NCBI GenBank assembly: GCA_021296415.1
Contig: JAGWAL010000001.1
Location: 16,720 to 80,719, forward strand
Reading direction: 5' to 3'
Length of the DNA: 64,000 nucleotides
Origin: Acidimicrobiia bacterium
GTDB taxonomy: Bacteria; Actinomycetota; Acidimicrobiia; Acidimicrobiales; CATQHL01
Shown here: positions 1 through 64,000 of the stretch, in pieces
Numbering within the stretch: position 1 is the first letter of the stretch
How the letters are laid out: each line of letters opens with the position of its first letter
The notes under the pieces: generated by a model
The model's input: the letters and a program-made list of their open reading frames with translations, nothing else
Told to the model about the DNA's origin: nothing
Database searches by the model: none
Made by a program: the position numbers and the translations under genes

Positions 1-62
1 CACGTCCGCCTGCACGGTGGGACGGTCCGCGTGACCGAGAGGGGTGACGGCATGCAGGGTGC

Positions 63-710
63 GTGTTTCGTCGTCACGCTGCCGCTGGACGGCCGGTGAA
101 TCCCGACCGCACACGGCGGCCCGCGCCACCGGCACGCCGAGCGGCGCTGGGACTCCTGGGCGCGCTCGCGCTCACAGCCGGGGCGTGCGGGGTCCCGCAG
201 GATCCGGCACCCCGCGTGCTGGACGCCTCGGAACTGCCGGAGGAGTTGGCCGTACCGTCAACCACCACGACCTCCACCCAGCCTCCGGTGCCACGCCAAG
301 CCGTCAACCTCTACTTCGTGGACGGCGAGGCTCTCGGGGTGCCGGTCGAACGCGATCTGGCCACCCCCGCAGGGCCGATCGCGGCCCTCGAGGCTCTCAT
401 AGCCGGACCGACGGCCGAAGAGGCCTCCGCCGGTCTCACGTCGGTGATTCCGGTCGAGATGGTCATTCGCACGAGCGATCTAACCGACGGCGTGCTGCGC
501 GTCGACCTGGCGGCGGGGGCACTCGAGCAGATCGAGGGCGAGCTGCAGCGCCTGGCGATCGCGCAACTGGTCTACACCGCGACCGAACTGGCCGGCGTGG
601 AATGGCTCTGGGTGCTCATCGAGGGCGAGCCGCGTGCCCTGCCCACCGACGAGGGCGACGTGGAAGCACCCGTGGGCCGGGTCCACTACGCCTCCCTGGG
701 GCCCGCGTAG
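63..710 (+). CDS. Secreted lipoprotein, GerMN-like domain
   Basis: The N-terminus has a basic region, a hydrophobic stretch and a lipobox-like LTAGAC. The remainder (VNLYFVDGE..., LAIAQLVYTATEL...) resembles GerMN/LpqB-type domains. Family assignment is by recall only. Confidence 0.55.
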   Translation: MFRRHAAAGRPVNPDRTRRPAPPARRAALGLLGALALTAGACGVPQDPAPRVLDASELPEELAVPSTTTTSTQPPVPRQAVNLYFVDGEALGVPVERDLATPAGPIAALEALIAGPTAEEASAGLTSVIPVEMVIRTSDLTDGVLRVDLAAGALEQIEGELQRLAIAQLVYTATELAGVEWLWVLIEGEPRALPTDEGDVEAPVGRVHYASLGPA

Positions 711-724
711 GCCCAGCGGCACCC

Positions 725-1756
725 CTACGAGAGGCAGGCCTGCGCCACCTGCCAGAGATCGGCGGGGATGGGTTTCAGTGCGGCCGTCGCCTCCGCCAGG
801 GGCACCAGCGCAAGGCCCCCTCCCCGCACGGCCACCATCTGCCCGAACGCGCCCTCGTGGGTGGCATCCACTGCGGCGACCCCGAAGGACGTGCACAGGA
901 CGCGATCGAAGGCGGTCGGCGTGCCGCCCCGCTGGACGTGACCCAGCACCGTCACCCGGGTCTCCAAGGCGGTCCGCGCTTCGATCTCGGATGCGACGAT
1001 GGCGCCGATGCCGCCGAGGCGCGCGTGCCCGTACTCGTCGACACCCGGCTCCGGTATCTCCAGCGTGCCCGCCATCGGCCGCGCCCCCTCCGCCACGACG
1101 ACGACCGACGAGCGAGTCCCGCCCTCGTGCAGGCGCTGCAGATCCCCGCTGACGGCGGCGATGTCGAAGGGTCTCTCCGGAACCAGGATCGCCGCGGCGC
1201 CACCGGCGATACCCGCCCACAGCGCCACGTGGCCGGCGTGGCGGCCCATCACCTCGACGACCATGACGCGGTTGTGGGATTCGGCGGTCGTGTGGAGACG
1301 ATCGATGGCGTCGGTGGCCGTCTGCACCGCCGTCTCGAAGCCGAACGTCAGCTGGGTCACACCCACGTCGTTGTCGATGGTCTTGGGCACGCCGACCAAT
1401 CGCACACCATGGTCGCGGTGCAACCTGTTGGCGACGCTCAGGGTCCCCTCGCCACCCACCACGATCAGCCCCTCGACACCGCGGCGCTGCAGCGCCTCGA
1501 CCGCCCGGCGAGGACCGTCGGCGGTCGTGTAAGGCTGAATCCTCGATGTCCCGAGGATGGTCCCGCCCCGCGACAGGATCCTCGAGGCCCGCTCGGGCGC
1601 GATCACGAACCCCTCGTCGTCGATGACGCCGCGCCAGCCGTCGCGGAACCCCACAACCTCGTCGTTCCAGCGGCGTCCGCCGTGCAGCACGACGGCACGT
1701 ATGACGGCGTTCAGCCCCGGGCAGTCCCCACCGCCGGTCAGGATGCCGAGGCGCAA
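725..1756 (-). CDS. pfkA: 6-phosphofructokinase (ATP- or PPi-dependent)
   Basis: A TTG at 1756 gives (M)RLGILTGGGDCPGLNAVIRAVV. Later motifs are VVGGEGT, PKTIDNDV and EVMGRHAGH. The upstream 95 codons of the track ORF are Arg/Ser-rich junk that overlaps the next gene. Confidence 0.88.
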   Translation of the reverse strand: MRLGILTGGGDCPGLNAVIRAVVLHGGRRWNDEVVGFRDGWRGVIDDEGFVIAPERASRILSRGGTILGTSRIQPYTTADGPRRAVEALQRRGVEGLIVVGGEGTLSVANRLHRDHGVRLVGVPKTIDNDVGVTQLTFGFETAVQTATDAIDRLHTTAESHNRVMVVEVMGRHAGHVALWAGIAGGAAAILVPERPFDIAAVSGDLQRLHEGGTRSSVVVVAEGARPMAGTLEIPEPGVDEYGHARLGGIGAIVASEIEARTALETRVTVLGHVQRGGTPTAFDRVLCTSFGVAAVDATHEGAFGQMVAVRGGGLALVPLAEATAALKPIPADLWQVAQACLS

Positions 1757-1763
1757 TGTGAAC

Positions 1764-2939
1764 TCAGGCGAGCGCGGGCATCGCCTTGCGCAGGTTTCGG
1801 ACCGCCTGGCTGATGCGCTGCTCGTTCTCGATGAGTGCGAAGCGCACGTGGCCCTCGCCGCCCGGCCCGAACCCGCGACCCGGCGAGACGGCCACCTTCG
1901 CCTCGGTGACCAGGAACGAGGCGAAGGCCACCGAGTCCATGTGGCTGTAGGCGTCCGGAATCGGCGCCCAGACGAACATCGTGCCGCGGGGCGGATCGAC
2001 GTGCCAGCCGATCCGGGCGAGGCCCTCGCAGAGGCTGTCACGACGGCTCTGGTACGCCTCGTTCACGAGCTTCGGATAGTCCGCGGCCTCGTTGAGCGTC
2101 ACCGTGGCGGCGATCTGCACCGGCTGGAAGGTGCCGTAGTCCAGATACGACTTCAGCTTCGCCAGCGCGGCCACGACATCGGCGTTGCCGAGCATGAAGG
2201 CCACCCGCCAGCCGGCCATCGAGAAGGACTTGGTGAGGGAGTAGAACTCCACGGCCACGTCGGTGGCACCGCTCGCCTGCAGGATCGAGGGCGGCCGGTA
2301 ACCGTCGAAGGCGATGTCGGCGTAGGCGAAGTCATGGACGATGAGGACGTCGTGAGCCCGGGCGAAGTCCACGACCCGCTGCATGAACTCCAGATCGACG
2401 CAGGTCGTGGTGGGGTTGTGCGGGAACGACAGGAGGATGACCCGCGGCTTGGGCCACGAGTATTCCCAGCGCTGCCGCAGAACCTCGTCGAGGTCGTCGC
2501 CGACCGACAGCGGTATCTCCCGAACCTCCGCGCCGGCGAAGAGCGGCGAGTACAGATGGATGGGATACGACGGGGCCGGGACGAGCACCGCGTCGCCGGG
2601 CTGCAGCAGGACCCACATGAGATGCGAGAGTCCCTCCTTGGCGCCGATCGTGTTGATGATCTGCGTCTCGGGGTCGAGTTCCACGCCGAACCGGCGCAGG
2701 TAGAGGTCCGAGACCGCACTCCGCAGTTTGGGGATTCCCCGACTCAGCGAGTAGCGGTGGTTGCGGGGGTTGCGGGCGGCCTCGGCCAGCTTCTCCACCG
2801 CCACGTCCGGCGACGGCAGATCCGGGTTCCCGAAGCCGAGGTCGATGATGTCCTCGCCGCGGCGTCGGCCCTCCACCTTCAGCCGGTCGATCACGGAGAA
2901 GACGTAGGGAGGGAGGTTGGTTATGCGCCGGAACTCCAC
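1764..2939 (-). CDS. PLP-dependent aminotransferase, class I/II (AlaT/AspC-like)
   Basis: A GTG at 2939 gives VEFRRITNLPPYVFSVIDRLK. Supporting motifs are GFGNPD and the PLP-lysine motif SLTKSFSMAGWRVAF. Its stop lies 8 nt before the pfk start. Confidence 0.85.
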   Translation of the reverse strand: MEFRRITNLPPYVFSVIDRLKVEGRRRGEDIIDLGFGNPDLPSPDVAVEKLAEAARNPRNHRYSLSRGIPKLRSAVSDLYLRRFGVELDPETQIINTIGAKEGLSHLMWVLLQPGDAVLVPAPSYPIHLYSPLFAGAEVREIPLSVGDDLDEVLRQRWEYSWPKPRVILLSFPHNPTTTCVDLEFMQRVVDFARAHDVLIVHDFAYADIAFDGYRPPSILQASGATDVAVEFYSLTKSFSMAGWRVAFMLGNADVVAALAKLKSYLDYGTFQPVQIAATVTLNEAADYPKLVNEAYQSRRDSLCEGLARIGWHVDPPRGTMFVWAPIPDAYSHMDSVAFASFLVTEAKVAVSPGRGFGPGGEGHVRFALIENEQRISQAVRNLRKAMPALA

Positions 2940-2949
2940 GCCACCGAGG

Positions 2950-3942
2950 CTAGCGAGCGCGCATGGCGCGGCTGTGCACTTCGGGCGTCTCGAGGAGGTC
3001 CCGAGCAAGCAGCGCCGCTCCGATGGCTCCCGCCCTGTCGCCGTATTGCGCCACCCGGAGTCCCACAGGCGTTCGTTGGCGATGCTCCAGGTAGACCTCC
3101 TCCAGGGCGTCGCGGACGGGCGCAAGCAACACCTCCCCGAGTTCGGACAGGCCCCCGCCCAGAACGACCACCTCCGGGGACAGCAGCAGGATCAGGTTGT
3201 TCAGCCCCAGGGCCACCCAGCCGGCGAACTCGCTCAGCAGTCGCCGGGCGACCGGATCGCCCGCCGCGGCCAGCTCACCCACGTGCTCGCCGCGGATGTC
3301 CGCCAGGCGCCCGCCGACCCGCTCGGCGAGCGCCGGTGCCTTCCCGGCGCGGGCGGCATCCCGGGCCGCCCTGCCCAGCGCCTCGCCGGAGGCCAGCTGC
3401 TCCCAGCAGCCCCGGCGCCCGCACAGGCATTCGGGTCCGCCGGGCGCCACGATCATGTGACCGGCCTCGCCGGCCAGGCCATCGGCGCCGCGCCGGATCT
3501 CGCCGTCCAGAGCGAGCGCCGCCCCGATACCCGTCCCGAACGTCGCCAGCAGCGCGTTGGCGACGCCGGCCGCCGCGCCGCAGGCCATCTCGGCGCGCAG
3601 AGCGGCGGTGGCGTCGTTGTCCACGGCCACCGGACGGCCCAAACGCTCGGCCAGCATCGCCCGCAGCGGGAAGTCCCGGATCGCGGGGATGTTGGGCGAG
3701 GTCGCCACGCTCCCCGAGCGGTTCACGAGTCCGGCGCACCCCACACCCACCGCGGCGACACCGTGGGAGTCTTCGTCTTCGATGGCGCCCACCATCTCGC
3801 AGATGGCGTCGACGATGCCGTCCATGCTCGGGGGTCGGATGCGGCGCCGGGTCACAGTGGCCGGCAGGGCTGCCGAGCCGATCACCTCGGCACGGATGTT
3901 GGTCCCGCCGACATCGAAGCCAGCCGCCGGCGGAGTCGTCAC
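2950..3942 (-). CDS. ROK family sugar kinase (glucokinase-like)
   Basis: A GTG at 3942 gives VTTPPAAGFDVGGTNIR. Supporting motifs are the ROK zinc motif CLCGRRGCWE, and FGTGIGAAL. Confidence 0.8.
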   Translation of the reverse strand: MTTPPAAGFDVGGTNIRAEVIGSAALPATVTRRRIRPPSMDGIVDAICEMVGAIEDEDSHGVAAVGVGCAGLVNRSGSVATSPNIPAIRDFPLRAMLAERLGRPVAVDNDATAALRAEMACGAAAGVANALLATFGTGIGAALALDGEIRRGADGLAGEAGHMIVAPGGPECLCGRRGCWEQLASGEALGRAARDAARAGKAPALAERVGGRLADIRGEHVGELAAAGDPVARRLLSEFAGWVALGLNNLILLLSPEVVVLGGGLSELGEVLLAPVRDALEEVYLEHRQRTPVGLRVAQYGDRAGAIGAALLARDLLETPEVHSRAMRAR

Positions 3943-4018
3943 CCGGCAGGCGTCCGCGCCCCGGAGGTGGCCCGGGCCGAGACCACTCGCATGTGGCGGT
4001 CGCCGTGACCTCTGAGGC

Positions 4019-4492
4019 TCAGCCGCGGCCGGGTGCCTTGCCGGCGACGACCGACTCGACGCGGCGACGGAGTTGGTCCAGAGCCGTCTGCATGATCCGG
4101 GATGCCGCACGACGCTTGACGAACCCCGGCAGCGGGACGGCCGGTTCCGCGGCGATGGAGTACGTGATGAGAGTCTTCCCCCCGTCATCGGAGGAAGGCG
4201 CCAGTTCGTACTCGCCGTCGATGTGACGGACCTGGTCACCCTTCACGAGCCGCCAGGCGACCCGCAGCGGATTCGAGCCGTAGAAGTACTTGAGGGTGTA
4301 CGTGACGCTCCGCCCCATGGCGGCGGCCCGGAACGCCACGAGCCCGCCGTGGCCGTTGTCGTCGCGCCGGAGAACCCGCGCCTCCTTGATGTCGGGAGCC
4401 CACTGCGGGTAGCGCTCGAAGTCGATGACGACGTCGAAGCAGTCAGCAGGCGAGGCGTTCACGAGTATCTGGCGCGTTGAGAACTCAATCAT
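4019..4492 (-). CDS. SRPBCC (START/polyketide cyclase-dehydrase fold) protein
   Basis: The ATG at 4492 gives MIEFSTRQILVNASPADCFDVVIDFERYPQWAP, a typical SRPBCC N-terminus. The start lies directly after the stop of the upstream membrane gene. Confidence 0.65.
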   Translation of the reverse strand: MIEFSTRQILVNASPADCFDVVIDFERYPQWAPDIKEARVLRRDDNGHGGLVAFRAAAMGRSVTYTLKYFYGSNPLRVAWRLVKGDQVRHIDGEYELAPSSDDGGKTLITYSIAAEPAVPLPGFVKRRAASRIMQTALDQLRRRVESVVAGKAPGRG

Positions 4493-4493
4493 T

Positions 4494-4937
4494 TCACTTC
4501 CGCCCCGAAGGGAGGGACCGAGGAGGGAACACCCCGAAGGACGCACCCCACAGACCGATGAGACCCAAACCGTACACGCCCGCAAGAATACCGAATGCCA
4601 GCACGCCGAAGGGGCGCAACGCGGCACCCGTCAGCCCGGCGGCGAACTGCAGGCCGGTCGTGATCCGGAACTCCGCTCGCAGCGCCGGCGAGGCGCCGGG
4701 CATCTGCAGGAACGCCGCCAGGGTCGAGATCCTCTCGCTGCGACTCCGCCGCACGGCCAGCACGTACGCCCGCCCGTAGGCCGCACAGCCGGCGGCGAAC
4801 AGAACGAGTGCGGTGACCTGTGCCGCCGGCCCCGCGCCCTCGGGCCACACCACGCCGAGCGCGGTGACCGTGCAGAACACAGTTGAGCCGGTGCGGCCGG
4901 CGATCACGAGTCGCCGGCGGCGCCGTGGCAGGTTCAA
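4494..4937 (-). CDS. Small integral membrane protein, unknown function
   Basis: The 147-aa product has about 4 hydrophobic segments. Its ATG overlaps the GT4 stop (4934-4937) and its own stop abuts the SRPBCC start. No family is recognised. Confidence 0.5.
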   Translation of the reverse strand: MNLPRRRRRLVIAGRTGSTVFCTVTALGVVWPEGAGPAAQVTALVLFAAGCAAYGRAYVLAVRRSRSERISTLAAFLQMPGASPALRAEFRITTGLQFAAGLTGAALRPFGVLAFGILAGVYGLGLIGLWGASFGVFPPRSLPSGRK

Positions 4938-6094
4938 CTCAACACGTGGCGCAGGCGCCGGGCGAGGTGGTCATAGGAGAAGCCTTCCTCGGCACGTTGG
5001 CGCGCCCGGCGGCCCAGGCGCCGACGGCGCTCGGGATCATCCAGCAGCGCGGCCAGGGTGTCGGCCACCGCCTCGACATCGTCGGGATCCTCGACCACCA
5101 GACCGCCCTCGCCGTGCTCGACGGCCTCCGCCGCTCCCCCGCTGTCACCCGCCACCTGTGCGGTGCCCGCGGCGGCCGCTTCGAGGAATACGATGCCGAA
5201 CCCTTCCTGCTCGAGCCCGAACCAGCGCTTGCGGCAAAGCATGGCGAACAGGTCCGACGCCCCGTAGAGATCGGCCAGAGCATCCTCGCCGACCCGGCCG
5301 AGGAGTCGCGCGGGTGCCCCGGTGCGCCGCACGAGCGCCTCCAGGCGCCCGGCGTCCCGCCCGGTCCCGGCAATGAGGAGGCGCAAACCCGGCCGCGCCG
5401 GGGCCAGCCGGGCCACGGCCTCGATCAGCCGGTCCATGCCCTTGCGGGGAACCAGCCGGCTGACGCTCAGCACCAGGACCTCCTCGTCGGTCACACCGAG
5501 CCGCCGGCGCACCTGCCGGCGCTGTGCGCCGTCCAGCGGCACGAAGCGCCGTGTGTCGACGCCGGGTGGGACGTAGTCGTCGGGAACCATCGCCGGGCAG
5601 AGGCGGCGCGCCTCGCCGGCGGCGTAGCCGCTGGCGGAGATCACGATCTCCGCCCCCGCCAGGGTTCGCCGCAGCAGCGCGGCAACGCCCGGCAGGCGCG
5701 CCGGCACCGTCACCTCCGCCCCGTGCAGGACGACCCCGTAGGGAACGTCGAGGCGGGGTCCCAGGGCGCCCACGGGCACGGCCGGATCGAAGACCACCAG
5801 TTCCGCGGCGGTCGACGCCAGCAACTCGCGGATCTCGGCCAGCACCTTCGGCACGGGCAGCAGGAAGGGCACCGCGCTCCGCACGATGGGGTAGTCCTCG
5901 CCGACGTCGAACGCCCCGGCCTGGGGATGGGGGCGGGTGAGCACGCAGAAGCGATCCGCCGGGAGCCGCCTCCAGAGTTCCCACAGGTAGTTCTGGATCC
6001 CGCCAACCTTCGGCGGGAAGTCGTTGGTGACCAGGAGATGCCGTCGAACCTGTGCCTCACCGGAGCCGGTGGGCCCCGCAGCCGGGCTGCTCAC
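4934..6094 (-). CDS. Glycosyltransferase family 4 (PimB-like GT-B)
   Basis: The N-terminus reads LLVTNDFPPKVGGIQNYLWEL and the C-terminal region reads EGFGIVFLEAAAAG (the E-x7-E area). The start overlaps the queG stop. Confidence 0.8.
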   Translation of the reverse strand: MSSPAAGPTGSGEAQVRRHLLVTNDFPPKVGGIQNYLWELWRRLPADRFCVLTRPHPQAGAFDVGEDYPIVRSAVPFLLPVPKVLAEIRELLASTAAELVVFDPAVPVGALGPRLDVPYGVVLHGAEVTVPARLPGVAALLRRTLAGAEIVISASGYAAGEARRLCPAMVPDDYVPPGVDTRRFVPLDGAQRRQVRRRLGVTDEEVLVLSVSRLVPRKGMDRLIEAVARLAPARPGLRLLIAGTGRDAGRLEALVRRTGAPARLLGRVGEDALADLYGASDLFAMLCRKRWFGLEQEGFGIVFLEAAAAGTAQVAGDSGGAAEAVEHGEGGLVVEDPDDVEAVADTLAALLDDPERRRRLGRRARQRAEEGFSYDHLARRLRHVLS

Positions 6095-7299
6095 TGCTCC
6101 GGCCCTGCGGTACCGACGGCGTCGCCAGGTTCGTCGGGGAGGCCGTCCCGCCGTTCATGCCGGCCGAGGCCGGAATCCACGTCGAGCCCCAGGCGCTGCG
6201 CCGCCCAGGCGGCGTGGCGCGCCAGCATCGCATCGGAATGCTGCTGGTAGCAGCGCACCGTGTCGATGACCGTCGGGTCCGATCCGTCGGCGACGTTGCC
6301 CAGCACGATCAGCGCGTTGCGACGCAGGTAGCGCGGATCGCGCGCCGGGACGTACCAGCGGCCGTGGCGCGCCATCAACTCGTCGTCACCGGCCGCCAGC
6401 AGGTCGAGGACGTCGACGGACGCCTGCTCCCCGGGCCGTGCCGCTTCGCCGGCGCCCCGGTTGGGCGGGCACACCTCCTGGCAGTCGTCGCAGCCGTAGA
6501 GCCGGTCGCCGAGGGCCGTGCGGTACTCCTCCGGGAAGTCGCCCCTGGCCTGCAGGAGCCACGCCAGGCAGCGGCGCGCGTCGACCACCCCGGGGGCGAC
6601 GATGGCAGCCGTCGGGCAGCCGTCCAGGCAGCGCCGGCACGGTCCGCACCCGTCGGGCACGCGCTCGGCGGCGGGCCGGAGCGGTGCGTCGGTCACCACC
6701 GAACCCAGCACGAACCAACTCCCCGCCCCAGCCAGCAGCAGGTTGCTGTTCTTGCCGTAGTGGCCCAGGCCGGCCCGGTAGGCGGCCTCGCGGTCCACGA
6801 GCGCGTTGTCATCGGCGACCACGACCGCCCGGTGGCCCCGCTCGATCAGCAGCCGCGCCACGACCGCCAGGGCGCTCCGGAGTTCCCCGTAGACATCGCC
6901 GGTGGCATAGCGGGCCACACGCGCCGTCGGGCGCCCGTCGCGGCCATCCGGCGCGGCCGGCTGCGCGTAGCCGAGGGCACCCACCACCAGAGCCGCCGAG
7001 CCGGGGAGGATCCGCGCCGGATCGGTGGAGCGCTCCGGATTCCGGTAGGTGAACTGCATGCCACCGTGGAGGCCCTCCGCCTTGCGCTCGAAGAGGAAGC
7101 TCCGCGTATCCTCGAACCGCTCCACCGCGGCAACACCGACGGCGGCCAGGCCCGCCCGCCGTCCGGCCTCCAGGACATCGCGTCGCAAGAGCCCGGGCGG
7201 CATCTCCCGCGCCGGCCCGCTCCCATTCCCACGGGGCACGACTCGCACCGGGGTCGGCCGCAGCGGGCCGCCGTGTCGCTCGATGCGTCCGGCCGGCAC
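6091..7299 (-). CDS. queG: tRNA epoxyqueuosine(34) reductase
   Basis: Motifs CGPCRRCLDGCPTAAI and YGCDDCQEVCPPN are 4Fe-4S motifs, followed by a HEAT-like C-terminus. The true start may be the internal MPPGLL at about 7203. Confidence 0.85.
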   Translation of the reverse strand: MPAGRIERHGGPLRPTPVRVVPRGNGSGPAREMPPGLLRRDVLEAGRRAGLAAVGVAAVERFEDTRSFLFERKAEGLHGGMQFTYRNPERSTDPARILPGSAALVVGALGYAQPAAPDGRDGRPTARVARYATGDVYGELRSALAVVARLLIERGHRAVVVADDNALVDREAAYRAGLGHYGKNSNLLLAGAGSWFVLGSVVTDAPLRPAAERVPDGCGPCRRCLDGCPTAAIVAPGVVDARRCLAWLLQARGDFPEEYRTALGDRLYGCDDCQEVCPPNRGAGEAARPGEQASVDVLDLLAAGDDELMARHGRWYVPARDPRYLRRNALIVLGNVADGSDPTVIDTVRCYQQHSDAMLARHAAWAAQRLGLDVDSGLGRHERRDGLPDEPGDAVGTAGPEQ

Positions 7300-7342
7300 C
7301 CTCTGAGCGTAGGCGTCACCGGCACGACCACGGCCTCGACCT

Positions 7343-10300
7343 CTACTCGGAGACCCCCCGGGAGGGTGTCAGGTGCAGCCGGGCTCGACGCCGCTGCTCG
7401 TAGAGACCGAGTGCGTGGAGGGGGAAGTACTGTCGATACAGGGCGTAGTCCACCAGCGCCGTGCGGAAGAACAAGCCGGCCATGTCCTGTTTGGGCCATT
7501 GCCCATCCTCGTCCTGGGTGTCGAGCAGGAACCGGGCGCCCTGCGTGATCGCCGTCCAGTTCGAATCGTCCGCCTCGAGCAGAGCGAGCATCGCCCAGGC
7601 GGTCTGGACGACCTGGCTCTCCTCGTGCTCGACGTAGCGGCCGGCCCGGCAGCCGCTGTGGTGCTCGCCCCATCCCCCGTCGGGCCGCTGGCGATCCAGC
7701 AGCCACCGGCACGCCAGACGCAGCGCCGGATCGCCGGGACCGGCCCCGGCGGCAAGCAGGCCCCTGACCCCGAAGAAGGTGCCATAGATGAACTGAACGC
7801 CCCACGCGCCGCGCCACGACCCGTCGGTCTCCTGGGTCCGGCGAAGCCAGGCGCCGGCTTGTGAGACCGCGCTCAGCACCTCCGGATCGGCGAGTTCCGG
7901 GGCGTGTTCCCGACAGGCACTCAACGCGGCGAGACACGAGGCGGTGCACTCGACGTAGGAACGCTCGGTCATCGAGTCGCCGAACATCTCGGCCGGATTC
8001 AGCCACTCGAGGCCAACCGCGGAGCGTCGTGCCTCATAGCTGCCGAACCCGCCGTCGCGGTTCTGACCACGCAACATGAAACGAACCGCATCGCCGAGCA
8101 CCGCCGTGCTCGTGGCCTCGCGGTCGGCGGCGAGCATTCCCAGCACCGCTTCCGCCGTGCAGTCGGTCACCGGCCAGCCATGCCACTTCCCCGCCAGGCA
8201 CCAGCCGCCTCTGGGATCGGTCCGGTGAGCCTCGCCGAATCCGTCGAAGCTGGCGCCGATCTGCTCGCGGCGCACGAAGTCGGCGCCGCGTCGCAGTGCG
8301 GTGCCGACGCCGTCGAGCTCCGGCACGGTCGCCAGCGCCTGCAGGGAAAACCCGGAGTCCCACACGGCGCTTCTCGCTCCGGTGAGGCGTGTTCCGCCCG
8401 CCTCGTCCTCCCAGATCCAGCCCTCCAGGCGCGCCAGAGCCTGCCGGCAGTCGGCGTCGTCGGGGTCGCGCAGCCACAGGGCGAGGATGTTGAGGAGACC
8501 GCTGACCGGGGAGATGCTCCGATGGGTGGTGGCTTTCAGTTCCCACCTGATGTGCCGGATGATCTCCTCGGTACACCGGGCGCGCCGCCGCTTGCCACCG
8601 AACCGGTCGTACAACAGCGCGAGCCCGTAGCCTGCTCGGAGCCACACCCCGGGCCGGGCGAAGAGGTCGCCGTCCCGCAGGCGATTGCGACCCGACGAGA
8701 ACTTCACGTTGGCAAACCCCTGTGGGAACAGTTCCTCCCGTATGGAGGCCACCGCGGGCATCACGGGGGCCTGGAAACGGAGCGGCTGGATGGCCGCCAT
8801 CGCCATGTAGATGAGCCGGGTATGGCAGTACCACTTCGAAGGATGCAACGGCAACCAGCGCGGCAGGCCCCACAGTTCGGGTAGGACGGCGTTCACCCCG
8901 CGCCAGTCGTAGAGGCCAACGAGCGCCAGCCAGAATTTCCCCCAGCTCGGGATGCCGAGGACACCCTCTGCCTGCAGGAATCGCCGCGCCGGCTGGACCA
9001 ACGGGTCGTCTCGCTCGACACCGAGCAGTCTCGCCGCAACGTAGACCAGGGTCGTGACGAACAGGTGGGGTTGTGCGTGCTCGTGCAAGCCCCACAGGCC
9101 TCCTTCGAGGCGGGATTGCTCGAAGTAGCGCAGCACCCGCCGACGCCGGCCGGGATCGAGCGGACGATCGACGATGTGGTGCAGCAGCACGTACTGCGCG
9201 GTGAGCATGGGGCACCACACCATCTCGCCCTCCCAGGCACCGTCAACACCCTGGAGACTCACGAGGCGCGTGCTGGCGCTCCGCAGTGCGGGGCCGGCGT
9301 CGGGTGACGCAGCCTCCTCCGGACGGCTGAGCCGGCGGTTGCCGGCTCTCGATGGTATGGAGATCAGGAGCGCGCGGGCCAAGGTGTCCCGAACTTGCTC
9401 GTCATTCCGTCCATCGGTGTTTCGCGCCTTGCGCAACTGCCGCAACCCGCGGAGGAGCCATCCGATGCGAAACACGAGCGCACGCACGATGTCGCGGGCC
9501 CGACGCCAGGCGGTTTGGTCGCAGGATCTCGGAATCTCACCGACGATCGCCCGGGCCGCCATCGCGCTGCACGCCAGACCCAGACTGGCTATCGATGTGT
9601 CCTCACAGGCGAGCAGACGAATGGTCCGGCTGCGGACCGCGGGACTCTCCCGCCAACGCCGGTAGACCGCGTGCCTCAGCGCCACGGACTCCACCCGATG
9701 ATCCGCGAAGACCTCGTACAGCCCCATGGCGAGGAGTTCCGGCGCACGGGTCGCCTGGCAACGCCGGTTGGTGAAGTCGCGAAAGTCCCTTCCTTCGGCC
9801 AGTGCCAGCGCATCGCCGAAACCGAGGGTCATCCCCACCGCCGTCAGCGGGTGGTAGTGCCCGGCCGCATCCCCGATGAGAACCCGCCGTGGACTCCCGT
9901 ACGTGGCGCGCGGCCGCAGCGCGTTGGCCGCGGCGAGGAATCTCCGCTCCCGCAGCGCGTCGACGAACGCAGGCGCGAGCGATTCCGGCATCCAGCCCGC
10001 ATACGAGTCCGACATCACGGCAAACAGGTCCTGCGCCGAGTACCCCAAGGGGACGTCGACTATGACCCGAACGGCATCCTCCCCCAGGCGATAGATGAGA
10101 ATCGGGCCCGGTCCCCCGCAGACCACGTGCCCGTAACCCTCCAGCGGCAGGTTCACTCCATGCAGTGCGATCCCCATCATCCGCGAGCAGTTCCGGGGAC
10201 TCGTCCACAGACCCAATGATCGACGCACGATCGAGGTCCGGCCGTCCGCGCCGACGATCAGCGCGGCCTCGAGGGATTCATCGGCGCCGTTGCGGGTGAA

Positions 10301-10717
10301 CGTGACACGGTGGTCCTCAACCGCCCGCACACGCGCCTCGAGCATGAAGTCGACGCCCGGCTCGGCCTCGACGGCTTCGCGCAGACGCGAGACCAACACC
10401 TCGTGCTCGCAGACCAACCCGTGGGATCCGTCCGGATAAGGGAGCACGATCGGCTCCGACCGGTCTTCCGGGAACACCGCGAATCCCTTGCCCGTGGCGC
10501 TCCGCGGCTGGGTGTCGAGCTCGATCCCGAAGTCGCCGAGTATCCGCAGGGCGGGGGGATGCAGCCACTCGCCGGCGAGTCGTTTGGAGGCATTCGGGCT
10601 TGCCTCGAGCAGAGCCACCGAGGCACCTCGACGCGCGTGCGCGAGCGCGCAAAGGCTGCCCACCGGACCCGCGCCGACGACGGCGATGTCGTACCTCCGG
10701 GCAGTGGCGCCGCTCAT
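7343..10717 (-). CDS. Fused squalene monooxygenase (epoxidase) - oxidosqualene cyclase
   Basis: The N-terminal half has the FAD fold motif YDIAVVGAGPVGS and the squalene-epoxidase signature LIGDAAGHYHPLTAVGMTLGFGDA. The C-terminal half is a class II triterpene cyclase (WGKFWLA, LHPSKWYCHTRLIY, GWPVTDCTAEAV, YVECTAS, DGSWRGAWGVQFIYGTFFG, DGGWGE). There is no stop or frame change between the halves. The start is set at ATG 10717 because the longer track ORF overlaps trpD. Confidence 0.85.
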   Translation of the reverse strand: MSGATARRYDIAVVGAGPVGSLCALAHARRGASVALLEASPNASKRLAGEWLHPPALRILGDFGIELDTQPRSATGKGFAVFPEDRSEPIVLPYPDGSHGLVCEHEVLVSRLREAVEAEPGVDFMLEARVRAVEDHRVTFTRNGADESLEAALIVGADGRTSIVRRSLGLWTSPRNCSRMMGIALHGVNLPLEGYGHVVCGGPGPILIYRLGEDAVRVIVDVPLGYSAQDLFAVMSDSYAGWMPESLAPAFVDALRERRFLAAANALRPRATYGSPRRVLIGDAAGHYHPLTAVGMTLGFGDALALAEGRDFRDFTNRRCQATRAPELLAMGLYEVFADHRVESVALRHAVYRRWRESPAVRSRTIRLLACEDTSIASLGLACSAMAARAIVGEIPRSCDQTAWRRARDIVRALVFRIGWLLRGLRQLRKARNTDGRNDEQVRDTLARALLISIPSRAGNRRLSRPEEAASPDAGPALRSASTRLVSLQGVDGAWEGEMVWCPMLTAQYVLLHHIVDRPLDPGRRRRVLRYFEQSRLEGGLWGLHEHAQPHLFVTTLVYVAARLLGVERDDPLVQPARRFLQAEGVLGIPSWGKFWLALVGLYDWRGVNAVLPELWGLPRWLPLHPSKWYCHTRLIYMAMAAIQPLRFQAPVMPAVASIREELFPQGFANVKFSSGRNRLRDGDLFARPGVWLRAGYGLALLYDRFGGKRRRARCTEEIIRHIRWELKATTHRSISPVSGLLNILALWLRDPDDADCRQALARLEGWIWEDEAGGTRLTGARSAVWDSGFSLQALATVPELDGVGTALRRGADFVRREQIGASFDGFGEAHRTDPRGGWCLAGKWHGWPVTDCTAEAVLGMLAADREATSTAVLGDAVRFMLRGQNRDGGFGSYEARRSAVGLEWLNPAEMFGDSMTERSYVECTASCLAALSACREHAPELADPEVLSAVSQAGAWLRRTQETDGSWRGAWGVQFIYGTFFGVRGLLAAGAGPGDPALRLACRWLLDRQRPDGGWGEHHSGCRAGRYVEHEESQVVQTAWAMLALLEADDSNWTAITQGARFLLDTQDEDGQWPKQDMAGLFFRTALVDYALYRQYFPLHALGLYEQRRRARLHLTPSRGVSE

Positions 10718-10824
10718 CGGAACAGGCTCGTCTGCCAGCGGCGGCGGCAACGGAGCCGACCTGGTTCCCGGGGACTGGTCATCCGGCCACCGTAGTTCGG
10801 ACCAGGAAAGCGGTCTTCTCCGGA

Positions 10825-11898
10825 TCAGCGACGGTCGGCGAGGCGGTGGGACACTTCCACCCACTGGGCGAGAGTGTCCGCCGCGGCGCCTCGGTCCAGC
10901 GCGGCGGCTGCGAGACTCAGACCCTCGTCCAGATCGGCCGCCAGGTCCCCGACCACAAGCCCGGCGGCTGCATTGAGACACACGATGCCGCGCCACGGCA
11001 CCGGCTCACCGGCCAGCAGCGCGTGGGTCGCCGCGACGCCCGCGGCCACGTCCGCGCCGGCGAGGTCGGACAACTCGACCGTCGGCAGGCCGAGGTCGGC
11101 CGGCGAGACCACATAGCGCTCGATCCTGCCCTCCTTCAGTTCGATGACCCGCGTCGGCCCGATCGTCGACAGCTCGTCGAGGCCGGGGTGGCCGTGGACG
11201 ACCATGGCACGCTGCGTACCGGTGACCGCCAGAACCTCGGCCATCCGCTCGGCCATGGCCGGATCGTTCACACCGATTACCTGGCGTCGCACACCGGCGG
11301 GGTTGGCCATCGGGCCCAGGTAGTTGAATGCGGTCGGCACGCCCAGGCTGCGCCGGGTGGGACCGGCGTGGCGGAGCGCGGGATGGAACAGCGGGGCCAG
11401 GCAGAAGGCGATGCCCGCCTGCTCGAGGCAGCCCGCCACACCGTCGGGCCCCAGGTCGACCGCGATCCCGAGCGCCTCCAGCAGATCAGCCGAACCGCAC
11501 GACGACGAGACCGCCCGGTTGCCGTGCTTGCACACGCGGGCGCCCGCGCCCGCAGCCACCAGCGCGGCCATGGTCGAGATGTTCAGGGAACCGCTGCCGT
11601 CGCCTCCGGTACCGGCCGTGTCGATGAGGCCCATCTCCTCGGCGTCCACTCGCACGTCGAGCGCCGCGGCACGCAGCCCCTCCAGGAGTCCCGCCAGCTC
11701 GACGGCGGTCTCGCCCTTTGTCCGCAGGGCCATGAGCAGCCCGCCCATCTGAGCCTCGGAGGCCGATCCGGCGAGCATGGCGTCCGCCGCCGCCCGCGCC
11801 TGGGTGCGAGAGAGGTGCTCCCCCGCGGCCAGCGTCCTGAACAGCAGCGCGAAGTCCACGGATCGCCCGGCGCCGACGTCGTCCTGATCTCCGTTCAT
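10825..11898 (-). CDS. trpD: Anthranilate phosphoribosyltransferase
   Basis: Motifs are LMALRTKGET, DTAGTGGDG and CKHGNRAVSSSCGSADLLE. The product is full length at 357 aa. Confidence 0.9.
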   Translation of the reverse strand: MNGDQDDVGAGRSVDFALLFRTLAAGEHLSRTQARAAADAMLAGSASEAQMGGLLMALRTKGETAVELAGLLEGLRAAALDVRVDAEEMGLIDTAGTGGDGSGSLNISTMAALVAAGAGARVCKHGNRAVSSSCGSADLLEALGIAVDLGPDGVAGCLEQAGIAFCLAPLFHPALRHAGPTRRSLGVPTAFNYLGPMANPAGVRRQVIGVNDPAMAERMAEVLAVTGTQRAMVVHGHPGLDELSTIGPTRVIELKEGRIERYVVSPADLGLPTVELSDLAGADVAAGVAATHALLAGEPVPWRGIVCLNAAAGLVVGDLAADLDEGLSLAAAALDRGAAADTLAQWVEVSHRLADRR

Positions 11899-12061
11899 GC
11901 TGCATCCTCGGTCGTGCTCGTTGGTCGCGAGTCGCGGTCGTCGTCTATCCGTTTCCGGCGATCAGGCGACGGGAATCGCCTCGGCCTTGGGCGTTGCGGA
12001 CCCATCTCCCGGAAGCTGCCGAGCCATCGACCGCGGACAAAGCCGGATCCGCTGGACCGTG

Positions 12062-12083
12062 GATTCCGGCCTTCGCCGGAATC
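12062..12083. promoter_or_regulatory. Perfect inverted repeat GATTCCGGC-N4-GCCGGAATC in the trpD/glpK-like divergent intergenic region
   Basis: Read directly: 9-bp arms with a 4-nt spacer, about 170 nt from both divergent start codons. It could be an operator or an RNA hairpin. Its function is unknown. Confidence 0.3.
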
Positions 12084-12253
12084 ACGCATGGATGCCCGCA
12101 GTATGGCTCAGCACTCTCCTAGCATGCCAACCGTGTCGGCCGGTGACGAGTCCTGCGGCCCGCCGACCCCCGTCACGTGCGGGGGATGCAGCGCCCCGGT
12201 GCCGGGCTCCACCCGGCCCCGATCCTCTTCGGCACCCGGCGACCACCCATGAG

Positions 12254-13702
12254 ATGAGCATCCTCGTCATCGATCTGGGGAGCACAAGCGTGCGGGCGGC
12301 TCTGGTGGACGGCGCCGGCCGGCTCCACCACGAGCACCGCGTGGCCACACCGCTGGATGCCGCGGTGCGGGGCCTGGCGGAGTTCGATCCCGTCGCCGTC
12401 GCCGCCGCGGCACGGGATGCCGCCGAGTCCTGCCTGGCCGCAGCCTCCGGGGGCGTGGAGGCGGTGGGCATCGCCAACCAGCGCGCCTCGACGGTGCTGT
12501 GGAACCGCCGCAGCGGCGAGCCGCTCGGCCCCGGTCTCGGCTGGCAGGACCTGCGCACCGCCTTGGACTGCCTGGAATTGCAGAGCGAGGGGCTGCGCCT
12601 GGCTCCCAACCAGCCCGCCACCAAGGCCGCGCACCTCATCGCCGCAGCCGGCGACGTGCCCGCGGGCCAACTCTGCGTCGGCACGCTGGACTCCTGGCTG
12701 GTCTGGACACTCACCGGCGGCGCCCACCACGTCACCGACGCCACCAACGCGGCGGTCACCGGGCTCGTGCACCATGACCGCGTGGCCTGGGACCCGCAGG
12801 TGGTCGAGCGCCTGGGCATCCCACCCGAGAGCCTGCCCGAGATCACCGACAGCAGCGGGACGGTGGCCCCCGAGAGCCTGCTGCCGGGTCGGCCGCCGAT
12901 CACCGGCCTGGTGGGTGACCAGCAGGCGGCCCTCGTGGGCGCGGGCAGGGTCCGCCCCGGCGACGTGAAGATCACCTTCGGGACCGGCGGCATGCTGGAC
13001 GTGTGCCTGGGCCCCGAGGCCGATGCCCCGCCCTTCGCGCCGCGGGGCCCCAACGGCACGTTCCCCATCGTGGCCTGGCAGGAGGCCGGCCGGCCGGCAT
13101 GGGGCATCGAGGCCATGATGCTGAGCGCCGGCAGCTCGGTGGACTGGCTGTGCGAGCTGGGGCTGCTGGAGCACCCGGCCGCCTCCCACCCGGTGGCCGC
13201 CGGCTGCGACGACACCGGCGGTGTGATGTTCGTGCCCGCCCCCCTGGGGCTGGGGACGCCGCTCTGGGACTTCGGGGCGCGCAGCGCCTTCGTCGGCATG
13301 ACCACCGCCACGACGCGGGCACAACTGGTGCGCGCCGTGCTGGAGGGCGTCGCCCACCGCGGCGCCGACCTGCTGGAGGCCGCGCAGGCCGACAGCGGCC
13401 ACGACCTGGCCGAGCCGGTCATCGACGGCGGCATGAGCAACAACCCCACCTTTACCCAGGCGCTGGCCGACGCCGCCGGGCGCCCCGTGCGGGTGGCCGC
13501 CGAGACGGAGTGCACGGCCCTGGGGGCCGCGTACCTGGCGGGACTGGCCACCGGCACCTGGCGGGACTGGCCCGAGGTGGCGTCGCTACGGCCGCCGCGG
13601 GCGACCTACCACCCCCGCCGCGAGCCCGACCGGGAGCGCTGGCGCGAGGCCACCGAGCGCGCCGCCGCCTGGCATCCCGACCTCAGCAGCGTGTCGTTCT
13701 GA
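12254..13702 (+). CDS. glpK: FGGY carbohydrate kinase, glycerol-kinase-like
   Basis: The ATG at 12254 gives MSILVIDLGSTSVRAAL. Motifs NQRASTVLW, GTLDSWLVWTLTGG..HVTDATNA, GDQQAAL and TALGAAYLAGLATG are colinear with GlpK. Confidence 0.72.
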   Translation: MSILVIDLGSTSVRAALVDGAGRLHHEHRVATPLDAAVRGLAEFDPVAVAAAARDAAESCLAAASGGVEAVGIANQRASTVLWNRRSGEPLGPGLGWQDLRTALDCLELQSEGLRLAPNQPATKAAHLIAAAGDVPAGQLCVGTLDSWLVWTLTGGAHHVTDATNAAVTGLVHHDRVAWDPQVVERLGIPPESLPEITDSSGTVAPESLLPGRPPITGLVGDQQAALVGAGRVRPGDVKITFGTGGMLDVCLGPEADAPPFAPRGPNGTFPIVAWQEAGRPAWGIEAMMLSAGSSVDWLCELGLLEHPAASHPVAAGCDDTGGVMFVPAPLGLGTPLWDFGARSAFVGMTTATTRAQLVRAVLEGVAHRGADLLEAAQADSGHDLAEPVIDGGMSNNPTFTQALADAAGRPVRVAAETECTALGAAYLAGLATGTWRDWPEVASLRPPRATYHPRREPDRERWREATERAAAWHPDLSSVSF

Positions 13703-13835
13703 GGCCGAGTGCGACGGCCCGCCCGGCCGCCACACAGCTGCGACCGCTGGGTCTGCCGGGAGCGGGCCTGCGGCAACCTGGCCCGTCGGTGCGGGGAGCG
13801 CGGTCCGGCCCCGGTGCTGGCAGAATGGCAGGGAC

Positions 13836-14183
<348 letters not shown>

Positions 14184-14184
14184 G

Positions 14185-14679
14185 TCACCGGGCACGGCGC
14201 GGGCGCGACGCTGGCTCCAGCCGGCCGCGGCGCGCCAAGACCCGCCGACGCGCCGGGTCGGCGAGCCCGAATCGTCGCCAGGACCACCAGATCGCAACCG
14301 CCCCGGCGAACTCCATGGCCAGCACCGCCCACAGCGGGCGCAGGCTCACCGAGACCGCCTCGCCGGCCGCTACGCCGGCCAGCGGCCACCAGAAGGACGC
14401 CGGGCGCAGCCAGGCACCGTCCAGGATGAGGTGGCAGAAGAGCCCGATCGGGAACCCCAGCAGGCGTCGCTGGACGAGGCGCCGCCCCCATCCAACGATC
14501 ATGGCGCCGGCGAGGACGGCGATCGGGAACAGCAGGGTCCCCATGACCCACAGGCCGTCGACCGCAAGCGCCAGGGACGGGAGGACGGCTCCGGCGATCA
14601 CCAAGCGGTAGTCCAGGGCGCGGCTTGCGAAGGTAGCCGCCACGGCCGGCACCGTCAGGCCGGCGAACCAGAGCAGCAC
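14185..14679 (-). CDS. Integral membrane protein (possibly YdjM/DUF457-like)
   Basis: The GTG at 14679 lies just after the upstream gene's stop. The 164-aa product is highly hydrophobic and has an HLILD motif. The longer track ORF overlaps the upstream gene and is rejected. Confidence 0.45.
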   Translation of the reverse strand: MLLWFAGLTVPAVAATFASRALDYRLVIAGAVLPSLALAVDGLWVMGTLLFPIAVLAGAMIVGWGRRLVQRRLLGFPIGLFCHLILDGAWLRPASFWWPLAGVAAGEAVSVSLRPLWAVLAMEFAGAVAIWWSWRRFGLADPARRRVLARRGRLEPASRPRRAR

Positions 14680-14683
14680 CGCT

Positions 14684-15427
14684 TCAGAGAACCAGGATGC
14701 GCCCGCAGGACGGGCAGGTGGCACTCCCCTTGTCGATTCCTCCTGCCGGCGCCTCGCCGATGTCGGGGAGCCTGCGGAGTCGATCCACCTCCATGAGCGG
14801 CAGCGTGAGGTTGCACCCCAGACAGCTCGTTCCCTCGAGTCGCGCCACCGCCACGCCATCAATCTGGGTGCGGAGGAGTTCGTAGAGCTCGAGCAGTTCC
14901 GCAGCGATCTGTCCCGCCACGGCGGCACGGTCGCTGCGGACCCGTTCGCACTCCTCGTCGATCTCGGCCGCGGCGGCGGTCAGGCGGTCGGAGATGGCGT
15001 CGATCCGCAGCGCCAGCTCGTCGCGGCCCGTGCGCAGCTCCGCCAACGCCGCGCCGGCGGACTCGAGCTCCTCCATCACCTCGAGCAACTTGTCCTCGAC
15101 CACCCGCTGGCGCCGCCCGAGGGCGGCCACCTCCTCCTCGAGGCTCTGCAGTTCGCGGATGGCGGTGACCTGGCCCGAGTAGAGCAGCCCCCGTTCCCGC
15201 TCCCGCTTGGCCAGAACCGAACTCAGATCGTCGTCGTAGCGTCTCTGGAGCCGCGCCAGCTCGGCGTGGTGCTGCTCGGCGTCGGCGATCTGCTCGTCGC
15301 GCTTCGCCAACTCCCGCTCCAAGCGGCGCAACGCCGCCCGCTCCGGAAGTTGGGCGTGACGATGCTCGAGTTGCGCGATGCGGGTGTCGTGCGACTGGAG
15401 GTCCAGGAGGCCTTCGAGAGGATTCAT
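14684..15427 (-). CDS. Coiled-coil protein with C-terminal C4 zinc ribbon (COG1579/DUF164-like)
   Basis: The ATG at 15427 gives MNPLEGLLDLQSHDTRIAQLEHR. It has a long heptad-rich body and CLGCN...CPSCGRILV at the C-terminus. Family members commonly lie next to rnpB in actinobacteria. Confidence 0.75.
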   Translation of the reverse strand: MNPLEGLLDLQSHDTRIAQLEHRHAQLPERAALRRLERELAKRDEQIADAEQHHAELARLQRRYDDDLSSVLAKRERERGLLYSGQVTAIRELQSLEEEVAALGRRQRVVEDKLLEVMEELESAGAALAELRTGRDELALRIDAISDRLTAAAAEIDEECERVRSDRAAVAGQIAAELLELYELLRTQIDGVAVARLEGTSCLGCNLTLPLMEVDRLRRLPDIGEAPAGGIDKGSATCPSCGRILVL

Positions 15428-15940
15428 GCCTCGCCGCTCGGTTCTCGCCTGTGCTCTGCCATCGCCGCGCGCGACCCTAAACGACATCCGCAGGCGCTCA
15501 CAAGGACGGGCCCGGGTCGTCGACGCGGCCCCGGAGAATGCCGACGCCCCGTCGAATGGGGGGACATCGACGGGGCGTCCGATCACCACCGCGGCAGGGG
15601 GGTTGCCCGGGGTGAGTCTCCGTGCCGGGGAACGGCGATATTGCGGACGGCAGGCTAGCCACCCGCCACCACGACGTACCCGCGGGTCGTGTGACATCCG
15701 CCACAGCGCGGCGTGCGCGGCGGCGCCGAGCGCCACTCGCCGCGCTGGCCCGCAGCGGTGGCCCGGCGCGATTGGCCTAACGGCATCGAAGGCGTGTACA
15801 CTCACCGAAGCGACGAAGTCGTCCTCGGAGGGGGTGGCGGGTCTGGAGAGAATCTCGCTGATCCCGGCTGCTCCAACAGTCCCAGGCCCGCCCCCTCCCC
15901 CCGCTTCACCAGCGGCGACGCCGCGTCCGATCCGCACCGG

Positions 15941-16015
15941 TGGGCGCTGGCGGACTCGAACCGCCGACCCCTTCCTTGTAAGGGAAGTGCTCTGACCCGA
16001 CTGAGCTAAGCGCCC
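15941..16015 (-). tRNA. tRNA-Val (anticodon TAC)
   Basis: The reverse complement reads GGGCGCTTAGCTCAGTCGGTCAGAGCACTTCCCTTACAAGGAAG...GGTTCGAGTCCGCCAGCGCCCA. It forms a cloverleaf with anticodon loop CTTACAA. Confidence 0.9.
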
Positions 16016-16027
16016 CGCGACCGCAGG

Positions 16028-16840
16028 CTAGCCAGCCCAGGCCGCCCGCAGGTCGGCCAGCAGGCGCTCGCCGGCCGCAGCGAGCAGGGTGCGCCGCTGC
16101 AGGGGATCGGTCGTCGTCAGATCCCGGCCGGCGGCATCGACCACCGCGGCACCGGCCTCCCGGCAGACCAGCATCGCCCCCAGATAGTCCCACGGGCCCA
16201 GCGAGTGGCAGTCCGCGAAACCGTCGAGGCGACCGTCGGCGACGGCGCAGAGATCCAGCGCCGCGGCCCCCAGTGCCCGGTACTGGCGCCACCGCGGCGC
16301 GCGCGGCCACCAGCCCGACAACCCGAGAATCGCCTCGGACAGCTCGGTTACCGCCGACGGGCGGATCGGTTCGCCGTCCCGGTGGGCACCGCCGCCGCGG
16401 GTCGCCGCGTAGCGCTCGCCCGAGGCCAGGTTCACCACCAGGGCCGCCAGGGCACCGTGGTCGTCCACCGCGCAGAGGCTCGTGGCGTACCACGGGATTC
16501 CCTGGGCCGCGTTGGTCGAACCGTCCAGGGGGTCGAGAACGACGATGATCGAGCGGTCCGGTGCCTGCAGGCCGGACTCCTCGCTGCACACCCCCAGGCC
16601 GGCATCCAGCAGAGCGTTCGTGGCGACCCGATCAGCGGCGAGATCCGAGTGGTGCTGGCCGAGCCTGGTGCCGGCCAACCCCCAGTCGTCGAGGTCGTTC
16701 AGGGCACCGGCCACCGCGTCGGCGGTATCCGCGAACAGCGACAGCAGATCGTCGGGCGAGATGTGCGACACGCTAGGGCTAGGGTTGTCCCCGTCAAATG
16801 GCAGGAGGGCCCCAACGCCGAGGAGTTGCGCCTTGTCCAT
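16028..16840 (-). CDS. Inositol monophosphatase family protein
   Basis: Motifs are VVLDPLDGSTNA and WDYLGAMLVCREAG. The start is taken at MDKAQLLG (16840), with an alternative at 16873. Confidence 0.8.
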   Translation of the reverse strand: MDKAQLLGVGALLPFDGDNPSPSVSHISPDDLLSLFADTADAVAGALNDLDDWGLAGTRLGQHHSDLAADRVATNALLDAGLGVCSEESGLQAPDRSIIVVLDPLDGSTNAAQGIPWYATSLCAVDDHGALAALVVNLASGERYAATRGGGAHRDGEPIRPSAVTELSEAILGLSGWWPRAPRWRQYRALGAAALDLCAVADGRLDGFADCHSLGPWDYLGAMLVCREAGAAVVDAAGRDLTTTDPLQRRTLLAAAGERLLADLRAAWAG

Positions 16841-17396
16841 CGTCGACTTTCCCGGGTTCGTCACCGATCTCAAGTACCACGCCGCCGAGGGCGGGTTCCA
16901 CTACCACGAGGACCATCACTGCATCGACATCACGACCGGACGCCAGTGGTGGGAGATCCAGTTGCATCCGGACTACGACTGCGACGGGCCGCTGGAACTT
17001 CACATCGTCGCCGACCTGGACCCGCGTACCCAGATCGCCTTCGAGGACGAGGTCAACAAGCTGCCGGAGGATGCCGAGTGGCCCACCGAGGGGTTCGACC
17101 TGATCCTCCGCTTCCACTGGAGGCTCCCGCCGCTGCCGAACAGTCCCAACCTGCTGGAGCTGGCCACGGAACTCTCGGCAATCGGCGGCACAGATCTCCC
17201 GCTTCACGTCTGGGCCGCTGACACCATCGCCACGGTCACCGACGACGTGGCGCGGACGGTTCACGTGGAATCGGAGTCGGGCATCCCGCTGGCACAACTC
17301 GCCGGTGAGCACGAGTTCCTCGACGAGACGTTCGGCCTCATCGGCAAGGTCACCCGCTACCTGCACGACCGGGCGCCCGCCTGGTTGGGCGAGTGA
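16833..17396 (+). CDS. Acidic hypothetical protein
   Basis: Codon usage is coherent from about LSIVDFPGFVTDLKYH onward. The upstream part of the track ORF is antisense to the IMPase gene. The start is uncertain (TTG 16833 or ATG 16761). No family is recognised. Confidence 0.45.
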   Translation: MSIVDFPGFVTDLKYHAAEGGFHYHEDHHCIDITTGRQWWEIQLHPDYDCDGPLELHIVADLDPRTQIAFEDEVNKLPEDAEWPTEGFDLILRFHWRLPPLPNSPNLLELATELSAIGGTDLPLHVWAADTIATVTDDVARTVHVESESGIPLAQLAGEHEFLDETFGLIGKVTRYLHDRAPAWLGE

Positions 17397-17444
17397 GCCC
17401 GGGCGCACTGACCTCCGGGATCCCGGTACACACCCGCGGCGCCG

Positions 17445-17517
17445 TGGGCTCGGTGGGGATCGAACCCACGACCAAACGATTATGAGTCGTCTGCTCTGAC
17501 CACTGAGCTACGAGCCC
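17445..17517 (-). tRNA. tRNA-Met (anticodon CAT)
   Basis: The reverse complement reads GGGCTCGTAGCTCAGTGGTCAGAGCAGACGACTCATAATCGTTTGGTCGTGGGTTCGATCCCCACCGAGCCCA. I cannot tell elongator, initiator or Ile2 type apart by eye. Confidence 0.9.
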
Positions 17518-17601
17518 GGGGACAAACTAGCCCGCGGGCCGCTCCCCTCGACGTGGCGGCCGGGTGTTGGACCGGCCGGGTGTCCGCCGGCGACCGTTCG
17601 G

Positions 17602-17674
17602 CTCCGGGGGTGGGGCTCGAACCCACGACAAACGGCTTAACAGGCCGGCGCTCTGCCAACTGAGCTACCCCGGA
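17602..17674 (-). tRNA. tRNA-Asn (anticodon GTT)
   Basis: The reverse complement reads TCCGGGGTAGCTCAGTTGGCAGAGCGCCGGCCTGTTAAGCCGTTTGTCGTGGGTTCGAGCCCCACCCCCGGAG. The anticodon loop is CTGTTAA. Confidence 0.9.
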
Positions 17675-17705
17675 TCGCGCCCCGTCAGGATACCAGCGGG
17701 GTCCC

Positions 17706-18626
17706 TCAGGACTCTCGCATCAGCTCCCGCAGCTCCTCCCCCAGGCCGCTGCGGCGCAGCCGCGACAACGTCCGCGCCTCGATCTGGCGGAGCCGCTCCT
17801 TCGTGACGCCGAACTGACCGCTCAACTCCGCCAACGTCCGGATGCGACCGTCCACGAGCCCGAATCGCAGGCGCAGGAGCCTCCGCACCCGCTCGTCGCC
17901 GACGGCGGCCAGAGCCTCCTCCACAGCCTCGCGGACCGCCGCGCCGTGCAGCCGCTCGAGCACCAGTTCATCGGGTCCGGAGTCCGAGCCGTCCGAGAGC
18001 ATGTCGCCCAGCGACGTGTCGTCACCAACGGGCGCCTCCAGTGACACGGGCGAGGCGCGCAACTCGCGGACCCTGGCCACCTGCTCCTCGTCGGTCCCGC
18101 AGCTGCGCGCCAACTCCGCCAGAGTCGGCGTTCGATGGTTCTCCTGCTCGAACTGCCGCTCGGCCTTGTAGATCTGCGTCGCCAGCGCCGAGAGGTGCGC
18201 CGGCATGCGCACGGCGCCGCCCTGGTTGGTGATCGCGGCGAGCATGGCGCTGCGGATCCACGAGCCGGCGTAGGTCGAGAACCGCCAACCCTTGTCGGGC
18301 CGGTACCTGGTGGCTGCCGCCAGCAGCCCCACGTTCCCCTCCTGGACGAGGTCGGCGAACGGCACCCCCCGGCCCTGGTAGCCACGCGCCAGGTAGACGA
18401 CGAGGCGAAGGTTCGCCTCCGTCAGCCGTTGCCGCGCCACCTCACCGTCGCGCACCTGGCGTCGCAACTCGGAGCGCCGGGTGGGCTCCGGCTCGCCGTT
18501 GCCGTCGAGGATCTCCTGTGCCGCCAGCCCCGCCTGCACCTTGCGGCCCAGATCGCACTCCTCCTCCGCGTTCAGCTGGGCCACGCGACCGATGTCGCTG
18601 AGGTAGGTCGTGAACCCTTCCGTCAT
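17706..18626 (-). CDS. RNA polymerase sigma factor, sigma-70 family (RpoD-related, lacks region 1.1)
   Basis: Region 1.2 is YLSDIGRVAQLNAEEE, region 2 is LVQEGNVGLLAAATRYRPDKGWRFSTYAGSWIRSAM, and region 4.2 is TLAELSGQFGVTKERLRQIEARTLSRLRR. The start overlaps the dnaG stop (18623-18626). Confidence 0.85.
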   Translation of the reverse strand: MTEGFTTYLSDIGRVAQLNAEEECDLGRKVQAGLAAQEILDGNGEPEPTRRSELRRQVRDGEVARQRLTEANLRLVVYLARGYQGRGVPFADLVQEGNVGLLAAATRYRPDKGWRFSTYAGSWIRSAMLAAITNQGGAVRMPAHLSALATQIYKAERQFEQENHRTPTLAELARSCGTDEEQVARVRELRASPVSLEAPVGDDTSLGDMLSDGSDSGPDELVLERLHGAAVREAVEEALAAVGDERVRRLLRLRFGLVDGRIRTLAELSGQFGVTKERLRQIEARTLSRLRRSGLGEELRELMRES

Positions 18627-20638
18627 TTGTGGTGCTCCGCCGGGCCCGGCAGGTTCGCGGCGTAGGGCATCTCGGACTCGAGGCTCGGAAGATCCTCGTA
18701 GAAGCGCTCCTCCTCGCTCGCTGCCGGTGCCTCCTGGAACGGCTCGCCGCCCCCTCCGGGCGGCTGCCGGTCGCCCGCGGGCGCCTCCCGCGGCGCACCA
18801 TCCTCGGCGTCTCGAGCGGGGGACCGCAGTCCGCTTCCTGCTTCGCGACCCGTCGCGGGGTCGTCCCCGGCGGCGGCATCCGCGAGGAGTCCGGCCAGCC
18901 GCTCAGCCACAGCCGGCGACCAGTTCTCGGCGCGTAACTCGGCGCAGGCGAGTTGCACGTCCCCCAGGTTCCGGCCCAGACCGGCGTCGCCGGTGGTGCG
19001 CGCCGTCCGGGTGACCTCGTCGATCCAGCGGCCGGCCGCGTCGAAGACGAACCGCGCGATCACCGGTTGGGCATGGCCGGGTGGCTCGCACACGGACAGC
19101 CGCGCCAGCACAGCGGCGGCGTCGCCCGTGGCAACCTCGGTGAGATCGCGCAGCGGCGTGCCACCTGCCAGCAGTGCGAACAACCTGCCGTGCAGCTCGT
19201 GGGCGAAGAGATCCGCCCCGATCCAACCCGGCAACTCGCCGGGCGTGTGCATGCGCAGCAGCAGGATCTGCTCCTCGATGCTCGGTTCGGCCGGCAGCGC
19301 CTCGCGGGGGGCCGTGGCCGCTCGCCGCCGGTCGCCCGGGCGCCCGGCGCGCAGTTCTCCGACGGCGTCGCGCAGGCGGTCCGAGGGCAGACGGCAGCGG
19401 TCGGCCACCTCCATGAGGTACTGATCCCGCACGATGGCGCTGGGATGCTCGTCCACGACGGCGAGCGCCGAGTCCGCGGCACGCACCCTGCCCTCGGCGG
19501 TCCCCATGTTGCCCCTCGCCAGCGCCCGGTCGATCCGGTACGCCAGGAAGGGCCTGGCGCCGGACACGCGGCCGCGCAGATCCTCCGGATCGCCACGCGC
19601 CAGGTCGTCGGGATCCGATCCCGCCGGGAGATCCGCCACGTGGACGTCGAGGTGGTGCGTGCTCTCCCACTGGTAGATCCGCTCGGCTGCACTCGAGCCT
19701 GCCGCGTCGGCGTCGAATGCGAGCACGATGCGATCTGTGAATCGCCGCATCATCTTGACGTGGTCCTCGGTGAGAGAGGTGCCGCACGTGGCGACCGCCT
19801 GCGGGAGGTCGGCGGCGTGGAGCCCGATCACATCGGTGTAACCCTCGCACACGATCACCTCCCCGGCGCGCACGATGGCCTCCTTGGCCCAGTTCAAGCC
19901 GTAGAGCAGGCGGCTCTTGGCATACAGCGGCGACTCGGGGGTGTTCTTGTACTTGGGTCCGGAGGGTCCGTCCGCGCCCGGAAGGATCCGACCGCCGAAG
20001 CCCACCGGGTCACCCCGCACGTCGAAGACCGGGAACAGCACGCGGCCGCGGAAGTTGTCGATGAGGCCGCCCCGGGAGCTGACGACGGCGAGCCCGGCCT
20101 CGGTCAGGTCACTCTCGGTGGTCTTCGAGCGCAGCGCACGGGTCAGGGCATCCCAGCCTGTGGGCGCCCAGCCCACCTTGAAGGCCCGCACCTCGCTGCC
20201 ACCCATGCCCCGGGACCGCAGGTAGCCGCGGGCCGCTCCGGCATCGGGGTGACGCAGGAGGCGTTCGTGATACCACTCCACCGCCGCCGCCACCACTTCG
20301 ATCAGCTTCTTGCGCCGCCCACTCTGCGCCGCCTCCCCCTTGCTGTCATAGCGGAGGGTGATGCCGGCGCGCGCCGCCAGCATTTCCACGCTCGCCGCGA
20401 AGTCGAGGCCCTCGGTCTGGCGCACGAAGGTGATCGCATCGCCCGAGGCACGACACCCGAAGCAGTAGTAGAGACCCTCCTCGGCGTTCACCGAGAACGA
20501 AGGTGTCTTCTCGGTGTGGAACGGGCAGAGCCCCTGCCATCGCCGCCCCGCCTTGCGCAGGGCCACGGTCGCGCTGATGAGCTGCACGATGTCGGTCGCC
20601 TCGCGGACGCGGGCCACGTCGTCAGCGAGGATTCCCAA
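18623..20638 (-). CDS. dnaG: DNA primase
   Basis: The TTG at 20638 is preceded by GGAGG. The zinc finger is CPFHTEKTPSFSV..YYCFGC and the TOPRIM motif is VCEGYTDV. The C-terminal region is long and acidic. Confidence 0.9.
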   Translation of the reverse strand: MGILADDVARVREATDIVQLISATVALRKAGRRWQGLCPFHTEKTPSFSVNAEEGLYYCFGCRASGDAITFVRQTEGLDFAASVEMLAARAGITLRYDSKGEAAQSGRRKKLIEVVAAAVEWYHERLLRHPDAGAARGYLRSRGMGGSEVRAFKVGWAPTGWDALTRALRSKTTESDLTEAGLAVVSSRGGLIDNFRGRVLFPVFDVRGDPVGFGGRILPGADGPSGPKYKNTPESPLYAKSRLLYGLNWAKEAIVRAGEVIVCEGYTDVIGLHAADLPQAVATCGTSLTEDHVKMMRRFTDRIVLAFDADAAGSSAAERIYQWESTHHLDVHVADLPAGSDPDDLARGDPEDLRGRVSGARPFLAYRIDRALARGNMGTAEGRVRAADSALAVVDEHPSAIVRDQYLMEVADRCRLPSDRLRDAVGELRAGRPGDRRRAATAPREALPAEPSIEEQILLLRMHTPGELPGWIGADLFAHELHGRLFALLAGGTPLRDLTEVATGDAAAVLARLSVCEPPGHAQPVIARFVFDAAGRWIDEVTRTARTTGDAGLGRNLGDVQLACAELRAENWSPAVAERLAGLLADAAAGDDPATGREAGSGLRSPARDAEDGAPREAPAGDRQPPGGGGEPFQEAPAASEEERFYEDLPSLESEMPYAANLPGPAEHHK

Positions 20639-20887
20639 GCTCAGCCTCCGGGAACATGCAAGCCAGCGGCAATGACGGCCGTTGACGGCGGCAGGTCGGT
20701 CATGTTCGCAAGTTACCAGCCGACATTTTCGCCGGCGCAGGTATGCGGGCGGCGCCACCAGGACACACCACCCGCGAGGGCGCCGACGCCGGGGGCCAGC
20801 GTAGGCGTGCCACTTTCGGAGGCCGCCGGAGCGCCACCGGCGGCTGCGCCCGGACAGGAGCGGCGACGCCGGCGGCCGGCCGGCCGC

Positions 20888-22258
20888 TCAGCGAGCCAGC
20901 CGTTCGTCCAGGTATGCCACCAGGTCGTCGATCGCCAGGCGATCCTGGGACATCGAGTCGCGATCGCGCACCGTGACGGCGCCGTCCTCGAGCGTCTCGA
21001 AGTCGACGGTCACGCAGTACGGAGTACCCAGCTCATCCTGCCGGCGGTAGCGCCGCCCGATGGACTGAGTCACGTCGAAGTCCACCATCCAGTGCGGCGT
21101 GAGCTTGTCGAGGACGTCTCGCGCCCGGCGGATCAGGTGCTCCTTCTTGGAGAGAGGCAGCACTGCCACCTGGTAGGGGGCGAGACGGTGATGCAACCGC
21201 AACACCACGCGCGTCTCACCCCGCACCTCCTCGGTGTCGTATGCCGCCAGGAGGAAGGCCAACAGCGCACGGGTCGCGCCGGCCGCCGGCTCGATCACGT
21301 GCGGCACGTAGCGCTCCCCGGAGGCCTGGTCGAAGTACTCCAGCCGCTCGCCGGAGTGCTCCGCGTGACGACGCAGGTCGTAGTCCGTGCGGTTCGCCAC
21401 GCCCTCCAGCTCTCCCCAGCCCCAGGGGTAGCGGAACTCCACGTCGGAGGTGGCGCTCGAGTAGTGGCTGCGCTCGTCGGGCCCGTGCGGACGCAGTCGC
21501 AGCAGGTCGGAGCCGATACCGAGGCCGGCGTACCAGCGCAGGCGTTCGGCGCACCAGTACTCGTACCACTTCGACGCCTCGGCGGGCGGCACGAAGTACT
21601 CCAACTCCATCTGCTCGAACTCCCGGGTCCGGAAGATGAAGTTCCCCGGCGTGATCTCGTTGCGGAACGACTTGCCGATCTGCGCGATCCCGAACGGGGG
21701 ACGCAGCCGGCAGGCCCGTTGCACGTTGGCAAAGTTGACGAACATGCCCTGGGCCGTCTCGGGGCGCAGGTAGACCTCCGCGCCGCTGTCGACCACCGGC
21801 CCGGCGTGGGTGCGGAACATGAGGTTGAACCGCCGCGGCTCGCTGAGGCTCCCCGCCGAGTCGCACTCCGGGCACCGGTCCGGATCGTCGAGTTGGTCCT
21901 CACGGTGGCGATGCCCGCACTCCCGGCACTCCACCAGCGGGTCGGTGAAGCTCTCGAGATGGCCCGACGCCTCCCAGATCGCGGGCGGCGAGAGGATCGC
22001 GGCGTCGAGCCCGACGACATCGGGACGCATTTGCACCATGGAGCGCCACCAGGCGTCCTTGACGTTGCGCAGCAGCAGCACGCCGACCGGTCCGTAGTCG
22101 TACGTGGAGCGAAACCCGCCGTAGATCTCCGCCGACTGGAAGATGAAGCCGCGCCGCTTGCACAGGTTGATCACGGCGTCGAGCCGTTCGCCGGCCCGTT
22201 CGCCGGCCCTCGTCGATCCCTCGGCGGGCGCCACCTCGTCTAACTCTGCCGGGGCCAC
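20888..22258 (-). CDS. glyQS: Glycine--tRNA ligase (class II, homodimeric type)
   Basis: LCKRRGFIFQSAEIYGGFRSTYDYGP and the class II motifs are colinear over 456 aa. Confidence 0.9.
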   Translation of the reverse strand: MAPAELDEVAPAEGSTRAGERAGERLDAVINLCKRRGFIFQSAEIYGGFRSTYDYGPVGVLLLRNVKDAWWRSMVQMRPDVVGLDAAILSPPAIWEASGHLESFTDPLVECRECGHRHREDQLDDPDRCPECDSAGSLSEPRRFNLMFRTHAGPVVDSGAEVYLRPETAQGMFVNFANVQRACRLRPPFGIAQIGKSFRNEITPGNFIFRTREFEQMELEYFVPPAEASKWYEYWCAERLRWYAGLGIGSDLLRLRPHGPDERSHYSSATSDVEFRYPWGWGELEGVANRTDYDLRRHAEHSGERLEYFDQASGERYVPHVIEPAAGATRALLAFLLAAYDTEEVRGETRVVLRLHHRLAPYQVAVLPLSKKEHLIRRARDVLDKLTPHWMVDFDVTQSIGRRYRRQDELGTPYCVTVDFETLEDGAVTVRDRDSMSQDRLAIDDLVAYLDERLAR

Positions 22259-22267
22259 GCCCGCAGG

Positions 22268-23074
22268 CTACCGGTGGGTGTGCCGGGCGCTCCGGGGCGG
22301 AGCGGCGTCGCCCGGCGCACCGACGGTGCCGAGCAGCGGCGGAACCCGGAGACGCCGCTCGAGGTGCTGCTCCAGAACTGTCACTGCCAGTCGCTCCACG
22401 GCTCCGGTTGCGGTGGACGCCGGCCGCTCCAGTGCCGCCCCCAGCCGGCCCCCCAGGACTTCCCGCAGGATCGTCACCGTCTCGTCGTCGACCGCCACCG
22501 TCGCCGTGCCGGGCCGGCAGTCGCGGCAGGTGAGACCGCCGTGGGCCAGGTCGAGGGCCACGAGAGCGTCGCCGCGGCCGCAGTGCACGCACCCGGCGAC
22601 GTTCGGGGCCACGCCTTCGAGCTGTGCCAACCGCCACAGGAAGGCACCGACGCTGAGCGCCGACGGGTGCGTTCGCAGCGAGCCCAGACCTCGCAGCAAC
22701 CGGTCGTAGAGTTCGGGGGTCGGCGTGCGCTCCAGCGCCAGACGCTCGACGGCCTCCAACATGGCCATGGCCCGGCCGAGGAGCTCCAGATCGGCCCGCA
22801 GGGCTGCGAACTGCTCGATGTCGCCGGCGCTGTCGGCGCCGGTGATGGTGTCAAGCTCTCCCCGTCCCCGCCACAGGGCGATGTTGACGTGGCTCGCCGG
22901 CTCGAGGCGGGATCCGAAGCGGCTGCGGGTGCGACGCACCCCCTTCGCCACGCCGCGGATCTTCCCGTGCCCGTGTCCCAAAAGGACGACGATCCGGTCC
23001 GCCTCGCCCAGGCGATACGTCCGCAGCACCACCGCCCGATCACGGTACGGCCCGGTCCAGTCAGGCGCACTCAC
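22268..23074 (-). CDS. recO: DNA repair protein RecO
   Basis: The N-terminal OB fold is YRDRAVVLRTYRLGEADRIVVLL..HGKIRGVAKGVRR. A C-terminal Cys cluster is CVHCG...CRDC. Confidence 0.85.
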   Translation of the reverse strand: MSAPDWTGPYRDRAVVLRTYRLGEADRIVVLLGHGHGKIRGVAKGVRRTRSRFGSRLEPASHVNIALWRGRGELDTITGADSAGDIEQFAALRADLELLGRAMAMLEAVERLALERTPTPELYDRLLRGLGSLRTHPSALSVGAFLWRLAQLEGVAPNVAGCVHCGRGDALVALDLAHGGLTCRDCRPGTATVAVDDETVTILREVLGGRLGAALERPASTATGAVERLAVTVLEQHLERRLRVPPLLGTVGAPGDAAPPRSARHTHR

Positions 23075-23156
23075 GGCCCGCCCCGCTCACTGACTCCCCT
23101 CGCCCCTGACCTCTGCGGCGTGCACGTCGGAGCATCTCGACGACGCTTGCCGGCCC

Positions 23157-23894
23157 TCACTGGTCCAGTCCCCCGAAGCGGCGCTCGCGCCGCTGGTACT
23201 CGACGACGGCCTTTAGCAAGTGCCGTCGGCTGAAGTCGGGCCACAACACATCCAGGAACACCATCTCGCTGTAGGCCGACTGCCACAGCAGGAAGTTGGA
23301 CAGCCGGTACTCGCCCGATGTCCGGATGAGCAGATCAGGGTCGGGAATGTCGGGGCTGAAGAGGTTGGCGCCGACGGTGTCCTCGGTGATCTCCTCGGGC
23401 CGCGTCCCGGCGGCGACGATCCGGCGAACCGCCTCGGTGATCTCCGCCCGGCCACCGTAGTTGAAGGCCACCGTGAGCGTGAGGCGGCGATTGGCGGCCG
23501 TCAACTCGGCTGCGGCATCCATCTCCCGCAGCAGGCTCCGCGCCAGGCGCCGATCCCGCCCACCCACGAAGCGCAGCCGGACGCCGCGCTCGTGCATCTC
23601 GTCACGCCGGGCTCGCAGGGTGGCGCGGTTGAAGTCCAGCAGGAAGCGCACCTCCTCGAGGGGACGGCTCCAGTTCTCCGTCGAGAAGGCGTAGACGGTC
23701 AACCACTGCACGCCGATCTCCAATGCCCCGTCGACCGCGTCGAAAAGGGCGTCGAGGCCCGCCTCGTGTCCTGCGGTGCGCGGCAGGCCGCGCCGCTCCG
23801 CCCAGCGTCCGTTGCCGTCCATGACGCAGGCCACGTGCGCCGGCACGGCGGAGAGATCGATTTCGGGGAGGCTCATGGGATACCTGTGTGGCAA
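23157..23894 (-). CDS. uppS: Isoprenyl (undecaprenyl-type, Z) diphosphate synthase
   Basis: Motifs HVACVMDGNGRWA, YAFSTENWSRP and RTSGEYRLSNFLLWQ are canonical cis-prenyltransferase motifs. Confidence 0.9.
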   Translation of the reverse strand: MPHRYPMSLPEIDLSAVPAHVACVMDGNGRWAERRGLPRTAGHEAGLDALFDAVDGALEIGVQWLTVYAFSTENWSRPLEEVRFLLDFNRATLRARRDEMHERGVRLRFVGGRDRRLARSLLREMDAAAELTAANRRLTLTVAFNYGGRAEITEAVRRIVAAGTRPEEITEDTVGANLFSPDIPDPDLLIRTSGEYRLSNFLLWQSAYSEMVFLDVLWPDFSRRHLLKAVVEYQRRERRFGGLDQ

Positions 23895-23965
23895 CTCGGC
23901 ACGGCGCGGTTCGTCAACGCCATTTGTAGCAGTCTGCGTCCGCGTTCGGTTGCTACTCTCCGCGG

Positions 23966-25927
23966 GTGAGCCTTGCCGAGCGCAGCCTCGCTCTGCTCGA
24001 GATCGCGGTGGAGGCGCTCGCCGGCGCCGGGGAGCACCGCCGGGGCCAGGAGCAGATGACCGAGGCGGTGGCGAACGCCTTCGAGAGCGGGCGGCATCTC
24101 GCCGTCGCCGCCGGCACCGGAACGGGCAAGTCGCTGGCCTACCTCATCCCCGCGGTCCTGAGCGGCAGGACGGTCGTCGTGGCGACCGCCACGAAGGCGC
24201 TGCAGGACCAGCTGGCGACCAAGGAGTTGCCGTTCCTCGCGGCGCAGCGCGCCACGGGGCAGCTGCGCCCTCGAGGCCGGCCCTTCCGGTGGACGATCCT
24301 CAAGGGGCGCTCCAACTACCTCTGCCGCCAGCGCTTCGCCGAGGCCACGCGGACCGGCGTCCAGCTCTCGCTCGACACGGCCGTCACGGCGCCCGGTCCG
24401 TCCGGCGACGCCGAGGCACCGCCCGGCCGCGCCGAGCCGGCGGCGGGCAGCGGATCCGCGCCTCCCACGGGCGAACTCGGGCGACTCGTCGCCTGGGCCG
24501 ATCGCTCCCCCACCGGCGACCGGGCCGACGTGGAGTGGGTGCTGCCGCGGGGGCTCTGGGAGCGCCTCAGCGTCAGCGCCGCGCAATGTCCGGGCCGCAA
24601 CCGCTGCCCGCAGGGCGCCGGCTGCTTCGCCGAGGCGGCTCGGGAACGGGCCGAGCAGGCCGACATCGTCGTCGTCAACACGCACCTGCTGGTGCTCCAC
24701 CTGCTGGGGTTCGGGGTCCTGCCACACCATGACCTGGTGATCATCGACGAGGCGCACCAGTTCGAGGACACGGTCACGTCCATCGCGGGCGTCACGGTCG
24801 GCGAGCGCAAGCTGCGCGACGCCGCGCAGCAGGTCAATGCCGTAACGGCACAGGGGGGAGCGCCCCTGGCCGACTCCGGGCGCCGTCTCGCGGAGCTTCT
24901 CGAGGGCCACCGGGGCAGGCGCCTGCCGGCCGACGGCCCGCCGGAACTCGGCGAGGCGCTGGCGCTGGCGCAGAACCGTCTGGAGACCGCCGTTGCCGGA
25001 CTGCGCGACGCCCAGACCGCGGGCGACGACGCCGAGGCGCAGCGCCTGCGGGCGCTCGGGGAGGTGTCGGCGCTCAGCGCCGAGGTGGCCGTGCTGCTGA
25101 GTCCGCCCGAGGACACCGTGTCATTCGTGGAGGGCGGCCCCGGGGCGCCCGAACTGCGCCTCGCCCCGCTGGAGGTCGGCGGGCTGCTGCGCGAGCCGCT
25201 CTTCGGCGAGCGGACCGTCGTGATGACGTCGGCGACGCTGGGGAGCCTGGTGGCCGGCTCGCTGGGGCTGGAGCACGACGACTACAGCTACCTCGACGTG
25301 GGCAGCCCGTTCGACTACCCGCGGGCCGGCCTGCTCTACTGCGCCGCCCACCTGCCGCCCCGCAACTCCCCCGATTTCACCGCGGCGGCCATCGACGAGC
25401 TCGAAGCGCTCGTCAACGCGGCGCGGGGCCGCACGCTGGCCCTCTTCACCAGCCATCGCATGCTCGACGAGGCCGCCGACGCCCTCCGCCGCCGTCTGCG
25501 CTGGCCGCTGCTGCGCCAAGGCGACCTTCCGCCACTGCAACTGCTCGAGCGCTTCGCCGCCAGCGATGCCACCTGCCTCTTCGCCACCATCGGCTTCTGG
25601 CAGGGCGTGGACGTGCCCGGTCCGGCGCTCACGCTCGTGACCCTGGACCGGCTTCCCTTCCCCCGCCCGGACGATCCCCTGCTCAGCGCCCGGCGGGAGC
25701 ACATCGGCGACGACGCCTTCCGGCTCGTCGATCTCCGGCGAGCATCCATGCTGCTCGCACAGGGAGCGGGTCGCCTCATCCGCACGAGCGCCGACCGCGG
25801 TGTGGTGGCCGTGCTGGATCGCCGTCTCTTGACCGCTCGCTACCGGGCGGAGCTGCTGGAGCAGGTGCCTCCCCTGCGCCGCACCGTCGAGCGGTCGGAG
25901 GTACTGGAGTTTCTCGCCTCGCTCTGA
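23966..25927 (+). CDS. dinG: ATP-dependent DNA helicase, DinG/XPD-like
   Basis: Walker A is AAGTGTGKSLAY and the DEAH-type box is VIIDEAHQF. A four-Cys region (YLC...CPGRNRCPQGAGC) fits an Fe-S domain. A Helicase_C_2-like C-terminus is present. Confidence 0.8.
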   Translation: MSLAERSLALLEIAVEALAGAGEHRRGQEQMTEAVANAFESGRHLAVAAGTGTGKSLAYLIPAVLSGRTVVVATATKALQDQLATKELPFLAAQRATGQLRPRGRPFRWTILKGRSNYLCRQRFAEATRTGVQLSLDTAVTAPGPSGDAEAPPGRAEPAAGSGSAPPTGELGRLVAWADRSPTGDRADVEWVLPRGLWERLSVSAAQCPGRNRCPQGAGCFAEAARERAEQADIVVVNTHLLVLHLLGFGVLPHHDLVIIDEAHQFEDTVTSIAGVTVGERKLRDAAQQVNAVTAQGGAPLADSGRRLAELLEGHRGRRLPADGPPELGEALALAQNRLETAVAGLRDAQTAGDDAEAQRLRALGEVSALSAEVAVLLSPPEDTVSFVEGGPGAPELRLAPLEVGGLLREPLFGERTVVMTSATLGSLVAGSLGLEHDDYSYLDVGSPFDYPRAGLLYCAAHLPPRNSPDFTAAAIDELEALVNAARGRTLALFTSHRMLDEAADALRRRLRWPLLRQGDLPPLQLLERFAASDATCLFATIGFWQGVDVPGPALTLVTLDRLPFPRPDDPLLSARREHIGDDAFRLVDLRRASMLLAQGAGRLIRTSADRGVVAVLDRRLLTARYRAELLEQVPPLRRTVERSEVLEFLASL

Positions 25928-25959
25928 CGGCCGCCGCTCGGGGTGCGAGCGCGCCGGCC

Positions 25960-26814
25960 TCACTCGCAGTAGCGCTCGACGGCGGCGGGCCGGTCCTGCC
26001 AATTCGGGTCCACCGAGACATGCAACTCCAGGTAGGCACCCGGTGGCAGCTGCCGGCGCACCCGGGTGCCCACCTGCTTGAGGACCTTGCCGCGGTGGCC
26101 GATCACGATGCGTCGCTGTGAGGTCCGCTCGACAAGGATCTCGCAGCGGATGCGCGGCCACTCCCACTGCGTGACGCGCGTGGCGATGGCGTACGGCAAC
26201 TCGTCGCGCACGACCGCCAGGAGCTGCTCGCGCACCAGCTCCGCCACGGCCACGTCGTCGGGGATGGCGCTCACCATCCCTTCGGGGTAGTAGGGCGGTC
26301 CCGGGGGCATGCGCCCCAGGAGGTGATCCACGAACGCCTCGACACCCTCGCCCGTGCGCGCCGAGAGCGGGAAGTACGCCTCCGCCGACACCTGCGACAC
26401 TTTGGCGAGCTGCTCCAGGACCCGCGCCGGGGCCGCCGCGTCGATCTTGTTGACGACGACCACGCCGTCGGCCGGGAGCTTGCCGGCCACGAACCGGTCG
26501 CCGGGACCGAACGGAGCGGTCGCATCGACGATCAGGCAGGCCACGTCCACGTCGCGCAAGGCCTCGGCCGCGGTCGCATTCAGGCGGGCACCCAGCGCCG
26601 TGCGCGGCTTGCCGATGCCCGGCGTGTCCACGAAGACGACCTGGACGCCGTCCCGGTGCAGCACGCCGTGGACGGCGCGCCGGGTGGTCTGCGGCTTGTC
26701 GCTGACGATCGACACCTTCGTCCCGCACAACCAGTTCAGCAGCGTGGACTTGCCCACGTTCGGCCGCCCCACGAGCGTCACGAACCCCGACCGCAGCCCC
26801 CCCTCAGAACTCAC
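25960..26814 (-). CDS. era: GTPase Era
   Basis: Motifs are GRPNVGKSTLLN, DTPG and NKID, with a C-terminal KH domain. Confidence 0.9.
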   Translation of the reverse strand: MSSEGGLRSGFVTLVGRPNVGKSTLLNWLCGTKVSIVSDKPQTTRRAVHGVLHRDGVQVVFVDTPGIGKPRTALGARLNATAAEALRDVDVACLIVDATAPFGPGDRFVAGKLPADGVVVVNKIDAAAPARVLEQLAKVSQVSAEAYFPLSARTGEGVEAFVDHLLGRMPPGPPYYPEGMVSAIPDDVAVAELVREQLLAVVRDELPYAIATRVTQWEWPRIRCEILVERTSQRRIVIGHRGKVLKQVGTRVRRQLPPGAYLELHVSVDPNWQDRPAAVERYCE

Positions 26815-26820
26815 GCGACC

Positions 26821-26846
26821 ACCGAGGGAGGGGGCCCGGGGGGCCG
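26821..26846. repeat. GC-rich palindromic repeat, copy 1 (ACCGAGGGAGGGGGCCCGGGGGGCCG)
   Basis: Read directly. It lies in the intergenic gap between era and the CBS/CNNM gene. The core GGGGGCCCGGGGGG is self-complementary around GGGCCC. Confidence 0.5.
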
Positions 26847-26916
26847 CTTCGCGACGCCTTGCGCCCGCGCCGAAGGAGCGAACGGCACCCCGGCCCCCGA
26901 CCGGACACAGCAGACA

Positions 26917-26943
26917 ACCGAGGAAGGGGGCCCGGGGGGGCCG
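26917..26943. repeat. GC-rich palindromic repeat, copy 2 (ACCGAGGAAGGGGGCCCGGGGGGGCCG)
   Basis: This is a near-identical direct copy about 96 nt from copy 1, in the same intergenic gap. Confidence 0.5.
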
Positions 26944-26950
26944 GCCGGCA

Positions 26951-28201
26951 TCACGGCGGGCCGGCGTCGATGCCCGTGACCAGGACGCGGGCGATGCGCC
27001 GCCGCTGCACGCGCTCCACCAGGAAGCGATGCCCGTTCACGTCGAGACTCTCCCCCTCGGCGGGGACCCGTCCGAGCAGGGTGAAGATCAGTCCTCCGAC
27101 CGTGCTCCAGCGCCCCGAGGGCAACTCGGCATGCAGGACATCGGACAGGTCACTGAGAGGTACCCGGCCGCTCACCCGGAACGCCCCGTCCCCCGCCTCC
27201 TCCACGAGCGGGTACTCCACGTCGAACTCGTCGGTGATCTCCCCCACCATCTCCTCGAGCAGATCCTCCAGGGTCACGAGGCCCGCGGTGCCTCCGAACT
27301 CGTCGATCAGGATCACGAGATGCGAGCGCCCGCCCTGCATCTCCCGCAACAGTTCGGCGGTGCGCTTGGTGTCGGGGACGAAACCGATCTCGCGCATCAT
27401 CTCGCCGACCGTTCTGTCGTCGCCGCCGTCGCGCACCGCAGCGATCAGATCGCGCACGTGCACGAGTCCCACGATGTCGTCGATCCCCTCGCCGTAGACG
27501 GGGATGCGCGTCAGGCCGTTGAACAGCGCCACGTCGAGGGCCTCGGACACGCTGAAGGTTTGCTCGATCGCCACCATGTCGGTCCGCGGCACCATGACCT
27601 CGCGCGCGATCGTGTCGCCGAAGGAGATGACGGACTCGATGAGACGGTGCTCCTGCACCTCGATGCTCTCATCGGCGGCTGCCAGCTCGGCCACCGCCAG
27701 GAGTTCCTCCTCCGAGACCGCCTCCGGTTCGACCCGCTCGCTCTGACCGAACCACCCGGACAGGCGCGGCAGGCCCATCAACAGTCGCAGCGGCGTGAAC
27801 GCCACCACGATCCGCAGGATCGGGGCGACCAGCCGGGCGACGCGCTCGGGCCTGCGCATGGCCAATGACTTGGCGCCGATGCCCGTGGCCAGGTACAGCA
27901 CCACCAACTCGATCGCGAACGCCGCGCCCAGTGCGCCGGACCCCCAGCGGCGCTGCGCCAGGAACGCCACCAGGGTGGCGACGCCCAGGTGGCAGGCCAG
28001 GACCAACCCCAGCACCACCGCAAGCATCGGCCGGCGTCGCTCGAGGAGCCAGCTGAGAGGGCTGGCACCGCTGGGCTCCTCCTCGATCAGGACCCGGGCC
28101 TGGCTCTGGCGCAACCGGGTGAGGCTGGTCTCGGCGGCCGACAGCACCACGGCGCAGAGACTCAGGACCGCCACGGCCACGAGGGCCAGGATCTCCGTCA
28201 T
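26951..28201 (-). CDS. CNNM/DUF21 + CBS pair + CorC_HlyC membrane protein (hemolysin-family, TlyC/CorC-like)
   Basis: The ATG at 28201 gives MTEILALVAVAVLSLCAVVLSAAETSL, a DUF21-type N-terminus. CBS pair and transporter-associated C-terminal domains follow. Confidence 0.8.
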   Translation of the reverse strand: MTEILALVAVAVLSLCAVVLSAAETSLTRLRQSQARVLIEEEPSGASPLSWLLERRRPMLAVVLGLVLACHLGVATLVAFLAQRRWGSGALGAAFAIELVVLYLATGIGAKSLAMRRPERVARLVAPILRIVVAFTPLRLLMGLPRLSGWFGQSERVEPEAVSEEELLAVAELAAADESIEVQEHRLIESVISFGDTIAREVMVPRTDMVAIEQTFSVSEALDVALFNGLTRIPVYGEGIDDIVGLVHVRDLIAAVRDGGDDRTVGEMMREIGFVPDTKRTAELLREMQGGRSHLVILIDEFGGTAGLVTLEDLLEEMVGEITDEFDVEYPLVEEAGDGAFRVSGRVPLSDLSDVLHAELPSGRWSTVGGLIFTLLGRVPAEGESLDVNGHRFLVERVQRRRIARVLVTGIDAGPP

Positions 28202-28259
28202 TGCTCGGCCCGGCCGGGCGAGCGCGGCCGGGCCGGAGGGCGCGACGCCGGTGGCTCGT

Positions 28260-28874
28260 TCACACCCGGTCGTGGAGGGCCAGCAGCGCCCTGGTGCGCC
28301 GATCCATGCGGCGAGACTCGATGCGGCCCGCATGGTCGTGGCCCAGCAGGTGCAGCACGCCGTGCACGACGAGCAGCGCCAACTCGGCCACCAGCGGCCG
28401 TCCCACCTCGCCCGCCTGCCGGGCCGCCACCGAGGGGCACACCACGACGTCGCCGATCAGCAACGGCAACAACCCGCCGTCGTTCCGGCGGCCCGCCCGT
28501 CGCCGCGACCCATCCACGGGGAATGCGAGGACATCGGTCGGATGGGGGCTGTCGAGCCAGGCCCCCGCCAACTCCGCCATGTCGGGCTCGTCGACGAACG
28601 TCAGTCCCATTTCGGCGGGACGCCGGACCCCTTCGGTGTGGGCGGCGACCGCCGCCAGGCGACCCCAGCGGTCGAGATCCAGAACGGTCGGCGTGCCGCA
28701 GTCCGGCGCGGCGCTGGCGCCGGCGCGCTCGTCGCGCACGTCCACGGTCACCGGACCGTGCGTGACCCGCCGGCATCCTCGCGGCGATCCGAGCCGCTCC
28801 CCGGCCTCGGCCCTGCCGGCCGGAGGTCGCCGTTCCCTGTGACTCAGCGGGTCTGCGGACCCGTCGGCGCTCAC
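28260..28874 (-). CDS. ybeY: rRNA maturation endoribonuclease YbeY
   Basis: The zinc motif is HGVLHLLGHDH. The GTG start overlaps the phoH stop (GTGA at 28871-28874). The N-terminus is longer than typical, so a later start is possible. Confidence 0.8.
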   Translation of the reverse strand: MSADGSADPLSHRERRPPAGRAEAGERLGSPRGCRRVTHGPVTVDVRDERAGASAAPDCGTPTVLDLDRWGRLAAVAAHTEGVRRPAEMGLTFVDEPDMAELAGAWLDSPHPTDVLAFPVDGSRRRAGRRNDGGLLPLLIGDVVVCPSVAARQAGEVGRPLVAELALLVVHGVLHLLGHDHAGRIESRRMDRRTRALLALHDRV

Positions 28875-29935
28875 CGCGGCCGGCCCCGCGGCGGCTCGTC
28901 ACCCGCCTCGCTGCTGGCCTTGTCGTAGGCGTTGACGATGTCGGCGACGATGGGATGGCGCACGACGTCCCGGCTGGAGAGGTGGACGAAGCGCACCCCT
29001 TCGATCCCGCCCAGCAGGGTCTCCAGCCCGTCGAGCCCGCACCGCCCGCCGGGGACATCGACCTGCGTGACGTCGCCGGTGACGACGGCTCGAGAGTCGA
29101 ACCCGATACGGGTGAGGAACATCTTCATCTGCTCCGGCGTGGTGTTCTGCGCCTCGTCCAGGATGATGAAGCTGCGGTTCAACGTGCGGCCGCGCATGAA
29201 CGCCAGCGGGGCCACCTCGACGACCTCCTGCTCCAGCAGCCGCTGCACCCCGTTCATGTCCAGCATGTCGTAGAGGGCGTCGTAGAGCGGCCGCAGGTAC
29301 GGGTCGACCTTGGCCGCCACATCGCCGGGCAGGAATCCCAGTCGCTCGCCGGCCTCCACCGCCGGGCGGGTCAGGATGATGCGCTCGACCTCCTGGGCCT
29401 GCAGGGCGGCGATGCCCGAGGCGACCGCCAACCAGCTCTTGCCCGTGCCCGCGGGACCGATGGCGAAGGTCACGGTGGCCGAGCGGATTGCGTCCACGTA
29501 GGTCTTCTGCCCCCGTGATCGGGGTCGCACGGCCGCGCCGCGGGCGTGGCGCAGCACCTCGTCGCTCAGCACCTCGCTGGGGCTCTCGTCGGCGGCCACC
29601 AGGTCGATGACGTGCACGATCGCCCGCGAGTCCACGGGGTGGCCCTGCTGGACGAGCGTGATCAACTCCTCGAAGACCCGCGCCACGCTCCCCGCCTCGG
29701 AGCCGTTGAGGCTCACCTCGTTGCCGCGGACGTGGATGTCCGTCTGCGGGAAGGCCGCCTCGAGCAGGCGCAGGTGGCGGTCCGCCGGACCCAGCAGCCC
29801 GGGCAGCAGATGGTTGCCGGGGATCGTGACCCGAGCCCGGCTCACGGATTGCTCAGCCGCGGGCGCCAACGCTGGGATGAACCGGTGACGGGGTTCCCGC
29901 CAGTAGTTCCGAGCGGGCGCACGCAGATGCGCCAA
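28871..29935 (-). CDS. phoH: PhoH family ATPase
   Basis: Walker A is [31 protein letters not shown] and IILDEAQN are also present. Confidence 0.85.
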
Positions 29936-29958
29936 CCGTGTCGAGGTATGGCAAGCGA

Positions 29959-30240
29959 CTAGCTCTCCGTTGAGAGCTCTTCCTCGCCGGAACTACTCGA
30001 CTGCGCGGGAATCGGATCGGGATAGAGATGCTTGAGAGTCCCCGGCTCGACGCGGGATTGCTCGATGAAGACGTCGACGTCGCTCGCCTTGAAGCGGAAG
30101 ACGCGCCCGAATCGGTAAGCCGGAAGCTGCCCGATGTCGACGAAGCGATAGATCGTCCTCGTCGTGAGGCCGAGGCGTCGCGCCGTGTCTTCTGTGCTGA
30201 GCCAATCGATTTCCGACTCTACCATTTTCGTGATCCTCAC
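29959..30240 (-). CDS. Small helix-turn-helix DNA-binding protein (excisionase/MerR-like HTH)
   Basis: LSTEDTARRLGLTTRTIYRFVDIGQLPAYRFGRVFRFKASDVDVF is a typical HTH_17-type motif. The start may be the internal Met at 30225. Confidence 0.6.
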   Translation of the reverse strand: MRITKMVESEIDWLSTEDTARRLGLTTRTIYRFVDIGQLPAYRFGRVFRFKASDVDVFIEQSRVEPGTLKHLYPDPIPAQSSSSGEEELSTES

Positions 30241-30406
30241 CCTTCTCGAAGAGATTCAGCCCCGGTGTGCGTCAACGGCGGGAACACCGAGAACGGGCGG
30301 CCGGCGCATCTCGCAACAGGTCGCCCGTCATCCGTCTCCAGATATCAACAGGAAAATGATAGCCGACCAGGCGACATCAATGGCAAGGAAGCGGATTCGG
30401 CTGGGC

Positions 30407-31411
30407 TCAGAGGACGCCGATGGCGTCGTCCGACGTTGTGACGTCGAGCAGGATCTTGCCGAAGTTGGCGTTCGATTCCATGTAGCGATGCGCCTCGGCC
30501 ACGTCCTCGATCGAGAATCGCCGGTCGATCACCGGCCGGAGGCGCCCGGTCTCGAACAGCGGCAGGACCTCGTCGGCGAATCTGCGGCTGAGGGCGATCT
30601 TCTCCTCGGCGGGGCGCGCCCGCAGCACGGTGCCGACGAGGCGGGCACGCTTGGCCATGAGACGGCGGAGCGCGATCGTCGCCTCGCCGCTGCCCAGCAG
30701 TCCCACCTGCACGATGGTGCCGCACGTGCGCAGCGCCGCCAGGTTCCTGTTGAGTTGCTCCCCGCCGACCACGTCGAGCACCACATCGGCACCTCGACCG
30801 GCCGTCAGGTCGCGCACCGCCTCGACGAAGTCCTCGGAGCGGTAGTCCACGGCCAGGTCCGCCCCGAGTTCGCGGCAGCCGGCCGTCTTGGCCGCCGAGG
30901 CGGTGGCCACCACCGTCGCCCCCAGCGCCTTGGCGATCTGGATGCCGGCCGTCCCCACACCCGAGCCCCCGCCGTGGACGATCGCGGTGCGGCCGGAGGT
31001 GAGCCCTCCCTGCACGACGAGAGCGTCCCACGCGGTGATCCAGACTTCGGGGATCGCCGCCGCGTCGGCGAGGGCCATTCCCTGCGGCGGCCGCAGTGCC
31101 ATGCGCTCGTGCACGACGACCTGCTCGGCGTAGCCGCCACCGCCCAGCAGGCTCATCACCGGGTCACCGGGGGCGAAGGCGGTGACCCGATCACCGGCTC
31201 CGACCACGCGGCCGGCACACTCCAGACCGAGGATCTCCACGTCGGCCCGCGGGCCGGCATACATGCCGCGGCGCTGCAGGAGGTCGGCCCGGTTCAGGGC
31301 TGTGGCAACCACCGCAACGAGCAACTCGTCGGGTCCGGGCACCGGCGCCGGCACCTCAATGATCCGCAGCACCTCGGGACCACCGTGCTCGGTCAGGACG
31401 ACTGCACGCAC
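30407..31411 (-). CDS. qor: NAD(P)H:quinone oxidoreductase, MDR/zeta-crystallin family
   Basis: MRAVVLTEHGGPEVLRIIEVPAPVPGPDELLV and ALNRADLLQRRGMY match the family, and the nucleotide-binding motif is VHGGGSGVGTA. Confidence 0.8.
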   Translation of the reverse strand: MRAVVLTEHGGPEVLRIIEVPAPVPGPDELLVAVVATALNRADLLQRRGMYAGPRADVEILGLECAGRVVGAGDRVTAFAPGDPVMSLLGGGGYAEQVVVHERMALRPPQGMALADAAAIPEVWITAWDALVVQGGLTSGRTAIVHGGGSGVGTAGIQIAKALGATVVATASAAKTAGCRELGADLAVDYRSEDFVEAVRDLTAGRGADVVLDVVGGEQLNRNLAALRTCGTIVQVGLLGSGEATIALRRLMAKRARLVGTVLRARPAEEKIALSRRFADEVLPLFETGRLRPVIDRRFSIEDVAEAHRYMESNANFGKILLDVTTSDDAIGVL

Positions 31412-31448
31412 CCGCGCAACGCTACCCCGCCGGGATACGTCGCGGCCC

Positions 31449-32273
31449 CTATCCCGGCGGCTCCGGCCCGCCCGGACCGTCAGTCTCCCGTCCGTCGACC
31501 CGGATCAAACGGTGCAGCATGCGGACGGCGATCATCAGAAGGAGGCCCGCGAACAGGCCCGTCGACACCTGCGGGGAGATGATCCCCGCCAGCAGGGCAC
31601 CCCCGAACGCCGATGCCACGCCGCCGGCGCCGGTGAGCAGAGCCCCGCGCAGGTCGACGTTGCCGTGGCGCATGTTGCGCAGCGTCCCGACGACGGCGGT
31701 CGGCAGGATGACCAGCAGTGACGTCCCCTTGGCGGTGACGTCGGCGACCTCGAACAGCAGCACGAGCGCCGGGACGACGATGATGCCGCCGCCGATGCCG
31801 AGCAGACCGGCCAGCAGCCCGACGAGGAGGCCACAGCCGGCCAGGGCGAGACCGATCGCCGGTGTCAGCGAGAGCTCCCCCGTCCCGCCGGGCGGCCCCG
31901 CCAGCAGCCGGCCCGCCGTGACGCCCAGCAGTACCACGAAGGCCGCCTGGAGCGTCCGTAGCCTGATGCGGTTCAGCAGATCGGCGCCCGCCAGCACGCC
32001 CAGCCACGAACCCGAGAAGATCAGCAGCGCCGCCGGGACGTCGACCGAGCCGCTGAGCGCGTAGGCGGCGATCCCTGCGACGGCCAGCAACGCCGAGGTG
32101 GCGAGCGAGGTGCCGTGGGCGAGCCGTTGCGGCAGACCCCCGAGCAGCATGAGGCCGGGGGCGATGAGGATCCCGCCGCCGACGCCGAACAGCCCGGCGA
32201 TGAATCCGGCGACGACCCCGACCCCGGCGAGGAGCCACTTGTGCCGAGCGCCGTCGCCCGCGGCGTCGGTCAC
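31449..32273 (-). CDS. TauE/SafE (TSUP) family anion exporter
   Basis: The product has about 8 TM segments with the duplicated GxGGG pattern (GLFGVGGGILIAP, GLLGIGGGIIVVP). The start overlaps the stop of the upstream Fe-S gene. Confidence 0.8.
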   Translation of the reverse strand: MTDAAGDGARHKWLLAGVGVVAGFIAGLFGVGGGILIAPGLMLLGGLPQRLAHGTSLATSALLAVAGIAAYALSGSVDVPAALLIFSGSWLGVLAGADLLNRIRLRTLQAAFVVLLGVTAGRLLAGPPGGTGELSLTPAIGLALAGCGLLVGLLAGLLGIGGGIIVVPALVLLFEVADVTAKGTSLLVILPTAVVGTLRNMRHGNVDLRGALLTGAGGVASAFGGALLAGIISPQVSTGLFAGLLLMIAVRMLHRLIRVDGRETDGPGGPEPPG

Positions 32274-33193
32274 GCGGGTGCGTCCGCGTCCCGGATGGTC
32301 TCGGGATTCGAGGTGTCCGGACGACCGGGGCGCGCCCCGCCCGCGTACTCGAAACCGAATCGCCCCTTGATGCAGAGGTGCCCCGAGGTCACCTCGTGAT
32401 CGGCCGGCGAGGTCACCCGGAAGATCTGATCATCCTGGGTGTGGAGTTCCAGGTTGCAGCCGACGCCGCAGTAGGGGCAGACCGTCGTCGTGACCGCCTG
32501 TGCCCCGGGGTCGAACTGCCCCGAGCGCCGCAGGTCGAATTCCCGGGTGAAGATGAGCGCGCCCGTGGGGCAGACCCCGATGCAGTTGCCGCAGTAGACG
32601 CAGGCCGACTCCGGCAGTTCCACGTCGAACTCCGTGGAGATGCGCGCCTCGAAGCCGCGCCCCGCCACGGCGATTGCGAAGGTGTGCTGTGCCTCGGTCC
32701 CGCAGGCGTCGACGCACTTGTAGCAGAGCACGCAGCGGTCGTAGTCCCGCACGTACAACTCGTCGTGGCGCCGCACCGGCTCGGAGACCCGTGCCCGGTC
32801 GGCCCCGTGCCGCTGGGGATCGGCGCCGTATTCCTCGAGCCAGCGCAGGATGTCCGCCTCGGCGCGGGAAAGGTCCACGGAGGAGGCCAGGAGCTCCAGG
32901 ACCATCCGGCGCGAGGCCCGGACGCGCTCGGAGTCGGTGCTGATGACCATCCCCTCCGTCACGCGGCGGGAGCACGCCGGAACCAGGGTGCGGGCACCCT
33001 CCAGTTCCACGACGCAGACCCGGCAGGCGTTCACCGGCGTGATCGTCGGCGCCCAGCAGATCGTCGGCACCTCCAACCCCGCGGCCTGGCAGACGTCCAG
33101 GATCGTCGCCCCCTCGGGAGCCGACCGTTCGACGCCGTTGACTTGCACGTCCACCTTCCGGCGAGGGAGACCGACCGGAACCGGGGTGCTCAT
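32270..33193 (-). CDS. Formate dehydrogenase alpha subunit, N-terminal Fe-S portion only (2Fe-2S, His-4Fe-4S, 2x ferredoxin 4Fe-4S, MopB FS0 domain)
   Basis: The ATG at 33193 overlaps the stop of the NuoEF-like gene. Cluster motifs are CWAP...CRVC, CVLCYKCVDAC and CVYCGNCIGVCP. The sequence then reads CPYCGVGCNLELH...GHLCIKGRFGFEY. After that, 24 unrelated residues and a stop replace the molybdopterin domain. Confidence 0.8.
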   Translation of the reverse strand: MSTPVPVGLPRRKVDVQVNGVERSAPEGATILDVCQAAGLEVPTICWAPTITPVNACRVCVVELEGARTLVPACSRRVTEGMVISTDSERVRASRRMVLELLASSVDLSRAEADILRWLEEYGADPQRHGADRARVSEPVRRHDELYVRDYDRCVLCYKCVDACGTEAQHTFAIAVAGRGFEARISTEFDVELPESACVYCGNCIGVCPTGALIFTREFDLRRSGQFDPGAQAVTTTVCPYCGVGCNLELHTQDDQIFRVTSPADHEVTSGHLCIKGRFGFEYAGGARPGRPDTSNPETIRDADAPA

Positions 33194-34977
33194 CGGCCGG
33201 TCCCGTTGCCCGAGGACGCGGGCGCGCCGGCGATGAGCCCCAGACGCAGCGCCGAGGTGACCGCCGAGGCGGCGGTGTGCCCGAGCCCGCAGATGGAGGC
33301 GTCCCCCATGACGCCCGCCAGGTCTTCCAGGAGCTCGCCGTCGTCCGGCAGCGCCGAGCCGTTGCGCAGGCGCACGATCGTCTCGTGCTGGCGGACCGTT
33401 CCCACGCGGCACGGCACACACTGGCCGCAGGACTCGTCGCGGAAGAACGAGGTGATCCGCTCGACGATGTCGCCGATGTCCACCGAGCGGTCGAACACCG
33501 TGACCGAGCCGGACCCCAGGGTGAGGCCGGCCATCCGGGAGTCCTCGAATGTCAGCGGCAGGTCCGTGGCGTCGGGAGACACGAACATGCCGGCCGCGCC
33601 GCCGAGCAGCACCGCGCCACCGGCGCCCGGTGCGCCGGCGAGCGCCAGCAACTCGTCGAGCCGCGTCCCGAAAGGCACCTCGTAGACACCGGGGTTCGCC
33701 ACGCTCCCGGCGATCGAGAAGAGCTTCGTCCCGGGGCTCTCGGCCGTGCCGACCCGGCGAAAGGCCTCCGCCCCCGCGTTGAGGATGACCGTGACGTTGT
33801 GGAGGGTCTCGACGTTGTTCACGACCGTGGGCCGGCCGAACAAGCCGGCCTCCGTCGGGAACGGGGGCTTGGAGCGCGGCTCGCCGCGGTATCCCTCCAG
33901 CGAGTTGAACAGTGCCGTCTCCTCGCCGCAGATGTACGCCCCCGCCCCCCGCCGGACCTCGATGTCGAAGTCGAGGCCGCTGCCCGCCACGTCGGAGCCG
34001 AGAAGGCCCCGGTGGCGGGCCCGGTCGATGGCGTGCGCAACCCGCTCCTCGGCCTCGGGGTACTCACCTCTGATGTAGACGTAGCCCCGCGTGGCGCCGA
34101 CGGCCGCCGCGGCGATCGTCATCGATTCGACCAGGGCGTACGGATCGCCTTCCATCAGCACGCGGTCCTTGAACGTCCCGGGCTCGGACTCGTCGGCGTT
34201 GCAGACCACGTAGCGCTCCCGGCGCGCCGAAGCCGCCACCGCCCGCCATTTCACCCCGGTCGGGAAGGCCGCCCCTCCCCTACCGCGGAGCCCGGAATCG
34301 GCGATCTCGCGAAGAACCGCGTCCGGCCCGACCGCCAGCGCCGTCCGCAGGGCGCCATAGCCGCCGTGCGCCCGGTAGTCCTCCAGGCTGGCCGGATCCA
34401 CGACCCCAATACGCCCGGTGAGCCAGGCGGGGCCGGCGGCCAGCACGCGGGGCGAGGCGGGTTCGGTTCCCGCGGTGGCGAGAGCGTCGGCGACGGACCC
34501 CACTGCCCTCCAGCGAGCCGCCTCGGCCCCCGAGCGCTGCACGAACAGGGCAGGAGCCCGATCACACTGGCCGAGGCAGGGGCTGGGATGCACCCCGACC
34601 GATTCGCCGGCCGCGTGCGCGGCGTGCGCGGCGGCGGGATCCCGGTAGTCGGGATGGACGCGGCAGGCGATGTCGTCGCAGGCGTGGACGACGGTTGCGG
34701 GACCCGCCTCGGTGCGCAGCAGCGCGTAGAACGTGGCGACGCCGAACGCCTCGGCGCGCGGCACCTCGAGGCGCGCGCACAGCTCCCCCAGCGCCTCCGG
34801 GCTGATCCATCCCACCCCGTCCTGGAGCGCGTGCAGCGCCGGCAGCAGCAGGTGCCGGCGGTCGGGCCCGCGCCGGATCACCCGGGCATCGACGGTGTCG
34901 TGGCGAAGCCCGACAGCCGCGTCCAGGACACGCACCTCCGCCGGCGTCGGCGCGTCGAGGGACGATCTCGACTCCAT
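33190..34977 (-). CDS. NuoE-NuoF fusion flavoprotein (NAD-dependent formate dehydrogenase beta/gamma-like diaphorase)
   Basis: The N-terminal part is NuoE-like with 2Fe-2S ligands (HACDDIAC...CLGQC). The rest is NuoF-like (GRGGAAFPTGVKW, ESCGQCVPCR). Confidence 0.85.
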   Translation of the reverse strand: MESRSSLDAPTPAEVRVLDAAVGLRHDTVDARVIRRGPDRRHLLLPALHALQDGVGWISPEALGELCARLEVPRAEAFGVATFYALLRTEAGPATVVHACDDIACRVHPDYRDPAAAHAAHAAGESVGVHPSPCLGQCDRAPALFVQRSGAEAARWRAVGSVADALATAGTEPASPRVLAAGPAWLTGRIGVVDPASLEDYRAHGGYGALRTALAVGPDAVLREIADSGLRGRGGAAFPTGVKWRAVAASARRERYVVCNADESEPGTFKDRVLMEGDPYALVESMTIAAAAVGATRGYVYIRGEYPEAEERVAHAIDRARHRGLLGSDVAGSGLDFDIEVRRGAGAYICGEETALFNSLEGYRGEPRSKPPFPTEAGLFGRPTVVNNVETLHNVTVILNAGAEAFRRVGTAESPGTKLFSIAGSVANPGVYEVPFGTRLDELLALAGAPGAGGAVLLGGAAGMFVSPDATDLPLTFEDSRMAGLTLGSGSVTVFDRSVDIGDIVERITSFFRDESCGQCVPCRVGTVRQHETIVRLRNGSALPDDGELLEDLAGVMGDASICGLGHTAASAVTSALRLGLIAGAPASSGNGTGR

Positions 34978-35044
34978 CGTGCCAGCCTAGGAGTGCGGCT
35001 GAGTGTCGCAGAGTCGGCCCCGCGACGCCGCCCGGGAATCCCTC

Positions 35045-37429
35045 TCAGGCTGTCGAATGCGCGCGCAGTAGTTCGCGGAGGCGCGACGGGCTGAGGTTGG
35101 CCTGTGTGATCGGCACGCCAAGCGGCGCCAAGGCGTCGTGCACGGCCGCGGCGAGCGCCGCCGGCGTCACGATGATGGCCCCCTCGCCGGCACCGCGGAA
35201 GCCGCCGATCAACTCCGAGGGCGTCTCCCGGTGCACGATGCGCGGCCGAACCACATCACCGAAGGCGGGGATCATGTAGTCCAGGAGCGTCGAGGTCTGC
35301 GGCTGACCGTTCTCGTCGTAGTGGATCTCCTCGAAGAACGTCTGCCCCACCGCCTGCGCGACCGCGCCGTGGATCTGCCCGTCCAGCAGCACGCGGTCGA
35401 TCACGGTCCCGCAATCGTGCACGATGGTGAGGTCGCTCACCGTCACGACCCCGGTCGCCGGGTCGACCTCGACGACAGCGGCTGCGGCGGCCGTGGAATA
35501 GGTGGCGGCCACGTTGAGCTTGCCGCGCTCATCGGGGAAGGGGCTGGTGTTGCCCGGGTCGTAACCCACCACGACCGACAATCCCGGATCCATGCCCGGC
35601 GGAAGCAGGAAGGTGTGGAGATAGGCCGCGGCGGCGATCTGCCCGAACGGGATCGCCGCCTCCCCCAGGCGGAAGAAGCCGTCGCTCGCCTCGATCTGAT
35701 CGGCGGGCGCTTCCAGCAACCCGGCGGCGATGGCCGCCATCTTGTCGCGCACCTGCCGGGCCGCCTTGATGACCGCTCCACCGCCCATGACCGCCGAGCG
35801 GCTCCCCCACGTGCCGATGCCGTAGGGCAGCGCGGCGGTGTCACCGTCGCTCACCGCCACGTCGTCGGGGCTGATGCCCAGCACATCGGCGGCGACTTTG
35901 GCGTAGATGGTCTCGTGGCCCTGGCCCTGGGACTTGGTGCCGACGGCCACGTTGACCCTGCCGTCGGGCTGCACGGTCAGCATGGCCATCTCGTAGCCGC
36001 CGAAGCGTCCCGCGAGGGCATGGATGTTGGGCGCCGTTGGCTCGACCATCTGGGCGATGCCCACGCCGACGAGACGGCCTTCCGCCCGTGCCTCGTCGCG
36101 GGCCCCGCAGGCGGCGTCGTAGTCCGCTGCCTCCAGCAACTCCGAGAGTTGCTCATCGAAGCTGCCGGTGTCGAGGACCGCGCCGGTCGCCGTCACGTAG
36201 GGCCGGGGCTCGTCGGGGATCATGTTCCGCCGGCGCATCGTCACCGGGTCGATGTCGAGCCTCTCCCCCACCAGGTCCAGGACCCGCTCCATGAGGAAGA
36301 TGCCCTGCGGCTGGCCGTAGCCGCGGTAGCCGCCCATCGGGCACTTGTTGGTGGCCACGCAGCGCAACTCGAAGGCGTAGTCCTGCAGGTCGTAGCAGTT
36401 CGGCACGACGCCCGTGGTGACGATCGCCGGCGCGCAGCCCAGGATGTACAACTCCGGCGACCCGACGTCCACGACGAAGTTGGCACGCAGCCCCAGCACC
36501 CGGCCGTCATTGCGGTAGGCCACCTCCACCTCGTGGACCTGTTCGCGGGAGTGCAGGCCGGCGAGGAGGTTCTCCGTGCGGTCCTGCTGCCAGACCACGG
36601 GATGGCGCACCCGCATTGCGAGCACCGCCACCAGCGCCTCCTCGCGCATGAAGTGCGCCTTGTTCCCGAAGCCCCCTCCCATGTCCGGTGCGACGACGCG
36701 AATCTTGGCCTCGCTCAGCCCCGTTATGTCCGAGATCACCGTGCGCAGCGTGTGCGGGACCTGCGTCGACACGTGCATCTCCAGGCGTCCCGTCGACGGG
36801 TCGAACTCGCCGAGCGCGCCGTGGCCCTCCATTGGTAGGCCGGAGACGCGGTGATGCGTGAACCGCTCCCGGAGCTCCCCGTCGGCGTCGGCGAACGCCG
36901 CCTCGACGTCGCCATGGGCGCCCGGCATGTACAGGAAGACGTTGTCGCCCCAGTCCTCGTAGAGCAGCGGGGCCTCGGCCTCCAGACCGGCCTTGGCGTC
37001 GCTGACCGCCGGCAGCTCCTCGTAGTCCACCTCGATGAGTTCGAGGGCGTCCTCGGCGATGTAACGGCTGTCGGCCACGACGGCGGCGACCGGCTCGCCC
37101 ACGAACCGGGCCTTGTCGGTGGCGAGCACCGACCAGGTGATCTGGCGCAGCGTCGGGATCATGGGGAGGTGGTGGCTGAACTCTCCGGTGTCGGCCGCCA
37201 GCTCGGCGCCGGTGAACACCCCGATCACGCCGGGCACGGTCATGGCGCCCGAGACGTCCACGTCGCGGATCCGGGCGTGGGCCAGCGGGCTGCGCAGGAT
37301 GGCGATGTGCTTGAGGTCGGGTCGCTGGACGTCACCCAGATACTCCCCCCGGCCGCACAGCAGACGCGTGTCCTCGTGACGCCGCGTGCCGGTCTGCGCG
37401 GGCGCCCGGGGCGGGGCGGCAACGCTCAC
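35045..37429 (-). CDS. Xanthine dehydrogenase/CoxL-family molybdopterin subunit
   Basis: The GTG at 37429 overlaps the small-subunit stop (GTGA). The protein has a/b-hammerhead and MoCo-binding regions, including APDMGGGFGNK. The CO-dehydrogenase active-site loop was not seen. Confidence 0.85.
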   Translation of the reverse strand: MSVAAPPRAPAQTGTRRHEDTRLLCGRGEYLGDVQRPDLKHIAILRSPLAHARIRDVDVSGAMTVPGVIGVFTGAELAADTGEFSHHLPMIPTLRQITWSVLATDKARFVGEPVAAVVADSRYIAEDALELIEVDYEELPAVSDAKAGLEAEAPLLYEDWGDNVFLYMPGAHGDVEAAFADADGELRERFTHHRVSGLPMEGHGALGEFDPSTGRLEMHVSTQVPHTLRTVISDITGLSEAKIRVVAPDMGGGFGNKAHFMREEALVAVLAMRVRHPVVWQQDRTENLLAGLHSREQVHEVEVAYRNDGRVLGLRANFVVDVGSPELYILGCAPAIVTTGVVPNCYDLQDYAFELRCVATNKCPMGGYRGYGQPQGIFLMERVLDLVGERLDIDPVTMRRRNMIPDEPRPYVTATGAVLDTGSFDEQLSELLEAADYDAACGARDEARAEGRLVGVGIAQMVEPTAPNIHALAGRFGGYEMAMLTVQPDGRVNVAVGTKSQGQGHETIYAKVAADVLGISPDDVAVSDGDTAALPYGIGTWGSRSAVMGGGAVIKAARQVRDKMAAIAAGLLEAPADQIEASDGFFRLGEAAIPFGQIAAAAYLHTFLLPPGMDPGLSVVVGYDPGNTSPFPDERGKLNVAATYSTAAAAAVVEVDPATGVVTVSDLTIVHDCGTVIDRVLLDGQIHGAVAQAVGQTFFEEIHYDENGQPQTSTLLDYMIPAFGDVVRPRIVHRETPSELIGGFRGAGEGAIIVTPAALAAAVHDALAPLGVPITQANLSPSRLRELLRAHSTA

Positions 37430-37899
37430 GACGGAGCCTCCCCCGTCCCGGCGAGGGATTCCAGCGCGCTGACGATGTTGACGTAGCCGGTGCAGCGGCA
37501 GAGGTTGCCCGACATCCACTCCTCGATCCGATCCCGGCTGGGGTGCGGGTCCGTCTCGAACAGCTCCAGCGCCGTTAGGACCATGCCTGGGGTGCAGAAG
37601 CCGCACTGCAGGCCGTGGTGCTGCGACAGGGCCTGCTGGATGGGGTGCAGCGCCCCCGGCGAGCCGACCCCCTCGATGGTGCGCACCTCGGTGCCGCTCG
37701 CCTGAACGGTGAACATGAGACACGACCGCACGCCGCTGCCGTCCACCAGGACCGTGCAGGCGCCGCAGGCTCCCTGCTCGCAGCCGGCGTGCGCCCCCTT
37801 GGCGGCCAAGCGGTCCCGCAGGGTGTCCAGCAGCAACTCGCGCGGCTCGACGTCGACTTCGGCGGACTCACCATTGAGCGAGAACCGGACGGATGTCAT
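37426..37899 (-). CDS. CoxS-type [2Fe-2S] small subunit
   Basis: The two 2Fe-2S motifs are CEQGACGACTV, and CGFCTPG...CRCTGY. Confidence 0.9.
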   Translation of the reverse strand: MTSVRFSLNGESAEVDVEPRELLLDTLRDRLAAKGAHAGCEQGACGACTVLVDGSGVRSCLMFTVQASGTEVRTIEGVGSPGALHPIQQALSQHHGLQCGFCTPGMVLTALELFETDPHPSRDRIEEWMSGNLCRCTGYVNIVSALESLAGTGEAPS

Positions 37900-37950
37900 G
37901 CCCTGCCACTCCTCATTCCGAACCTCCTGTTCACGATCGGCCGGCGCCCC

Positions 37951-38841
37951 TCACCCGCCGGGGTCCCGGCGCGCCGCGCCCGCCTTCTGCCATGCCCTGC
38001 GCACGGCGTCGGCGGCGAGCACGGCGGCGAGATCGCGGCGGTAGTCCTTCGAACCGTGCACGTCGCCGGGAGGATCCGACGCCGCCGCCACTCGCTTCCC
38101 CAGTTCCCGGGCTGCGCCGTCGCCCAGTTCGGACTCGCCGAGCAGGAACTCCCCCGCCGCACTGAGATCCACCGGGGTCGGGCCGAGCCCGCATCCGGCG
38201 ATTCGCAGCGACTCGCAGGTCCCGGAGGCGTCACGATGGACGATGACGGCCACACCCGCGGTTGCGAAATCACCGTGGCGGCGGACGAACTCCGAGAAGG
38301 CGCCGCCGTCGCCGTCGGTGTGGGCGGGGACCTCGACCGCGGTCAGAAGTTCGGTCGGGTCGAGGCTCGTGGTGAAGGGTCCCGCGAACAACTCGGCGGC
38401 GGGAATGGCCCGCTCGCGTCCGGTGCCGCTGGCGATCACGCGCCCGTCCAGCGCCACGAGCAGCGCCGGCAACTCGGCCACGGGATCCGCATGAGCGATG
38501 CTGCCGCCGAGCGTGCCCCGATTGCGGATGTGCACATGACCGATGAGAGCGGCGGTCTCGGCAAAGATCGGTGCCTTCTGGTGCACCAGCGGGTCGGTCT
38601 CCAGGAAGCGATGGCGGCACATGGCGCCGAATCGCAGCGTGCCGTTGCGGCCCCCGAAACCCACCAGGTCCCGCACGCCGTTCACGTCCACGAGCAGCCT
38701 CGGGCGCGCCAGGCGCAGGTTCATCAGCGGCACCAGGCTCTGCCCGCCGGCCAGTATCCGGGCGTCCTCGGTCTGGGCAAGGGCCTCGGTGGCTTCGGCG
38801 ACCGACCGGACGGCGACGTAGTCGAACCGCGGGGGCTTCAT
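37951..38841 (-). CDS. CoxM-type FAD-binding medium subunit
   Basis: MKPPRFDYVAV...ILAGGQSLVPLMNLR matches FAD_binding_5. The ATG overlaps the stop of the upstream Rieske gene (38838-38841). Confidence 0.85.
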   Translation of the reverse strand: MKPPRFDYVAVRSVAEATEALAQTEDARILAGGQSLVPLMNLRLARPRLLVDVNGVRDLVGFGGRNGTLRFGAMCRHRFLETDPLVHQKAPIFAETAALIGHVHIRNRGTLGGSIAHADPVAELPALLVALDGRVIASGTGRERAIPAAELFAGPFTTSLDPTELLTAVEVPAHTDGDGGAFSEFVRRHGDFATAGVAVIVHRDASGTCESLRIAGCGLGPTPVDLSAAGEFLLGESELGDGAARELGKRVAAASDPPGDVHGSKDYRRDLAAVLAADAVRRAWQKAGAARRDPGG

Positions 38842-40079
38842 GCCGGAACCGCTGCCAGGGCCGCACCCGCCCGACGGTCCTCATCCCGGTAGCGCGAGAC
38901 GAGCCAGGTATTGAACTGGGCGAGGACCGACTCCTGCCACGAGTACCGCCCGCGCGGGGCGAAGCGGGACCCCATCCCCCGCTGAACCGCCGTGTTGGTC
39001 GGCAGGTCCTGGTTGTTGAACAACTCCACCCCGTGGATGGCGGCCCCCAGCAGCTCGCCGAACAGGGGCACCTCCAGCGTGGACGGCGGGAAGATGTAGG
39101 CCATCGTGAGGGTGTGGGACGACTCGTTCACCGGTTGCACCGTGAACCAGAACGCCGAGTCCGGCTGGAATCCCATCAGCAGGCTGGGAGGAACGTAGGC
39201 GAACGTCATCCGCCAGCGCTCTTCCTCCGTAAGGGTCGGGATGATCGGAAAGATCGCCTTCTGGGTGGGGTTGAAGCCTCCGTCGGGAACGGTTGCTCCC
39301 ATGAACCCGTACATTGCGCCGTCGCCCTCCTCGAAGGGCGCGTACCAGGCGTTGCGCGACGGCGCGAAGTCATGGATGCCCTTGTGGAGACGATCCGGGT
39401 GATAACCCTCCATGAAGTTCTCGACCATGATCTTCCAGTTGAACGGGAGGTCCGGGACGGTCTCGGGCTCCACCGTGACCATGTCCTCGATGTGGTAGTT
39501 CGCCAGAACCTCGTCGAGTTTGCCCAGGCGGGGAGCCAGCGGCGGCGCCTCCTCGTCGAAGTTGACGAAGACGAATCCCTTCCAGAGTTCCGTCCGCAGC
39601 CGCGGCAACGCGATGCCCGAGCGGGCGAATCCCGTCGTCTGGCCCATCTCGGGTGCACCCACGAGCCTGCCGTCGAGGTCGTAGGTCCACCAGTGGTAGG
39701 GGCAGCGGAAGGTGCGACAGTTGCCGGACGTCTCCGGCGGCAGTTCGAACCACTCCGAGGGCGGCCGTTGCGCGGGCGCGGTGACGCACATGCCCCGGTG
39801 CTGGCAGACCGAGGACATCACGTTGATCTCGTTCTGCGCGCCGCGCACGACGATCAGAGGCTCCCCGGCCACCGTGATCGTGTAGAAGTCCCCCACGTTG
39901 GGGATCTGGTCGCTGCGCCCCACGCAGACCCACTCGTGACCGAAGACGGCCTCCTTCTCGAACGCGAAGAAGTCCGGATCGGCGTACACCGCCGGCGGCA
40001 GGCCGACAGCAGCGGTGAAGTCCTGCGCCGATGCATCCATGCTCTCCAGCGGAATGGGGCAGCGGCAGTGTGTCGACAC
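38838..40079 (-). CDS. Rieske non-heme iron oxygenase alpha subunit (paralog A)
   Basis: The Rieske ligands are CQH...CPYH. The catalytic domain has NWKIMVENFMEGYHPDRLH and the C-terminus has FAPRGRYSWQE. The start could be the Met at 40040. Confidence 0.85.
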   Translation of the reverse strand: MSTHCRCPIPLESMDASAQDFTAAVGLPPAVYADPDFFAFEKEAVFGHEWVCVGRSDQIPNVGDFYTITVAGEPLIVVRGAQNEINVMSSVCQHRGMCVTAPAQRPPSEWFELPPETSGNCRTFRCPYHWWTYDLDGRLVGAPEMGQTTGFARSGIALPRLRTELWKGFVFVNFDEEAPPLAPRLGKLDEVLANYHIEDMVTVEPETVPDLPFNWKIMVENFMEGYHPDRLHKGIHDFAPSRNAWYAPFEEGDGAMYGFMGATVPDGGFNPTQKAIFPIIPTLTEEERWRMTFAYVPPSLLMGFQPDSAFWFTVQPVNESSHTLTMAYIFPPSTLEVPLFGELLGAAIHGVELFNNQDLPTNTAVQRGMGSRFAPRGRYSWQESVLAQFNTWLVSRYRDEDRRAGAALAAVPA

Positions 40080-40154
40080 GAGGCACCTCCAGGTCGTTCG
40101 AAGACTTCACGTTAGTGCGCGCCACGGGAGCGGTTCCAAGGCGCTCCGCAATCG

Positions 40155-40687
40155 CTACGACGACCGAGCTCGCCTTCCATGTTCGGCAGCGATCGAGCGA
40201 GTCGCGGTCCCGAGCAGCGGCGGCGTCGGCCAGGATCGGGCGACCTGGAACGCCTTGGCGACGGCGAGCACCGTCTCGTCCGCGAAGCGCCGCCCGACGA
40301 TCTGACCGCCGGTTGGCAGGCCGTCGGAGCTGAACCCCGTCGGCACCGAGATCACGGGGCAGGAGGGCACGAGGTTGAAGGGCGAGGTCATCTCCAGACC
40401 GTCGAAGGAGCCATCGGGCCCCGTCCTGCCGTAGTCCGAGTCCTCGACTCCCTCGGCGGGCGGGACAGGAAGGGAACCCCGCGCAAGGGTTCCGTCCCGC
40501 CCCGCTGCGACGTGGTCGGCGTGCCCGCTGCCCGGCGCGCCGCCGAGCGTGCCTCACTGCCGTACACGAAGCACAGCAGGTTGAGCGCTGGGTTGAGCAG
40601 GTCGATGCGCTCGAGATGGGCCTCCACCACATCGACGACCGTGACCTGACCCCCCTCCAGGGCCTCGGTGAGCGACGCAACCGACAT
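40155..40687 (-). pseudogene. Amidase-signature family gene relic (internal deletion plus frameshift)
   Basis: An N-terminal amidase-like stretch (MSVASLTEALEGGQVTVVDVVEAHLERIDLLNPALN...EPLRGVPFLS) is in one frame. An amidase C-terminus (FDGLEMTSPFNLVPSCPVISVPTGFSSDGLPTGGQIVGRRFADETVLAVAKAF) follows in another frame. The total is about 530 nt instead of about 1.4 kb, and the catalytic Ser-Ser-Lys core is missing. Confidence 0.65.
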
Positions 40688-40728
40688 CGAGCAGAGCTCG
40701 TCGGCGCGCCCCCGATCGGACTCGCCCG

Positions 40729-41892
40729 TCAAGATGGGCCGTGGGGGACTTCGCTGAGCAAGCGGAGGCCGTCGTCTGTCACGAGGAAGTTGTCCTCGAT
40801 CTTCAGCACGACGGATTCGCCGCCGATCTCGACGAACGTCTCCGGCTCCAGCGCGATCGTGGCGCCGGAGACGAGCGGCACGTCCGCGCTCATCAGATCG
40901 GGCCGATACATCGTCGGCCACTCGCAGGCTCGGAGCCCGATGCCGTGGCCGACCGCGTAGGGGGTGCGCGGATAGCCGTGCCCGCGCAGAACGGCGTTGG
41001 CAGCCTCGTGGATCCTCGATGAGCTCACGCCGGGACGGCAGAGATCCTGGGCTGCGCCGTAAGCCTCCAGGAGCACTTCGTAGCCCTTGACAACCTCGGG
41101 ATGGGGATCTCCCACGAAGGCGGTTCGGCAGATGTCGGACGCGTATCCCCCTTGTCCATAGGCACCGATGTCGAAGAAGAAGGCGTCGCCATGCCGCAAC
41201 TCCGCGCCGTTGGCGAACCAATTCCCGGTCGGTTGCCGGACGTTGCACACGGAATGCGTGAGATATTCCACGCCTTGGCGCTGCAACGACTCCATCGCCA
41301 CCGCCAAGACCTCGAAGTCCCGCATTCCGGGTGCAAGCGCCTCGATCGCTTCGGATGCCGCTATCGCATTGACGCGGCTTACCGCCTCGAGCAGTTCGAC
41401 CTCGGCTGGATGCTTCTCGACCCGGACCTCGAACATCTCGAGGGCGACGTCGAAGAATTCCACGTTCGGCAGCCGCTCCCGCAGGGCCTCGAACACCTGC
41501 CACGCGCACGTGTCCACCCCCACCCGGCGGGCGCCGGCGCGTTCGATCTGCTCGGCGAGCACGCGGGCCCACTCGGCCACGTGCATCGTGCTTGCCGACC
41601 ATGAGGGCGCCGGAACCCAGGCGCTGACGTTGGGCAGGTTCGGCAGGGGCTCGAAGACTTCCTCATCCACGAACGGCACGAAGATCAAGCTCCGGCCATC
41701 ACGGTCCACGAGTGTGGCGAACCAGTCGTGGTTCTCCGAGATCGTCATGACGCGGTAGTCCGTCACATAGCGGATGTTGTCGAAGGCCGTGAACAGCACG
41801 TGATCCAGCGCTTTGGCAGCCATCAGCGACCGGGTCCGCGCCAGCCGGTCGGCGCGCAGTGAGAGCCAGTCGATGCTCGGCCAGTCGTACAC
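40729..41892 (-). CDS. M24 family metallohydrolase (creatinase/Xaa-Pro peptidase fold)
   Basis: The N-terminus is creatinase-like. The pita-bread domain has FFFDIGAYGQGGYASDICRT, VGHGIGL, IALEPE and LKIEDN. Confidence 0.8.
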   Translation of the reverse strand: MYDWPSIDWLSLRADRLARTRSLMAAKALDHVLFTAFDNIRYVTDYRVMTISENHDWFATLVDRDGRSLIFVPFVDEEVFEPLPNLPNVSAWVPAPSWSASTMHVAEWARVLAEQIERAGARRVGVDTCAWQVFEALRERLPNVEFFDVALEMFEVRVEKHPAEVELLEAVSRVNAIAASEAIEALAPGMRDFEVLAVAMESLQRQGVEYLTHSVCNVRQPTGNWFANGAELRHGDAFFFDIGAYGQGGYASDICRTAFVGDPHPEVVKGYEVLLEAYGAAQDLCRPGVSSSRIHEAANAVLRGHGYPRTPYAVGHGIGLRACEWPTMYRPDLMSADVPLVSGATIALEPETFVEIGGESVVLKIEDNFLVTDDGLRLLSEVPHGPS

Positions 41893-41901
41893 GTGCGGGT
41901 C

Positions 41902-43131
41902 TCAGTCCAAGAGTGCCTTCGAGTACCGGCGAATGAGCCAGCGGTTGAAATGCGAAATGGGTTGCTCCTGCCAGCACAGCCGGCCTCTGGGCGCGAAGTC
42001 CGATCGCAAGCCGCGCTGAATCGACGAGACCGCGCCGAAGTCCTGCTCGTTGAAGTACTCGATGCCGAGCGCGGCAACTGCTTCGAGGTGGTGGAACCGG
42101 GGATGCTCCGGATACTCCCGGGGGTACAGCCCTGCCACCTTGATATCGAGCCGGTCGACCGCCGTCGGATTCATGAGGAAGTAGAACGCCGAGTCGGAGT
42201 TGACGCCGAAGGCCAGTGTCGGCGGCACCAGGAAGAACACGGCCAACGCCCGTTCCTCTTCAGTGAGCGTGGCAATCGGCGGGAACAGGGCCTTGAAAGT
42301 CGGGTTGAATCCGAAATCGGCGTGCGTGGTCTTCCCGGCGCCGATGACCGTGGCGCCGGATGGATCGAAGTCATCGCGCCACTCGTAGCTGTTGCTCCGC
42401 GAGAACTCGCAGATCGGATGGTGCAAGCGGTCGGAGTGGTAGAACTCCACGAAGTTCTCGACCATGACCTTCCAGTTCCAAGGGAGATCCTGGAGGAGTT
42501 CGGCCTCGCCGGGGACCATGTCGGCGATGTTCCAGTTCGTGATCATCTCGTCGACCGCTTCGAGCTTGGGCGCCAGCGGAGCGGCGTCGCGGTCGAAATT
42601 GGCGAATATGAAGTTGTTCCAGACCTCGACCCGGAGGTTGGGCAGGCGGTTGTCCTCGCGCCGGAACCCCTTGGTCCGCTGCATGTCGGGCGCGCCGATG
42701 AGGTCGCCCTCCAGGTTGTAGGTCCAGTAGTGGTACGGGCAGCGAAAGGCGTGCCCGCAGTTGCCCGAAGTCTCGGCGGGCCGACTGTCCCACCACTTCT
42801 CGCGAGGCTTCGGGATCTGATCGGTGATCACCATGGCGCGGTGCCGGCAAACGGATGACATGACCCGGACCTGGCCGTCCTTGCCGCGCACCGCCAGGAG
42901 CGGCTCGTCCGCGATGGTCGCGGTGAAGTAGTCGCCCGCATCCGGGATCTCGTCGGCCCGCCCGAGACACACCCACTCCTTCTTGAAGAGGGCGCCCTTC
43001 TCGAACTCGAAGAACTCCGGGCTCGTGTAGCACTTGGCCGGCAGCATGACCGCCTCGTCGACCTCTTTGTCCGAGGCCTCCAGGTCGCTCGCCAGGATGC
43101 GGCGCACCAGCGGTGTTGTCGGGATGGCCAT
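41902..43131 (-). CDS. Rieske non-heme iron oxygenase alpha subunit (paralog B)
   Basis: The Rieske ligands are CRH...CPYH. NWKVMVENFVEFYHSDRLH and FAPRGRLCWQE are present. It is colinear with paralog A. Confidence 0.85.
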   Translation of the reverse strand: MAIPTTPLVRRILASDLEASDKEVDEAVMLPAKCYTSPEFFEFEKGALFKKEWVCLGRADEIPDAGDYFTATIADEPLLAVRGKDGQVRVMSSVCRHRAMVITDQIPKPREKWWDSRPAETSGNCGHAFRCPYHYWTYNLEGDLIGAPDMQRTKGFRREDNRLPNLRVEVWNNFIFANFDRDAAPLAPKLEAVDEMITNWNIADMVPGEAELLQDLPWNWKVMVENFVEFYHSDRLHHPICEFSRSNSYEWRDDFDPSGATVIGAGKTTHADFGFNPTFKALFPPIATLTEEERALAVFFLVPPTLAFGVNSDSAFYFLMNPTAVDRLDIKVAGLYPREYPEHPRFHHLEAVAALGIEYFNEQDFGAVSSIQRGLRSDFAPRGRLCWQEQPISHFNRWLIRRYSKALLD

Positions 43132-43217
43132 ACCTGAGACGCCTTTCGGACGGGGCCCGGATCGCTCGACGGCGTCGCCGTCCCCCCCGAGATTCCAGTT
43201 CCGTGCCTGCTGTTGGG

Positions 43218-43246
43218 AACGTAGCGCCGATGCATATGAGGGTCAA
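43218..43246 (-). promoter_or_regulatory. Candidate promoter TTGACC-17 nt-TACGTT upstream of Rieske paralog B
   Basis: Read on the minus strand: -35 at 43246..43241 and -10 at 43223..43218. It lies in the 160-nt gap after the ABC permease gene. This is a sequence match only. Confidence 0.3.
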
Positions 43247-43291
43247 GGTGCCGGGATGGCGCCACCACCGGGAACGGGGCGACCCGAACGG

Positions 43292-44200
43292 TCACGCCTT
43301 CCCCGGCGCGAAGGTGCGGCCGAGGGCCGCCGGCTGCCGCTTGCCGCGCGCGAACAGGAGCATGGCCAGGAGGGCAAGCAGGTACGGCGCCGAGATCAGC
43401 ACCTGGGGCGTGATCGTCACGCCGATGGCCGGGAGCGCCAGCCGCAGCGCGTCGGCCCAGGCGAACAGGAGGCAGCCCAGAACAGTGCCCCTGATCGTCC
43501 ATCCGCCGAAGATGACGGCCGCGATCGCTATGAAACCCCGGCCTGCGGTCATGTTGGGCGTGAATGCGCCGATCACGCCGACCGACAGGTAGGCCCCGCC
43601 CAGCCCGGCCAACGCACCACACAGGTAGATCGCCTGCCGCCTCCGCCTGTTGACCGGGATGCCGGTGATGGTCGACGAGTCCGGATCCTCGCCCGCGGCG
43701 CGAATCTCGAGTCCCCAACGGCTCCGCCACAGCACCCACCAGATCAAGGGAATCAGGGCGTAGAGCAAGAAGAAGGGCGGCTTCTGCTCGAAGAGCGCCT
43801 GGCCCACGAGCGGGATCTCGGAGAGAACCGGGATCGACCACGTGCCGAACTGCAGAGGGATCATGTCGATCGATGCGAGCAGAAAGCTCGTACTGCCCAG
43901 AACGAGGATGTTGAGCGCCAGTCCCACGACGAACTGGTTGATCGTGAAGCGGTGGCTCAGGAGCGCCTGCACGACGGCCACCACCAATCCCACGGCGATG
44001 CCGATGAGCAGCCCGAGGACCGGCGAGCCGGTCACGGAACTTCCGAGCGCCCCGCCGAAGGCGCTGCCGAGCATCATCGCCTCGACGGAGATGTTCAGCG
44101 TCCCGGCCCGTTCTGCGACCATCTCACCCAGCGCCACGAAGAGGAGCGGCGCCGCCAGGCGCGAGGCGCTGTCGAGAATGATCGTGATGTCCTGGATCAT
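43292..44200 (-). CDS. ABC transporter permease (BMP/simple-sugar type)
   Basis: The 302-aa product is polytopic. MIQDITIILDSASRLAAPLLFVALGEMVAERAGTLNISVE is typical of this permease family. Confidence 0.85.
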   Translation of the reverse strand: MIQDITIILDSASRLAAPLLFVALGEMVAERAGTLNISVEAMMLGSAFGGALGSSVTGSPVLGLLIGIAVGLVVAVVQALLSHRFTINQFVVGLALNILVLGSTSFLLASIDMIPLQFGTWSIPVLSEIPLVGQALFEQKPPFFLLYALIPLIWWVLWRSRWGLEIRAAGEDPDSSTITGIPVNRRRRQAIYLCGALAGLGGAYLSVGVIGAFTPNMTAGRGFIAIAAVIFGGWTIRGTVLGCLLFAWADALRLALPAIGVTITPQVLISAPYLLALLAMLLFARGKRQPAALGRTFAPGKA

Positions 44201-44270
44201 CCCGGCCCCTCGGATCGCATCGGGGCACCGGCGCCGCGAGGCACTTGCTGCGGGAGGGGGACCACGGGAG

Positions 44271-45431
44271 TCACGCCCGGTCGCGGATCGCCCGCGCCTG
44301 GCGCTGGCGGCTCCGGTAGATCATGTACAGCGAGGGCAGGGTGACGGCAATGACGATCAGAGCCTGGACGATGCCGACCAGGGCCTGATCGACGCCGGTC
44401 GCGGCGAGCACACCGCCGCCGGCGCGCAGTGCGCCGTAGAGAAAGGCAACCGGGATCGCGTACAGGGGACCGAAGCCGGCAACGAGCCCCACGAGCAGGC
44501 CTTCCCAGCCGTAGTTGTTGGCGAAACCGGTCCGGATGCGCATGACGTGACCGCTGAGGAGCACGCCGCCGGCGAGCCCCGCCATAGCCCCCGAGAGCAG
44601 AAGGGCGCTCCCTCCGATCACCCAGGGCCGCACGCCGAAGCGGCTTGCGGCCCGCGGGTTGAACCCGAACATGCGCAGCCGGAATCCCCAGCGCAGGCGC
44701 GCGATCGCGAACGCGGCGCCGGCGGCCACCACGATCGCGATAACGATGCCGAATTGGAGCCGGAATCCCTCGCCCGACGCCAGGAATGGCAGTTGAGCGG
44801 TGTCGGGCAGGCGGTCCGACTGTGGGTTGAGGGAAACGTATGCGGCTTCGCTGGGCGATTCCTGGAGAAGCCACGACCGATTCACCGCGAACGAAATAAC
44901 CTCGAAAGCAACGAAGTTGAGCAGGAGTGTCGTGATGACCTCGCTGATGCCACGGCCGTACTTGAAGGCCGCGGCCACCGCCGCCCAGACCGCCCCTCCT
45001 ATCACGCTGGCCGCCAGGATCACGGGGATCGCCACGAATCCCGGTGCCGGCAGGGCCAAACCCACCGCGGCACCGAACATTGCGCCGAACGCCAACTGTC
45101 CCTCGAGGCCGATGTTGATCAGGCTGGCCCGGCCGGCGATGCAGGCTCCGACTGCGACGATGAGCAGCGGGATCATGTGGTTGATCGTCGTCACCAACGC
45201 CGAGGCCGAGCCCACGCTGCCTCGGATCATTGCCGAGAACACGGTCCCCGGGCTGTTGCCCGTGAACTCCAGGAACAGCGAGGCGATCAGGAGCGCCACC
45301 ACGATCGAGACGACCAGGAGGACGGGGAAGACCAGCTTGTCGCGAAGGGGAACGCTGCTCGCCGTCTCCTCCCGGTCGGGCAGCTCCTCCTCCCGGGGCG
45401 CTGCTTCCCGGCCGGCCGGGTCGGGGTTCAC
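44271..45431 (-). CDS. ABC transporter permease (BMP/simple-sugar type)
   Basis: The GTG at 45431 overlaps the ATPase stop (GTGA). The product is polytopic and has LINIGLEGQLAFGAM. Confidence 0.8.
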   Translation of the reverse strand: MNPDPAGREAAPREEELPDREETASSVPLRDKLVFPVLLVVSIVVALLIASLFLEFTGNSPGTVFSAMIRGSVGSASALVTTINHMIPLLIVAVGACIAGRASLINIGLEGQLAFGAMFGAAVGLALPAPGFVAIPVILAASVIGGAVWAAVAAAFKYGRGISEVITTLLLNFVAFEVISFAVNRSWLLQESPSEAAYVSLNPQSDRLPDTAQLPFLASGEGFRLQFGIVIAIVVAAGAAFAIARLRWGFRLRMFGFNPRAASRFGVRPWVIGGSALLLSGAMAGLAGGVLLSGHVMRIRTGFANNYGWEGLLVGLVAGFGPLYAIPVAFLYGALRAGGGVLAATGVDQALVGIVQALIVIAVTLPSLYMIYRSRQRQARAIRDRA

Positions 45432-47134
45432 GCCGCCTGGCCTCCCATCATGAGCCCGAGCCTCTCGTGATCCACCGCGGCACTGTCCATGCTCCCGACG
45501 ATGGTGCCGCGGTGGATCACGTCGATCCGGTCGGCCAGGGCGAGGATCTCGTCCAACTCGGTGGAGATGAGCAGCACGGCCGTCCCGTCGCGCGCCACGT
45601 TGCTCAGCCGGGCCCACATGTCCTCGATGGCGCCGACGTCGAGCCCCTGGGTGGGTTGCGCGGCCAGCAGGACAGCGGGGTTTCGCGACAGTTCCCGAGC
45701 CAGCACGACACGCTGCTGGTTCCCACCCGAGAGCGACCACATGGGCGCGTCCATGCTTGCCGCGGTGATGTCGAACTGCCGGACGAGCTGGCGTGCTCGC
45801 CTGCGCACGAGCCGGGGAATGATGACCCCCCGTCGCATCACGCGGTCCAGCTGGTTCAGCACCAGGTTCTCTGCGACGGTCATGTCGAGGACGCTCCCGG
45901 ACTCGCGCCGGTCCGATGGGATCACGCCGATCGTTGAGTGCGGGTCGGGGCGGCCGAGCGGGATCTCACGTCCGGAGACCATGACCCGGCCCGCCTCGGG
46001 AGCCAGCAGGCCCGACAGCAGTTCCACGAGCGCATCCTGCCCGTTGCCCTCCACGCCGGCCACGCCGAGGATCTCGCCCCTACCGACGCGGAGGGACAGG
46101 CCCTCCAGGAGCCTGCGCCCGTCGGGACCGCGTGCGCTCAGGTTCTCCACTTGCAGCGCCACGGCTTCCTCGGCGTCCGACGGCGCGGCAGATGCTGCGG
46201 CCCTGTCGGCAGGCTCGGCGGGCCCCTCGTGGGTCCCGCCCGGATCCCGCCGCTCCTGGACCGCCACGAGCCCGATCGCCGCACCCTCGTCCTCGAGCGA
46301 CGCTTCGCGACCCAGCATCTCGTTGGCCAGGGATGCCGCCGTCGCAGTGCCGGTCGCAATGGTCGAGATGGCGCGACCGTCCCGGAGGACTGTGACCCGA
46401 TCGGTGGCGCGGAGGATCTCCTCGAGGCGATGGCTGATGAGCACGACCGCGCACCCTCTCCGGTTGACCATCTCGCGCAACACGTCGAACAGCACTCGCG
46501 ATTCCTGGGACGTCAGGACCGACGTCGGTTCGTCGAGGATGATCAGCCTGGGATCCTGCCGCAGGCACTTGATGATCTCGACGCGCTGGCGCTGAGCGGG
46601 ACTGAGGTCCTCCACCCGCGCACGGGGATCGATCGGGAGTCCGTAGCGCTCGCCGATCTCGACGACCCGGTCGATCGCCTCCGCGGACCGGATCCGACCT
46701 CGCTCTCCGAGTGCCACGTTCTCCCACACTGTCAGCGCTCTGACGAGGCTGAAGTGCTGGTGGACCATCCCGATGCCCGCTTCCAGCGCAGCGATCGGGT
46801 CGCCGGGCGGGAGTTGGCTTCCGTCGAGCAGGACCCGGCCACCGTCGGGACGCACCACTCCCGACACCATCTTCATGAGGGTGGACTTTCCTGCGCCGTT
46901 CTGGCCGAGCAGCCCGCGAATCTCGCCCGCGTCGACCGCGAGCGAGACTGCGTCACAGGCGACGATCCTGCCGTAGACCTTCGTCGCCCTCTCGACGGTC
47001 AGAAGCGCGCGCGGCTCCCGGGCGGAGGCGTTGGGGGATTGCTCCGGCTCCGACCGCCCCGGCTCGTGCTGATCGGGCTCGGCCTGCGCCTCCTCCGGAG
47101 CCTCGTCGCCGGGATTTGCGGGTTCAGGCGGCAA
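45428..47134 (-). CDS. ABC transporter ATP-binding protein, duplicated ATPase
   Basis: Walker A is GQNGAGKST. Signature motifs are LSPAQRQRVEI and LSGGNQQRVVLAR. A second nucleotide-binding domain is present. Confidence 0.9.
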   Translation of the reverse strand: MPPEPANPGDEAPEEAQAEPDQHEPGRSEPEQSPNASAREPRALLTVERATKVYGRIVACDAVSLAVDAGEIRGLLGQNGAGKSTLMKMVSGVVRPDGGRVLLDGSQLPPGDPIAALEAGIGMVHQHFSLVRALTVWENVALGERGRIRSAEAIDRVVEIGERYGLPIDPRARVEDLSPAQRQRVEIIKCLRQDPRLIILDEPTSVLTSQESRVLFDVLREMVNRRGCAVVLISHRLEEILRATDRVTVLRDGRAISTIATGTATAASLANEMLGREASLEDEGAAIGLVAVQERRDPGGTHEGPAEPADRAAASAAPSDAEEAVALQVENLSARGPDGRRLLEGLSLRVGRGEILGVAGVEGNGQDALVELLSGLLAPEAGRVMVSGREIPLGRPDPHSTIGVIPSDRRESGSVLDMTVAENLVLNQLDRVMRRGVIIPRLVRRRARQLVRQFDITAASMDAPMWSLSGGNQQRVVLARELSRNPAVLLAAQPTQGLDVGAIEDMWARLSNVARDGTAVLLISTELDEILALADRIDVIHRGTIVGSMDSAAVDHERLGLMMGGQAA

Positions 47135-47137
47135 TCA

Positions 47138-48304
47138 TCATCCCCCGCCGGCGATCGCTTCGAAGTCGATCTCGCCTGCTGCGATCTGCGCCGCGATGTC
47201 GTCGAGCACCTGCTGTTCCTCGGGACTCGCGTCGCAGATCACCGCGCCGACCCCGGCATCGTCGGCGACGCCGAGCAGACCGAGGGAGTCGCCGTTCGCC
47301 AGGTCGCCCGAGGCGATCGAATCGAATACCTGGTTGATCCACGTCGCCGGGTTGAAGGTGATCCCCATGGCGAAGTCAGCGGTCGGGTCACCACAGCGGT
47401 TCACGGACGTGGCGACCACGTGGATCCCAGCGTTGTTGCCCGCTCTCACCACGGCGCTGAGCGCGCCGCCCAGATACGGATAGATGACGCTGCATCCCTG
47501 GTCGATCTGCGCCTGCGCCGCCTCCTGCGCCAGCGCCGCGTTCTCGAAGTCGCCGGTGAACGTGACCCGGAGCTCGTAGTCCGGATTGTGGTCTCGGAGC
47601 CCGGCCGCCAGGTGGGCGGCGGCGTTCTGGACGAAGTCCAACTCGGGGCCGGCGATGTCGCAGGCGATCGTGTCATCCTCGCTGCGGTCGAGCAGCAGCC
47701 CCATGGCAATGCCGCCGATGTAGTGCGCCTCCGCCTCGTTGGAGTCGCCGGTCGCGAAGCACGGTTCGGGGGGCGGGAACGGAGCCACCAGGAACCAGCT
47801 GATCCGGTCGAACTCGCCGGAACAGGCAACGGGGATGAACCCGTCGGTGAGCTCTGCGCCTCCGCCGACGATGATGTCGGGCCCTTGGCGGGCAAGGTTC
47901 TGGAACGCTTCCTGCGCAGCACCGGGATTCACCTGGTCCACGACGATGAAGTCCCAACCGTGGACCTCGGCCGCCGCCCTGGCGGCGTCAATCTGACCCT
48001 GGTAGAACCCGCCGTCCTGGCTGTCGCCGGCCACGACGTAACCGAGAGTCAAGGGTTCGGCGTCATCCATGGGCTCTTCATCATCCATGGACTCTGCTTC
48101 AACCATGGGCTCTGCTTCAACCATGGGCTCCGCTTCGTCCATGGGCTCCGCTTCAACCATCGGCTCATCAGCGACAGCAGGCTCGTCGCCGACAGCAGGC
48201 TGGGCGCCGTCATCCGCGTCGTCGCTCGAGCACCCGGCAGCCAGCAGGGCGAAGACTGCCAGCAGCACCATGATTGGCGTGATGATTGCTCTTGACCTGG
48301 TCAC
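47138..48304 (-). CDS. BMP-family (PnrA/Med-like) ABC substrate-binding lipoprotein
   Basis: The GTG at 48304 is preceded by AAGGGGA. The signal peptide has the lipobox LLAAGCSS. An acidic repeat linker is followed by a BMP-type body (LGYVVAGDSQDGGFYQG...). Confidence 0.8.
   Translation of the reverse strand: MTRSRAIITPIMVLLAVFALLAAGCSSDDADDGAQPAVGDEPAVADEPMVEAEPMDEAEPMVEAEPMVEAESMDDEEPMDDAEPLTLGYVVAGDSQDGGFYQGQIDAARAAAEVHGWDFIVVDQVNPGAAQEAFQNLARQGPDIIVGGGAELTDGFIPVACSGEFDRISWFLVAPFPPPEPCFATGDSNEAEAHYIGGIAMGLLLDRSEDDTIACDIAGPELDFVQNAAAHLAAGLRDHNPDYELRVTFTGDFENAALAQEAAQAQIDQGCSVIYPYLGGALSAVVRAGNNAGIHVVATSVNRCGDPTADFAMGITFNPATWINQVFDSIASGDLANGDSLGLLGVADDAGVGAVICDASPEEQQVLDDIAAQIAAGEIDFEAIAGGG
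48063..48206. repeat. In-frame tandem 18-nt repeat (6 good + 2 degenerate copies) inside the SBP linker
   Basis: The units are TCA(A/T)CCATGGGCTC(T/C)GCT-like on the plus strand. They encode (D/E)(E/A)P(M/A)(V/D)(E/A) hexapeptides: ...GDEPAVADEPMVEAEPMDEAEPMVEAEPMVEAESMDDEEPMDDAEP. Confidence 0.7.
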
Positions 48305-48525
48305 GTGATCCCCTTGTTGCTGCTTGCGATTCCTTGGGCGTTCCCTCACGGACATTAGCCGAGTCTCCTCGATTGTTGCCGCTTGGGAACTGCGACGCCG
48401 CGCCGTCCGCCGGAGGAACCTGGCGGCTGTCCGGTCGCGCCGAACGTCCGCGGCGGCTGGACTGCAGGCGGAGAGTCCGCCGGCCGTTCGCGGGCGGTTG
48501 GGCAATGCCGCGGGACCCGGGACGA

Positions 48526-49692
48526 TCAGGCGCCGTTGGGCCAGTGTCGCTCGTAGCGCGTCACCAGCCAGCGGTTGAACTGCGCCAGCGTCTCCTCCTG
48601 CCACGAGTACCGGCCACGCGGGGCGAACACCGACCCCAGCCCGATCTGCACCATCTCGTCGGCGTAGATGTCCTGCACGTTGAAGTTGTTGACGCCCTGC
48701 TCCGCCTGCTCGAAGAGGTACTCGAACATCGGGTCCGCAAGGGCGGAGGGCTCGAAGCAGTATCCGATGTTGATCGTGATCTCACCCGGACCGTCGGGGC
48801 TGATGATGAAGTAGGCGATCTCGTCGGGCACGATGGCCAGCGAGAGCGTCGGCGGTATGAGCACGAAACCGCCACGCTTGCGCTGCTCGGTGGTGAGGTT
48901 GCTGAACACCGGCAAGAGGCACTTCTTGGTCGGATTGAACGAGCCGTCGATGTCGGTGAAGTGCTGGATGCGGCCGATGGCGCCGTCGTCCGGATCCCAC
49001 GGCAGGTAGTCGTTCAGGTGGCTCGGGGCGAAGGTCTGCAGCGGGCCGTGCAGCCGGCTGGCGTGGTACGGGTCGTTGAAGTTCTCCATCATGACCTTCC
49101 AGTTCCACTGGAGGCCCGGGAGCGTCTTCCCGGCACGCGTGACCGTCTCCGGCAGGTCGTAGTTCTCGAGCATGGCGTCGATCTTGCGCAGGGAGGGCCC
49201 CAACGGCCGGGCATCGGCGTCGAGGTTGCAGAACACGAAGCCCTGCCACAATTCGGTGCGGAGCCGCGGTAGGCCGTGTTCGGCCTTGTCGAATCCCACG
49301 GCCCGCTCCATCGCCGGCGCCCCTAGGAGTGAGCCGTCCAGACCGTACGACCAGTGGTGGTACGGGCAGGTGAACCGGCGCGTGTTGCCGGAACCCTCTG
49401 CCAGGACCATGCCGCGGTGCTGGCAGACGGCCGAGATCACGCCAACCTCGCCATCGGAGTCCCGGAGCAGAATCAAAGGCTCCCCGGCGATCGTGATGCA
49501 ACGGAAGTCGCCGGGCTCGGGCACCTGGTCGACCCGGCCCACACACAGCCACTCGTGCCGGAAGATGGATCGACGCTCGAACTCGTAGAACTCCTGGGAG
49601 GTGTAGATCAGCGGCGGCAGCAGGCGCGCCTCGTCGACCGCCTTCGTGGAGGCGGCGAACGACTCGCGCAGTTCGGTCGTCAACACGGTCAT
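48526..49692 (-). CDS. Rieske non-heme iron oxygenase alpha subunit (paralog C)
   Basis: The ATG at 49692 overlaps the stop of the NTF2-like gene by 1 nt. The Rieske ligands are CQH-16 aa-CPYH. NWKVMMENFNDPYHASRLH and FAPRGRYSWQE are present. Confidence 0.85.
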   Translation of the reverse strand: MTVLTTELRESFAASTKAVDEARLLPPLIYTSQEFYEFERRSIFRHEWLCVGRVDQVPEPGDFRCITIAGEPLILLRDSDGEVGVISAVCQHRGMVLAEGSGNTRRFTCPYHHWSYGLDGSLLGAPAMERAVGFDKAEHGLPRLRTELWQGFVFCNLDADARPLGPSLRKIDAMLENYDLPETVTRAGKTLPGLQWNWKVMMENFNDPYHASRLHGPLQTFAPSHLNDYLPWDPDDGAIGRIQHFTDIDGSFNPTKKCLLPVFSNLTTEQRKRGGFVLIPPTLSLAIVPDEIAYFIISPDGPGEITINIGYCFEPSALADPMFEYLFEQAEQGVNNFNVQDIYADEMVQIGLGSVFAPRGRYSWQEETLAQFNRWLVTRYERHWPNGA

Positions 49693-50282
49693 CAAGCCTG
49701 TCCCTCCTCGCGGTCTGCCGACGCTGTGAGCGGGTGCTCCCCCGGCACCGTCGGGCGCGGCTGGGCGACGCGCTCGAGGGTCACGGGCGACACGTACCTG
49801 GTCCGCGCCCAGCCCTCCTCGTAGGGGCAGATCACCCGATCCTCGAAACGCAGGCGGGCGATCTTCCATTCGCCCTGCCGGCGCACGAAGTCGTTGTCGT
49901 AGTGGGCGATCAGCCACACGGCGGTCTCGCCGTCAAAAAGCGTGGCCGCCTCCAGGGCGTGCCAGCACCCACGGGCCTGCGCGCCGTCGGGGGAGACATC
50001 GATGACGGGGTTCGTGAGGAAGTGGGCGGTGAACGGCAGCATCGACGGGTTCCGGTGGAACATCTCCCTGATCTCGTCGAGACCGTCGGCCCTGAATTCC
50101 GTCAGGTTCCCCCGGCCCTCCCAGACCGCGCCCGGCGCGAAGAAACCCACGGTCACCTCTGCGTCCTTGATGACGTCGATGGCGTGGACGTAGCGGTGCA
50201 TGAGCCGCTCGATGGCACGTTCGGCCTCGACGCGCCCGAGACGTCGCTCCACCTCCTCCAACCGCTCGCGAAGCTCATCCAT
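49692..50282 (-). CDS. NTF2/SnoaL-like fold protein
   Basis: The ATG at 50282 gives MDELRERLEEVERRLGRVEAERAIERLMHRYVHAID, a SnoaL_4-type N-terminus. The product is 196 aa. The upstream part of the track ORF is junk. Confidence 0.7.
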   Translation of the reverse strand: MDELRERLEEVERRLGRVEAERAIERLMHRYVHAIDVIKDAEVTVGFFAPGAVWEGRGNLTEFRADGLDEIREMFHRNPSMLPFTAHFLTNPVIDVSPDGAQARGCWHALEAATLFDGETAVWLIAHYDNDFVRRQGEWKIARLRFEDRVICPYEEGWARTRYVSPVTLERVAQPRPTVPGEHPLTASADREEGQA

Positions 50283-50332
50283 TTGCGTGCTCCTCCGGTC
50301 CGGGCCGGCCGGCCGAGTCTCCCGCCGGATCC

Positions 50333-51532
50333 TCAGACGAGCGCTTGGCTCTCCGCATAGGCCCGATACCTCTGGTACAGCCACCTGTTCAACTGCGCCA
50401 CGGTGGTCTCCTTCCAGGAGAACCGGCCACGGGGGGCGAACCTCGACCGCAGCCCCTTCTGCACGGCCGTGTCGGCCACCACGTCCTGATCGTTGTACAT
50501 CATGATCCCGTCGACGATCCAATCGATGATCTTGCCGAAGTTCCGGACCTGCAACGCCTCCGGTGGCACGCAAAGCCCGACCCGGATGGTGATCCGGTTG
50601 GCCCCGCCGGGCAGGACGAGGAAATAGAACATGTGGTCGGGAACAAGTCCCAGCGGCACCATCGGCGGGATCATGGCGAACATGACCCGATTCCGCTGCT
50701 CGGAAGTCAGTGCCGGGATCGGAGGCAGGAGAGCCTTGTGGAGCGGGTTGAAGGCGCCGTCGGCCCGGTCGAACCCGGTCGGGTGCATGATCACGTTCTC
50801 GTCGGGCGTGTGCTCCACGAAGCCGTGACCGAGGGCGAAGTCATGGATGCCCTTGTGGAGGTAGGCGTTGTGGTACGGCTCCATGAAGTTCTCGAGCATC
50901 ACCTTCCAATTCCACGGATAGTCGGGAATGTCCATGGTGGGCAGGCTCACCATCTCGGCGACTCCGTAGTTCGCCATCTCGTCGGCCAGCTTCGTGAGAG
51001 TCGGTGCGAGCGACGGCGGATCCGGCTCGAAGTGGGCGAAGACGAACCCTTGCCAGAGCTCGACGGAGAGTTGCGGCAGGCAGATCTCGTCACGGTTGAA
51101 GTTGTTCGTGCGACCCATCTCGGGGGCGTGGCGCAGGCGGCCGCGCAGGTCGAAGGACCAGAAGTGCAGGGGACAGCGGAACAGCCCGGTCTCCTTGTGG
51201 CCGGCGTCCTCGGCCAGCAGGTGCCCCCTATGCTGGCAGACCGCGGACATCACGCGGATCGTTCCCTCGTCGTCCATCACGACCAGGAGCGGATCGTCGT
51301 TGATGGTGATCGTGAAGTAGTCGCCCGGCGCCTTCAAGAAGTCGGCCCGCCCCACGCAGAGCCACGAGCGGTAATAGATGGCCTCCTTCTCGAAGCCGAA
51401 CCACTCCTCGGAGGTATAGAACTCCGGAGGGAAGTAGCAGCCGTCGGCCACATCGCCGACGGACGGCTGCATCGACTCGAGACGCTCAGCGTTGACAAGG
51501 TGGCCGAACCGCTGCTGCGGGCTCGCGAACAT
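50333..51532 (-). CDS. Rieske non-heme iron oxygenase alpha subunit (paralog D)
   Basis: The Rieske ligands are CQH-18 aa-CPLH. NWKVMLENFMEPYHNAYLH and FAPRGRFSWKE are present. GGAGAGGAAG lies 4 nt before the ATG. Confidence 0.85.
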   Translation of the reverse strand: MFASPQQRFGHLVNAERLESMQPSVGDVADGCYFPPEFYTSEEWFGFEKEAIYYRSWLCVGRADFLKAPGDYFTITINDDPLLVVMDDEGTIRVMSAVCQHRGHLLAEDAGHKETGLFRCPLHFWSFDLRGRLRHAPEMGRTNNFNRDEICLPQLSVELWQGFVFAHFEPDPPSLAPTLTKLADEMANYGVAEMVSLPTMDIPDYPWNWKVMLENFMEPYHNAYLHKGIHDFALGHGFVEHTPDENVIMHPTGFDRADGAFNPLHKALLPPIPALTSEQRNRVMFAMIPPMVPLGLVPDHMFYFLVLPGGANRITIRVGLCVPPEALQVRNFGKIIDWIVDGIMMYNDQDVVADTAVQKGLRSRFAPRGRFSWKETTVAQLNRWLYQRYRAYAESQALV

Positions 51533-51545
51533 GACGCTTCCTCTC

Positions 51546-51565
51546 CGGTGAGCCGCGACTCACCG
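51546..51565 (-). promoter_or_regulatory. Hairpin/palindrome CGGTGAG-N6-CTCACCG abutting the Shine-Dalgarno of Rieske paralog D
   Basis: Read directly: a 7-bp perfect stem whose 3' arm (mRNA sense) runs straight into GGAGAGGAAG. Confidence 0.35.
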
Positions 51566-51609
51566 ATCTCTTCCTGAGCGACGGGCGGCGCTGGAGCGCC
51601 TCCCGCGGA

Positions 51610-51638
51610 ATTATGGCCCCCGGCTGCTTGCCGCACAA
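51610..51638 (-). promoter_or_regulatory. Candidate promoter TTGTGC-17 nt-CATAAT for the Rieske D operon
   Basis: On the minus strand the -35 is at 51638..51633 and the -10 at 51615..51610, about 75 nt upstream of the ATG. This is a sequence match only. Confidence 0.35.
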
Positions 51639-51865
51639 TCGGGACGACAGGGCGACCGCCGCGGCGCCACGGCGTCGCAGGTGCCGTCCCGACTAGTCTC
51701 CGCAGCGACGGGCCGGATTGCCGGGACCGCCGGGAACGGGGCTATCGTTCTGCTGCGGATACCGCGGTGGGCACTCCTGTCGTCTCTTGCACGGCTAGAT
51801 TGTGGGGACGCCCTAGAGCGGCGCTATGCAGCGGGGACCATGAGATTGGCAGATAAGGAGCAGCG

Positions 51866-52207
51866 ATGATGGAAGTCACTTCCGAGCGGCGGGGCACAGC
51901 GGTGATCATCAATACCGAGGGCCGAGTCGACGGATCAAACGCCAGCGACTTTCAGGACGCTCTGGAGGCCGCAATCGGCGCAGACGACGATTCGGTGATC
52001 CTGAACCTCGCGCAGCTGGACTACATCAGCAGCGCCGGCCTGCGGATCATCCTGCTCAGCGCGAAGAACCTCCGCCAGCGTGACGTCAGCTTCGCCATCA
52101 GCTCACTGTCGCCCTCCGTGCACGAACTCTTCATCATCAGCGGTTTCGATCAGATCATCGCTATCCACAGCTCGCCGGACACAGCCCTGGCCGCCCTGCA
52201 GGGCTGA
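51866..52207 (+). CDS. STAS-domain anti-sigma-factor antagonist (SpoIIAA/RsbV-like)
   Basis: The 113-aa product has LAQLDYISSAGLRIIL, which contains the conserved phosphorylatable Ser context. Confidence 0.85.
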   Translation: MMEVTSERRGTAVIINTEGRVDGSNASDFQDALEAAIGADDDSVILNLAQLDYISSAGLRIILLSAKNLRQRDVSFAISSLSPSVHELFIISGFDQIIAIHSSPDTALAALQG

Positions 52208-52288
52208 CCTGCTCACCCCTCCGGGACCAGGCGGACGGGCTAAAGCGGAGAAGCACGGCGGACGCGCGCGGCGGGAACCGGGAATGCC

Positions 52289-53458
52289 ATGAAGGAACAG
52301 ACCTACAAGATCCTGGTTGTCGACGACGAGGTCGACCTGGAGCCGCTCATGCTCCAGCGCATGCGCCGCGACATCAGAGCCGGACGTTACAGCTTCGTCT
52401 TCGCGCACAACGGCGTCGAGGCCCTCGAGAAGCTGAACGAGGACCACACCATCGACATGGTGCTCTCCGACATCAACATGCCGCAGATGGACGGGTTGAC
52501 GCTCCTGGAGCAGATCCCCCAGGTTGACCCGAACATCAAGTCCGTGATCATCTCGGCCTACGGCGACATGAAGAACATCCGGACGGCCATGAACAGGGGC
52601 GCCTTCGACTTCGTCACCAAGCCCCTGGACTTCACCGACCTGCGGATTACGATCGAGCGCACGCTCGCCCACCTCACCGAGTGGCGCTCCGCGCTGGCAT
52701 CGCGCGACCAATTGGTCTCACTGCAGAGGGAACTCGATGTCGCCAGCAAGATGCAGAAGTCGATCCTTCCGACGCGTTTCCCGCGCCACGACGACTACGG
52801 GGTGTTCGCCCACATGGAACCGGCCCGCAACGTCGGGGGCGACTTCTACGACGTCATCAACCTCGAGCACGGTCGCATCGGGCTGTGCATCGCCGACGTG
52901 TCCGACAAGGGGGTGCCCGCGGCCCTGTTCATGATGTCCAGCCGCACCCTGCTGAAGGGTGCCTCCATCGGCTACGACAACCCCGGCGACGTCCTACGCG
53001 AAGTCAACGACCTCCTGCGCGAGTCCAACGACACCGAGATGTTCGTGACCCTGCTCTACGGGATCTACGACCCCGCCACCGGGGACTTCACCTACGCCAA
53101 CGGGGGCCACAACGAACCCCTCCTGATCCGACCGGACGGAAGCTCGTCGTTGCTCCCGCGCACCGGCGGGATCATCCTCGGCGTGATGGGCGGCATGGAG
53201 TTCGCCCACAAGACGATCAACGTCGGACCGGGCGACACGCTGTTCCTGTACACCGACGGCGTGAGCGAGGCCATGAACGTCGAGGCCGAGGAGTTCGGGA
53301 TGGAACGGCTCGCGGCGATCTTCGCCGACGTCCCGCCAACCGACGCCGAGGAGACGACGATGTCCGTCTTCAAAGCGGTGCACACCTTCGCCGGAGAGAC
53401 ACCGCAGTCCGACGACATCACCTGCCTGACCCTTCACCGCAGCGAGTCGGGAAGTTGA
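52289..53458 (+). CDS. Response regulator receiver fused to PP2C (SpoIIE-type) phosphatase
   Basis: The REC domain has KILVVDDE, DMVLSDINMPQMDG and DFVTKP. The PP2C domain has VGGDFYD, IADVSDKGVPAALFM, LYTDGVSEA and QSDDITCL. Confidence 0.9.
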   Translation: MKEQTYKILVVDDEVDLEPLMLQRMRRDIRAGRYSFVFAHNGVEALEKLNEDHTIDMVLSDINMPQMDGLTLLEQIPQVDPNIKSVIISAYGDMKNIRTAMNRGAFDFVTKPLDFTDLRITIERTLAHLTEWRSALASRDQLVSLQRELDVASKMQKSILPTRFPRHDDYGVFAHMEPARNVGGDFYDVINLEHGRIGLCIADVSDKGVPAALFMMSSRTLLKGASIGYDNPGDVLREVNDLLRESNDTEMFVTLLYGIYDPATGDFTYANGGHNEPLLIRPDGSSSLLPRTGGIILGVMGGMEFAHKTINVGPGDTLFLYTDGVSEAMNVEAEEFGMERLAAIFADVPPTDAEETTMSVFKAVHTFAGETPQSDDITCLTLHRSESGS

Positions 53459-53880
53459 GCGCCTACTTCTGCGTGGAGGTCGGATCGGCGGAGAACGAGT
53501 CGGTCGATGACGCCTTGCGGCACATGGAGCAGTCGATCGAGGAGTTCGGCCGCCAGGAGCAGTGGCCCGACGACCTCATCTTCAAGCTGCACCTCATCCT
53601 GGAGGAACTCGGCCTGAACGCCATGACCTACGGCGGCGCCTCGAGCGTGCGGATCGTCATCTCCGAGGACGTCGACGAGGTCACCATCGAGATCTCCGAC
53701 GACGGCGGCGCCTTCGACCCGCTGAACGAGGCACCCCAGCCCGACGTGAACGCGGCGCTGGAGGAACGGTCCATCGGCGGTCTGGGGATCCACCTCGTGC
53801 GCACGTTGACCAACGACTTGAGCTACCGACGGGAAGGGGGTCGGAACCATCTGACCCTGGTCACGCGGCGACCGGAATGA
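53455..53880 (+). CDS. RsbW/SpoIIAB-like serine kinase (HATPase_c anti-sigma-type)
   Basis: The TTG at 53455 overlaps the upstream TGA. Motifs are the N-box-like LEELGLNAMTYG, then ISDDGGAFDP and GGLGIHLV. The product is 141 aa. Confidence 0.75.
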   Translation: MSAYFCVEVGSAENESVDDALRHMEQSIEEFGRQEQWPDDLIFKLHLILEELGLNAMTYGGASSVRIVISEDVDEVTIEISDDGGAFDPLNEAPQPDVNAALEERSIGGLGIHLVRTLTNDLSYRREGGRNHLTLVTRRPE

Positions 53881-55130
53881 TCACCGCGACGCGCCGGAGT
53901 GTTGCACCGGCGCTCGGGGTGCTCGCCCTGCTGGCGCTGATTGCGCACGCCTGCACCACCGAGAGCGACTCCGACGGCGCGGGAGGATCCACTCCCACCA
54001 CATCCGAGCCCGCCGGCGGGCCGCAGGAAGGCCCGCCGCAAGCGACGGACTCCGGGGGCGTCTTCGAGGACTCCGTCCTCTTCGGCCAGTCGGCGGCCTT
54101 CAGCGGCCCGGCCCAGGAACTCGGCAAGAACATGCGGCTCGGTATCGAGGCCGCATTCGCCGAGGCCAACCAGAACGGTGGCGTCCATGGCCGCCGGCTG
54201 GACCTCGTCTCGCTCGACGACGCCTACGAACCCGAAGCCGCCGTCACCAACACGCAGCAACTCATCGACTCCGCCGGGGTCTTCGCGTTGATCGGTGAGG
54301 TCGGAACCCCGACGTCACGTTCGGCCGCCCCGGTCGCAGCCGCTGCCCAGGTCCCCTTCATCGCCCCGTTCACCGGCGCTGAGTTCCTGCGCAACGACGA
54401 GTGGCGCAACATCGTCAACCTGCGCTCCTCGTACTACCAGGAGACCGAGGAGATCGTCAGCCTGCTCACGGACCGGGGTGTCGACCGGATCGCCGTGATG
54501 TTCCAGGATGACTCCTTCGGTCGTGCGGGCTACCGGGGCGTGCTGCAGGCGCTCGACCGTCGCGAGATGAATCCGGTGGCCATCGGGCTGTACCCGCGGA
54601 ACACCACGGCGGTCCGCACCGCCCTGCTGGATCTCCAGCAGGGACATCCCGAAGCCGTCGTGATGGTCGGGGCCTACCAGCCGGTGGCATCGCTGATCCG
54701 CTGGGCGCGCCACCTCGGCGAGGACTGGATCTTCGTCACGATCTCCTTCGTCGGATCCAACGCCCTCGCCGAGGAGCTGGGAACCGGCGGCGACGGCGTC
54801 TTCGTGACTCAGGTCGTGCCCTTCCCGACCGACGACTCGCTACCCGTGGTGGCGTCGTACCTCGACGCGCTCGGAGCCCACGACCCCCGCGAGACGCCGG
54901 GGTTCGTCTCGTTGGAGGGATACCTGGCCGGCCGCCTGGCGATCGTCGGGCTCGAGCGTTGCGGGCGCGACCTCACGCGGGCCTGCTTCCTCGACGAGAT
55001 CCTGCACGGTGAACCCGTCGACATCGACGGCTTCCAACTGGCTTTCGGCACCAACGACAACCAGGGCTCCGATGCCGTGTTCCTGACCGTGCTCGAGAAC
55101 GGGCGCTACCTGCCGACCGACTCGATGTGA
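53877..55130 (+). CDS. Type 1 periplasmic binding protein (Leu/Ile/Val-binding-like, Peripla_BP_6)
   Basis: The ATG overlaps the upstream TGA (ATGA at 53877-53880). A signal peptide with Cys is followed by FGQSAAFSGPAQELGKNMRLGIEAAFAEAN..GGVHGRRLDLVSLDDAYEP. Confidence 0.8.
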   Translation: MITATRRSVAPALGVLALLALIAHACTTESDSDGAGGSTPTTSEPAGGPQEGPPQATDSGGVFEDSVLFGQSAAFSGPAQELGKNMRLGIEAAFAEANQNGGVHGRRLDLVSLDDAYEPEAAVTNTQQLIDSAGVFALIGEVGTPTSRSAAPVAAAAQVPFIAPFTGAEFLRNDEWRNIVNLRSSYYQETEEIVSLLTDRGVDRIAVMFQDDSFGRAGYRGVLQALDRREMNPVAIGLYPRNTTAVRTALLDLQQGHPEAVVMVGAYQPVASLIRWARHLGEDWIFVTISFVGSNALAEELGTGGDGVFVTQVVPFPTDDSLPVVASYLDALGAHDPRETPGFVSLEGYLAGRLAIVGLERCGRDLTRACFLDEILHGEPVDIDGFQLAFGTNDNQGSDAVFLTVLENGRYLPTDSM

Positions 55131-55197
55131 CGGCGGTGGCGACAATGACGGAACCGGCGCGTCGGCAGCGATCCGCCGGCGACGGGGGCCACGGGCC

Positions 55198-57381
55198 ATG
55201 AGAGACCTGCTGCGCAGGTTGGTGGCGTTCGCCTTCCGCATCTCCACGCAGATGTACGTCGCCATCGGGGTGCTCGGCTCCCTGACGATCGCGGCCATCG
55301 CCGTGACCTGGGTCTCCTTCAACAGCATCGACAGCGCCCAGGACCGCGTGAACACGGAGAGCCTGCCCCGAATCGTCACCGCCTTCCGGATCACCGAGTT
55401 GAGCAGCGAGCTGGTGGCCGCCGCACCGCGCCTGACCGTCGCCGCCACGCCCGAGGAGCTCGCCGCGGTCTCCGCCGAAATCGTGGAGACGCAGCAGGAG
55501 TTCCGCCGGGAGTTGGACCTGCTGGAGCAGCAGGACGTCGACGCCGCGCTCTTCGTCTCGATCCGCTCGCGCGGCCGGCAGCTCGAATCCAACATCGCCC
55601 AGATCGAGACCGAGATGCCGACATCCTTCGAGCTGGCCGCGAAGATCGAGTCCGTCCGGAACGAATTGGCCGATCTCCGCCGGAAACTCGACGGGATCCT
55701 CATTCCGGCACTCGACGAGCAGCTCTTCTACCAGATCACCGGCTACCAGCTGATCGGCGAGCCCCCCGTACCGCGCGACCAGCACTTCAACGAATCCGAG
55801 TTCATCCGCTACCGCCACCTCCAGGCGCTGCAGACCGACACGGCCATCGCCACGGAGTTGCTTGCCACCGCCTTCACCGTCCGCAACACCTCGCTCATCG
55901 AACCCTTGCAGGAGAGCTTCGAGTCGGTGGTCGACCGGATCGAGATCAGCGCCACGGCCATCGGGCTGATCGCCCAGCGTGCCTTCCTGGTCTCGACTCT
56001 CGCTGATCTGTTCGAGTTGGGTCTCGGCGAGGAGAGCGGCTTCGTCCTCACAACCGAGCAGCTGAGGCTCGCCGAGCGGCAGCGCCAACTGCTGGGCGAG
56101 AACCGCGCGCAGGCCGCCGAGCTGGCATCCGAGGTGGAGGAGTTGATCAGCGGCGCCCAGGCGGACGCCAGGTCGGCAACCGACGCCTCCTCCCAGGCCA
56201 TCTCCACGTCTCGCATCCTGCTGCTCGTGATCGCCGTTGTCAGCGTGGTCGTGGCACTCTCCGTCATCTGGGGGTTCGTGGGCCGGATCCTGTTGCGGCG
56301 CCTCAACCAGCTCTCCGACCGCATGCGGCGCATGGCCGACGGCGACCTGGAGGACGAGGTTGTGATCGCCGGGCGCGACGAGGTCACCGAGATGGCCGAC
56401 GCCCTCGAGGTGTTCCGGCGCCACGCCCTGGAGGTCCAGAGACTCAACCTGGTCGAGAAGCTGGCCGAGGAACTCGGCGAGAAGAACACCCAGCTGGAAG
56501 AGGTGCTGGACGAGTTGCACCGTGCCCAGGACCAGATCGTCATGCGCGAGAAGCTCGCCGCGCTCGGCGAGGTGACCGCCGGTGTGGCACACGAGATCCG
56601 CAATCCCCTGAACTTCGTGAAGAACTTCTCCGAGGTCTCCGCTGAGCTGATCGAGGAGTTGCGCGAAGTGCTCGACGAGGCCGAGGACGAACTGACCGAC
56701 GAGCAGCGGGAACTCATCCTCGAGATCGCCGCGGACCTGACCGAGAACCTCGATCGCATCGCCTCGCACGGCAACCGCGCCAACACCATCGTGCACGACA
56801 TGCTGATGATGAGCCGCGAGACGGGCGAATGGCGCCTCGCCGACCTCAACGGTCTGATCGAGGAGCACGCCAGACTGGCGTTCCACAGCGCGCGAGCCGT
56901 CGACCCGGACTTCCAGTTGAACCTCGAGTTCGACCTGGATCCCGAGATCGGCGAACTGGAGGTACTACCGCAGGACCTCGGCAGGGTCTTCATCAACATG
57001 GTGGGGAACAGCTGCCACGCCACCGACGAGAAGCGCAAGGAACTGCTGGAGGCGGGCGAGGGCCGCTCCTACATGCCCACCGTGCGGACCACGAGCCGCA
57101 AGCTCGACGGCACCGTCGAGGTCACGATCCGCGACAACGGCAAGGGAATACCACCCGAGGTGGTCGACAAGATCTTCAACCCGTTCTTCACCACGAAGTC
57201 GACCGATCAGGGCACCGGGCTGGGCCTGGCCATCACCAACGACATCGTCCGCGAGCACGGTGGCTCGATCCGCGTCAACTCCTCGCCGGGAGAGTTCACC
57301 GAGATGATCATCACCCTGCCGACGGAGCGCTCCGAGGCCGTGACCGAGGAGCCTGCCGCGAGCGGTCCGGCCGAGGCCTGA
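55198..57381 (+). CDS. Sensor histidine kinase (TM - ~300-aa helical extracytoplasmic domain - TM - HAMP - HisKA - HATPase)
   Basis: Two hydrophobic segments flank a helix-rich domain. The HAMP region follows (LSDRMRRMADGDLEDEV). The H-box is GVAHEIRNPLN, and DNGKGIP and GTGLGLAI are also present. There is no receiver domain. Confidence 0.9.
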   Translation: MRDLLRRLVAFAFRISTQMYVAIGVLGSLTIAAIAVTWVSFNSIDSAQDRVNTESLPRIVTAFRITELSSELVAAAPRLTVAATPEELAAVSAEIVETQQEFRRELDLLEQQDVDAALFVSIRSRGRQLESNIAQIETEMPTSFELAAKIESVRNELADLRRKLDGILIPALDEQLFYQITGYQLIGEPPVPRDQHFNESEFIRYRHLQALQTDTAIATELLATAFTVRNTSLIEPLQESFESVVDRIEISATAIGLIAQRAFLVSTLADLFELGLGEESGFVLTTEQLRLAERQRQLLGENRAQAAELASEVEELISGAQADARSATDASSQAISTSRILLLVIAVVSVVVALSVIWGFVGRILLRRLNQLSDRMRRMADGDLEDEVVIAGRDEVTEMADALEVFRRHALEVQRLNLVEKLAEELGEKNTQLEEVLDELHRAQDQIVMREKLAALGEVTAGVAHEIRNPLNFVKNFSEVSAELIEELREVLDEAEDELTDEQRELILEIAADLTENLDRIASHGNRANTIVHDMLMMSRETGEWRLADLNGLIEEHARLAFHSARAVDPDFQLNLEFDLDPEIGELEVLPQDLGRVFINMVGNSCHATDEKRKELLEAGEGRSYMPTVRTTSRKLDGTVEVTIRDNGKGIPPEVVDKIFNPFFTTKSTDQGTGLGLAITNDIVREHGGSIRVNSSPGEFTEMIITLPTERSEAVTEEPAASGPAEA

Positions 57382-57388
57382 CCGGCCG

Positions 57389-59278
57389 TCAGCCACCCAG
57401 CGGCTCGACGCGGACCGCGGTGGCTTTGAACCCGGCGGTGCCGGAGAGCGGATCCCAGTCATCGGGCACCAGCAGGTTCGTGTCCACCTGCTCGGGGAAG
57501 TGGAACGTCAGGAACGCCAGACCCTCCACGAGATCGGGGTCGAAGCGCACCGGGGCCTCCACGGCGCCACGGCGGGACACCACCCTGACCAGGTCGCCTT
57601 CGGCGACCCCCAGGCGACGGGCGTCGGCGGCGCACAGATCCAACTCCTCCCGGCGTCGCAGGGGCGAGTCGAACGATCCCGACTGCACGCCCGTGTTGAA
57701 CGAGTCCAGGCGCCGTCCGGTCGTGAGGCGGATGGGGTAATCCTCGTCGAGACCGTCGAGAGGCGGTTCCCACTCCACCGGATAGAAGGCGACCCGGGGA
57801 CCTTCGAGGGGTTCGGCCCAGAGCCGGCCGTGCAGGAACTGCGTTCCCGGATGATCCTCGTCGGGGCACGGCCAGCGAATCCCTCCTGACGCCTCGAGCC
57901 TGGCGTAGCTCATACCGGTGTGAAACGCCGAGAGCGACCGCACCTCGTCCCAGACCGCCTCCGCATCGGGCTCACCCCAGTCGTGGCCCAGCCGGCGCGC
58001 CAGGGCGAAGACGATCGCCAGGTCGTCGCGTGCGCCTCCGGGGGGCGGCACCGCCGGGCGCACCAGTTGCACGCGCCGCTCGCTGGACGTCACGGTGCCG
58101 GCGGTCTCGGCGAAGCTCGCCGCCGCGGGGAGCACCACGTCCGCCATCTGGGCCGTGGCCGTGGCGAAGATGTCCTGGACCACCAGGAAGTCCAGATCTG
58201 CGAGCAGGCGGCGGGCGTGCGCCGCGTCCGCCTCGGAGTCCGCCGGATTCTCGCCCACGACGTAGAGCGACCGCAGGTGCCCCTCCTCCATGGCCTCGAA
58301 CATCTCCGACAGGTGCCAGCCGACCTGGGCGGGCACCGGCGCACCCCAGGCCGCCTCGAAACGCTGCCGCTCGGCGTCGTCGGTGAGGTCGGCGAATCCG
58401 GGCAGGCGGTGCGGCAGCGCGCCCATGTCCCCGCCTCCCTGCACGTTGTTCTGGCCCCGCAGTGGTGCGAGTCCCGAGCCGTAACGCCCGACGTGACCAC
58501 AGAGCAGAGCCAGGTTGATGAGCGCGAACACGTTGTCGGCGGCATTGTGGTGCTCGGTGATTCCCAGCGTCCAGCAAAGCTGGGCCCGCTCGGCGGTGGC
58601 GTACATGTGCGCCAGCTCGGCGATGGCATCGGCGGGCACGCCCGTGATGGACGCCGCCGCGTCCATCGTGTACGGCTCGACGCTCGCCGCGTACGCCTCG
58701 AAGTTGCCGGTGGCGTGCCCGATGAAATACTCGTTGTGCAGCCCGGCGGCGATGATCTCCCGCGCGACGGCATTCGCCAGGGCGATGTCGGACCCCACGT
58801 CGAGGCCCAGCCACAGGTCGGCGAAGCGTGCCGAGGCGCTGCGCCGCGGGTCGATCACCACCAGCTTCGCACCGTTGTCCCGGCCCCGCAGCATGCGGTG
58901 GAACATGATCGGGTGGGCGTTGCGGGCGTTGGAGCCCCACAGCACGATCAGGTCTGTGTGTTCGAGTTCCTCATACGAACTCGTCCCTCCCCCGACTCCG
59001 AAGACCGTCGCCAGACCGACGACGCTGGGGGCATGTCAAGTTCGATTGCAACTGTCGATGTTGTTGGAGCCCAAAACGGTGCGGGCGAACTTCTGGAGGG
59101 TGTAGTTCAACTCGTTCGTCGCCTTGGAGCAACTGAAGGCGCCGAAGCTCCGAGCCCCGTGACGCTCGACCGAACGCTGCAAGCCACCCGCCGCGGCTGC
59201 GAGCGCCTCGGGCCAAGGGGCCGGCCGCAGCTCGCCCCCGGCATCGCGCACCAGCGGCTCGGTGAGGCGTTGGAGCAT
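57389..59278 (-). CDS. Formate dehydrogenase alpha subunit, molybdopterin portion, selenocysteine-type (TGA at 59036-59038 read as Sec)
   Basis: The track splits this gene into ORFs 59036..59278 and 57389..58945. Translating across the gap gives ...GSNNIDSCNRT-TGA-HAPSVVGLATVFGVGGGTSSYEELEHTDLIVLWGSNARNAHPIMF. This is colinear with FdhF/FdnG, and the TGA falls exactly at the Sec/Cys active-site position. The C-terminal part is a MopB/molydop_binding domain. Confidence 0.8.
59004..59023 (-). promoter_or_regulatory. SECIS-like hairpin downstream of the in-frame TGA
   Basis: In mRNA sense the region reads UGA CAU GCC CCC AGC GUC GUC GGU CUG GCG ACG. The stem is CGUCG/CGACG (plus G-U extensions) and the apical loop is GUCUGG. 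GGUCUG begins 18 nt after UGA, as in E. coli fdhF as I recall it. Confidence 0.5.
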
Positions 59279-59287
59279 GGCCGGTGC

Positions 59288-59611
59288 CTACTCCCCGGCG
59301 CCGGCGACGGCCGATATCTCCACGCCGGGCCGGTAGTGGATGAAGAGTTCCTCGATGACCTCGCGGAGCCCCGCCGTGTCGGCGCCCTTGCTCATGTCGA
59401 GCGTGATGACGTTGGAGTTGATGTGCATGCCGTCGATCGAACCGTCGGCGAACAACCGGCGGGCCAGCTCATCGGGCGGGCGGAGACGGTGCGGGGGCGG
59501 CGGGGCGTCGTAGTACTCGTGTCCCATGCCGGTGAGCGAGCGGTTGATCTCGAATCGCACCACGCCCGGGCGCGAGGACGGCTTCTCGATGACGGTGACG
59601 GGCTGTCCCAC
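59288..59611 (-). CDS. Nfu/NifU N-terminal-domain-like small protein
   Basis: The 107-aa product has VVRFEINRSL...ARRLFADGSIDGMHINSNVITLDMSKGAD...EVIEELF, which resembles the Nfu_N scaffold domain. Its stop lies 9 nt before the FdhA-C ATG. Confidence 0.5.
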   Translation of the reverse strand: MGQPVTVIEKPSSRPGVVRFEINRSLTGMGHEYYDAPPPPHRLRPPDELARRLFADGSIDGMHINSNVITLDMSKGADTAGLREVIEELFIHYRPGVEISAVAGAGE

Positions 59612-59622
59612 GGGTGCTCATG

Positions 59623-60408
59623 CTAGCGGCGCTCCAGCAGCCCTAACTGCTGCTCGGCGCCCGTGACCGCCGGAGACCCCGAGGGGAGGTGCTGCATGTA
59701 CGCCCAGGTGCGCCGGTGGATCGCCGAGGGGCCCCAGGCGGCCAGCGCGGCGCGGTGCCGCGGGCAGGGGTACCCCTTGTTGCGATCGAAGTCGTAGACC
59801 GGATAGTCGCCGGCCTGCTGCACCATGCCGCGGTCACGCCAGACCTTGGCGAGAATCGATGCGGCCGCCAGCGACACACAGCGGGCGTCTCCCCCGACCA
59901 CGGTGCGCACCGGTCCCTCGAAGCGCCCGGCAACCGTTGACGGTGACCCCGGTTGGGGTGACACGAAATCCCAGCGACCGTCGAGCAACACGCCGTCGGG
60001 GCGGACCGCCAGCGACTCCAGGGCGCGCGCTGCGGCAAGGCGCTGCGCCGCCGACATGCCGAGTCCGTCGCACTCGGCGGCGCTGGTAAAGCCCACCGAC
60101 CAGCCGGCGCAGCCCTCTGCAATCAGCTCGAACAGCTGCTCGCGTCGCGCCGGGCGCAGCTGCTTGGAGTCGCGCACACGCTCGGCGAACGTGCCATGAC
60201 CTCCCCCGTGGCGCAGCACCACCGCGGCCACGACGAGCGGGCCCGCCCAGGCGCCCCGCCCGACTTCGTCCAGACCGGCCACGGTCCGGCATCCGGCATC
60301 CCAGAACTCCTGCTCGCGTGCGAGATCGGGTCGCACGGCCTTCGCAACGGCGGCGTCAAGCGGCGCCGGTGCGCACACCGGTCTCAGGCCGCTCTCCCGG
60401 ATGCGCAC
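59623..60408 (-). CDS. rnhB: Ribonuclease HII
   Basis: Motifs are VAGLDEVGRGAWAGPLVVAAVVL, VRDSKQL and SIASILAKV-like AASILAKVWRD. The start is uncertain; GTG 60408 was chosen. Confidence 0.8.
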   Translation of the reverse strand: MRIRESGLRPVCAPAPLDAAVAKAVRPDLAREQEFWDAGCRTVAGLDEVGRGAWAGPLVVAAVVLRHGGGHGTFAERVRDSKQLRPARREQLFELIAEGCAGWSVGFTSAAECDGLGMSAAQRLAAARALESLAVRPDGVLLDGRWDFVSPQPGSPSTVAGRFEGPVRTVVGGDARCVSLAAASILAKVWRDRGMVQQAGDYPVYDFDRNKGYPCPRHRAALAAWGPSAIHRRTWAYMQHLPSGSPAVTGAEQQLGLLERR

Positions 60409-60573
60409 CGACCACCCATGCCCGGCAGGGTTCGAGTCACGAGGCGACTGTAGGCGCCGGCGGCACTCGAGCCCGTGACCTCCGCCAACCGGGCAGAGGC
60501 GGCGCGCGCCACGGACCGGGGCTCTGTCACCGTTCCCCGCGCTGGGCCGCGGCGGGGGCGGCACGGGGTCGGC

Positions 60574-62049
60574 TCAGGGGCGAAGCAGCGCCTCGCCGGC
60601 CGGTTCCCGCGTGCTCCAGGTGGCCGCCAGTGCGGCGGCCGTGATCTGCAGCGGCCCGGGAGCGGCCGGTCCGGTGTCGCCGCCGGTGCCGGCGCCCGCC
60701 ACTGCGGCGGCCCACGACTCGAGCCGGTTGCCCGGAGGAACGATCTCCCAGAGCAGCGCGGGAGTGGCGGCGTGCCAGCGGAGTGCGAACGAGAGGACAC
60801 CGCGGTGCGTACCGAGACGATGAACCTCGACGGGCGGGCGCCTGCTGCCGAAGTCCGCAGTCGCCGCCGCGCCTGCCAGCAGGTCGAGCGCGCCATGGCG
60901 TTCGCGCACGAGGAGGTCCCGCAGCACGAGCAGGTAGGCCGCCCGGTACAGAGGGTCGTCACCGCTGCGGTCCGAGGCCCAGCCGCCGGTCGGGCCGGCG
61001 TTCGCAGCCATGGTCGCGACGGCTGCCGTTCCCGCATCGAAGCACGCGGCGATCCGCGCCGCTTCCTGGCGGGCGAGGCGGGCGATGGCGTCGGGCCTCC
61101 TCGCCGCACGCAGCGAGACCATCTCCGCCGCCCGGCGGGCGAAACCCGCGACAGCCAGCGCGGCGGCCAGCAGAGCCCGCTCGGCCGGCGAGAACCGCCC
61201 GTCGGGCCCATGGGATGCCTCGGTGCCGACCTCCAGGGCAAGCAGGCGACGAATCGCCGCCGCAGCCACGGCTGCCACGCGACCGCTCGCCAGGCCGTCG
61301 ACGCGCAGGCCCCCGGCAGCGTGCGTGTCCCAACCACTGCCCACCTGTGCCAGCGTGGGAACGTCTGCCGGCACAGGCGATGGCGACGCCTCCGCCTGCA
61401 GCGGCAGCAGCACGCGCAGCGCGGACCCGTGCGCCACCGGCCAGGTCAGCGTGGCGCCCGCCCGGCCGTGGCGGCTGCGCACCCGCCGCGAACCCTCGGG
61501 ATCAGAAGGCCCGGCCCGCGCTGCCCCTTCCGGAATGTCGAGCGCCGCGGCGGCATCCATGGCCAGGCGCACCTCTGCCGGCGGGCGCTCCCACCACAGC
61601 GCCGGCGATCCGTTCGCCTGCACACCGGCGTCGTCGACCTGCACCCGCCACAGCCCACCCGGCCGCCAGAAGTCGCCGGGCTGCACCGCCAGCCGCACGG
61701 CCACGGGTGCCGGCGTGTCGTTCTGCACGTCCACCACGCCGACCGCGCCCGCACCGGCGGTCGGGGCGAGGCAGACGTAAACCAGCTGCGAGATGTCACC
61801 CTCGCCGGCGCGCAGCACGGTCTCCAGACCGGCCGGCGCCGCTGCTCCGGCACCGGCGGCTCTCTGGCGCGCCGTGGACCCGACCCCCGGGACGGCGCGG
61901 CCCGTGCCGGTGAACACCTCCCAGGCAAGCGACCAGCCATTGCGACCGGTGACGATCCGCCCCGCCGGGTCGACCGCCATCGCCCCGCGTCCGCCCACGG
62001 CGCCCAGCACCGACCACCGCTCCGGGAGCGCGTCTGCGCGCCGGTCCAC
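60574..62049 (-). CDS. Ala/Gly-rich hypothetical protein (491 aa)
   Basis: This is a long frame with GC3-type codon usage. The GTG at 62049 lies directly after the gpsA stop. No family or motif is recognised. Confidence 0.5.
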   Translation of the reverse strand: MDRRADALPERWSVLGAVGGRGAMAVDPAGRIVTGRNGWSLAWEVFTGTGRAVPGVGSTARQRAAGAGAAAPAGLETVLRAGEGDISQLVYVCLAPTAGAGAVGVVDVQNDTPAPVAVRLAVQPGDFWRPGGLWRVQVDDAGVQANGSPALWWERPPAEVRLAMDAAAALDIPEGAARAGPSDPEGSRRVRSRHGRAGATLTWPVAHGSALRVLLPLQAEASPSPVPADVPTLAQVGSGWDTHAAGGLRVDGLASGRVAAVAAAAIRRLLALEVGTEASHGPDGRFSPAERALLAAALAVAGFARRAAEMVSLRAARRPDAIARLARQEAARIAACFDAGTAAVATMAANAGPTGGWASDRSGDDPLYRAAYLLVLRDLLVRERHGALDLLAGAAATADFGSRRPPVEVHRLGTHRGVLSFALRWHAATPALLWEIVPPGNRLESWAAAVAGAGTGGDTGPAAPGPLQITAAALAATWSTREPAGEALLRP

Positions 62050-62054
62050 GCCCC

Positions 62055-63089
62055 CTACCGGAACGGCTCGGGCTCCGGGCGCAGGCTCCGCCCCAGCAGG
62101 TTCCCGTAGGCCTCCCGAGGGTCGCGCCCGCCGTCGAGCACCTCGCACAGTTCGGAGGTGATCGGCATCTCGAGGCGATGCTCGGTGGCCAGTTCGAGCA
62201 CCACCCGCGCCGTTTTCACCCCCTCCGCCACCTGCTGCATGGCGGCGGTGATCTCACCGAGGCTCCTCCCCCGCCCGAGTTCGACCCCGACGTGATGGTT
62301 ACGGCTCTGCGGACTGAGACACGTGGCCAGAAGGTCCCCCAGGCCGGCGAGGCCGGCGAACGTCGACGGCTCTCCACCCATCGCGACACCCAAGCGGGTC
62401 ACTTCGGCGAGGCCGCGCGTGATCAGGGCCGCCCGGCTGTTGTCCGCCAGACCCAAGCCCTCGGCCATTCCCACGGCGAGGGCGACCACGTTCTTCAGCG
62501 CCCCACCCAGCTCGCAACCCACGACGTCACCGCCGACGTACACCCGGAAGTGCTCACGGGCGAACAGCGGCCGGAGACGCTCCGCCGCGGTCACGTCGCT
62601 CATTGCCAGAACGGCCGCGGCGGGCGAGCCGGCGAGCACCTCCCGCGCCAGGTTCGGGCCGGTGAGGACGCCGACGGGGTGCCCCGGTGCGAGTTCGCCG
62701 ATGATCTCCGACATCCTTCGGTTCGAGCCCTGCTCGAGGCCCTTGCTGAGGCTCACGATCGGAATCCCCGGTTCCAGATGGGGCACCACCGCCGCCAGCA
62801 CGCTGCGGAACACGTGCGAGGGAACCGCCATGGCCACGACCGCGGTGTCGGCGACCATCGCCGCAAGATCGTGGCCGGCCTCCAGGGACGCTGCGAGGGC
62901 GAACCCCGGCAGGTACTGCTCGTTGGTGGCCCGGGCGTTGATCTCGGTGGCGATCTCCCGGCGCCGGCACCACAGCCGCGTGGGCGCGTTGGCCGCGACC
63001 TGTGACGCCACCGTGGTCCCCCAGGACCCGGCACCCACCACCGTCACGCGCTGCACCGGCGTGACAGTACCGCCCGCGCCCACCGGCAT
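62055..63089 (-). CDS. gpsA: NAD(P)H-dependent glycerol-3-phosphate dehydrogenase
   Basis: Motifs are VTVVGAGSWGTTVA, SLSKGLE and GPNLAREV. Confidence 0.9.
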   Translation of the reverse strand: MPVGAGGTVTPVQRVTVVGAGSWGTTVASQVAANAPTRLWCRRREIATEINARATNEQYLPGFALAASLEAGHDLAAMVADTAVVAMAVPSHVFRSVLAAVVPHLEPGIPIVSLSKGLEQGSNRRMSEIIGELAPGHPVGVLTGPNLAREVLAGSPAAAVLAMSDVTAAERLRPLFAREHFRVYVGGDVVGCELGGALKNVVALAVGMAEGLGLADNSRAALITRGLAEVTRLGVAMGGEPSTFAGLAGLGDLLATCLSPQSRNHHVGVELGRGRSLGEITAAMQQVAEGVKTARVVLELATEHRLEMPITSELCEVLDGGRDPREAYGNLLGRSLRPEPEPFR

Positions 63090-63116
63090 CGAAACCCGCC
63101 GGCGCGCCCGGGTCGT

Positions 63117-64000
63117 TCAGAAGATCACGCCGCCGGCACGCAGCGCCTCGACGTCCGCACCGCACAGCCCCGCGATGATCTCGTCGGTGTCCCGACCCGG
63201 CTCGGGGGCATGGGGTCGCCAGTCCGCAGGCGTCCCGGAGAATCGCACCGGAGGTCGGCTCTGGCGCATCCGTCCCGCTGCCGGGTGGGTGCTGTCGACG
63301 AAGAACTCCCGGTGAGCCAGTTGAGGATGGTCGGGAAGGTCGGGCACCGCCACGGCGGGGCTGTGCGGCACGTCGCAGGACTCCAGCCGGGTACATGCCT
63401 CCTTCACCGGCAGGGCTGCCAAGCGATCGCGGATCTCTCGCCATACCTGGCGTGCGAGGCCGCGGTTGCTATGACGTCCCGCCATCGATGCCAGCCGCTC
63501 GTCGGCCTCGACCTCCAGGGCGCGGCAAAGGCCGGCGTACTGATCGTCTGTCAGCGCCACGATGTACATCCACCCGTCGGCGCAGGCCATCGGCTTGACG
63601 TGGGCTCCCGGATCCGAGCGCTGCGGCCCGTCGTAGTCCAGCAGCGTCTCGCGCCCGGCGGCGTCCACCCAGAGGAACGAAGCCGACACCTCCAGCATGG
63701 CGACCTCGACGTGCTGGCCGCCGGCTCCCCGCTCCCGCGCCAGCAGGGCAGCCGTGGCGGCCTGGACCGCGGTCAGCGCCGTGAGCTTGTCCGAGACGGT
63801 ATGGCGCAGGTTGTGCGGCTCGCCCGTCCCGACGTCGGCCTCGAGGGCAGCAATGCCCGAGGCGGCCTGGATGATGCCGTCGTAGGCGGGGCGGTCGGCG
63901 TAAGGCCCGGTCGGCCCGAAACCGGTCACCGAGACGAGGATCACGTCGGGATTGACGGCGCGCAGGTGCTCGTAGGACACGCCGAGGCGGTCGGCCACGC
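63117..64000 (-). CDS. Family III CoA-transferase (CaiB/BaiF), 5' end outside the window
   Basis: LRAVNPDVILVSVTGFGPTGPYADRPAYDGIIQAASG is a typical family III core. The frame stays open to the window edge, so the gene is partial. Confidence 0.8.
   Translation of the reverse strand, partial: VADRLGVSYEHLRAVNPDVILVSVTGFGPTGPYADRPAYDGIIQAASGIAALEADVGTGEPHNLRHTVSDKLTALTAVQAATAALLARERGAGGQHVEVAMLEVSASFLWVDAAGRETLLDYDGPQRSDPGAHVKPMACADGWMYIVALTDDQYAGLCRALEVEADERLASMAGRHSNRGLARQVWREIRDRLAALPVKEACTRLESCDVPHSPAVAVPDLPDHPQLAHREFFVDSTHPAAGRMRQSRPPVRFSGTPADWRPHAPEPGRDTDEIIAGLCGADVEALRAGGVIF

Follow-up and report, generated by a model that had tools for sequence, protein, structure and literature searches.

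The gene at positions 7343-10717 (reverse strand) of the window, the whole 64-kb stretch of DNA that was analysed, very probably codes for an MsbE-type sterol-committing enzyme, bifunctional and membrane-associated, and would be the stand-alone leftover of a horizontally acquired operon fragment. The gene consisted of 1124 codons and a stop codon, its translation contained no internal stop, and the 1124-residue product (the window protein) was identical to NCBI MCE2524390.1. A squalene epoxidase (SE) was followed in the same chain by an oxidosqualene cyclase (OSC); the coordinates of the domains and of the neighbouring features are collected in Table 1.

Table 1. Features of the fusion gene and its surroundings (positions in the window)
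Feature	Position	Strand	Basis
GT4 gene, flank	4934-6094		
queG-like 4Fe-4S (Fer4_16) protein, downstream neighbour	6091..7299	-	Pfam Fer4_16
Cyclase C-terminal (beta) domain, residues 783-1107	7397..8371	-	Pfam SQHop_cyclase_C 1e-52; human LSS alignment
Cyclase N-terminal (gamma) domain, residues 479-772, including H632 (= human H232)	8402..9283	-	Pfam SQHop_cyclase_N 5e-47
SE C-terminal helical region, then predicted flexible tether	9284..9604	-	AF2 secondary structure, pLDDT, dN/dS
FAD-dependent squalene epoxidase catalytic region, residues 9-371	9605..10693	-	Pfam FAD_binding_3 + SE; PDB 6c6n
CYP51 (sterol 14-demethylase) relic, last 30 codons	10720..10809	-	CYP51 of locus L002, tblastn
trpD (anthranilate phosphoribosyltransferase), upstream neighbour, insertion boundary	10825..11898	-	Pfam Glycos_transf_3 + Glycos_trans_3N; conserved synteny
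rnpB, flank	13838-14185		

The longest open reading frame in this frame extended up to a GTG at 10996. The third-position GC content of 10718-10996 resembled that of non-coding sequence (0.60-0.75 vs about 0.83 within the fusion gene), and 15 fused homologs shared the methionine of MSGA... as their start, so the ATG at 10717 was taken as the start codon.

The uninterrupted 1124-codon frame described in the original prediction was borne out by the stop-free translation and by its recurrence in other genomes. The window protein belonged to a cluster of 13 sequences at 90% identity from independent NCBI, ENA and JGI assemblies with contigs of up to 1.29 Mb; 12 members were 1124 residues long and one 1135, and a continuous fused frame was present in at least 80 further genomes. 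That an error of sequencing or assembly produced the fusion, the two halves being adjacent genes split by a real stop or frameshift, was a prior possibility only; the junction was low in complexity and rich in GC. Its probability is close to nil, since the identical continuous frame came from independent short- and long-read assemblies and the junction could be aligned and was partly conserved, as in the stretch SPDAGPALRSA; this explanation was rejected.

The epoxidase half was recognized by two Pfam models, FAD_binding_3 on residues 9-307 (6e-20) and SE (PF08491) on residues 151-371 (6e-22; 78.4 bits against a gathering score of 20.1). The top match of residues 10-303 among solved structures was human squalene monooxygenase (SQLE; 6c6n, 9.5e-24), while the second-ranked structure family was a PqsL-like monooxygenase (2.6e-10). 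Both motifs cited in the original prediction were recovered, the FAD-fold motif VVGAGPVGS at 10655-10681 (residues 13-21) and the squalene-epoxidase signature GDAAGHYHPLTAVGMT at 9827-9874 (residues 282-297). The FAD fingerprints were invariant across 57 fused homologs: GxGxxG (G15/G17/G20), DG (D158-G159) and GD (G282-D283), the last of which precedes HPLTAVGM. The residue probably aligned to the active-site Y195 of human SQLE, given a tentative conversion of PDB chain numbering to human numbering, was F79, also invariant in the family.

The AlphaFold2 (AF2) model predicted three helices in the C-terminal region of the epoxidase (376-393, 401-431 and 438-449). Residues 430-469 (nucleotides 9311-9430), the tether between the two enzymes, had a pLDDT below 50 in a model with a pTM of 0.48, and the dN/dS of the region that contains them was 0.34-0.65, compared with 0.13-0.24 in the domains. 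The tether of about 40 residues is thus predicted to be flexible, and a rigid channel between the two enzymes was not indicated.

SQHop_cyclase_N and SQHop_cyclase_C were found on the same protein as SE PF08491, and the top structure match of residues 481-1109 was human lanosterol synthase (LSS; 1w6k, 1.9e-126 vs 5e-50 for squalene-hopene cyclase). Among the NCBIfam models, TIGR03463 (oxidosqualene cyclase) scored 723.7 bits, below its curated cut-off of 851, and TIGR01507 (hopene cyclase) 258.8; the general squalene/oxidosqualene cyclase model, TIGR01787, was passed with a score of 493 (cut-off 322.7). The VTDCTAE motif was located at 8150-8170, as had been predicted, and corresponds to residues 850-856. 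The beta domain contained V850-T-D852-C853-TAE, Y894, C924, W972, F1083 and Y1091, and with H632 and W786 these make up the catalytic and product-determining OSC residues, all of which were kept. In the alignment with human LSS, the catalytic residues were matched, D852, C853, C924, H632 and Y894 aligning to D455, C456, C533, H232 and Y503. Pfam and NCBIfam models, structure matches and residues thus agreed with the earlier proposal of an epoxidase joined in one polypeptide to an OSC rather than to a squalene-hopene cyclase.

V850 occupies human position 453 and was invariant among the 57 fused homologs. Valine at this position corresponds to lanosterol and isoleucine to cycloartenol, a correlation that was complete in the bacteria tested (PMC4919349), so that lanosterol would be the most probable product. 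It is rather unlikely that the enzyme is active but forms another product, such as cycloartenol, parkeol or an arborane-type triterpenol, or uses a different polyprenyl substrate, for example a sponge merotriterpenoid precursor. The positions of human T381 and C449 were occupied by A781 and H846, a departure from the eukaryotic lanosterol-synthase pattern that would favor such a reading, but the same A/H/V pattern (A381/H449/V453, human numbering) was common to unfused bacterial OSC representatives. The position of human F444 was leucine (L841) in the window protein and phenylalanine in its relatives, a substitution that could alter product fidelity. The TIGR03463 score under the cut-off points in the same direction, some bacterial OSCs, such as the arborinol synthase cited in PMC10070321, are known to form unexpected products, and epoxy-meroterpenoids have been cyclised by OSCs in vitro (PMC5618424). 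Against these points stand the valine at 453 and the position of the gene in its relatives, where it shares an operon with CYP51, ERG24 and SdmA/B and with a sterol methyltransferase (SMT), enzymes that act on sterols of the lanosterol type.

In the proposed mechanism, the N-terminal flavoprotein would use FAD, O2 and an external reductant to convert squalene to (3S)-2,3-oxidosqualene. D852, polarised by C853 and C924, would protonate the epoxide in the C-terminal class II cyclase, which would fold the substrate to the protosteryl cation; deprotonation via H632/Y894 would then give the protosterol. Squalene epoxidation consumes O2 and oxidosqualene cyclisation does not, so the reference in the original prediction to two O2-dependent steps was imprecise. 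The likely benefit of the fusion would be that the two activities are co-expressed at a 1:1 ratio and co-localised at the membrane, which would allow local hand-over of the lipophilic intermediate. No biochemical assay of a fused enzyme of this family was found in the literature searched, and neither a reductase partner nor a squalene synthase nor any downstream sterol gene was found in the 64-kb window.

The fusion gene had been described as lying among housekeeping flanks and not in an obvious island. The flanks were as described (trpD, queG-like, GT4 and rnpB); the housekeeping genes shared one strand and were separated by short spacers, and mobile-element genes were absent. The queG-like gene was orthologous to the Fer4_16 gene of locus L090 (57% identity, match 6181-7122), and its true start is probably inside the open reading frame listed in Table 1. 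For the gene itself the description was misleading, since it appears from several sequence features to be a horizontally acquired insertion: 1) its GC content was 0.689, compared with 0.73-0.75 in the neighbours, and its GC3 was also lower, 2) it was preceded by the relic of a CYP51 gene, 3) sister lineages had an NYN/YacP gene in the slot that it occupies, and 4) it was nested within a family of sponge-symbiont genes. The CYP51 relic extended from just past the trpD stop to the fusion gene, the stop of the one and the start of the other still overlapping as ATGA. It was identical at 16 of 30 residues to residues 439-468 of the L002 CYP51 (75 of 114 nucleotides), the tblastn E-value in the window was 5.8e-5, compared with 0.36 for the next match, and none of 100,000 shuffles reached its score. 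The same relic was present at loci L008-L013, L051 and L026.

The database search for proteins with both domains returned full-length fused copies in at least 80 species-level genomes of about 10 phyla, with 65-88% identity over residues 1 to about 1117. The family comprised over 120 clusters with identities of at least 69%, and additional fused clusters were found at 40-51% identity. About 60 of the 80 loci carried the SdmB-SdmA-ERG24-CYP51-fusion operon, in which the fusion gene normally comes last and SMTs are usually close by; in the window, and within 8-10 kb in eight relatives from the clade, none of SdmB, SdmA, ERG24, intact CYP51 or SMT was found. In a tree built by neighbour-joining only, with poorly supported deep nodes, all 17 Acidimicrobiia copies grouped together with 89% bootstrap, and their clade was nested inside the sponge-symbiont fusion family, which was separated from outgroup fusions with 100% bootstrap. 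The records of the closest relatives and of most fused homologs were named as sponge metagenome-assembled genomes (MAGs), among them Spongia_Bin9, Ca. Porisulfidus and the Ircinia bins jk18x and p16x.

It is extremely improbable that the fusion gene is instead a vertically inherited core gene of the Actinomycetota. Its same-strand housekeeping flanks and the trpD/queG-like synteny, which was conserved across the clade of orphan copies, are what a core gene would show. The GC content, the CYP51 relic and the NYN/YacP gene at the same position in sister lineages contradict this reading, as does the 65-78% identity to copies from Nitrospirota, Binatia, Proteobacteria, Chloroflexota and other phyla, which is far too high for vertical descent across phyla to be tenable. 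Horizontal transfer was also inferred independently by Kelly et al. (2022), together with purifying selection (omega 0.17 for LSS; PMC9531527), and both agree with the present analysis. Under the preferred explanation, the fusion family would spread horizontally among sponge-associated bacteria, and in the ancestor of the Acidimicrobiales clade a fragment beginning inside CYP51 would have landed between trpD and the queG-like gene, replacing the NYN/YacP gene. The insertion would have left a stand-alone fusion gene, which purifying selection would have maintained from then on.

Within the orphan clade, dN/dS was 0.13-0.24 for both halves at a dS of about 0.35-0.45, which suggests that both are under purifying selection. 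The orphan copy could also be a decaying remnant, a pseudogene in the making whose role was lost when the operon was truncated, and this would account for the missing upstream operon genes, of which the CYP51 stub alone is left, the lack of any other sterol gene in the window, and the window-specific F-to-L change at the position of human F444. Decay is nevertheless very improbable: the low dN/dS extends over both catalytic halves, all catalytic and cofactor residues examined were retained, and the 1124-codon frame was intact in 13 near-identical sequences and eight more diverged members of the clade.

The fusion gene, read as a retained stand-alone enzyme, does not represent a new kind of enzyme. 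It is a clear evolutionary example of an operon fragment, cut inside CYP51, that was captured in a housekeeping block of the Acidimicrobiales and retained alone. We tentatively suggest, as a possibility and not as the expected outcome, that truncation left a stand-alone protosterol synthase under long-lasting selection, dS within the clade being about 0.4, and that the clade either makes unmodified lanosterol as an end product, as in Gemmata, or supplies a protosterol intermediate that is shared, provided that its genomes truly are without CYP51, ERG24, SdmAB and SMT. If the second option is true, the sponge host or neighbouring symbionts would finish the protosterol, a division of labour in the sterol synthesis of the holobiont that would bear on who makes "sponge" sterol biomarkers. 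Bacterial sterol synthesis is relevant to sterane fossils and to the biology of sponge symbionts, and the fused enzyme would be the pathway entry point in a very widespread set of these symbionts. Public annotation gives the protein as "FAD-dependent monooxygenase" only, and a relative is named "squalene--hopene cyclase", so the sterol potential is easily missed in genome surveys.

The window protein shares its folds and catalytic machinery with human lanosterol synthase (1w6k) and squalene monooxygenase (6c6n). The human proteins are separate enzymes of the endoplasmic reticulum, whereas the window enzyme is fused, and the eukaryotic residues Y98, T381 and C449 are replaced by M499, A781 and H846. 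Human SQLE depends on NADPH-cytochrome P450 reductase. In Methylococcus capsulatus, Gemmata obscuriglobus and the myxobacteria, the same two reactions are carried out by the products of two adjacent but separate genes instead of one polypeptide; Gemmata reportedly stops at protosterols. The nearest unfused representatives were about 50% (OSC) and 48-60% (SE) identical to the corresponding halves of the window protein, while fused gammaproteobacterial copies were 66-74% identical over the full length.

The original prediction raised the question whether the fusion had been described; it is neither unusual nor new. Steroid clusters that include an LSS gene were reported in sponge symbionts of 10 phyla by Kelly et al. 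(2022; PMC9531527), and "fused SMO/OSC homologs" are mentioned by Brown (2023; PMC10070321). The 3.7-kb LSS/ERG7 gene of the first study (ERG24-CYP51-LSS clusters, Ircinia) and the homologs of the second belong to the family of the window gene, and the jk18x and p16x bins among the fused loci compared here are MAGs of Kelly et al. In those studies the gene was treated as LSS or the epoxidase half was trimmed, and the clustered state was in focus; neither paper reports the stand-alone state in Acidimicrobiia, the CYP51 relic or the NYN/YacP gene that was replaced. Two orphan-bearing MAGs are marked "CSG present: No" in Table S1 of Kelly et al. (PMC9531527). The earliest of the three reports describes MsbE, the fused gene of a sponge-symbiont sterol cluster (2020, Mar Drugs 18:124, PMC7074536), and the homolog P0089 (QIJ55911.1), which is 70% identical to the window protein, may be the MsbE of MT026193.1. 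MsbE shares the architecture of the window protein, with an FAD epoxidase at the N terminus and, at the C terminus, a cyclase that has the lanosterol-type valine; both belong to the same sponge-symbiont family. MsbE is encoded within msbA-F (oxidoreductase, Rieske protein, sterol reductase, 14-demethylase, fusion and SMT), whereas the window copy stands alone, with only a stub of CYP51 beside it.

The fusion gene was read on the minus strand as a single open frame of 1124 codons. The longest possible ORF in this frame reaches a GTG at 10996, but the codon-position GC of the extension upstream of 10717 resembled that of non-coding DNA and, in the alignment, the fused homologs begin at the same MSGA... 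methionine as the ATG at 10717, which for these two reasons was taken as the start. A scan of the surrounding sequence gave no promoters and one terminator-like site, on the other strand. The exact protein is present in GenBank (MCE2524390.1), labelled only as an "FAD-dependent monooxygenase". An assembly error as the source of the fusion was ruled out by the 90% cluster of the protein, to which independent assemblies contribute 13 sequences (12 with a length of 1124 aa), and by the same continuous frame in at least 80 other genomes. The uninterrupted frame claimed in the original prediction was therefore borne out by translation, homologs and independent assemblies, and the three motifs that it quoted were found exactly where it had placed them.

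The Pfam families that had been named, squalene epoxidase and the two cyclase families, were all recovered in the protein (see the table). When compared with solved structures, the N-terminal half matched human squalene monooxygenase (9.5e-24; next flavoprotein family, 2.6e-10), while the C-terminal half matched human lanosterol synthase with 1.9e-126, as against 5e-50 for squalene-hopene cyclase. The NCBIfam oxidosqualene cyclase model scored 723.7 bits, below its strict cut-off of 851, as against 258.8 for the hopene cyclase model, and the threshold of the general squalene/oxidosqualene cyclase model was passed. Both comparisons agree with the earlier assignment of the cyclase half to the oxidosqualene rather than the squalene-hopene cyclases.

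Coordinates of the fusion gene, its domains and associated features (window positions unless a locus or residues are named)
Feature	Location (strand)	Remark
Fusion gene	7343-10717 (-)	
FAD_binding_3	residues 9-307	Pfam, far over threshold
SE (PF08491)	residues 151-371	Pfam, far over threshold
SQHop_cyclase_N	residues 479-772	Pfam, far over threshold
SQHop_cyclase_C	residues 783-1107	Pfam, far over threshold
rnpB	13838-14185 (+)	class A bacterial RNase P RNA, 196.7 bits
Three tRNA genes	15941-16015, 17445-17517, 17602-17674 (-)	
ORF	16413-17396 (+)	no Pfam match
Molybdenum hydroxylase, large and FAD subunits	35045-37867, 37951-38880 (-)	xanthine/CO dehydrogenase family
Rieske/Ring_hydroxyl_A alpha subunits	38838-40106, 41902-43242, 48526-49932, 50333-51559 (all -)	four paralogs
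Creatinase/M24 peptidase and ABC-transporter genes	40729-41901, 43292-47134	interleaved with the Rieske genes
ORF	54840-55727 (-)	no Pfam match
NYN/YacP gene, slot after trpD	L088 9143-10804; L089 9439-11238; L090 8447-9760	437-599 aa
GPP34-P450 and MMPL/RND loci	L072 11430-13460, 13539-16007; L025 13464-15770; L002 2454-4745, 18960-20987	
Conserved hypothetical protein	L002 13375-14109	~244 aa, no Pfam domain

Human lanosterol synthase numbering, taken from an alignment with 1w6k, was mapped onto the fusion protein and onto fused and unfused representatives. The catalytic acid D852 with its partners C853 and C924, the base pair H632/Y894 and the cation-stabilising aromatics W786, W972, F1083 and Y1091 were all retained. 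The position of human F444 is implicated in stabilising ring-expansion cations. It is occupied by leucine in the fusion protein (L841, 8195-8197) and in the homolog P0052, and by phenylalanine in the other fused homologs. Positions 98/381/449 are M/A/H, matching unfused bacterial oxidosqualene cyclase representatives and not eukaryotes. The product-determining position 453 is a valine (V850), a residue that, among the bacteria that Wei et al. examined, correlated completely with lanosterol versus cycloartenol (PMC4919349). The GxGxxG, DG and GD/HPLT motifs of the epoxidase half did not vary among 57 fused homologs.

An AlphaFold2 model built from 57 homologs had two folded modules and was of moderate confidence (pLDDT 69.8, pTM 0.48). 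The helices predicted at 376-449 correspond to the C-terminal helical region of the epoxidase, and residues 430-469 are modelled as a low-confidence tether; because the pTM was 0.48, a fixed interface between the domains was not supported. Judged from its sequence, one polypeptide comprises a complete FAD epoxidase and a complete oxidosqualene cyclase, and the functional reading that follows is a sound prediction. Squalene would be epoxidised with O2 and some reductant, after which the tethered cyclase, acting on the same patch of membrane, would convert the oxidosqualene into a protosterol, probably lanosterol. The fusion would most plausibly ensure stoichiometric co-expression and proximity rather than provide a sealed channel. 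The original prediction had assigned two O2-dependent steps to one protein; both enzyme domains do reside in one polypeptide, but O2 is used in the first step only.

A search of 5.8 billion proteins gave over 120 clusters with an identity of at least 69%, all of 1091-1168 aa and carrying both domain sets. When prokaryotic genomes were scanned, one per species, 478 related stretches were obtained, the best 80 of which were full-length at 65-88% identity. The MAGs bearing these 80 were labelled Acidimicrobiia, Binatia, Bryobacterales, Vicinamibacterales, Nitrospirales, Thermodesulfobacteriota, Alpha- and Gammaproteobacteria, Opitutales, Nitrospinaceae, Rhodothermales and Chloroflexota/Dehalococcoidia, and many had sponge-derived names. 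Among 1.84 billion cluster representatives, searched exhaustively, there were more distant fused clusters at 45-51% (P0121-P0126) and 40% identity (P0133 and P0134); Pfam confirmed the fused architecture in P0121, P0122, P0125, P0126, P0133 and P0134. Two proteins from the representative library, P0193 (1137 aa) and P0197 (1194 aa), join an N-terminal squalene epoxidase to a C-terminal squalene/phytoene synthase domain, with a short cyclase-like fragment between the two in P0197, and represent a different fusion within the same pathway in public data.

Loci of Nitrospira, Binatia, proteobacteria and other groups have the fusion at the end of an operon in the order 3beta-HSD/SdmB, Rieske/SdmA, ERG24, CYP51 and fusion; the stop of CYP51 overlaps the start of the fusion, and between one and three sterol methyltransferases are encoded nearby. 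The operon was found in about 60 of 80 genome loci (tblastn table of 87 loci). Many of the loci with the operon have a conserved hypothetical protein, with equivalents in about 30 loci, as the immediate neighbour of the fusion. Two further genes repeatedly adjoin the SE-OSC fusion, even where the SdmB-SdmA-ERG24-CYP51 genes are absent: one for a GPP34-cytochrome P450 fusion protein (~680 aa) and one for an MMPL/RND transporter that has a sterol-sensing domain. This suggests a sterol modification and transport module; gene pairs of similar size occur in L066 and L079.

None of the remaining coding-like ORFs of the 64-kb window encodes another sterol or squalene gene, those of the operon included. 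Four Rieske oxygenases at 38-52 kb were considered as sterol genes and rejected, since they are of the Ring_hydroxyl_A type and not the VanA_C/KshA_C type of SdmA. They lie next to the molybdenum hydroxylase genes in a stretch (38-54 kb) with a GC of 0.65-0.69, versus 0.70-0.75 elsewhere in the window. The stretch may have been acquired as a catabolic island, possibly one that acts on methylated amines. Two further ORFs have coding-like third-position GC; the one on the minus strand, which overlaps a histidine kinase gene of the opposite strand, is probably spurious.

The fusion gene in the window stands alone between trpD and a queG-like gene, flanked by GT4, ROK, aminotransferase and PFK genes on one side and by FGGY kinase, rnpB, sigma-70 and dnaG on the other; the rnpB noted earlier was confirmed. 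Most or all of these flanks recur in eight relatives with 83-88% identity, some of which lie on chromosome-scale contigs (2-3.7 Mb); for L012, detection was limited to the downstream queG-like/GT4 side. The operon was absent from all 17 Acidimicrobiia copies, and two orphan-bearing Acidimicrobiia MAGs (L069 and L080) were scored without the three-gene cluster at 91% completeness in Table S1 of Kelly et al. (PMC9531527).

Four agreeing lines of evidence indicate that the orphan is a captured operon fragment. The fusion gene has a GC of 0.689 and a GC3 of 0.83, versus 0.73-0.75 and 0.87-0.89 in four neighbours. In a bootstrapped neighbour-joining tree, from which L015, L023, L047 and L068 were absent owing to a motif filter, the sponge-symbiont fusions formed one family against the outgroup fusions (100% bootstrap) and the 17 Acidimicrobiia copies one nested clade (89%), with deeper nodes unresolved. 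The 107-nt spacer upstream of the fusion start is a CYP51 relic that begins directly after the trpD stop and ends in the same ATGA stop/start overlap as the operon copies. Translated in the CYP51 frame of those copies it reads FPGPNYGGRMTSPREPGRLRCRRRWQTSLF, versus FPAPNYGSWVTGPETPCRLRYRRRSQANIV in the operon locus L002, with 16 of 30 residues identical (tblastn E = 5.8e-5 within the window), a score reached by none of 100,000 shuffles. Eight clade relatives carry the relic as well, and so does L026, from the second Acidimicrobiia subclade. Finally, the nearest lineages by trpD similarity (58-71%) have the same gene block but with an NYN/YacP gene between trpD and queG-like/GT4; three of them, L088-L090, are sister Acidimicrobiales lineages lacking the fusion at the trpD site. 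No trace of the NYN/YacP gene was found in the window or its clade. The relic and this slot together indicate that the fusion, with its CYP51 stub, replaced the NYN/YacP gene in the clade ancestor. The original view of housekeeping flanks with no island thus holds for the trpD and queG-like neighbours but not for the fusion gene itself.

Nei-Gojobori dN/dS was calculated for the window against seven relatives in its clade (dS about 0.28-0.56), with L015, L023, L047 and L068 again outside the motif filter. The ratio was 0.13-0.24 for the epoxidase half, 0.18-0.24 for the cyclase half and 0.34-0.65 for the linker (residues 401-480). Judged by these ratios, the orphan gene is still in use. One possibility is that bacteria of the clade make only protosterol, which would be either their final product or an intermediate that is shared in the holobiont.

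No dedicated description under the names SMO-OSC, SQMO-OSC or ERG1-ERG7, and no biochemical characterisation of the fused enzyme, was found in the literature searched. The fused gene had already been mentioned by Brown et al. (PMC10070321) and Mohanty et al. (PMC7074536), and Kelly et al. 2022 described clusters of ERG24, CYP51 and LSS, present in 115 of 537 sponge MAGs from 10 phyla, with an LSS codon alignment of 3765 nt, and reported horizontal transfer as well as purifying selection (PMC9531527). The fusion itself is not new and is common among sponge symbionts. What is added is modest and concerns the Acidimicrobiales copy: it stands alone, it originated by a truncation within CYP51, it displaced an NYN/YacP gene, and it has stayed under purifying selection. 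The dN/dS of both halves of the orphan agrees with the omega of 0.17 obtained by Kelly et al. for clustered copies (PMC9531527).

Follow-up and report, generated by a model that had tools for sequence, protein, structure and literature searches.

Two genes on the minus strand of the 64-kb window, which is the whole stretch of acidimicrobial DNA analysed here, resemble the N- and C-terminal parts of the catalytic subunit of formate dehydrogenases (FdhA), with the C-terminal part located upstream of the N-terminal part. This arrangement raises the question of whether the locus harbours a broken gene or an enzyme of unfamiliar construction. A first-pass annotation had described the interval 32270–59293 as one accessory segment with a single fdhA split in circularly permuted order across its ends, and had named a once-circular element, a translocation, an evolved two-gene enzyme and a misassembly as possible origins. 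Our comparison of the locus with homologues favours the third of these and speaks against the others. The presumed halves are very probably parts of an old and widespread selenoenzyme encoded by three genes for a catalytic (Mo), an NADH-dehydrogenase-like and an iron-sulfur (Fe-S) subunit, whose operon has been interrupted in this lineage.

Architecture and active site of the three subunits

The Fe-S gene (32270–33193, minus strand) encodes a protein of 307 residues that was assigned to the N-terminal part of FdhA by Pfam, TIGR01591 and an alignment with FdsA. It contains Fer2_4, Fer4 and Molybdop_Fe4S4 (FS0) domains in Pfam, with NuoG-like 2Fe-2S and 4Fe-4S clusters, matches profile positions 1–48 of TIGR01591 with 53.6 bits and aligns with residues 16–303 of the FdsA chain 6tg9_A. 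Within an alignment of 14 homologues (A1), Cys239, Cys242, Cys246, Cys274 and Lys276 are invariant and GRFGF(E/Q) constitutes the end motif. The stop is found directly past the Molybdop_Fe4S4 domain, which is matched at profile positions 2–52 of 55: the C-terminus reads GHLCIKGRFGFEY, followed by 24 residues (32342–32273, minus strand), and the TGA overlaps as GTGA with the GTG start of a TauE/SafE-family membrane protein (31449–32273, minus strand; Pfam), as the first-pass annotation had described. The coding signal of the gene (GC3 0.92) ends at about 32343, and the variable tail shows a GC content of 0.83/0.75/0.75 at codon positions 1/2/3. Its interpretation as junction debris can be ruled out, since the closest homologues of the Fe-S protein carry similar tails.

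The Mo gene (57389–59278, minus strand, 629 codons) encodes the catalytic Mo/W-bis-PGD subunit and was assigned to the C-terminal part of FdhA by Pfam, TIGR01591 and alignments with FdsA and FdhH. In Pfam, it matches Molybdopterin and Molydop_binding, and an Fe4S4 domain is missing. Its N-terminus MLQRLTEPL coincides with position 1 of the Pfam Molybdopterin domain and thus, as already proposed from the sequence, begins at the residue of the FdhA fold that comes next after the end of the Fe-S protein. The protein aligns with residues 308–933 of Rhodobacter capsulatus FdsA and matches profile positions 52–672 of TIGR01591 with 614.3 bits, which is below the cut-off of 666.25. FS0 and Mo domains are thus not combined on one chain above this cut-off and the first 48 profile positions reside on the Fe-S protein, which is why we file the Mo piece as a putative split variant and not as a canonical TIGR01591 alpha subunit.

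The third gene, nuoEF (33190–34977, minus strand; Pfam, NCBIfam), shares 4 nt with the Fe-S gene and adjoins it in all loci examined. Its product of 595 residues is a NuoE-NuoF fusion resembling the FdsG/FdsB diaphorase subunits, with matches to 2Fe-2S_thioredx, Complex1_51K, SLBB and NADH_4Fe-4S in Pfam, to TIGR01959 and to the FDH gamma model NF004638, which comprise a 2Fe-2S cluster, an FMN/NAD(H) site and a 4Fe-4S cluster. As in NAD-linked enzymes of the FdsABG type, NuoF-like FMN/NAD(H) and NuoE-like 2Fe-2S modules are encoded together with an alpha subunit, and the NuoG-like 2Fe-2S/4Fe-4S region with FS0 is present, here on a separate polypeptide.

In the Mo subunit, U81, H82 and the arginine of the sequence PLRGQNNVQG align with SeCys140, His141 and Arg333 of Escherichia coli FdhH, and the Sec/Cys-His pair and conserved arginine (RGQ) of the FDH alpha type are thus both present. 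The selenocysteine corresponds to an in-frame TGA (59038–59036) flanked by CNRT and HAPSV, beyond which coding continues for 548 codons with a GC3 of 0.88. All 63 species sequences readable at this position share the surrounding motif DSCNRT(U/C)HAPSV, with the catalytic codon being TGA in 59 and a cysteine codon (TGC/TGT) in four. A SECIS element (58995–59035, minus strand), defined by the consensus fold of homologues, contains the hairpin GUCGUC-GGUCU-GGCGAC (59023–59007) 12 nt past the UGA and an outer 5-bp stem. The fold of 20 homologues comprises 11 pairs, with a compensatory exchange between CG and GC in four of the 20. GGTCTG is kept in every listed species sequence containing TGA, and other synonymous codons are found in those containing cysteine. 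The Mo gene therefore displays two features of a selenoprotein gene, a UGA at a Cys-homologous position and, about 11–12 nt further on, a conserved hairpin with G and U in its apical loop, and the earlier statement that Sec codon and SECIS are retained holds. The three tRNAs of the window do not include tRNA-Sec.

Conservation of the split and of the gene order

The separation into two genes extends far beyond the window. All of the best 120 Fe-S homologues listed are stand-alone proteins of about 280–440 residues (56–91% identity) without PF00384 that end at the same motif, and the split falls on the same residue in 79 of 79 species loci with a readable stop. The best Mo homologues are likewise stand-alone and without PF04879, as illustrated by subunits of 630–660 residues in Streptomyces, Saccharopolyspora, Nonomuraea and Thermopolyspora, and fused forms do not exceed about 42% identity. 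Many unrelated genomes thus encode the genes separately, with no intact version in the clade, a constellation that the first-pass annotation had itself named as incompatible with a broken gene. In a limited literature search, the split enzyme was not described either way.

The order Mo, NuoEF, Fe-S is equally conserved. Of 72 informative GTDB species loci, which come from Actinomycetota and other phyla, 68 carry the three genes side by side. They are likewise contiguous in L003–L005 and in Thermopolyspora flexuosa, where fdhD follows next; 25 of 80 species loci have fdhD at a distance of no more than 10 kb. What had appeared as a permuted arrangement is therefore the normal operon order, and the position of the C-terminal part ahead of the N-terminal one is explained by Mo, NuoEF, Fe-S being the usual and presumably the ancestral order. 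Judged from these homologues, the split is neither recent nor connected with the 27-kb interval.

The variable block and alternative readings of the locus

The formate dehydrogenase genes at both ends of the interval belong to the conserved core of one operon, and variation among relatives is confined to the 22.4-kb block between Mo gene and nuoEF (34978–57388), delimited by Pfam, NCBIfam and comparison with relatives, while the outer flanks are conserved; the interval is thus not one accessory segment. DNA at this position is found only in the window's own Acidimicrobiales clade, where the spacer measures 7.1 kb (L008, L013), 12.4 kb (L007/L091) or 22.4 kb (window), and relatives with a 7.1- or 12.4-kb spacer lack 35120–48539 or 38963–48538 of the window. 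Next to the Mo gene, the block contains a plus-strand partner-switching/two-component cassette with a STAS gene (51866–52207), an RR-PP2C gene (52289–53458), a binding protein gene and a histidine kinase gene (55198–57381). It further holds CoxMSL-like molybdo-flavoenzyme genes (35045–38841), four genes for GbcA-like Rieske oxygenases (alpha), a Bmp-type ABC transporter, a creatinase-like M24 peptidase and an amidase remnant. An HTH_17 gene (29959–30240) is located outside the interval and occupies the same place in L001, L002 and L091, the latter with a 12.4-kb spacer.

We infer that the spacer grew stepwise. The opposite-strand signalling cassette and a Rieske oxygenase gene would have come first (7.1 kb), followed by the CoxMSL-like genes (12.4 kb) and, in the window, by the ABC transporter, further Rieske oxygenases, the creatinase and the amidase (22.4 kb). 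The Mo gene and nuoEF–Fe-S would in consequence now be separate transcription units, with all three genes still functional.

The neighbourhood of nuoEF leaves some room for a different assignment, in which the NuoEF–Fe-S diaphorase would also or instead move electrons between NAD(H) and the CoxMSL-like or Rieske enzymes, with the Mo subunit being one of several partners. Thus, coxL precedes nuoEF on the same strand at a distance of 67 nt, a Rieske gene is found immediately before nuoEF in L008, whose aligned window blocks and their order are shared by L013, and the scanned ORFs of the block include four Rieske alpha genes but no reductase gene. These observations concern gene context, and the gene for a Rieske reductase may lie in another part of the genome, whereas the Fe-S subunit retains FS0 and Lys276 and selection constrains the Mo subunit just as strongly, which argues for a persisting formate dehydrogenase partnership. 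We thus regard such re-wiring as unlikely.

Less probable still, and by a clear distance, is a decaying enzyme, where the separation has turned the Mo gene, nuoEF–Fe-S or both into non-functional relics and the TGA is a real stop. The operon is physically broken, with the histidine kinase gene convergent to the Mo gene at a distance of 7 nt; neither fdhD nor sel genes were found within the 64-kb window. However, comparison among relatives with the same interruption shows purifying selection on each of the three genes, with dN/dS values of 0.09–0.14 for the Mo gene, 0.10–0.15 for the Fe-S gene and 0.16–0.21 for nuoEF, and the conserved TGA and SECIS, the long coding region past the TGA and the intact cluster ligands and catalytic residues equally oppose decay. 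Of the earlier expectation of either a recent event or continued function, the latter is borne out by these values, whereas the former is at odds with the age and spread of the split.

The proposal that a once-circular plasmid or ICE with an intact fdhA had integrated inside that gene, leaving the halves permuted at its ends, is refuted by the comparative data to the extent that we consider it practically excluded. It had drawn on three observations: the hypothetical join of the interval ends indeed reads through in frame, an 8-bp imperfect repeat is present at both joints, and part of the interval is modestly lower in G+C (0.645–0.69 at 38–58 kb compared to 0.70–0.76 outside). The repeat is at chance level, as had been suspected, with two occurrences of GAGTASGC in the window where 1.9 would be expected and at least two matches in 55 of 100 shuffles, and a search for longer terminal repeats of the interval found none. 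In line with the initial inspection, Pfam detected no integrase or transposase domain in 28 distinct ORFs scanned between 28.9 and 63.1 kb. An empty site, with tauE beside the small gene at 59288–59611, was not found in any relative examined, the interval differs only internally between relatives with conserved flanks, and neither the shared split residue nor the contiguity of the three genes elsewhere would be expected from such an event. A chimeric join at 32.3 kb or 59.3 kb, for which nothing but the odd gene order speaks, has a similarly negligible probability, since Fe-S gene and tauE are neighbours in assemblies that were made independently, with differing samples and pipelines (L001, L002, L008, L091), L011–L013 are colinear with the window across this region (in L013 the tauE region aligns at the DNA level), the junction of the small upstream gene with the Mo gene is repeated in L006, L007 and L008, and the split is found in finished Streptomyces and Thermopolyspora genomes. 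A translocation is ruled out by the unchanged gene order and strand.

Relation to known enzymes and proposed function

Among the closest known systems is FdsGBA(D) of R. capsulatus and Cupriavidus necator (PDB 6TGA/6TG9), which shares the cofactor set and domain order, the NuoE- and NuoF-like modules and the C/U-H ... RGQ active-site pattern, and whose FdsA is covered from residue 16 to 933 by the two pieces of the window together. Unlike FdsA, a single chain of 958 residues, the window enzyme is cut between FS0 and the Mo domain, its operon encodes the Mo part first and FdsG and FdsB are fused; most members of the split family contain Sec in place of the Cys of FdsA. E. coli FdhH (FdhF, PDB 1AA6) offers equivalents of the SeCys-His pair and Arg333, the same fold from residue 60 on and GGUCU as the apical loop of its SECIS, but keeps its own Fe4S4 domain (residues 1–59) on the catalytic chain, exactly past which the window Mo subunit begins. 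The Hyl subunits of the clostridial bifurcating HylABC-FdhF2 are NuoG-like Fe-S, NuoE-like and NuoF-like proteins. In this system and in the HDCR, whose FdhF (PDB 7QV7) is the top-ranking PDB structure for the Mo piece, such separate subunits serve a Sec/Cys FdhF, but the cut precedes the Fe4S4 domain and FdhF retains FS0, whereas in the window it follows and FS0 resides on the Fe-S subunit. Formylmethanofuran dehydrogenase (FwdB/FwdD, PDB 5T5I) provides a precedent, since two polypeptides make up its Mo/W-bisPGD catalytic unit; FwdB matches the window Mo subunit at residues 4–172. There, the split falls at the opposite end, with FwdD being the Molydop_binding domain, and substrate and partners differ from those of the window enzyme.

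Several considerations count against our proposal: all solved homologues carry the Fe4S4 and Mo domains on a single chain, the window contains neither fdhD nor sel genes, the Mo piece by itself stays below the TIGR01591 cut-off, and the separated NuoEF–Fe-S, right behind CoxMSL and Rieske genes, could serve other partners. The evidence nevertheless points to a cytoplasmic, Sec-dependent, NAD-linked (FdsABG-like) three-subunit formate dehydrogenase, whose substrate, coupling to NAD+ and assembly from three proteins we infer and whose subunit boundaries would be unlike those of characterised enzymes. In such a protein, the FdsA polypeptide would be cut between domain I (Fe4S4/FS0) and the molybdopterin domains, with the Fe-S subunit bearing the NuoG-like 2Fe-2S and 4Fe-4S clusters, FS0 and the conserved lysine, the Mo subunit the pterin cofactor and the active site formed by Sec-His and Arg, and FdsG and FdsB merged into one NuoE/F protein. 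Electrons from formate would then pass via Mo/W-bisPGD across the subunit interface to FS0 and further along the Fe-S chain to FMN and NAD+.

Two genes encoding complementary parts of one fold

The Fe-S gene on the minus strand (33193 to 32270) encodes a protein of 307 residues that contains Fer2_4, 4Fe-4S ferredoxin and Molybdop_Fe4S4 domains (Pfam), the last of which is matched at profile positions 2-52 of 55. Its C-terminus reads ...GHLCIKGRFGFEY, followed by 24 residues and a TGA that, as described in the first-pass annotation, overlaps the GTG start of the TauE-family gene downstream. The codon-position G+C signature of the reading frame, with a GC3 of 0.92, extends up to about 32343 and is gone in the tail (0.83/0.75/0.75). 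The Mo gene on the same strand (59278 to 57389) starts with MLQRLTEPL, which the Pfam Molybdopterin profile matches from its position 1 onwards, and runs through Molydop_binding. Both pieces match the same chain of a solved structure, R. capsulatus FdsA (6tg9_A), the Fe-S piece at residues 16-303 and the Mo piece at residues 308-933. Within the 672 positions of the NCBIfam Fdh-alpha model TIGR01591, the former covers positions 1-48 with 53.6 bits and the latter positions 52-672 with 614.3 bits, which is below the curated cut-off of 666.25 bits. In an alignment with E. coli FdhH, the Mo piece begins at residue 60, right behind the Fe4S4 domain of that enzyme. The matches to solved FdsA and FdhH are unambiguous, and the two proteins complement each other exactly within a single FdhA/FdsA fold. 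The ligands of FS0, the 4Fe-4S cluster of the Molybdop_Fe4S4 domain (C239, C242, C246 and C274), and the lysine of the CIKGRFG motif are invariant in the Fe-S protein and its aligned homologues.

The Mo gene contains an in-frame TGA (59038-59036, in the context CNRT*HAPSV), which aligns with SeCys140 of FdhH, while the next residue corresponds to His141 and PLRGQNNVQG to the Arg333 motif. A hairpin (GUCGUC-GGUCU-GGCGAC) located 12 nt 3' of the UGA is enclosed by a second stem of 5 bp. The consensus fold of 20 homologues comprises 11 pairs, one inner pair of which is exchanged between CG and GC in 4 sequences, in addition to several one-sided G-U/A-U/G-C changes. The GGTCTG codons of the loop are kept in every TGA-containing species sequence listed and replaced by other synonymous codons in Cys-containing genes. 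Fold and codon pattern thus bear out the earlier claim that Sec codon and SECIS are retained. At the species loci that are readable in this region, the catalytic codon resides within an invariant DSCNRT[U/C]HAPSV motif and is TGA in 59 species and TGC or TGT in 4 (Streptomyces, Nonomuraea).

Distribution of the split and operon order

In a search of the Fe-S piece against 5.8 billion proteins, the 120 matches listed share 56-91% identity. All but three have a length of 280-333 residues, the longer calls containing 392 and 441 residues, and nearly all carry PF04879 but none PF00384. Each of 15 aligned Fe-S proteins ends in GRFGF(E/Q)(Y/F/H) plus a short tail of variable sequence, and the tail of the protein in the window resembles those of its closest homologues. 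Equivalently, the Mo piece matches stand-alone proteins of 630-660 residues from Streptomyces, Saccharopolyspora, Nonomuraea, Thermopolyspora and others, which contain PF00384 and PF01568 but lack PF04879 (61-67% identity over 99-100% of the length). Closer relatives (83-91% identity) are annotated as shortened ORFs of 505-525 residues since gene callers stop at the TGA, with a matching 80-residue ORF found upstream in the loci examined; the Mo subunit is in this way routinely cut at its Sec codon into pieces of 80 and 518 residues. In a library of representatives at 50% identity, all full-length matches with more than about 50% identity are separate proteins, and proteins of 770-1250 residues, and with them fused forms, appear only at or below about 42%, a value that can serve as a rough guide only as the underlying list holds many fragments. 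As judged from these homologues, the split is old and widespread and no local accident. Split formate dehydrogenase genes are already present under generic annotation in hundreds of public genomes.

When one genome was scanned for each GTDB species, 80 loci were located in Acidimicrobiia, Actinomycetes, Thermoleophilia, Acidobacteriota, Eremiobacterota, Dormibacterota, Chloroflexota, Eisenbacteria and a few other groups. According to tblastn, Mo, NuoEF and Fe-S follow each other in this order on a single strand, 19-714 nt apart, at 68 of the 72 loci whose upstream DNA was sufficient; of the four that deviate, three belong to relatives of the window. At all loci with a readable stop, the Fe-S ORF terminates behind the motif, mostly with a tail of 0-35 residues and in a few cases with a longer open tail. 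The genes are contiguous in three marine Acidimicrobiia loci (L003-L005), where Mo pieces of 79 and 496 residues around the TGA precede a NuoE/F fusion of 596 and an Fe-S protein of 287 residues, and in the cultured actinomycete Thermopolyspora flexuosa, where proteins of 641 (Mo), 615 (NuoE/F) and 292 (Fe-S) residues are followed by FdhD. Of the 80 species loci, 25 encode an fdhD homologue at most 10 kb away, and none was found in the 64-kb window. The seemingly permuted order is thus the conserved order of the operon. Outside the clade of the window, a Mo-subunit gene was not found within 8 kb upstream of nuoEF and the Fe-S gene at a single locus (Chloroflexi MAG JAJYXX010000162.1), which contains an fdhD-like gene downstream.

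Additional genes between the Mo gene and nuoEF

The first-pass annotation had listed as one of several options that a once-circular accessory segment, bounded at 32270 and 59293, had split an fdhA gene. The hypothetical join of the segment ends is indeed in frame, and the proposed 8-bp repeat is present, although two matches compare with 1.9 expected by chance and at least two occurred in 55 of 100 shuffles. The lower G+C content of the interior was also confirmed, yet the difference is modest (0.645-0.69 at 38-58 kb compared to 0.70-0.76 outside) and the shift is located off both joints. At the interval ends we found no longer direct or inverted terminal repeats but only similarity between paralogous Rieske genes and an 18-nt tandem repeat, and among tRNA, tmRNA and other RNA elements sought as attachment sites near the joints only tRNAs at 15.9-17.7 kb. 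These tRNAs (Val, Met and Asn, 15939-17674, minus strand) and the class A RNase P RNA gene (13838-14185, plus strand, 196.7 bits) are ordinary core features distant from the split genes. As noted before, no integrase or transposase is visible, and a Pfam scan of ORFs across 28.9-63.1 kb likewise detected no such domain. An HTH_17 (excisionase/MerR-like) gene between qor and phoH (29959-30240, minus strand) is found at the same place in three relatives and is therefore no mobile-element marker here. Neither an empty site nor an intact, fused fdhA was found in any relative compared. With the same split in homologues, a conserved operon order and no empty site, the interruption of a gene by a circular segment is not supported. 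The stand-alone homologues and the order Mo, NuoEF, Fe-S instead favour an evolved multi-gene enzyme, itself among the options originally listed, and we consider the question settled in its favour. The initial description of the sequence is accurate except for the repeat, which does not exceed chance, and for the segment boundaries, which were set wrongly.

The DNA that does separate the Mo gene from nuoEF differs in extent between relatives. In L008 (2.39-Mb contig), the distance of 7.1 kb is occupied by an opposite-strand cassette (histidine kinase, binding protein, HATPase_c_2, RR-PP2C and STAS) and one Rieske oxygenase gene; L013 (MAG SB0661_bin_55, 7.2 kb) matches the same blocks of the window, and the same content is inferred from this alignment. 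In L007/L091 (3.9-Mb contig), the 12.4 kb also include an ammonium transporter along with CoxMSL-like genes, and the 22,411 nt of the window (34978-57388) add a Bmp-type ABC transporter, more Rieske genes, a creatinase-like peptidase and an amidase remnant. In blastn comparisons, regions 35120-48539 and ~49693-51828 are absent from L008 and L013, and 38963-48538 is absent from L007. The upstream (gpsA, 500-residue ORF, rnhB, small ORF) and downstream flanks (tauE, qor, HTH_17, phoH, ybeY) are the same in relatives reaching that far. Most simply, an operon that was split already would have received DNA step by step between its Mo gene and nuoEF, with gene order and strand kept. The cassette that was inserted first runs in the opposite direction, the end of its kinase gene being 7 nt away from the stop codon of the Mo gene. 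Transcription of the Mo gene is therefore probably separate now from that of nuoEF and the Fe-S gene, which follow coxL on the same strand at a distance of 67 nt. What appeared as a dramatic permuted split gene flanking an island is ordinary, conserved operon order combined with local gene accretion. In the upstream flank, ORFs of 524 (60574-62148) and 107 residues (59288-59611, previously termed Nfu-like), both on the minus strand, have no Pfam or NCBIfam match, and the same positions in L006-L008 hold ORFs of 468-504 and 84-105 residues without Pfam matches.

The cassette at 51866-57381 (plus strand), which is convergent with the Mo gene and forms the common core of the block in relatives L006-L008, encodes a partner-switching/two-component system with STAS, RR-PP2C (SpoIIE), a probable HATPase_c_2 kinase, Peripla_BP_6 and a TorS-like HAMP histidine kinase. 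Directly upstream of nuoEF, CoxL/S/M-like molybdo-flavoenzyme genes (35045-38841, minus strand) best match the NCBIfam models for aerobic CODH group 5 and glyceraldehyde dehydrogenase alpha, both below cut-off. The listed coxL ORF (892 residues) is about 100 residues longer than in relatives (795-796), the true start thus probably being downstream. Four paralogous alpha-only Rieske oxygenase genes (38838-40079, 41902-43131, 48526-49917 and 50333-51532, all minus strand) best match glycine betaine monooxygenase GbcA, far below the NCBIfam cut-off. No dedicated Rieske reductase gene was found among the ORFs scanned in the block; the NuoEF/Fe-S diaphorase pair is nearby. The amidase remnant (40155-40553, minus strand, junction ~40471/40472) matches only the C-terminal end of Pfam Amidase (positions 400-445 of 445), and about 915 bp of the intact 474-residue amidase of relative L001 (its positions 1707-2622) are missing. 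Within the Bmp-family binding-protein gene (47138-48604, minus strand), the 18-nt tandem repeat (48032-48193, about 7-9 copies) encodes acidic hexapeptides (…EPMVEAEPMDEAEPMVEAEPMVEAES…) just behind a lipoprotein-like signal (LLAAGCSS).

Function and relation to known enzymes

The comparison of dN/dS proposed initially for both halves was carried out pairwise (NG86) against relatives with the same interruption (dS 0.39-1.16), with values of 0.09-0.14 for the Mo gene, 0.10-0.15 for the Fe-S core and 0.16-0.21 for nuoEF. Since these values are low and no cluster ligand or catalytic residue has been lost, the three genes are unlikely to be pseudogenes. The Mo subunit would oxidise formate at its Sec-ligated Mo/W-bisPGD, from where electrons would cross the subunit interface to FS0 with its conserved lysine, proceed via the 4Fe-4S and 2Fe-2S clusters of the Fe-S subunit and reach NAD+ through the FMN in the NuoE/F fusion. 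We infer that this path equals that of FdsABG, with the polypeptides divided at other positions. Judged from genomic context, a catabolism of methylated amines yielding C1 units is suggested by the GbcA-like Rieske oxygenases, creatinase and amidase in the window and by carnitine/betaine genes in the marine loci L003-L005, and in this setting a formate sink would make sense.

In every solved homologue found (FdsA, FdhH, HDCR FdhF, F420-FDH and W-FDH), the Fe4S4 domain is part of the catalytic chain, whereas it resides on a separate chain in the window. Clostridial Hyl/FdhF enzymes also employ a separate NuoG-like subunit but are cut before FS0, and in Fwd the part cut off is the C-terminal cap domain. 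A limited literature search returned no paper describing a split after FS0. We regard it as improbable that these proteins constitute an uncharacterised class of formate dehydrogenases in Actinomycetota, Acidobacteriota, Eremiobacterota, Dormibacterota and others, mostly Sec-dependent and composed of a Mo subunit devoid of FS0, a NuoE/F fusion and an FS0-bearing Fe-S subunit, where the step from pterin to FS0 crosses a subunit interface and where, in sponge-associated Acidimicrobiales, the diaphorase half has perhaps become an NAD(H) module used in common by nearby Rieske N-demethylases and a CoxLMS-type enzyme. The architecture is very widespread and mostly Sec-dependent, and none of its members had been solved or characterised in the PDB entries and literature searched. 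It is found in many uncultured soil and marine phyla and, in its Cys form, in cultured Streptomyces. The placement of FS0 and the Mo/W cofactor on different polypeptides bears on enzyme assembly and on the modular engineering of formate dehydrogenases for CO2 reduction.
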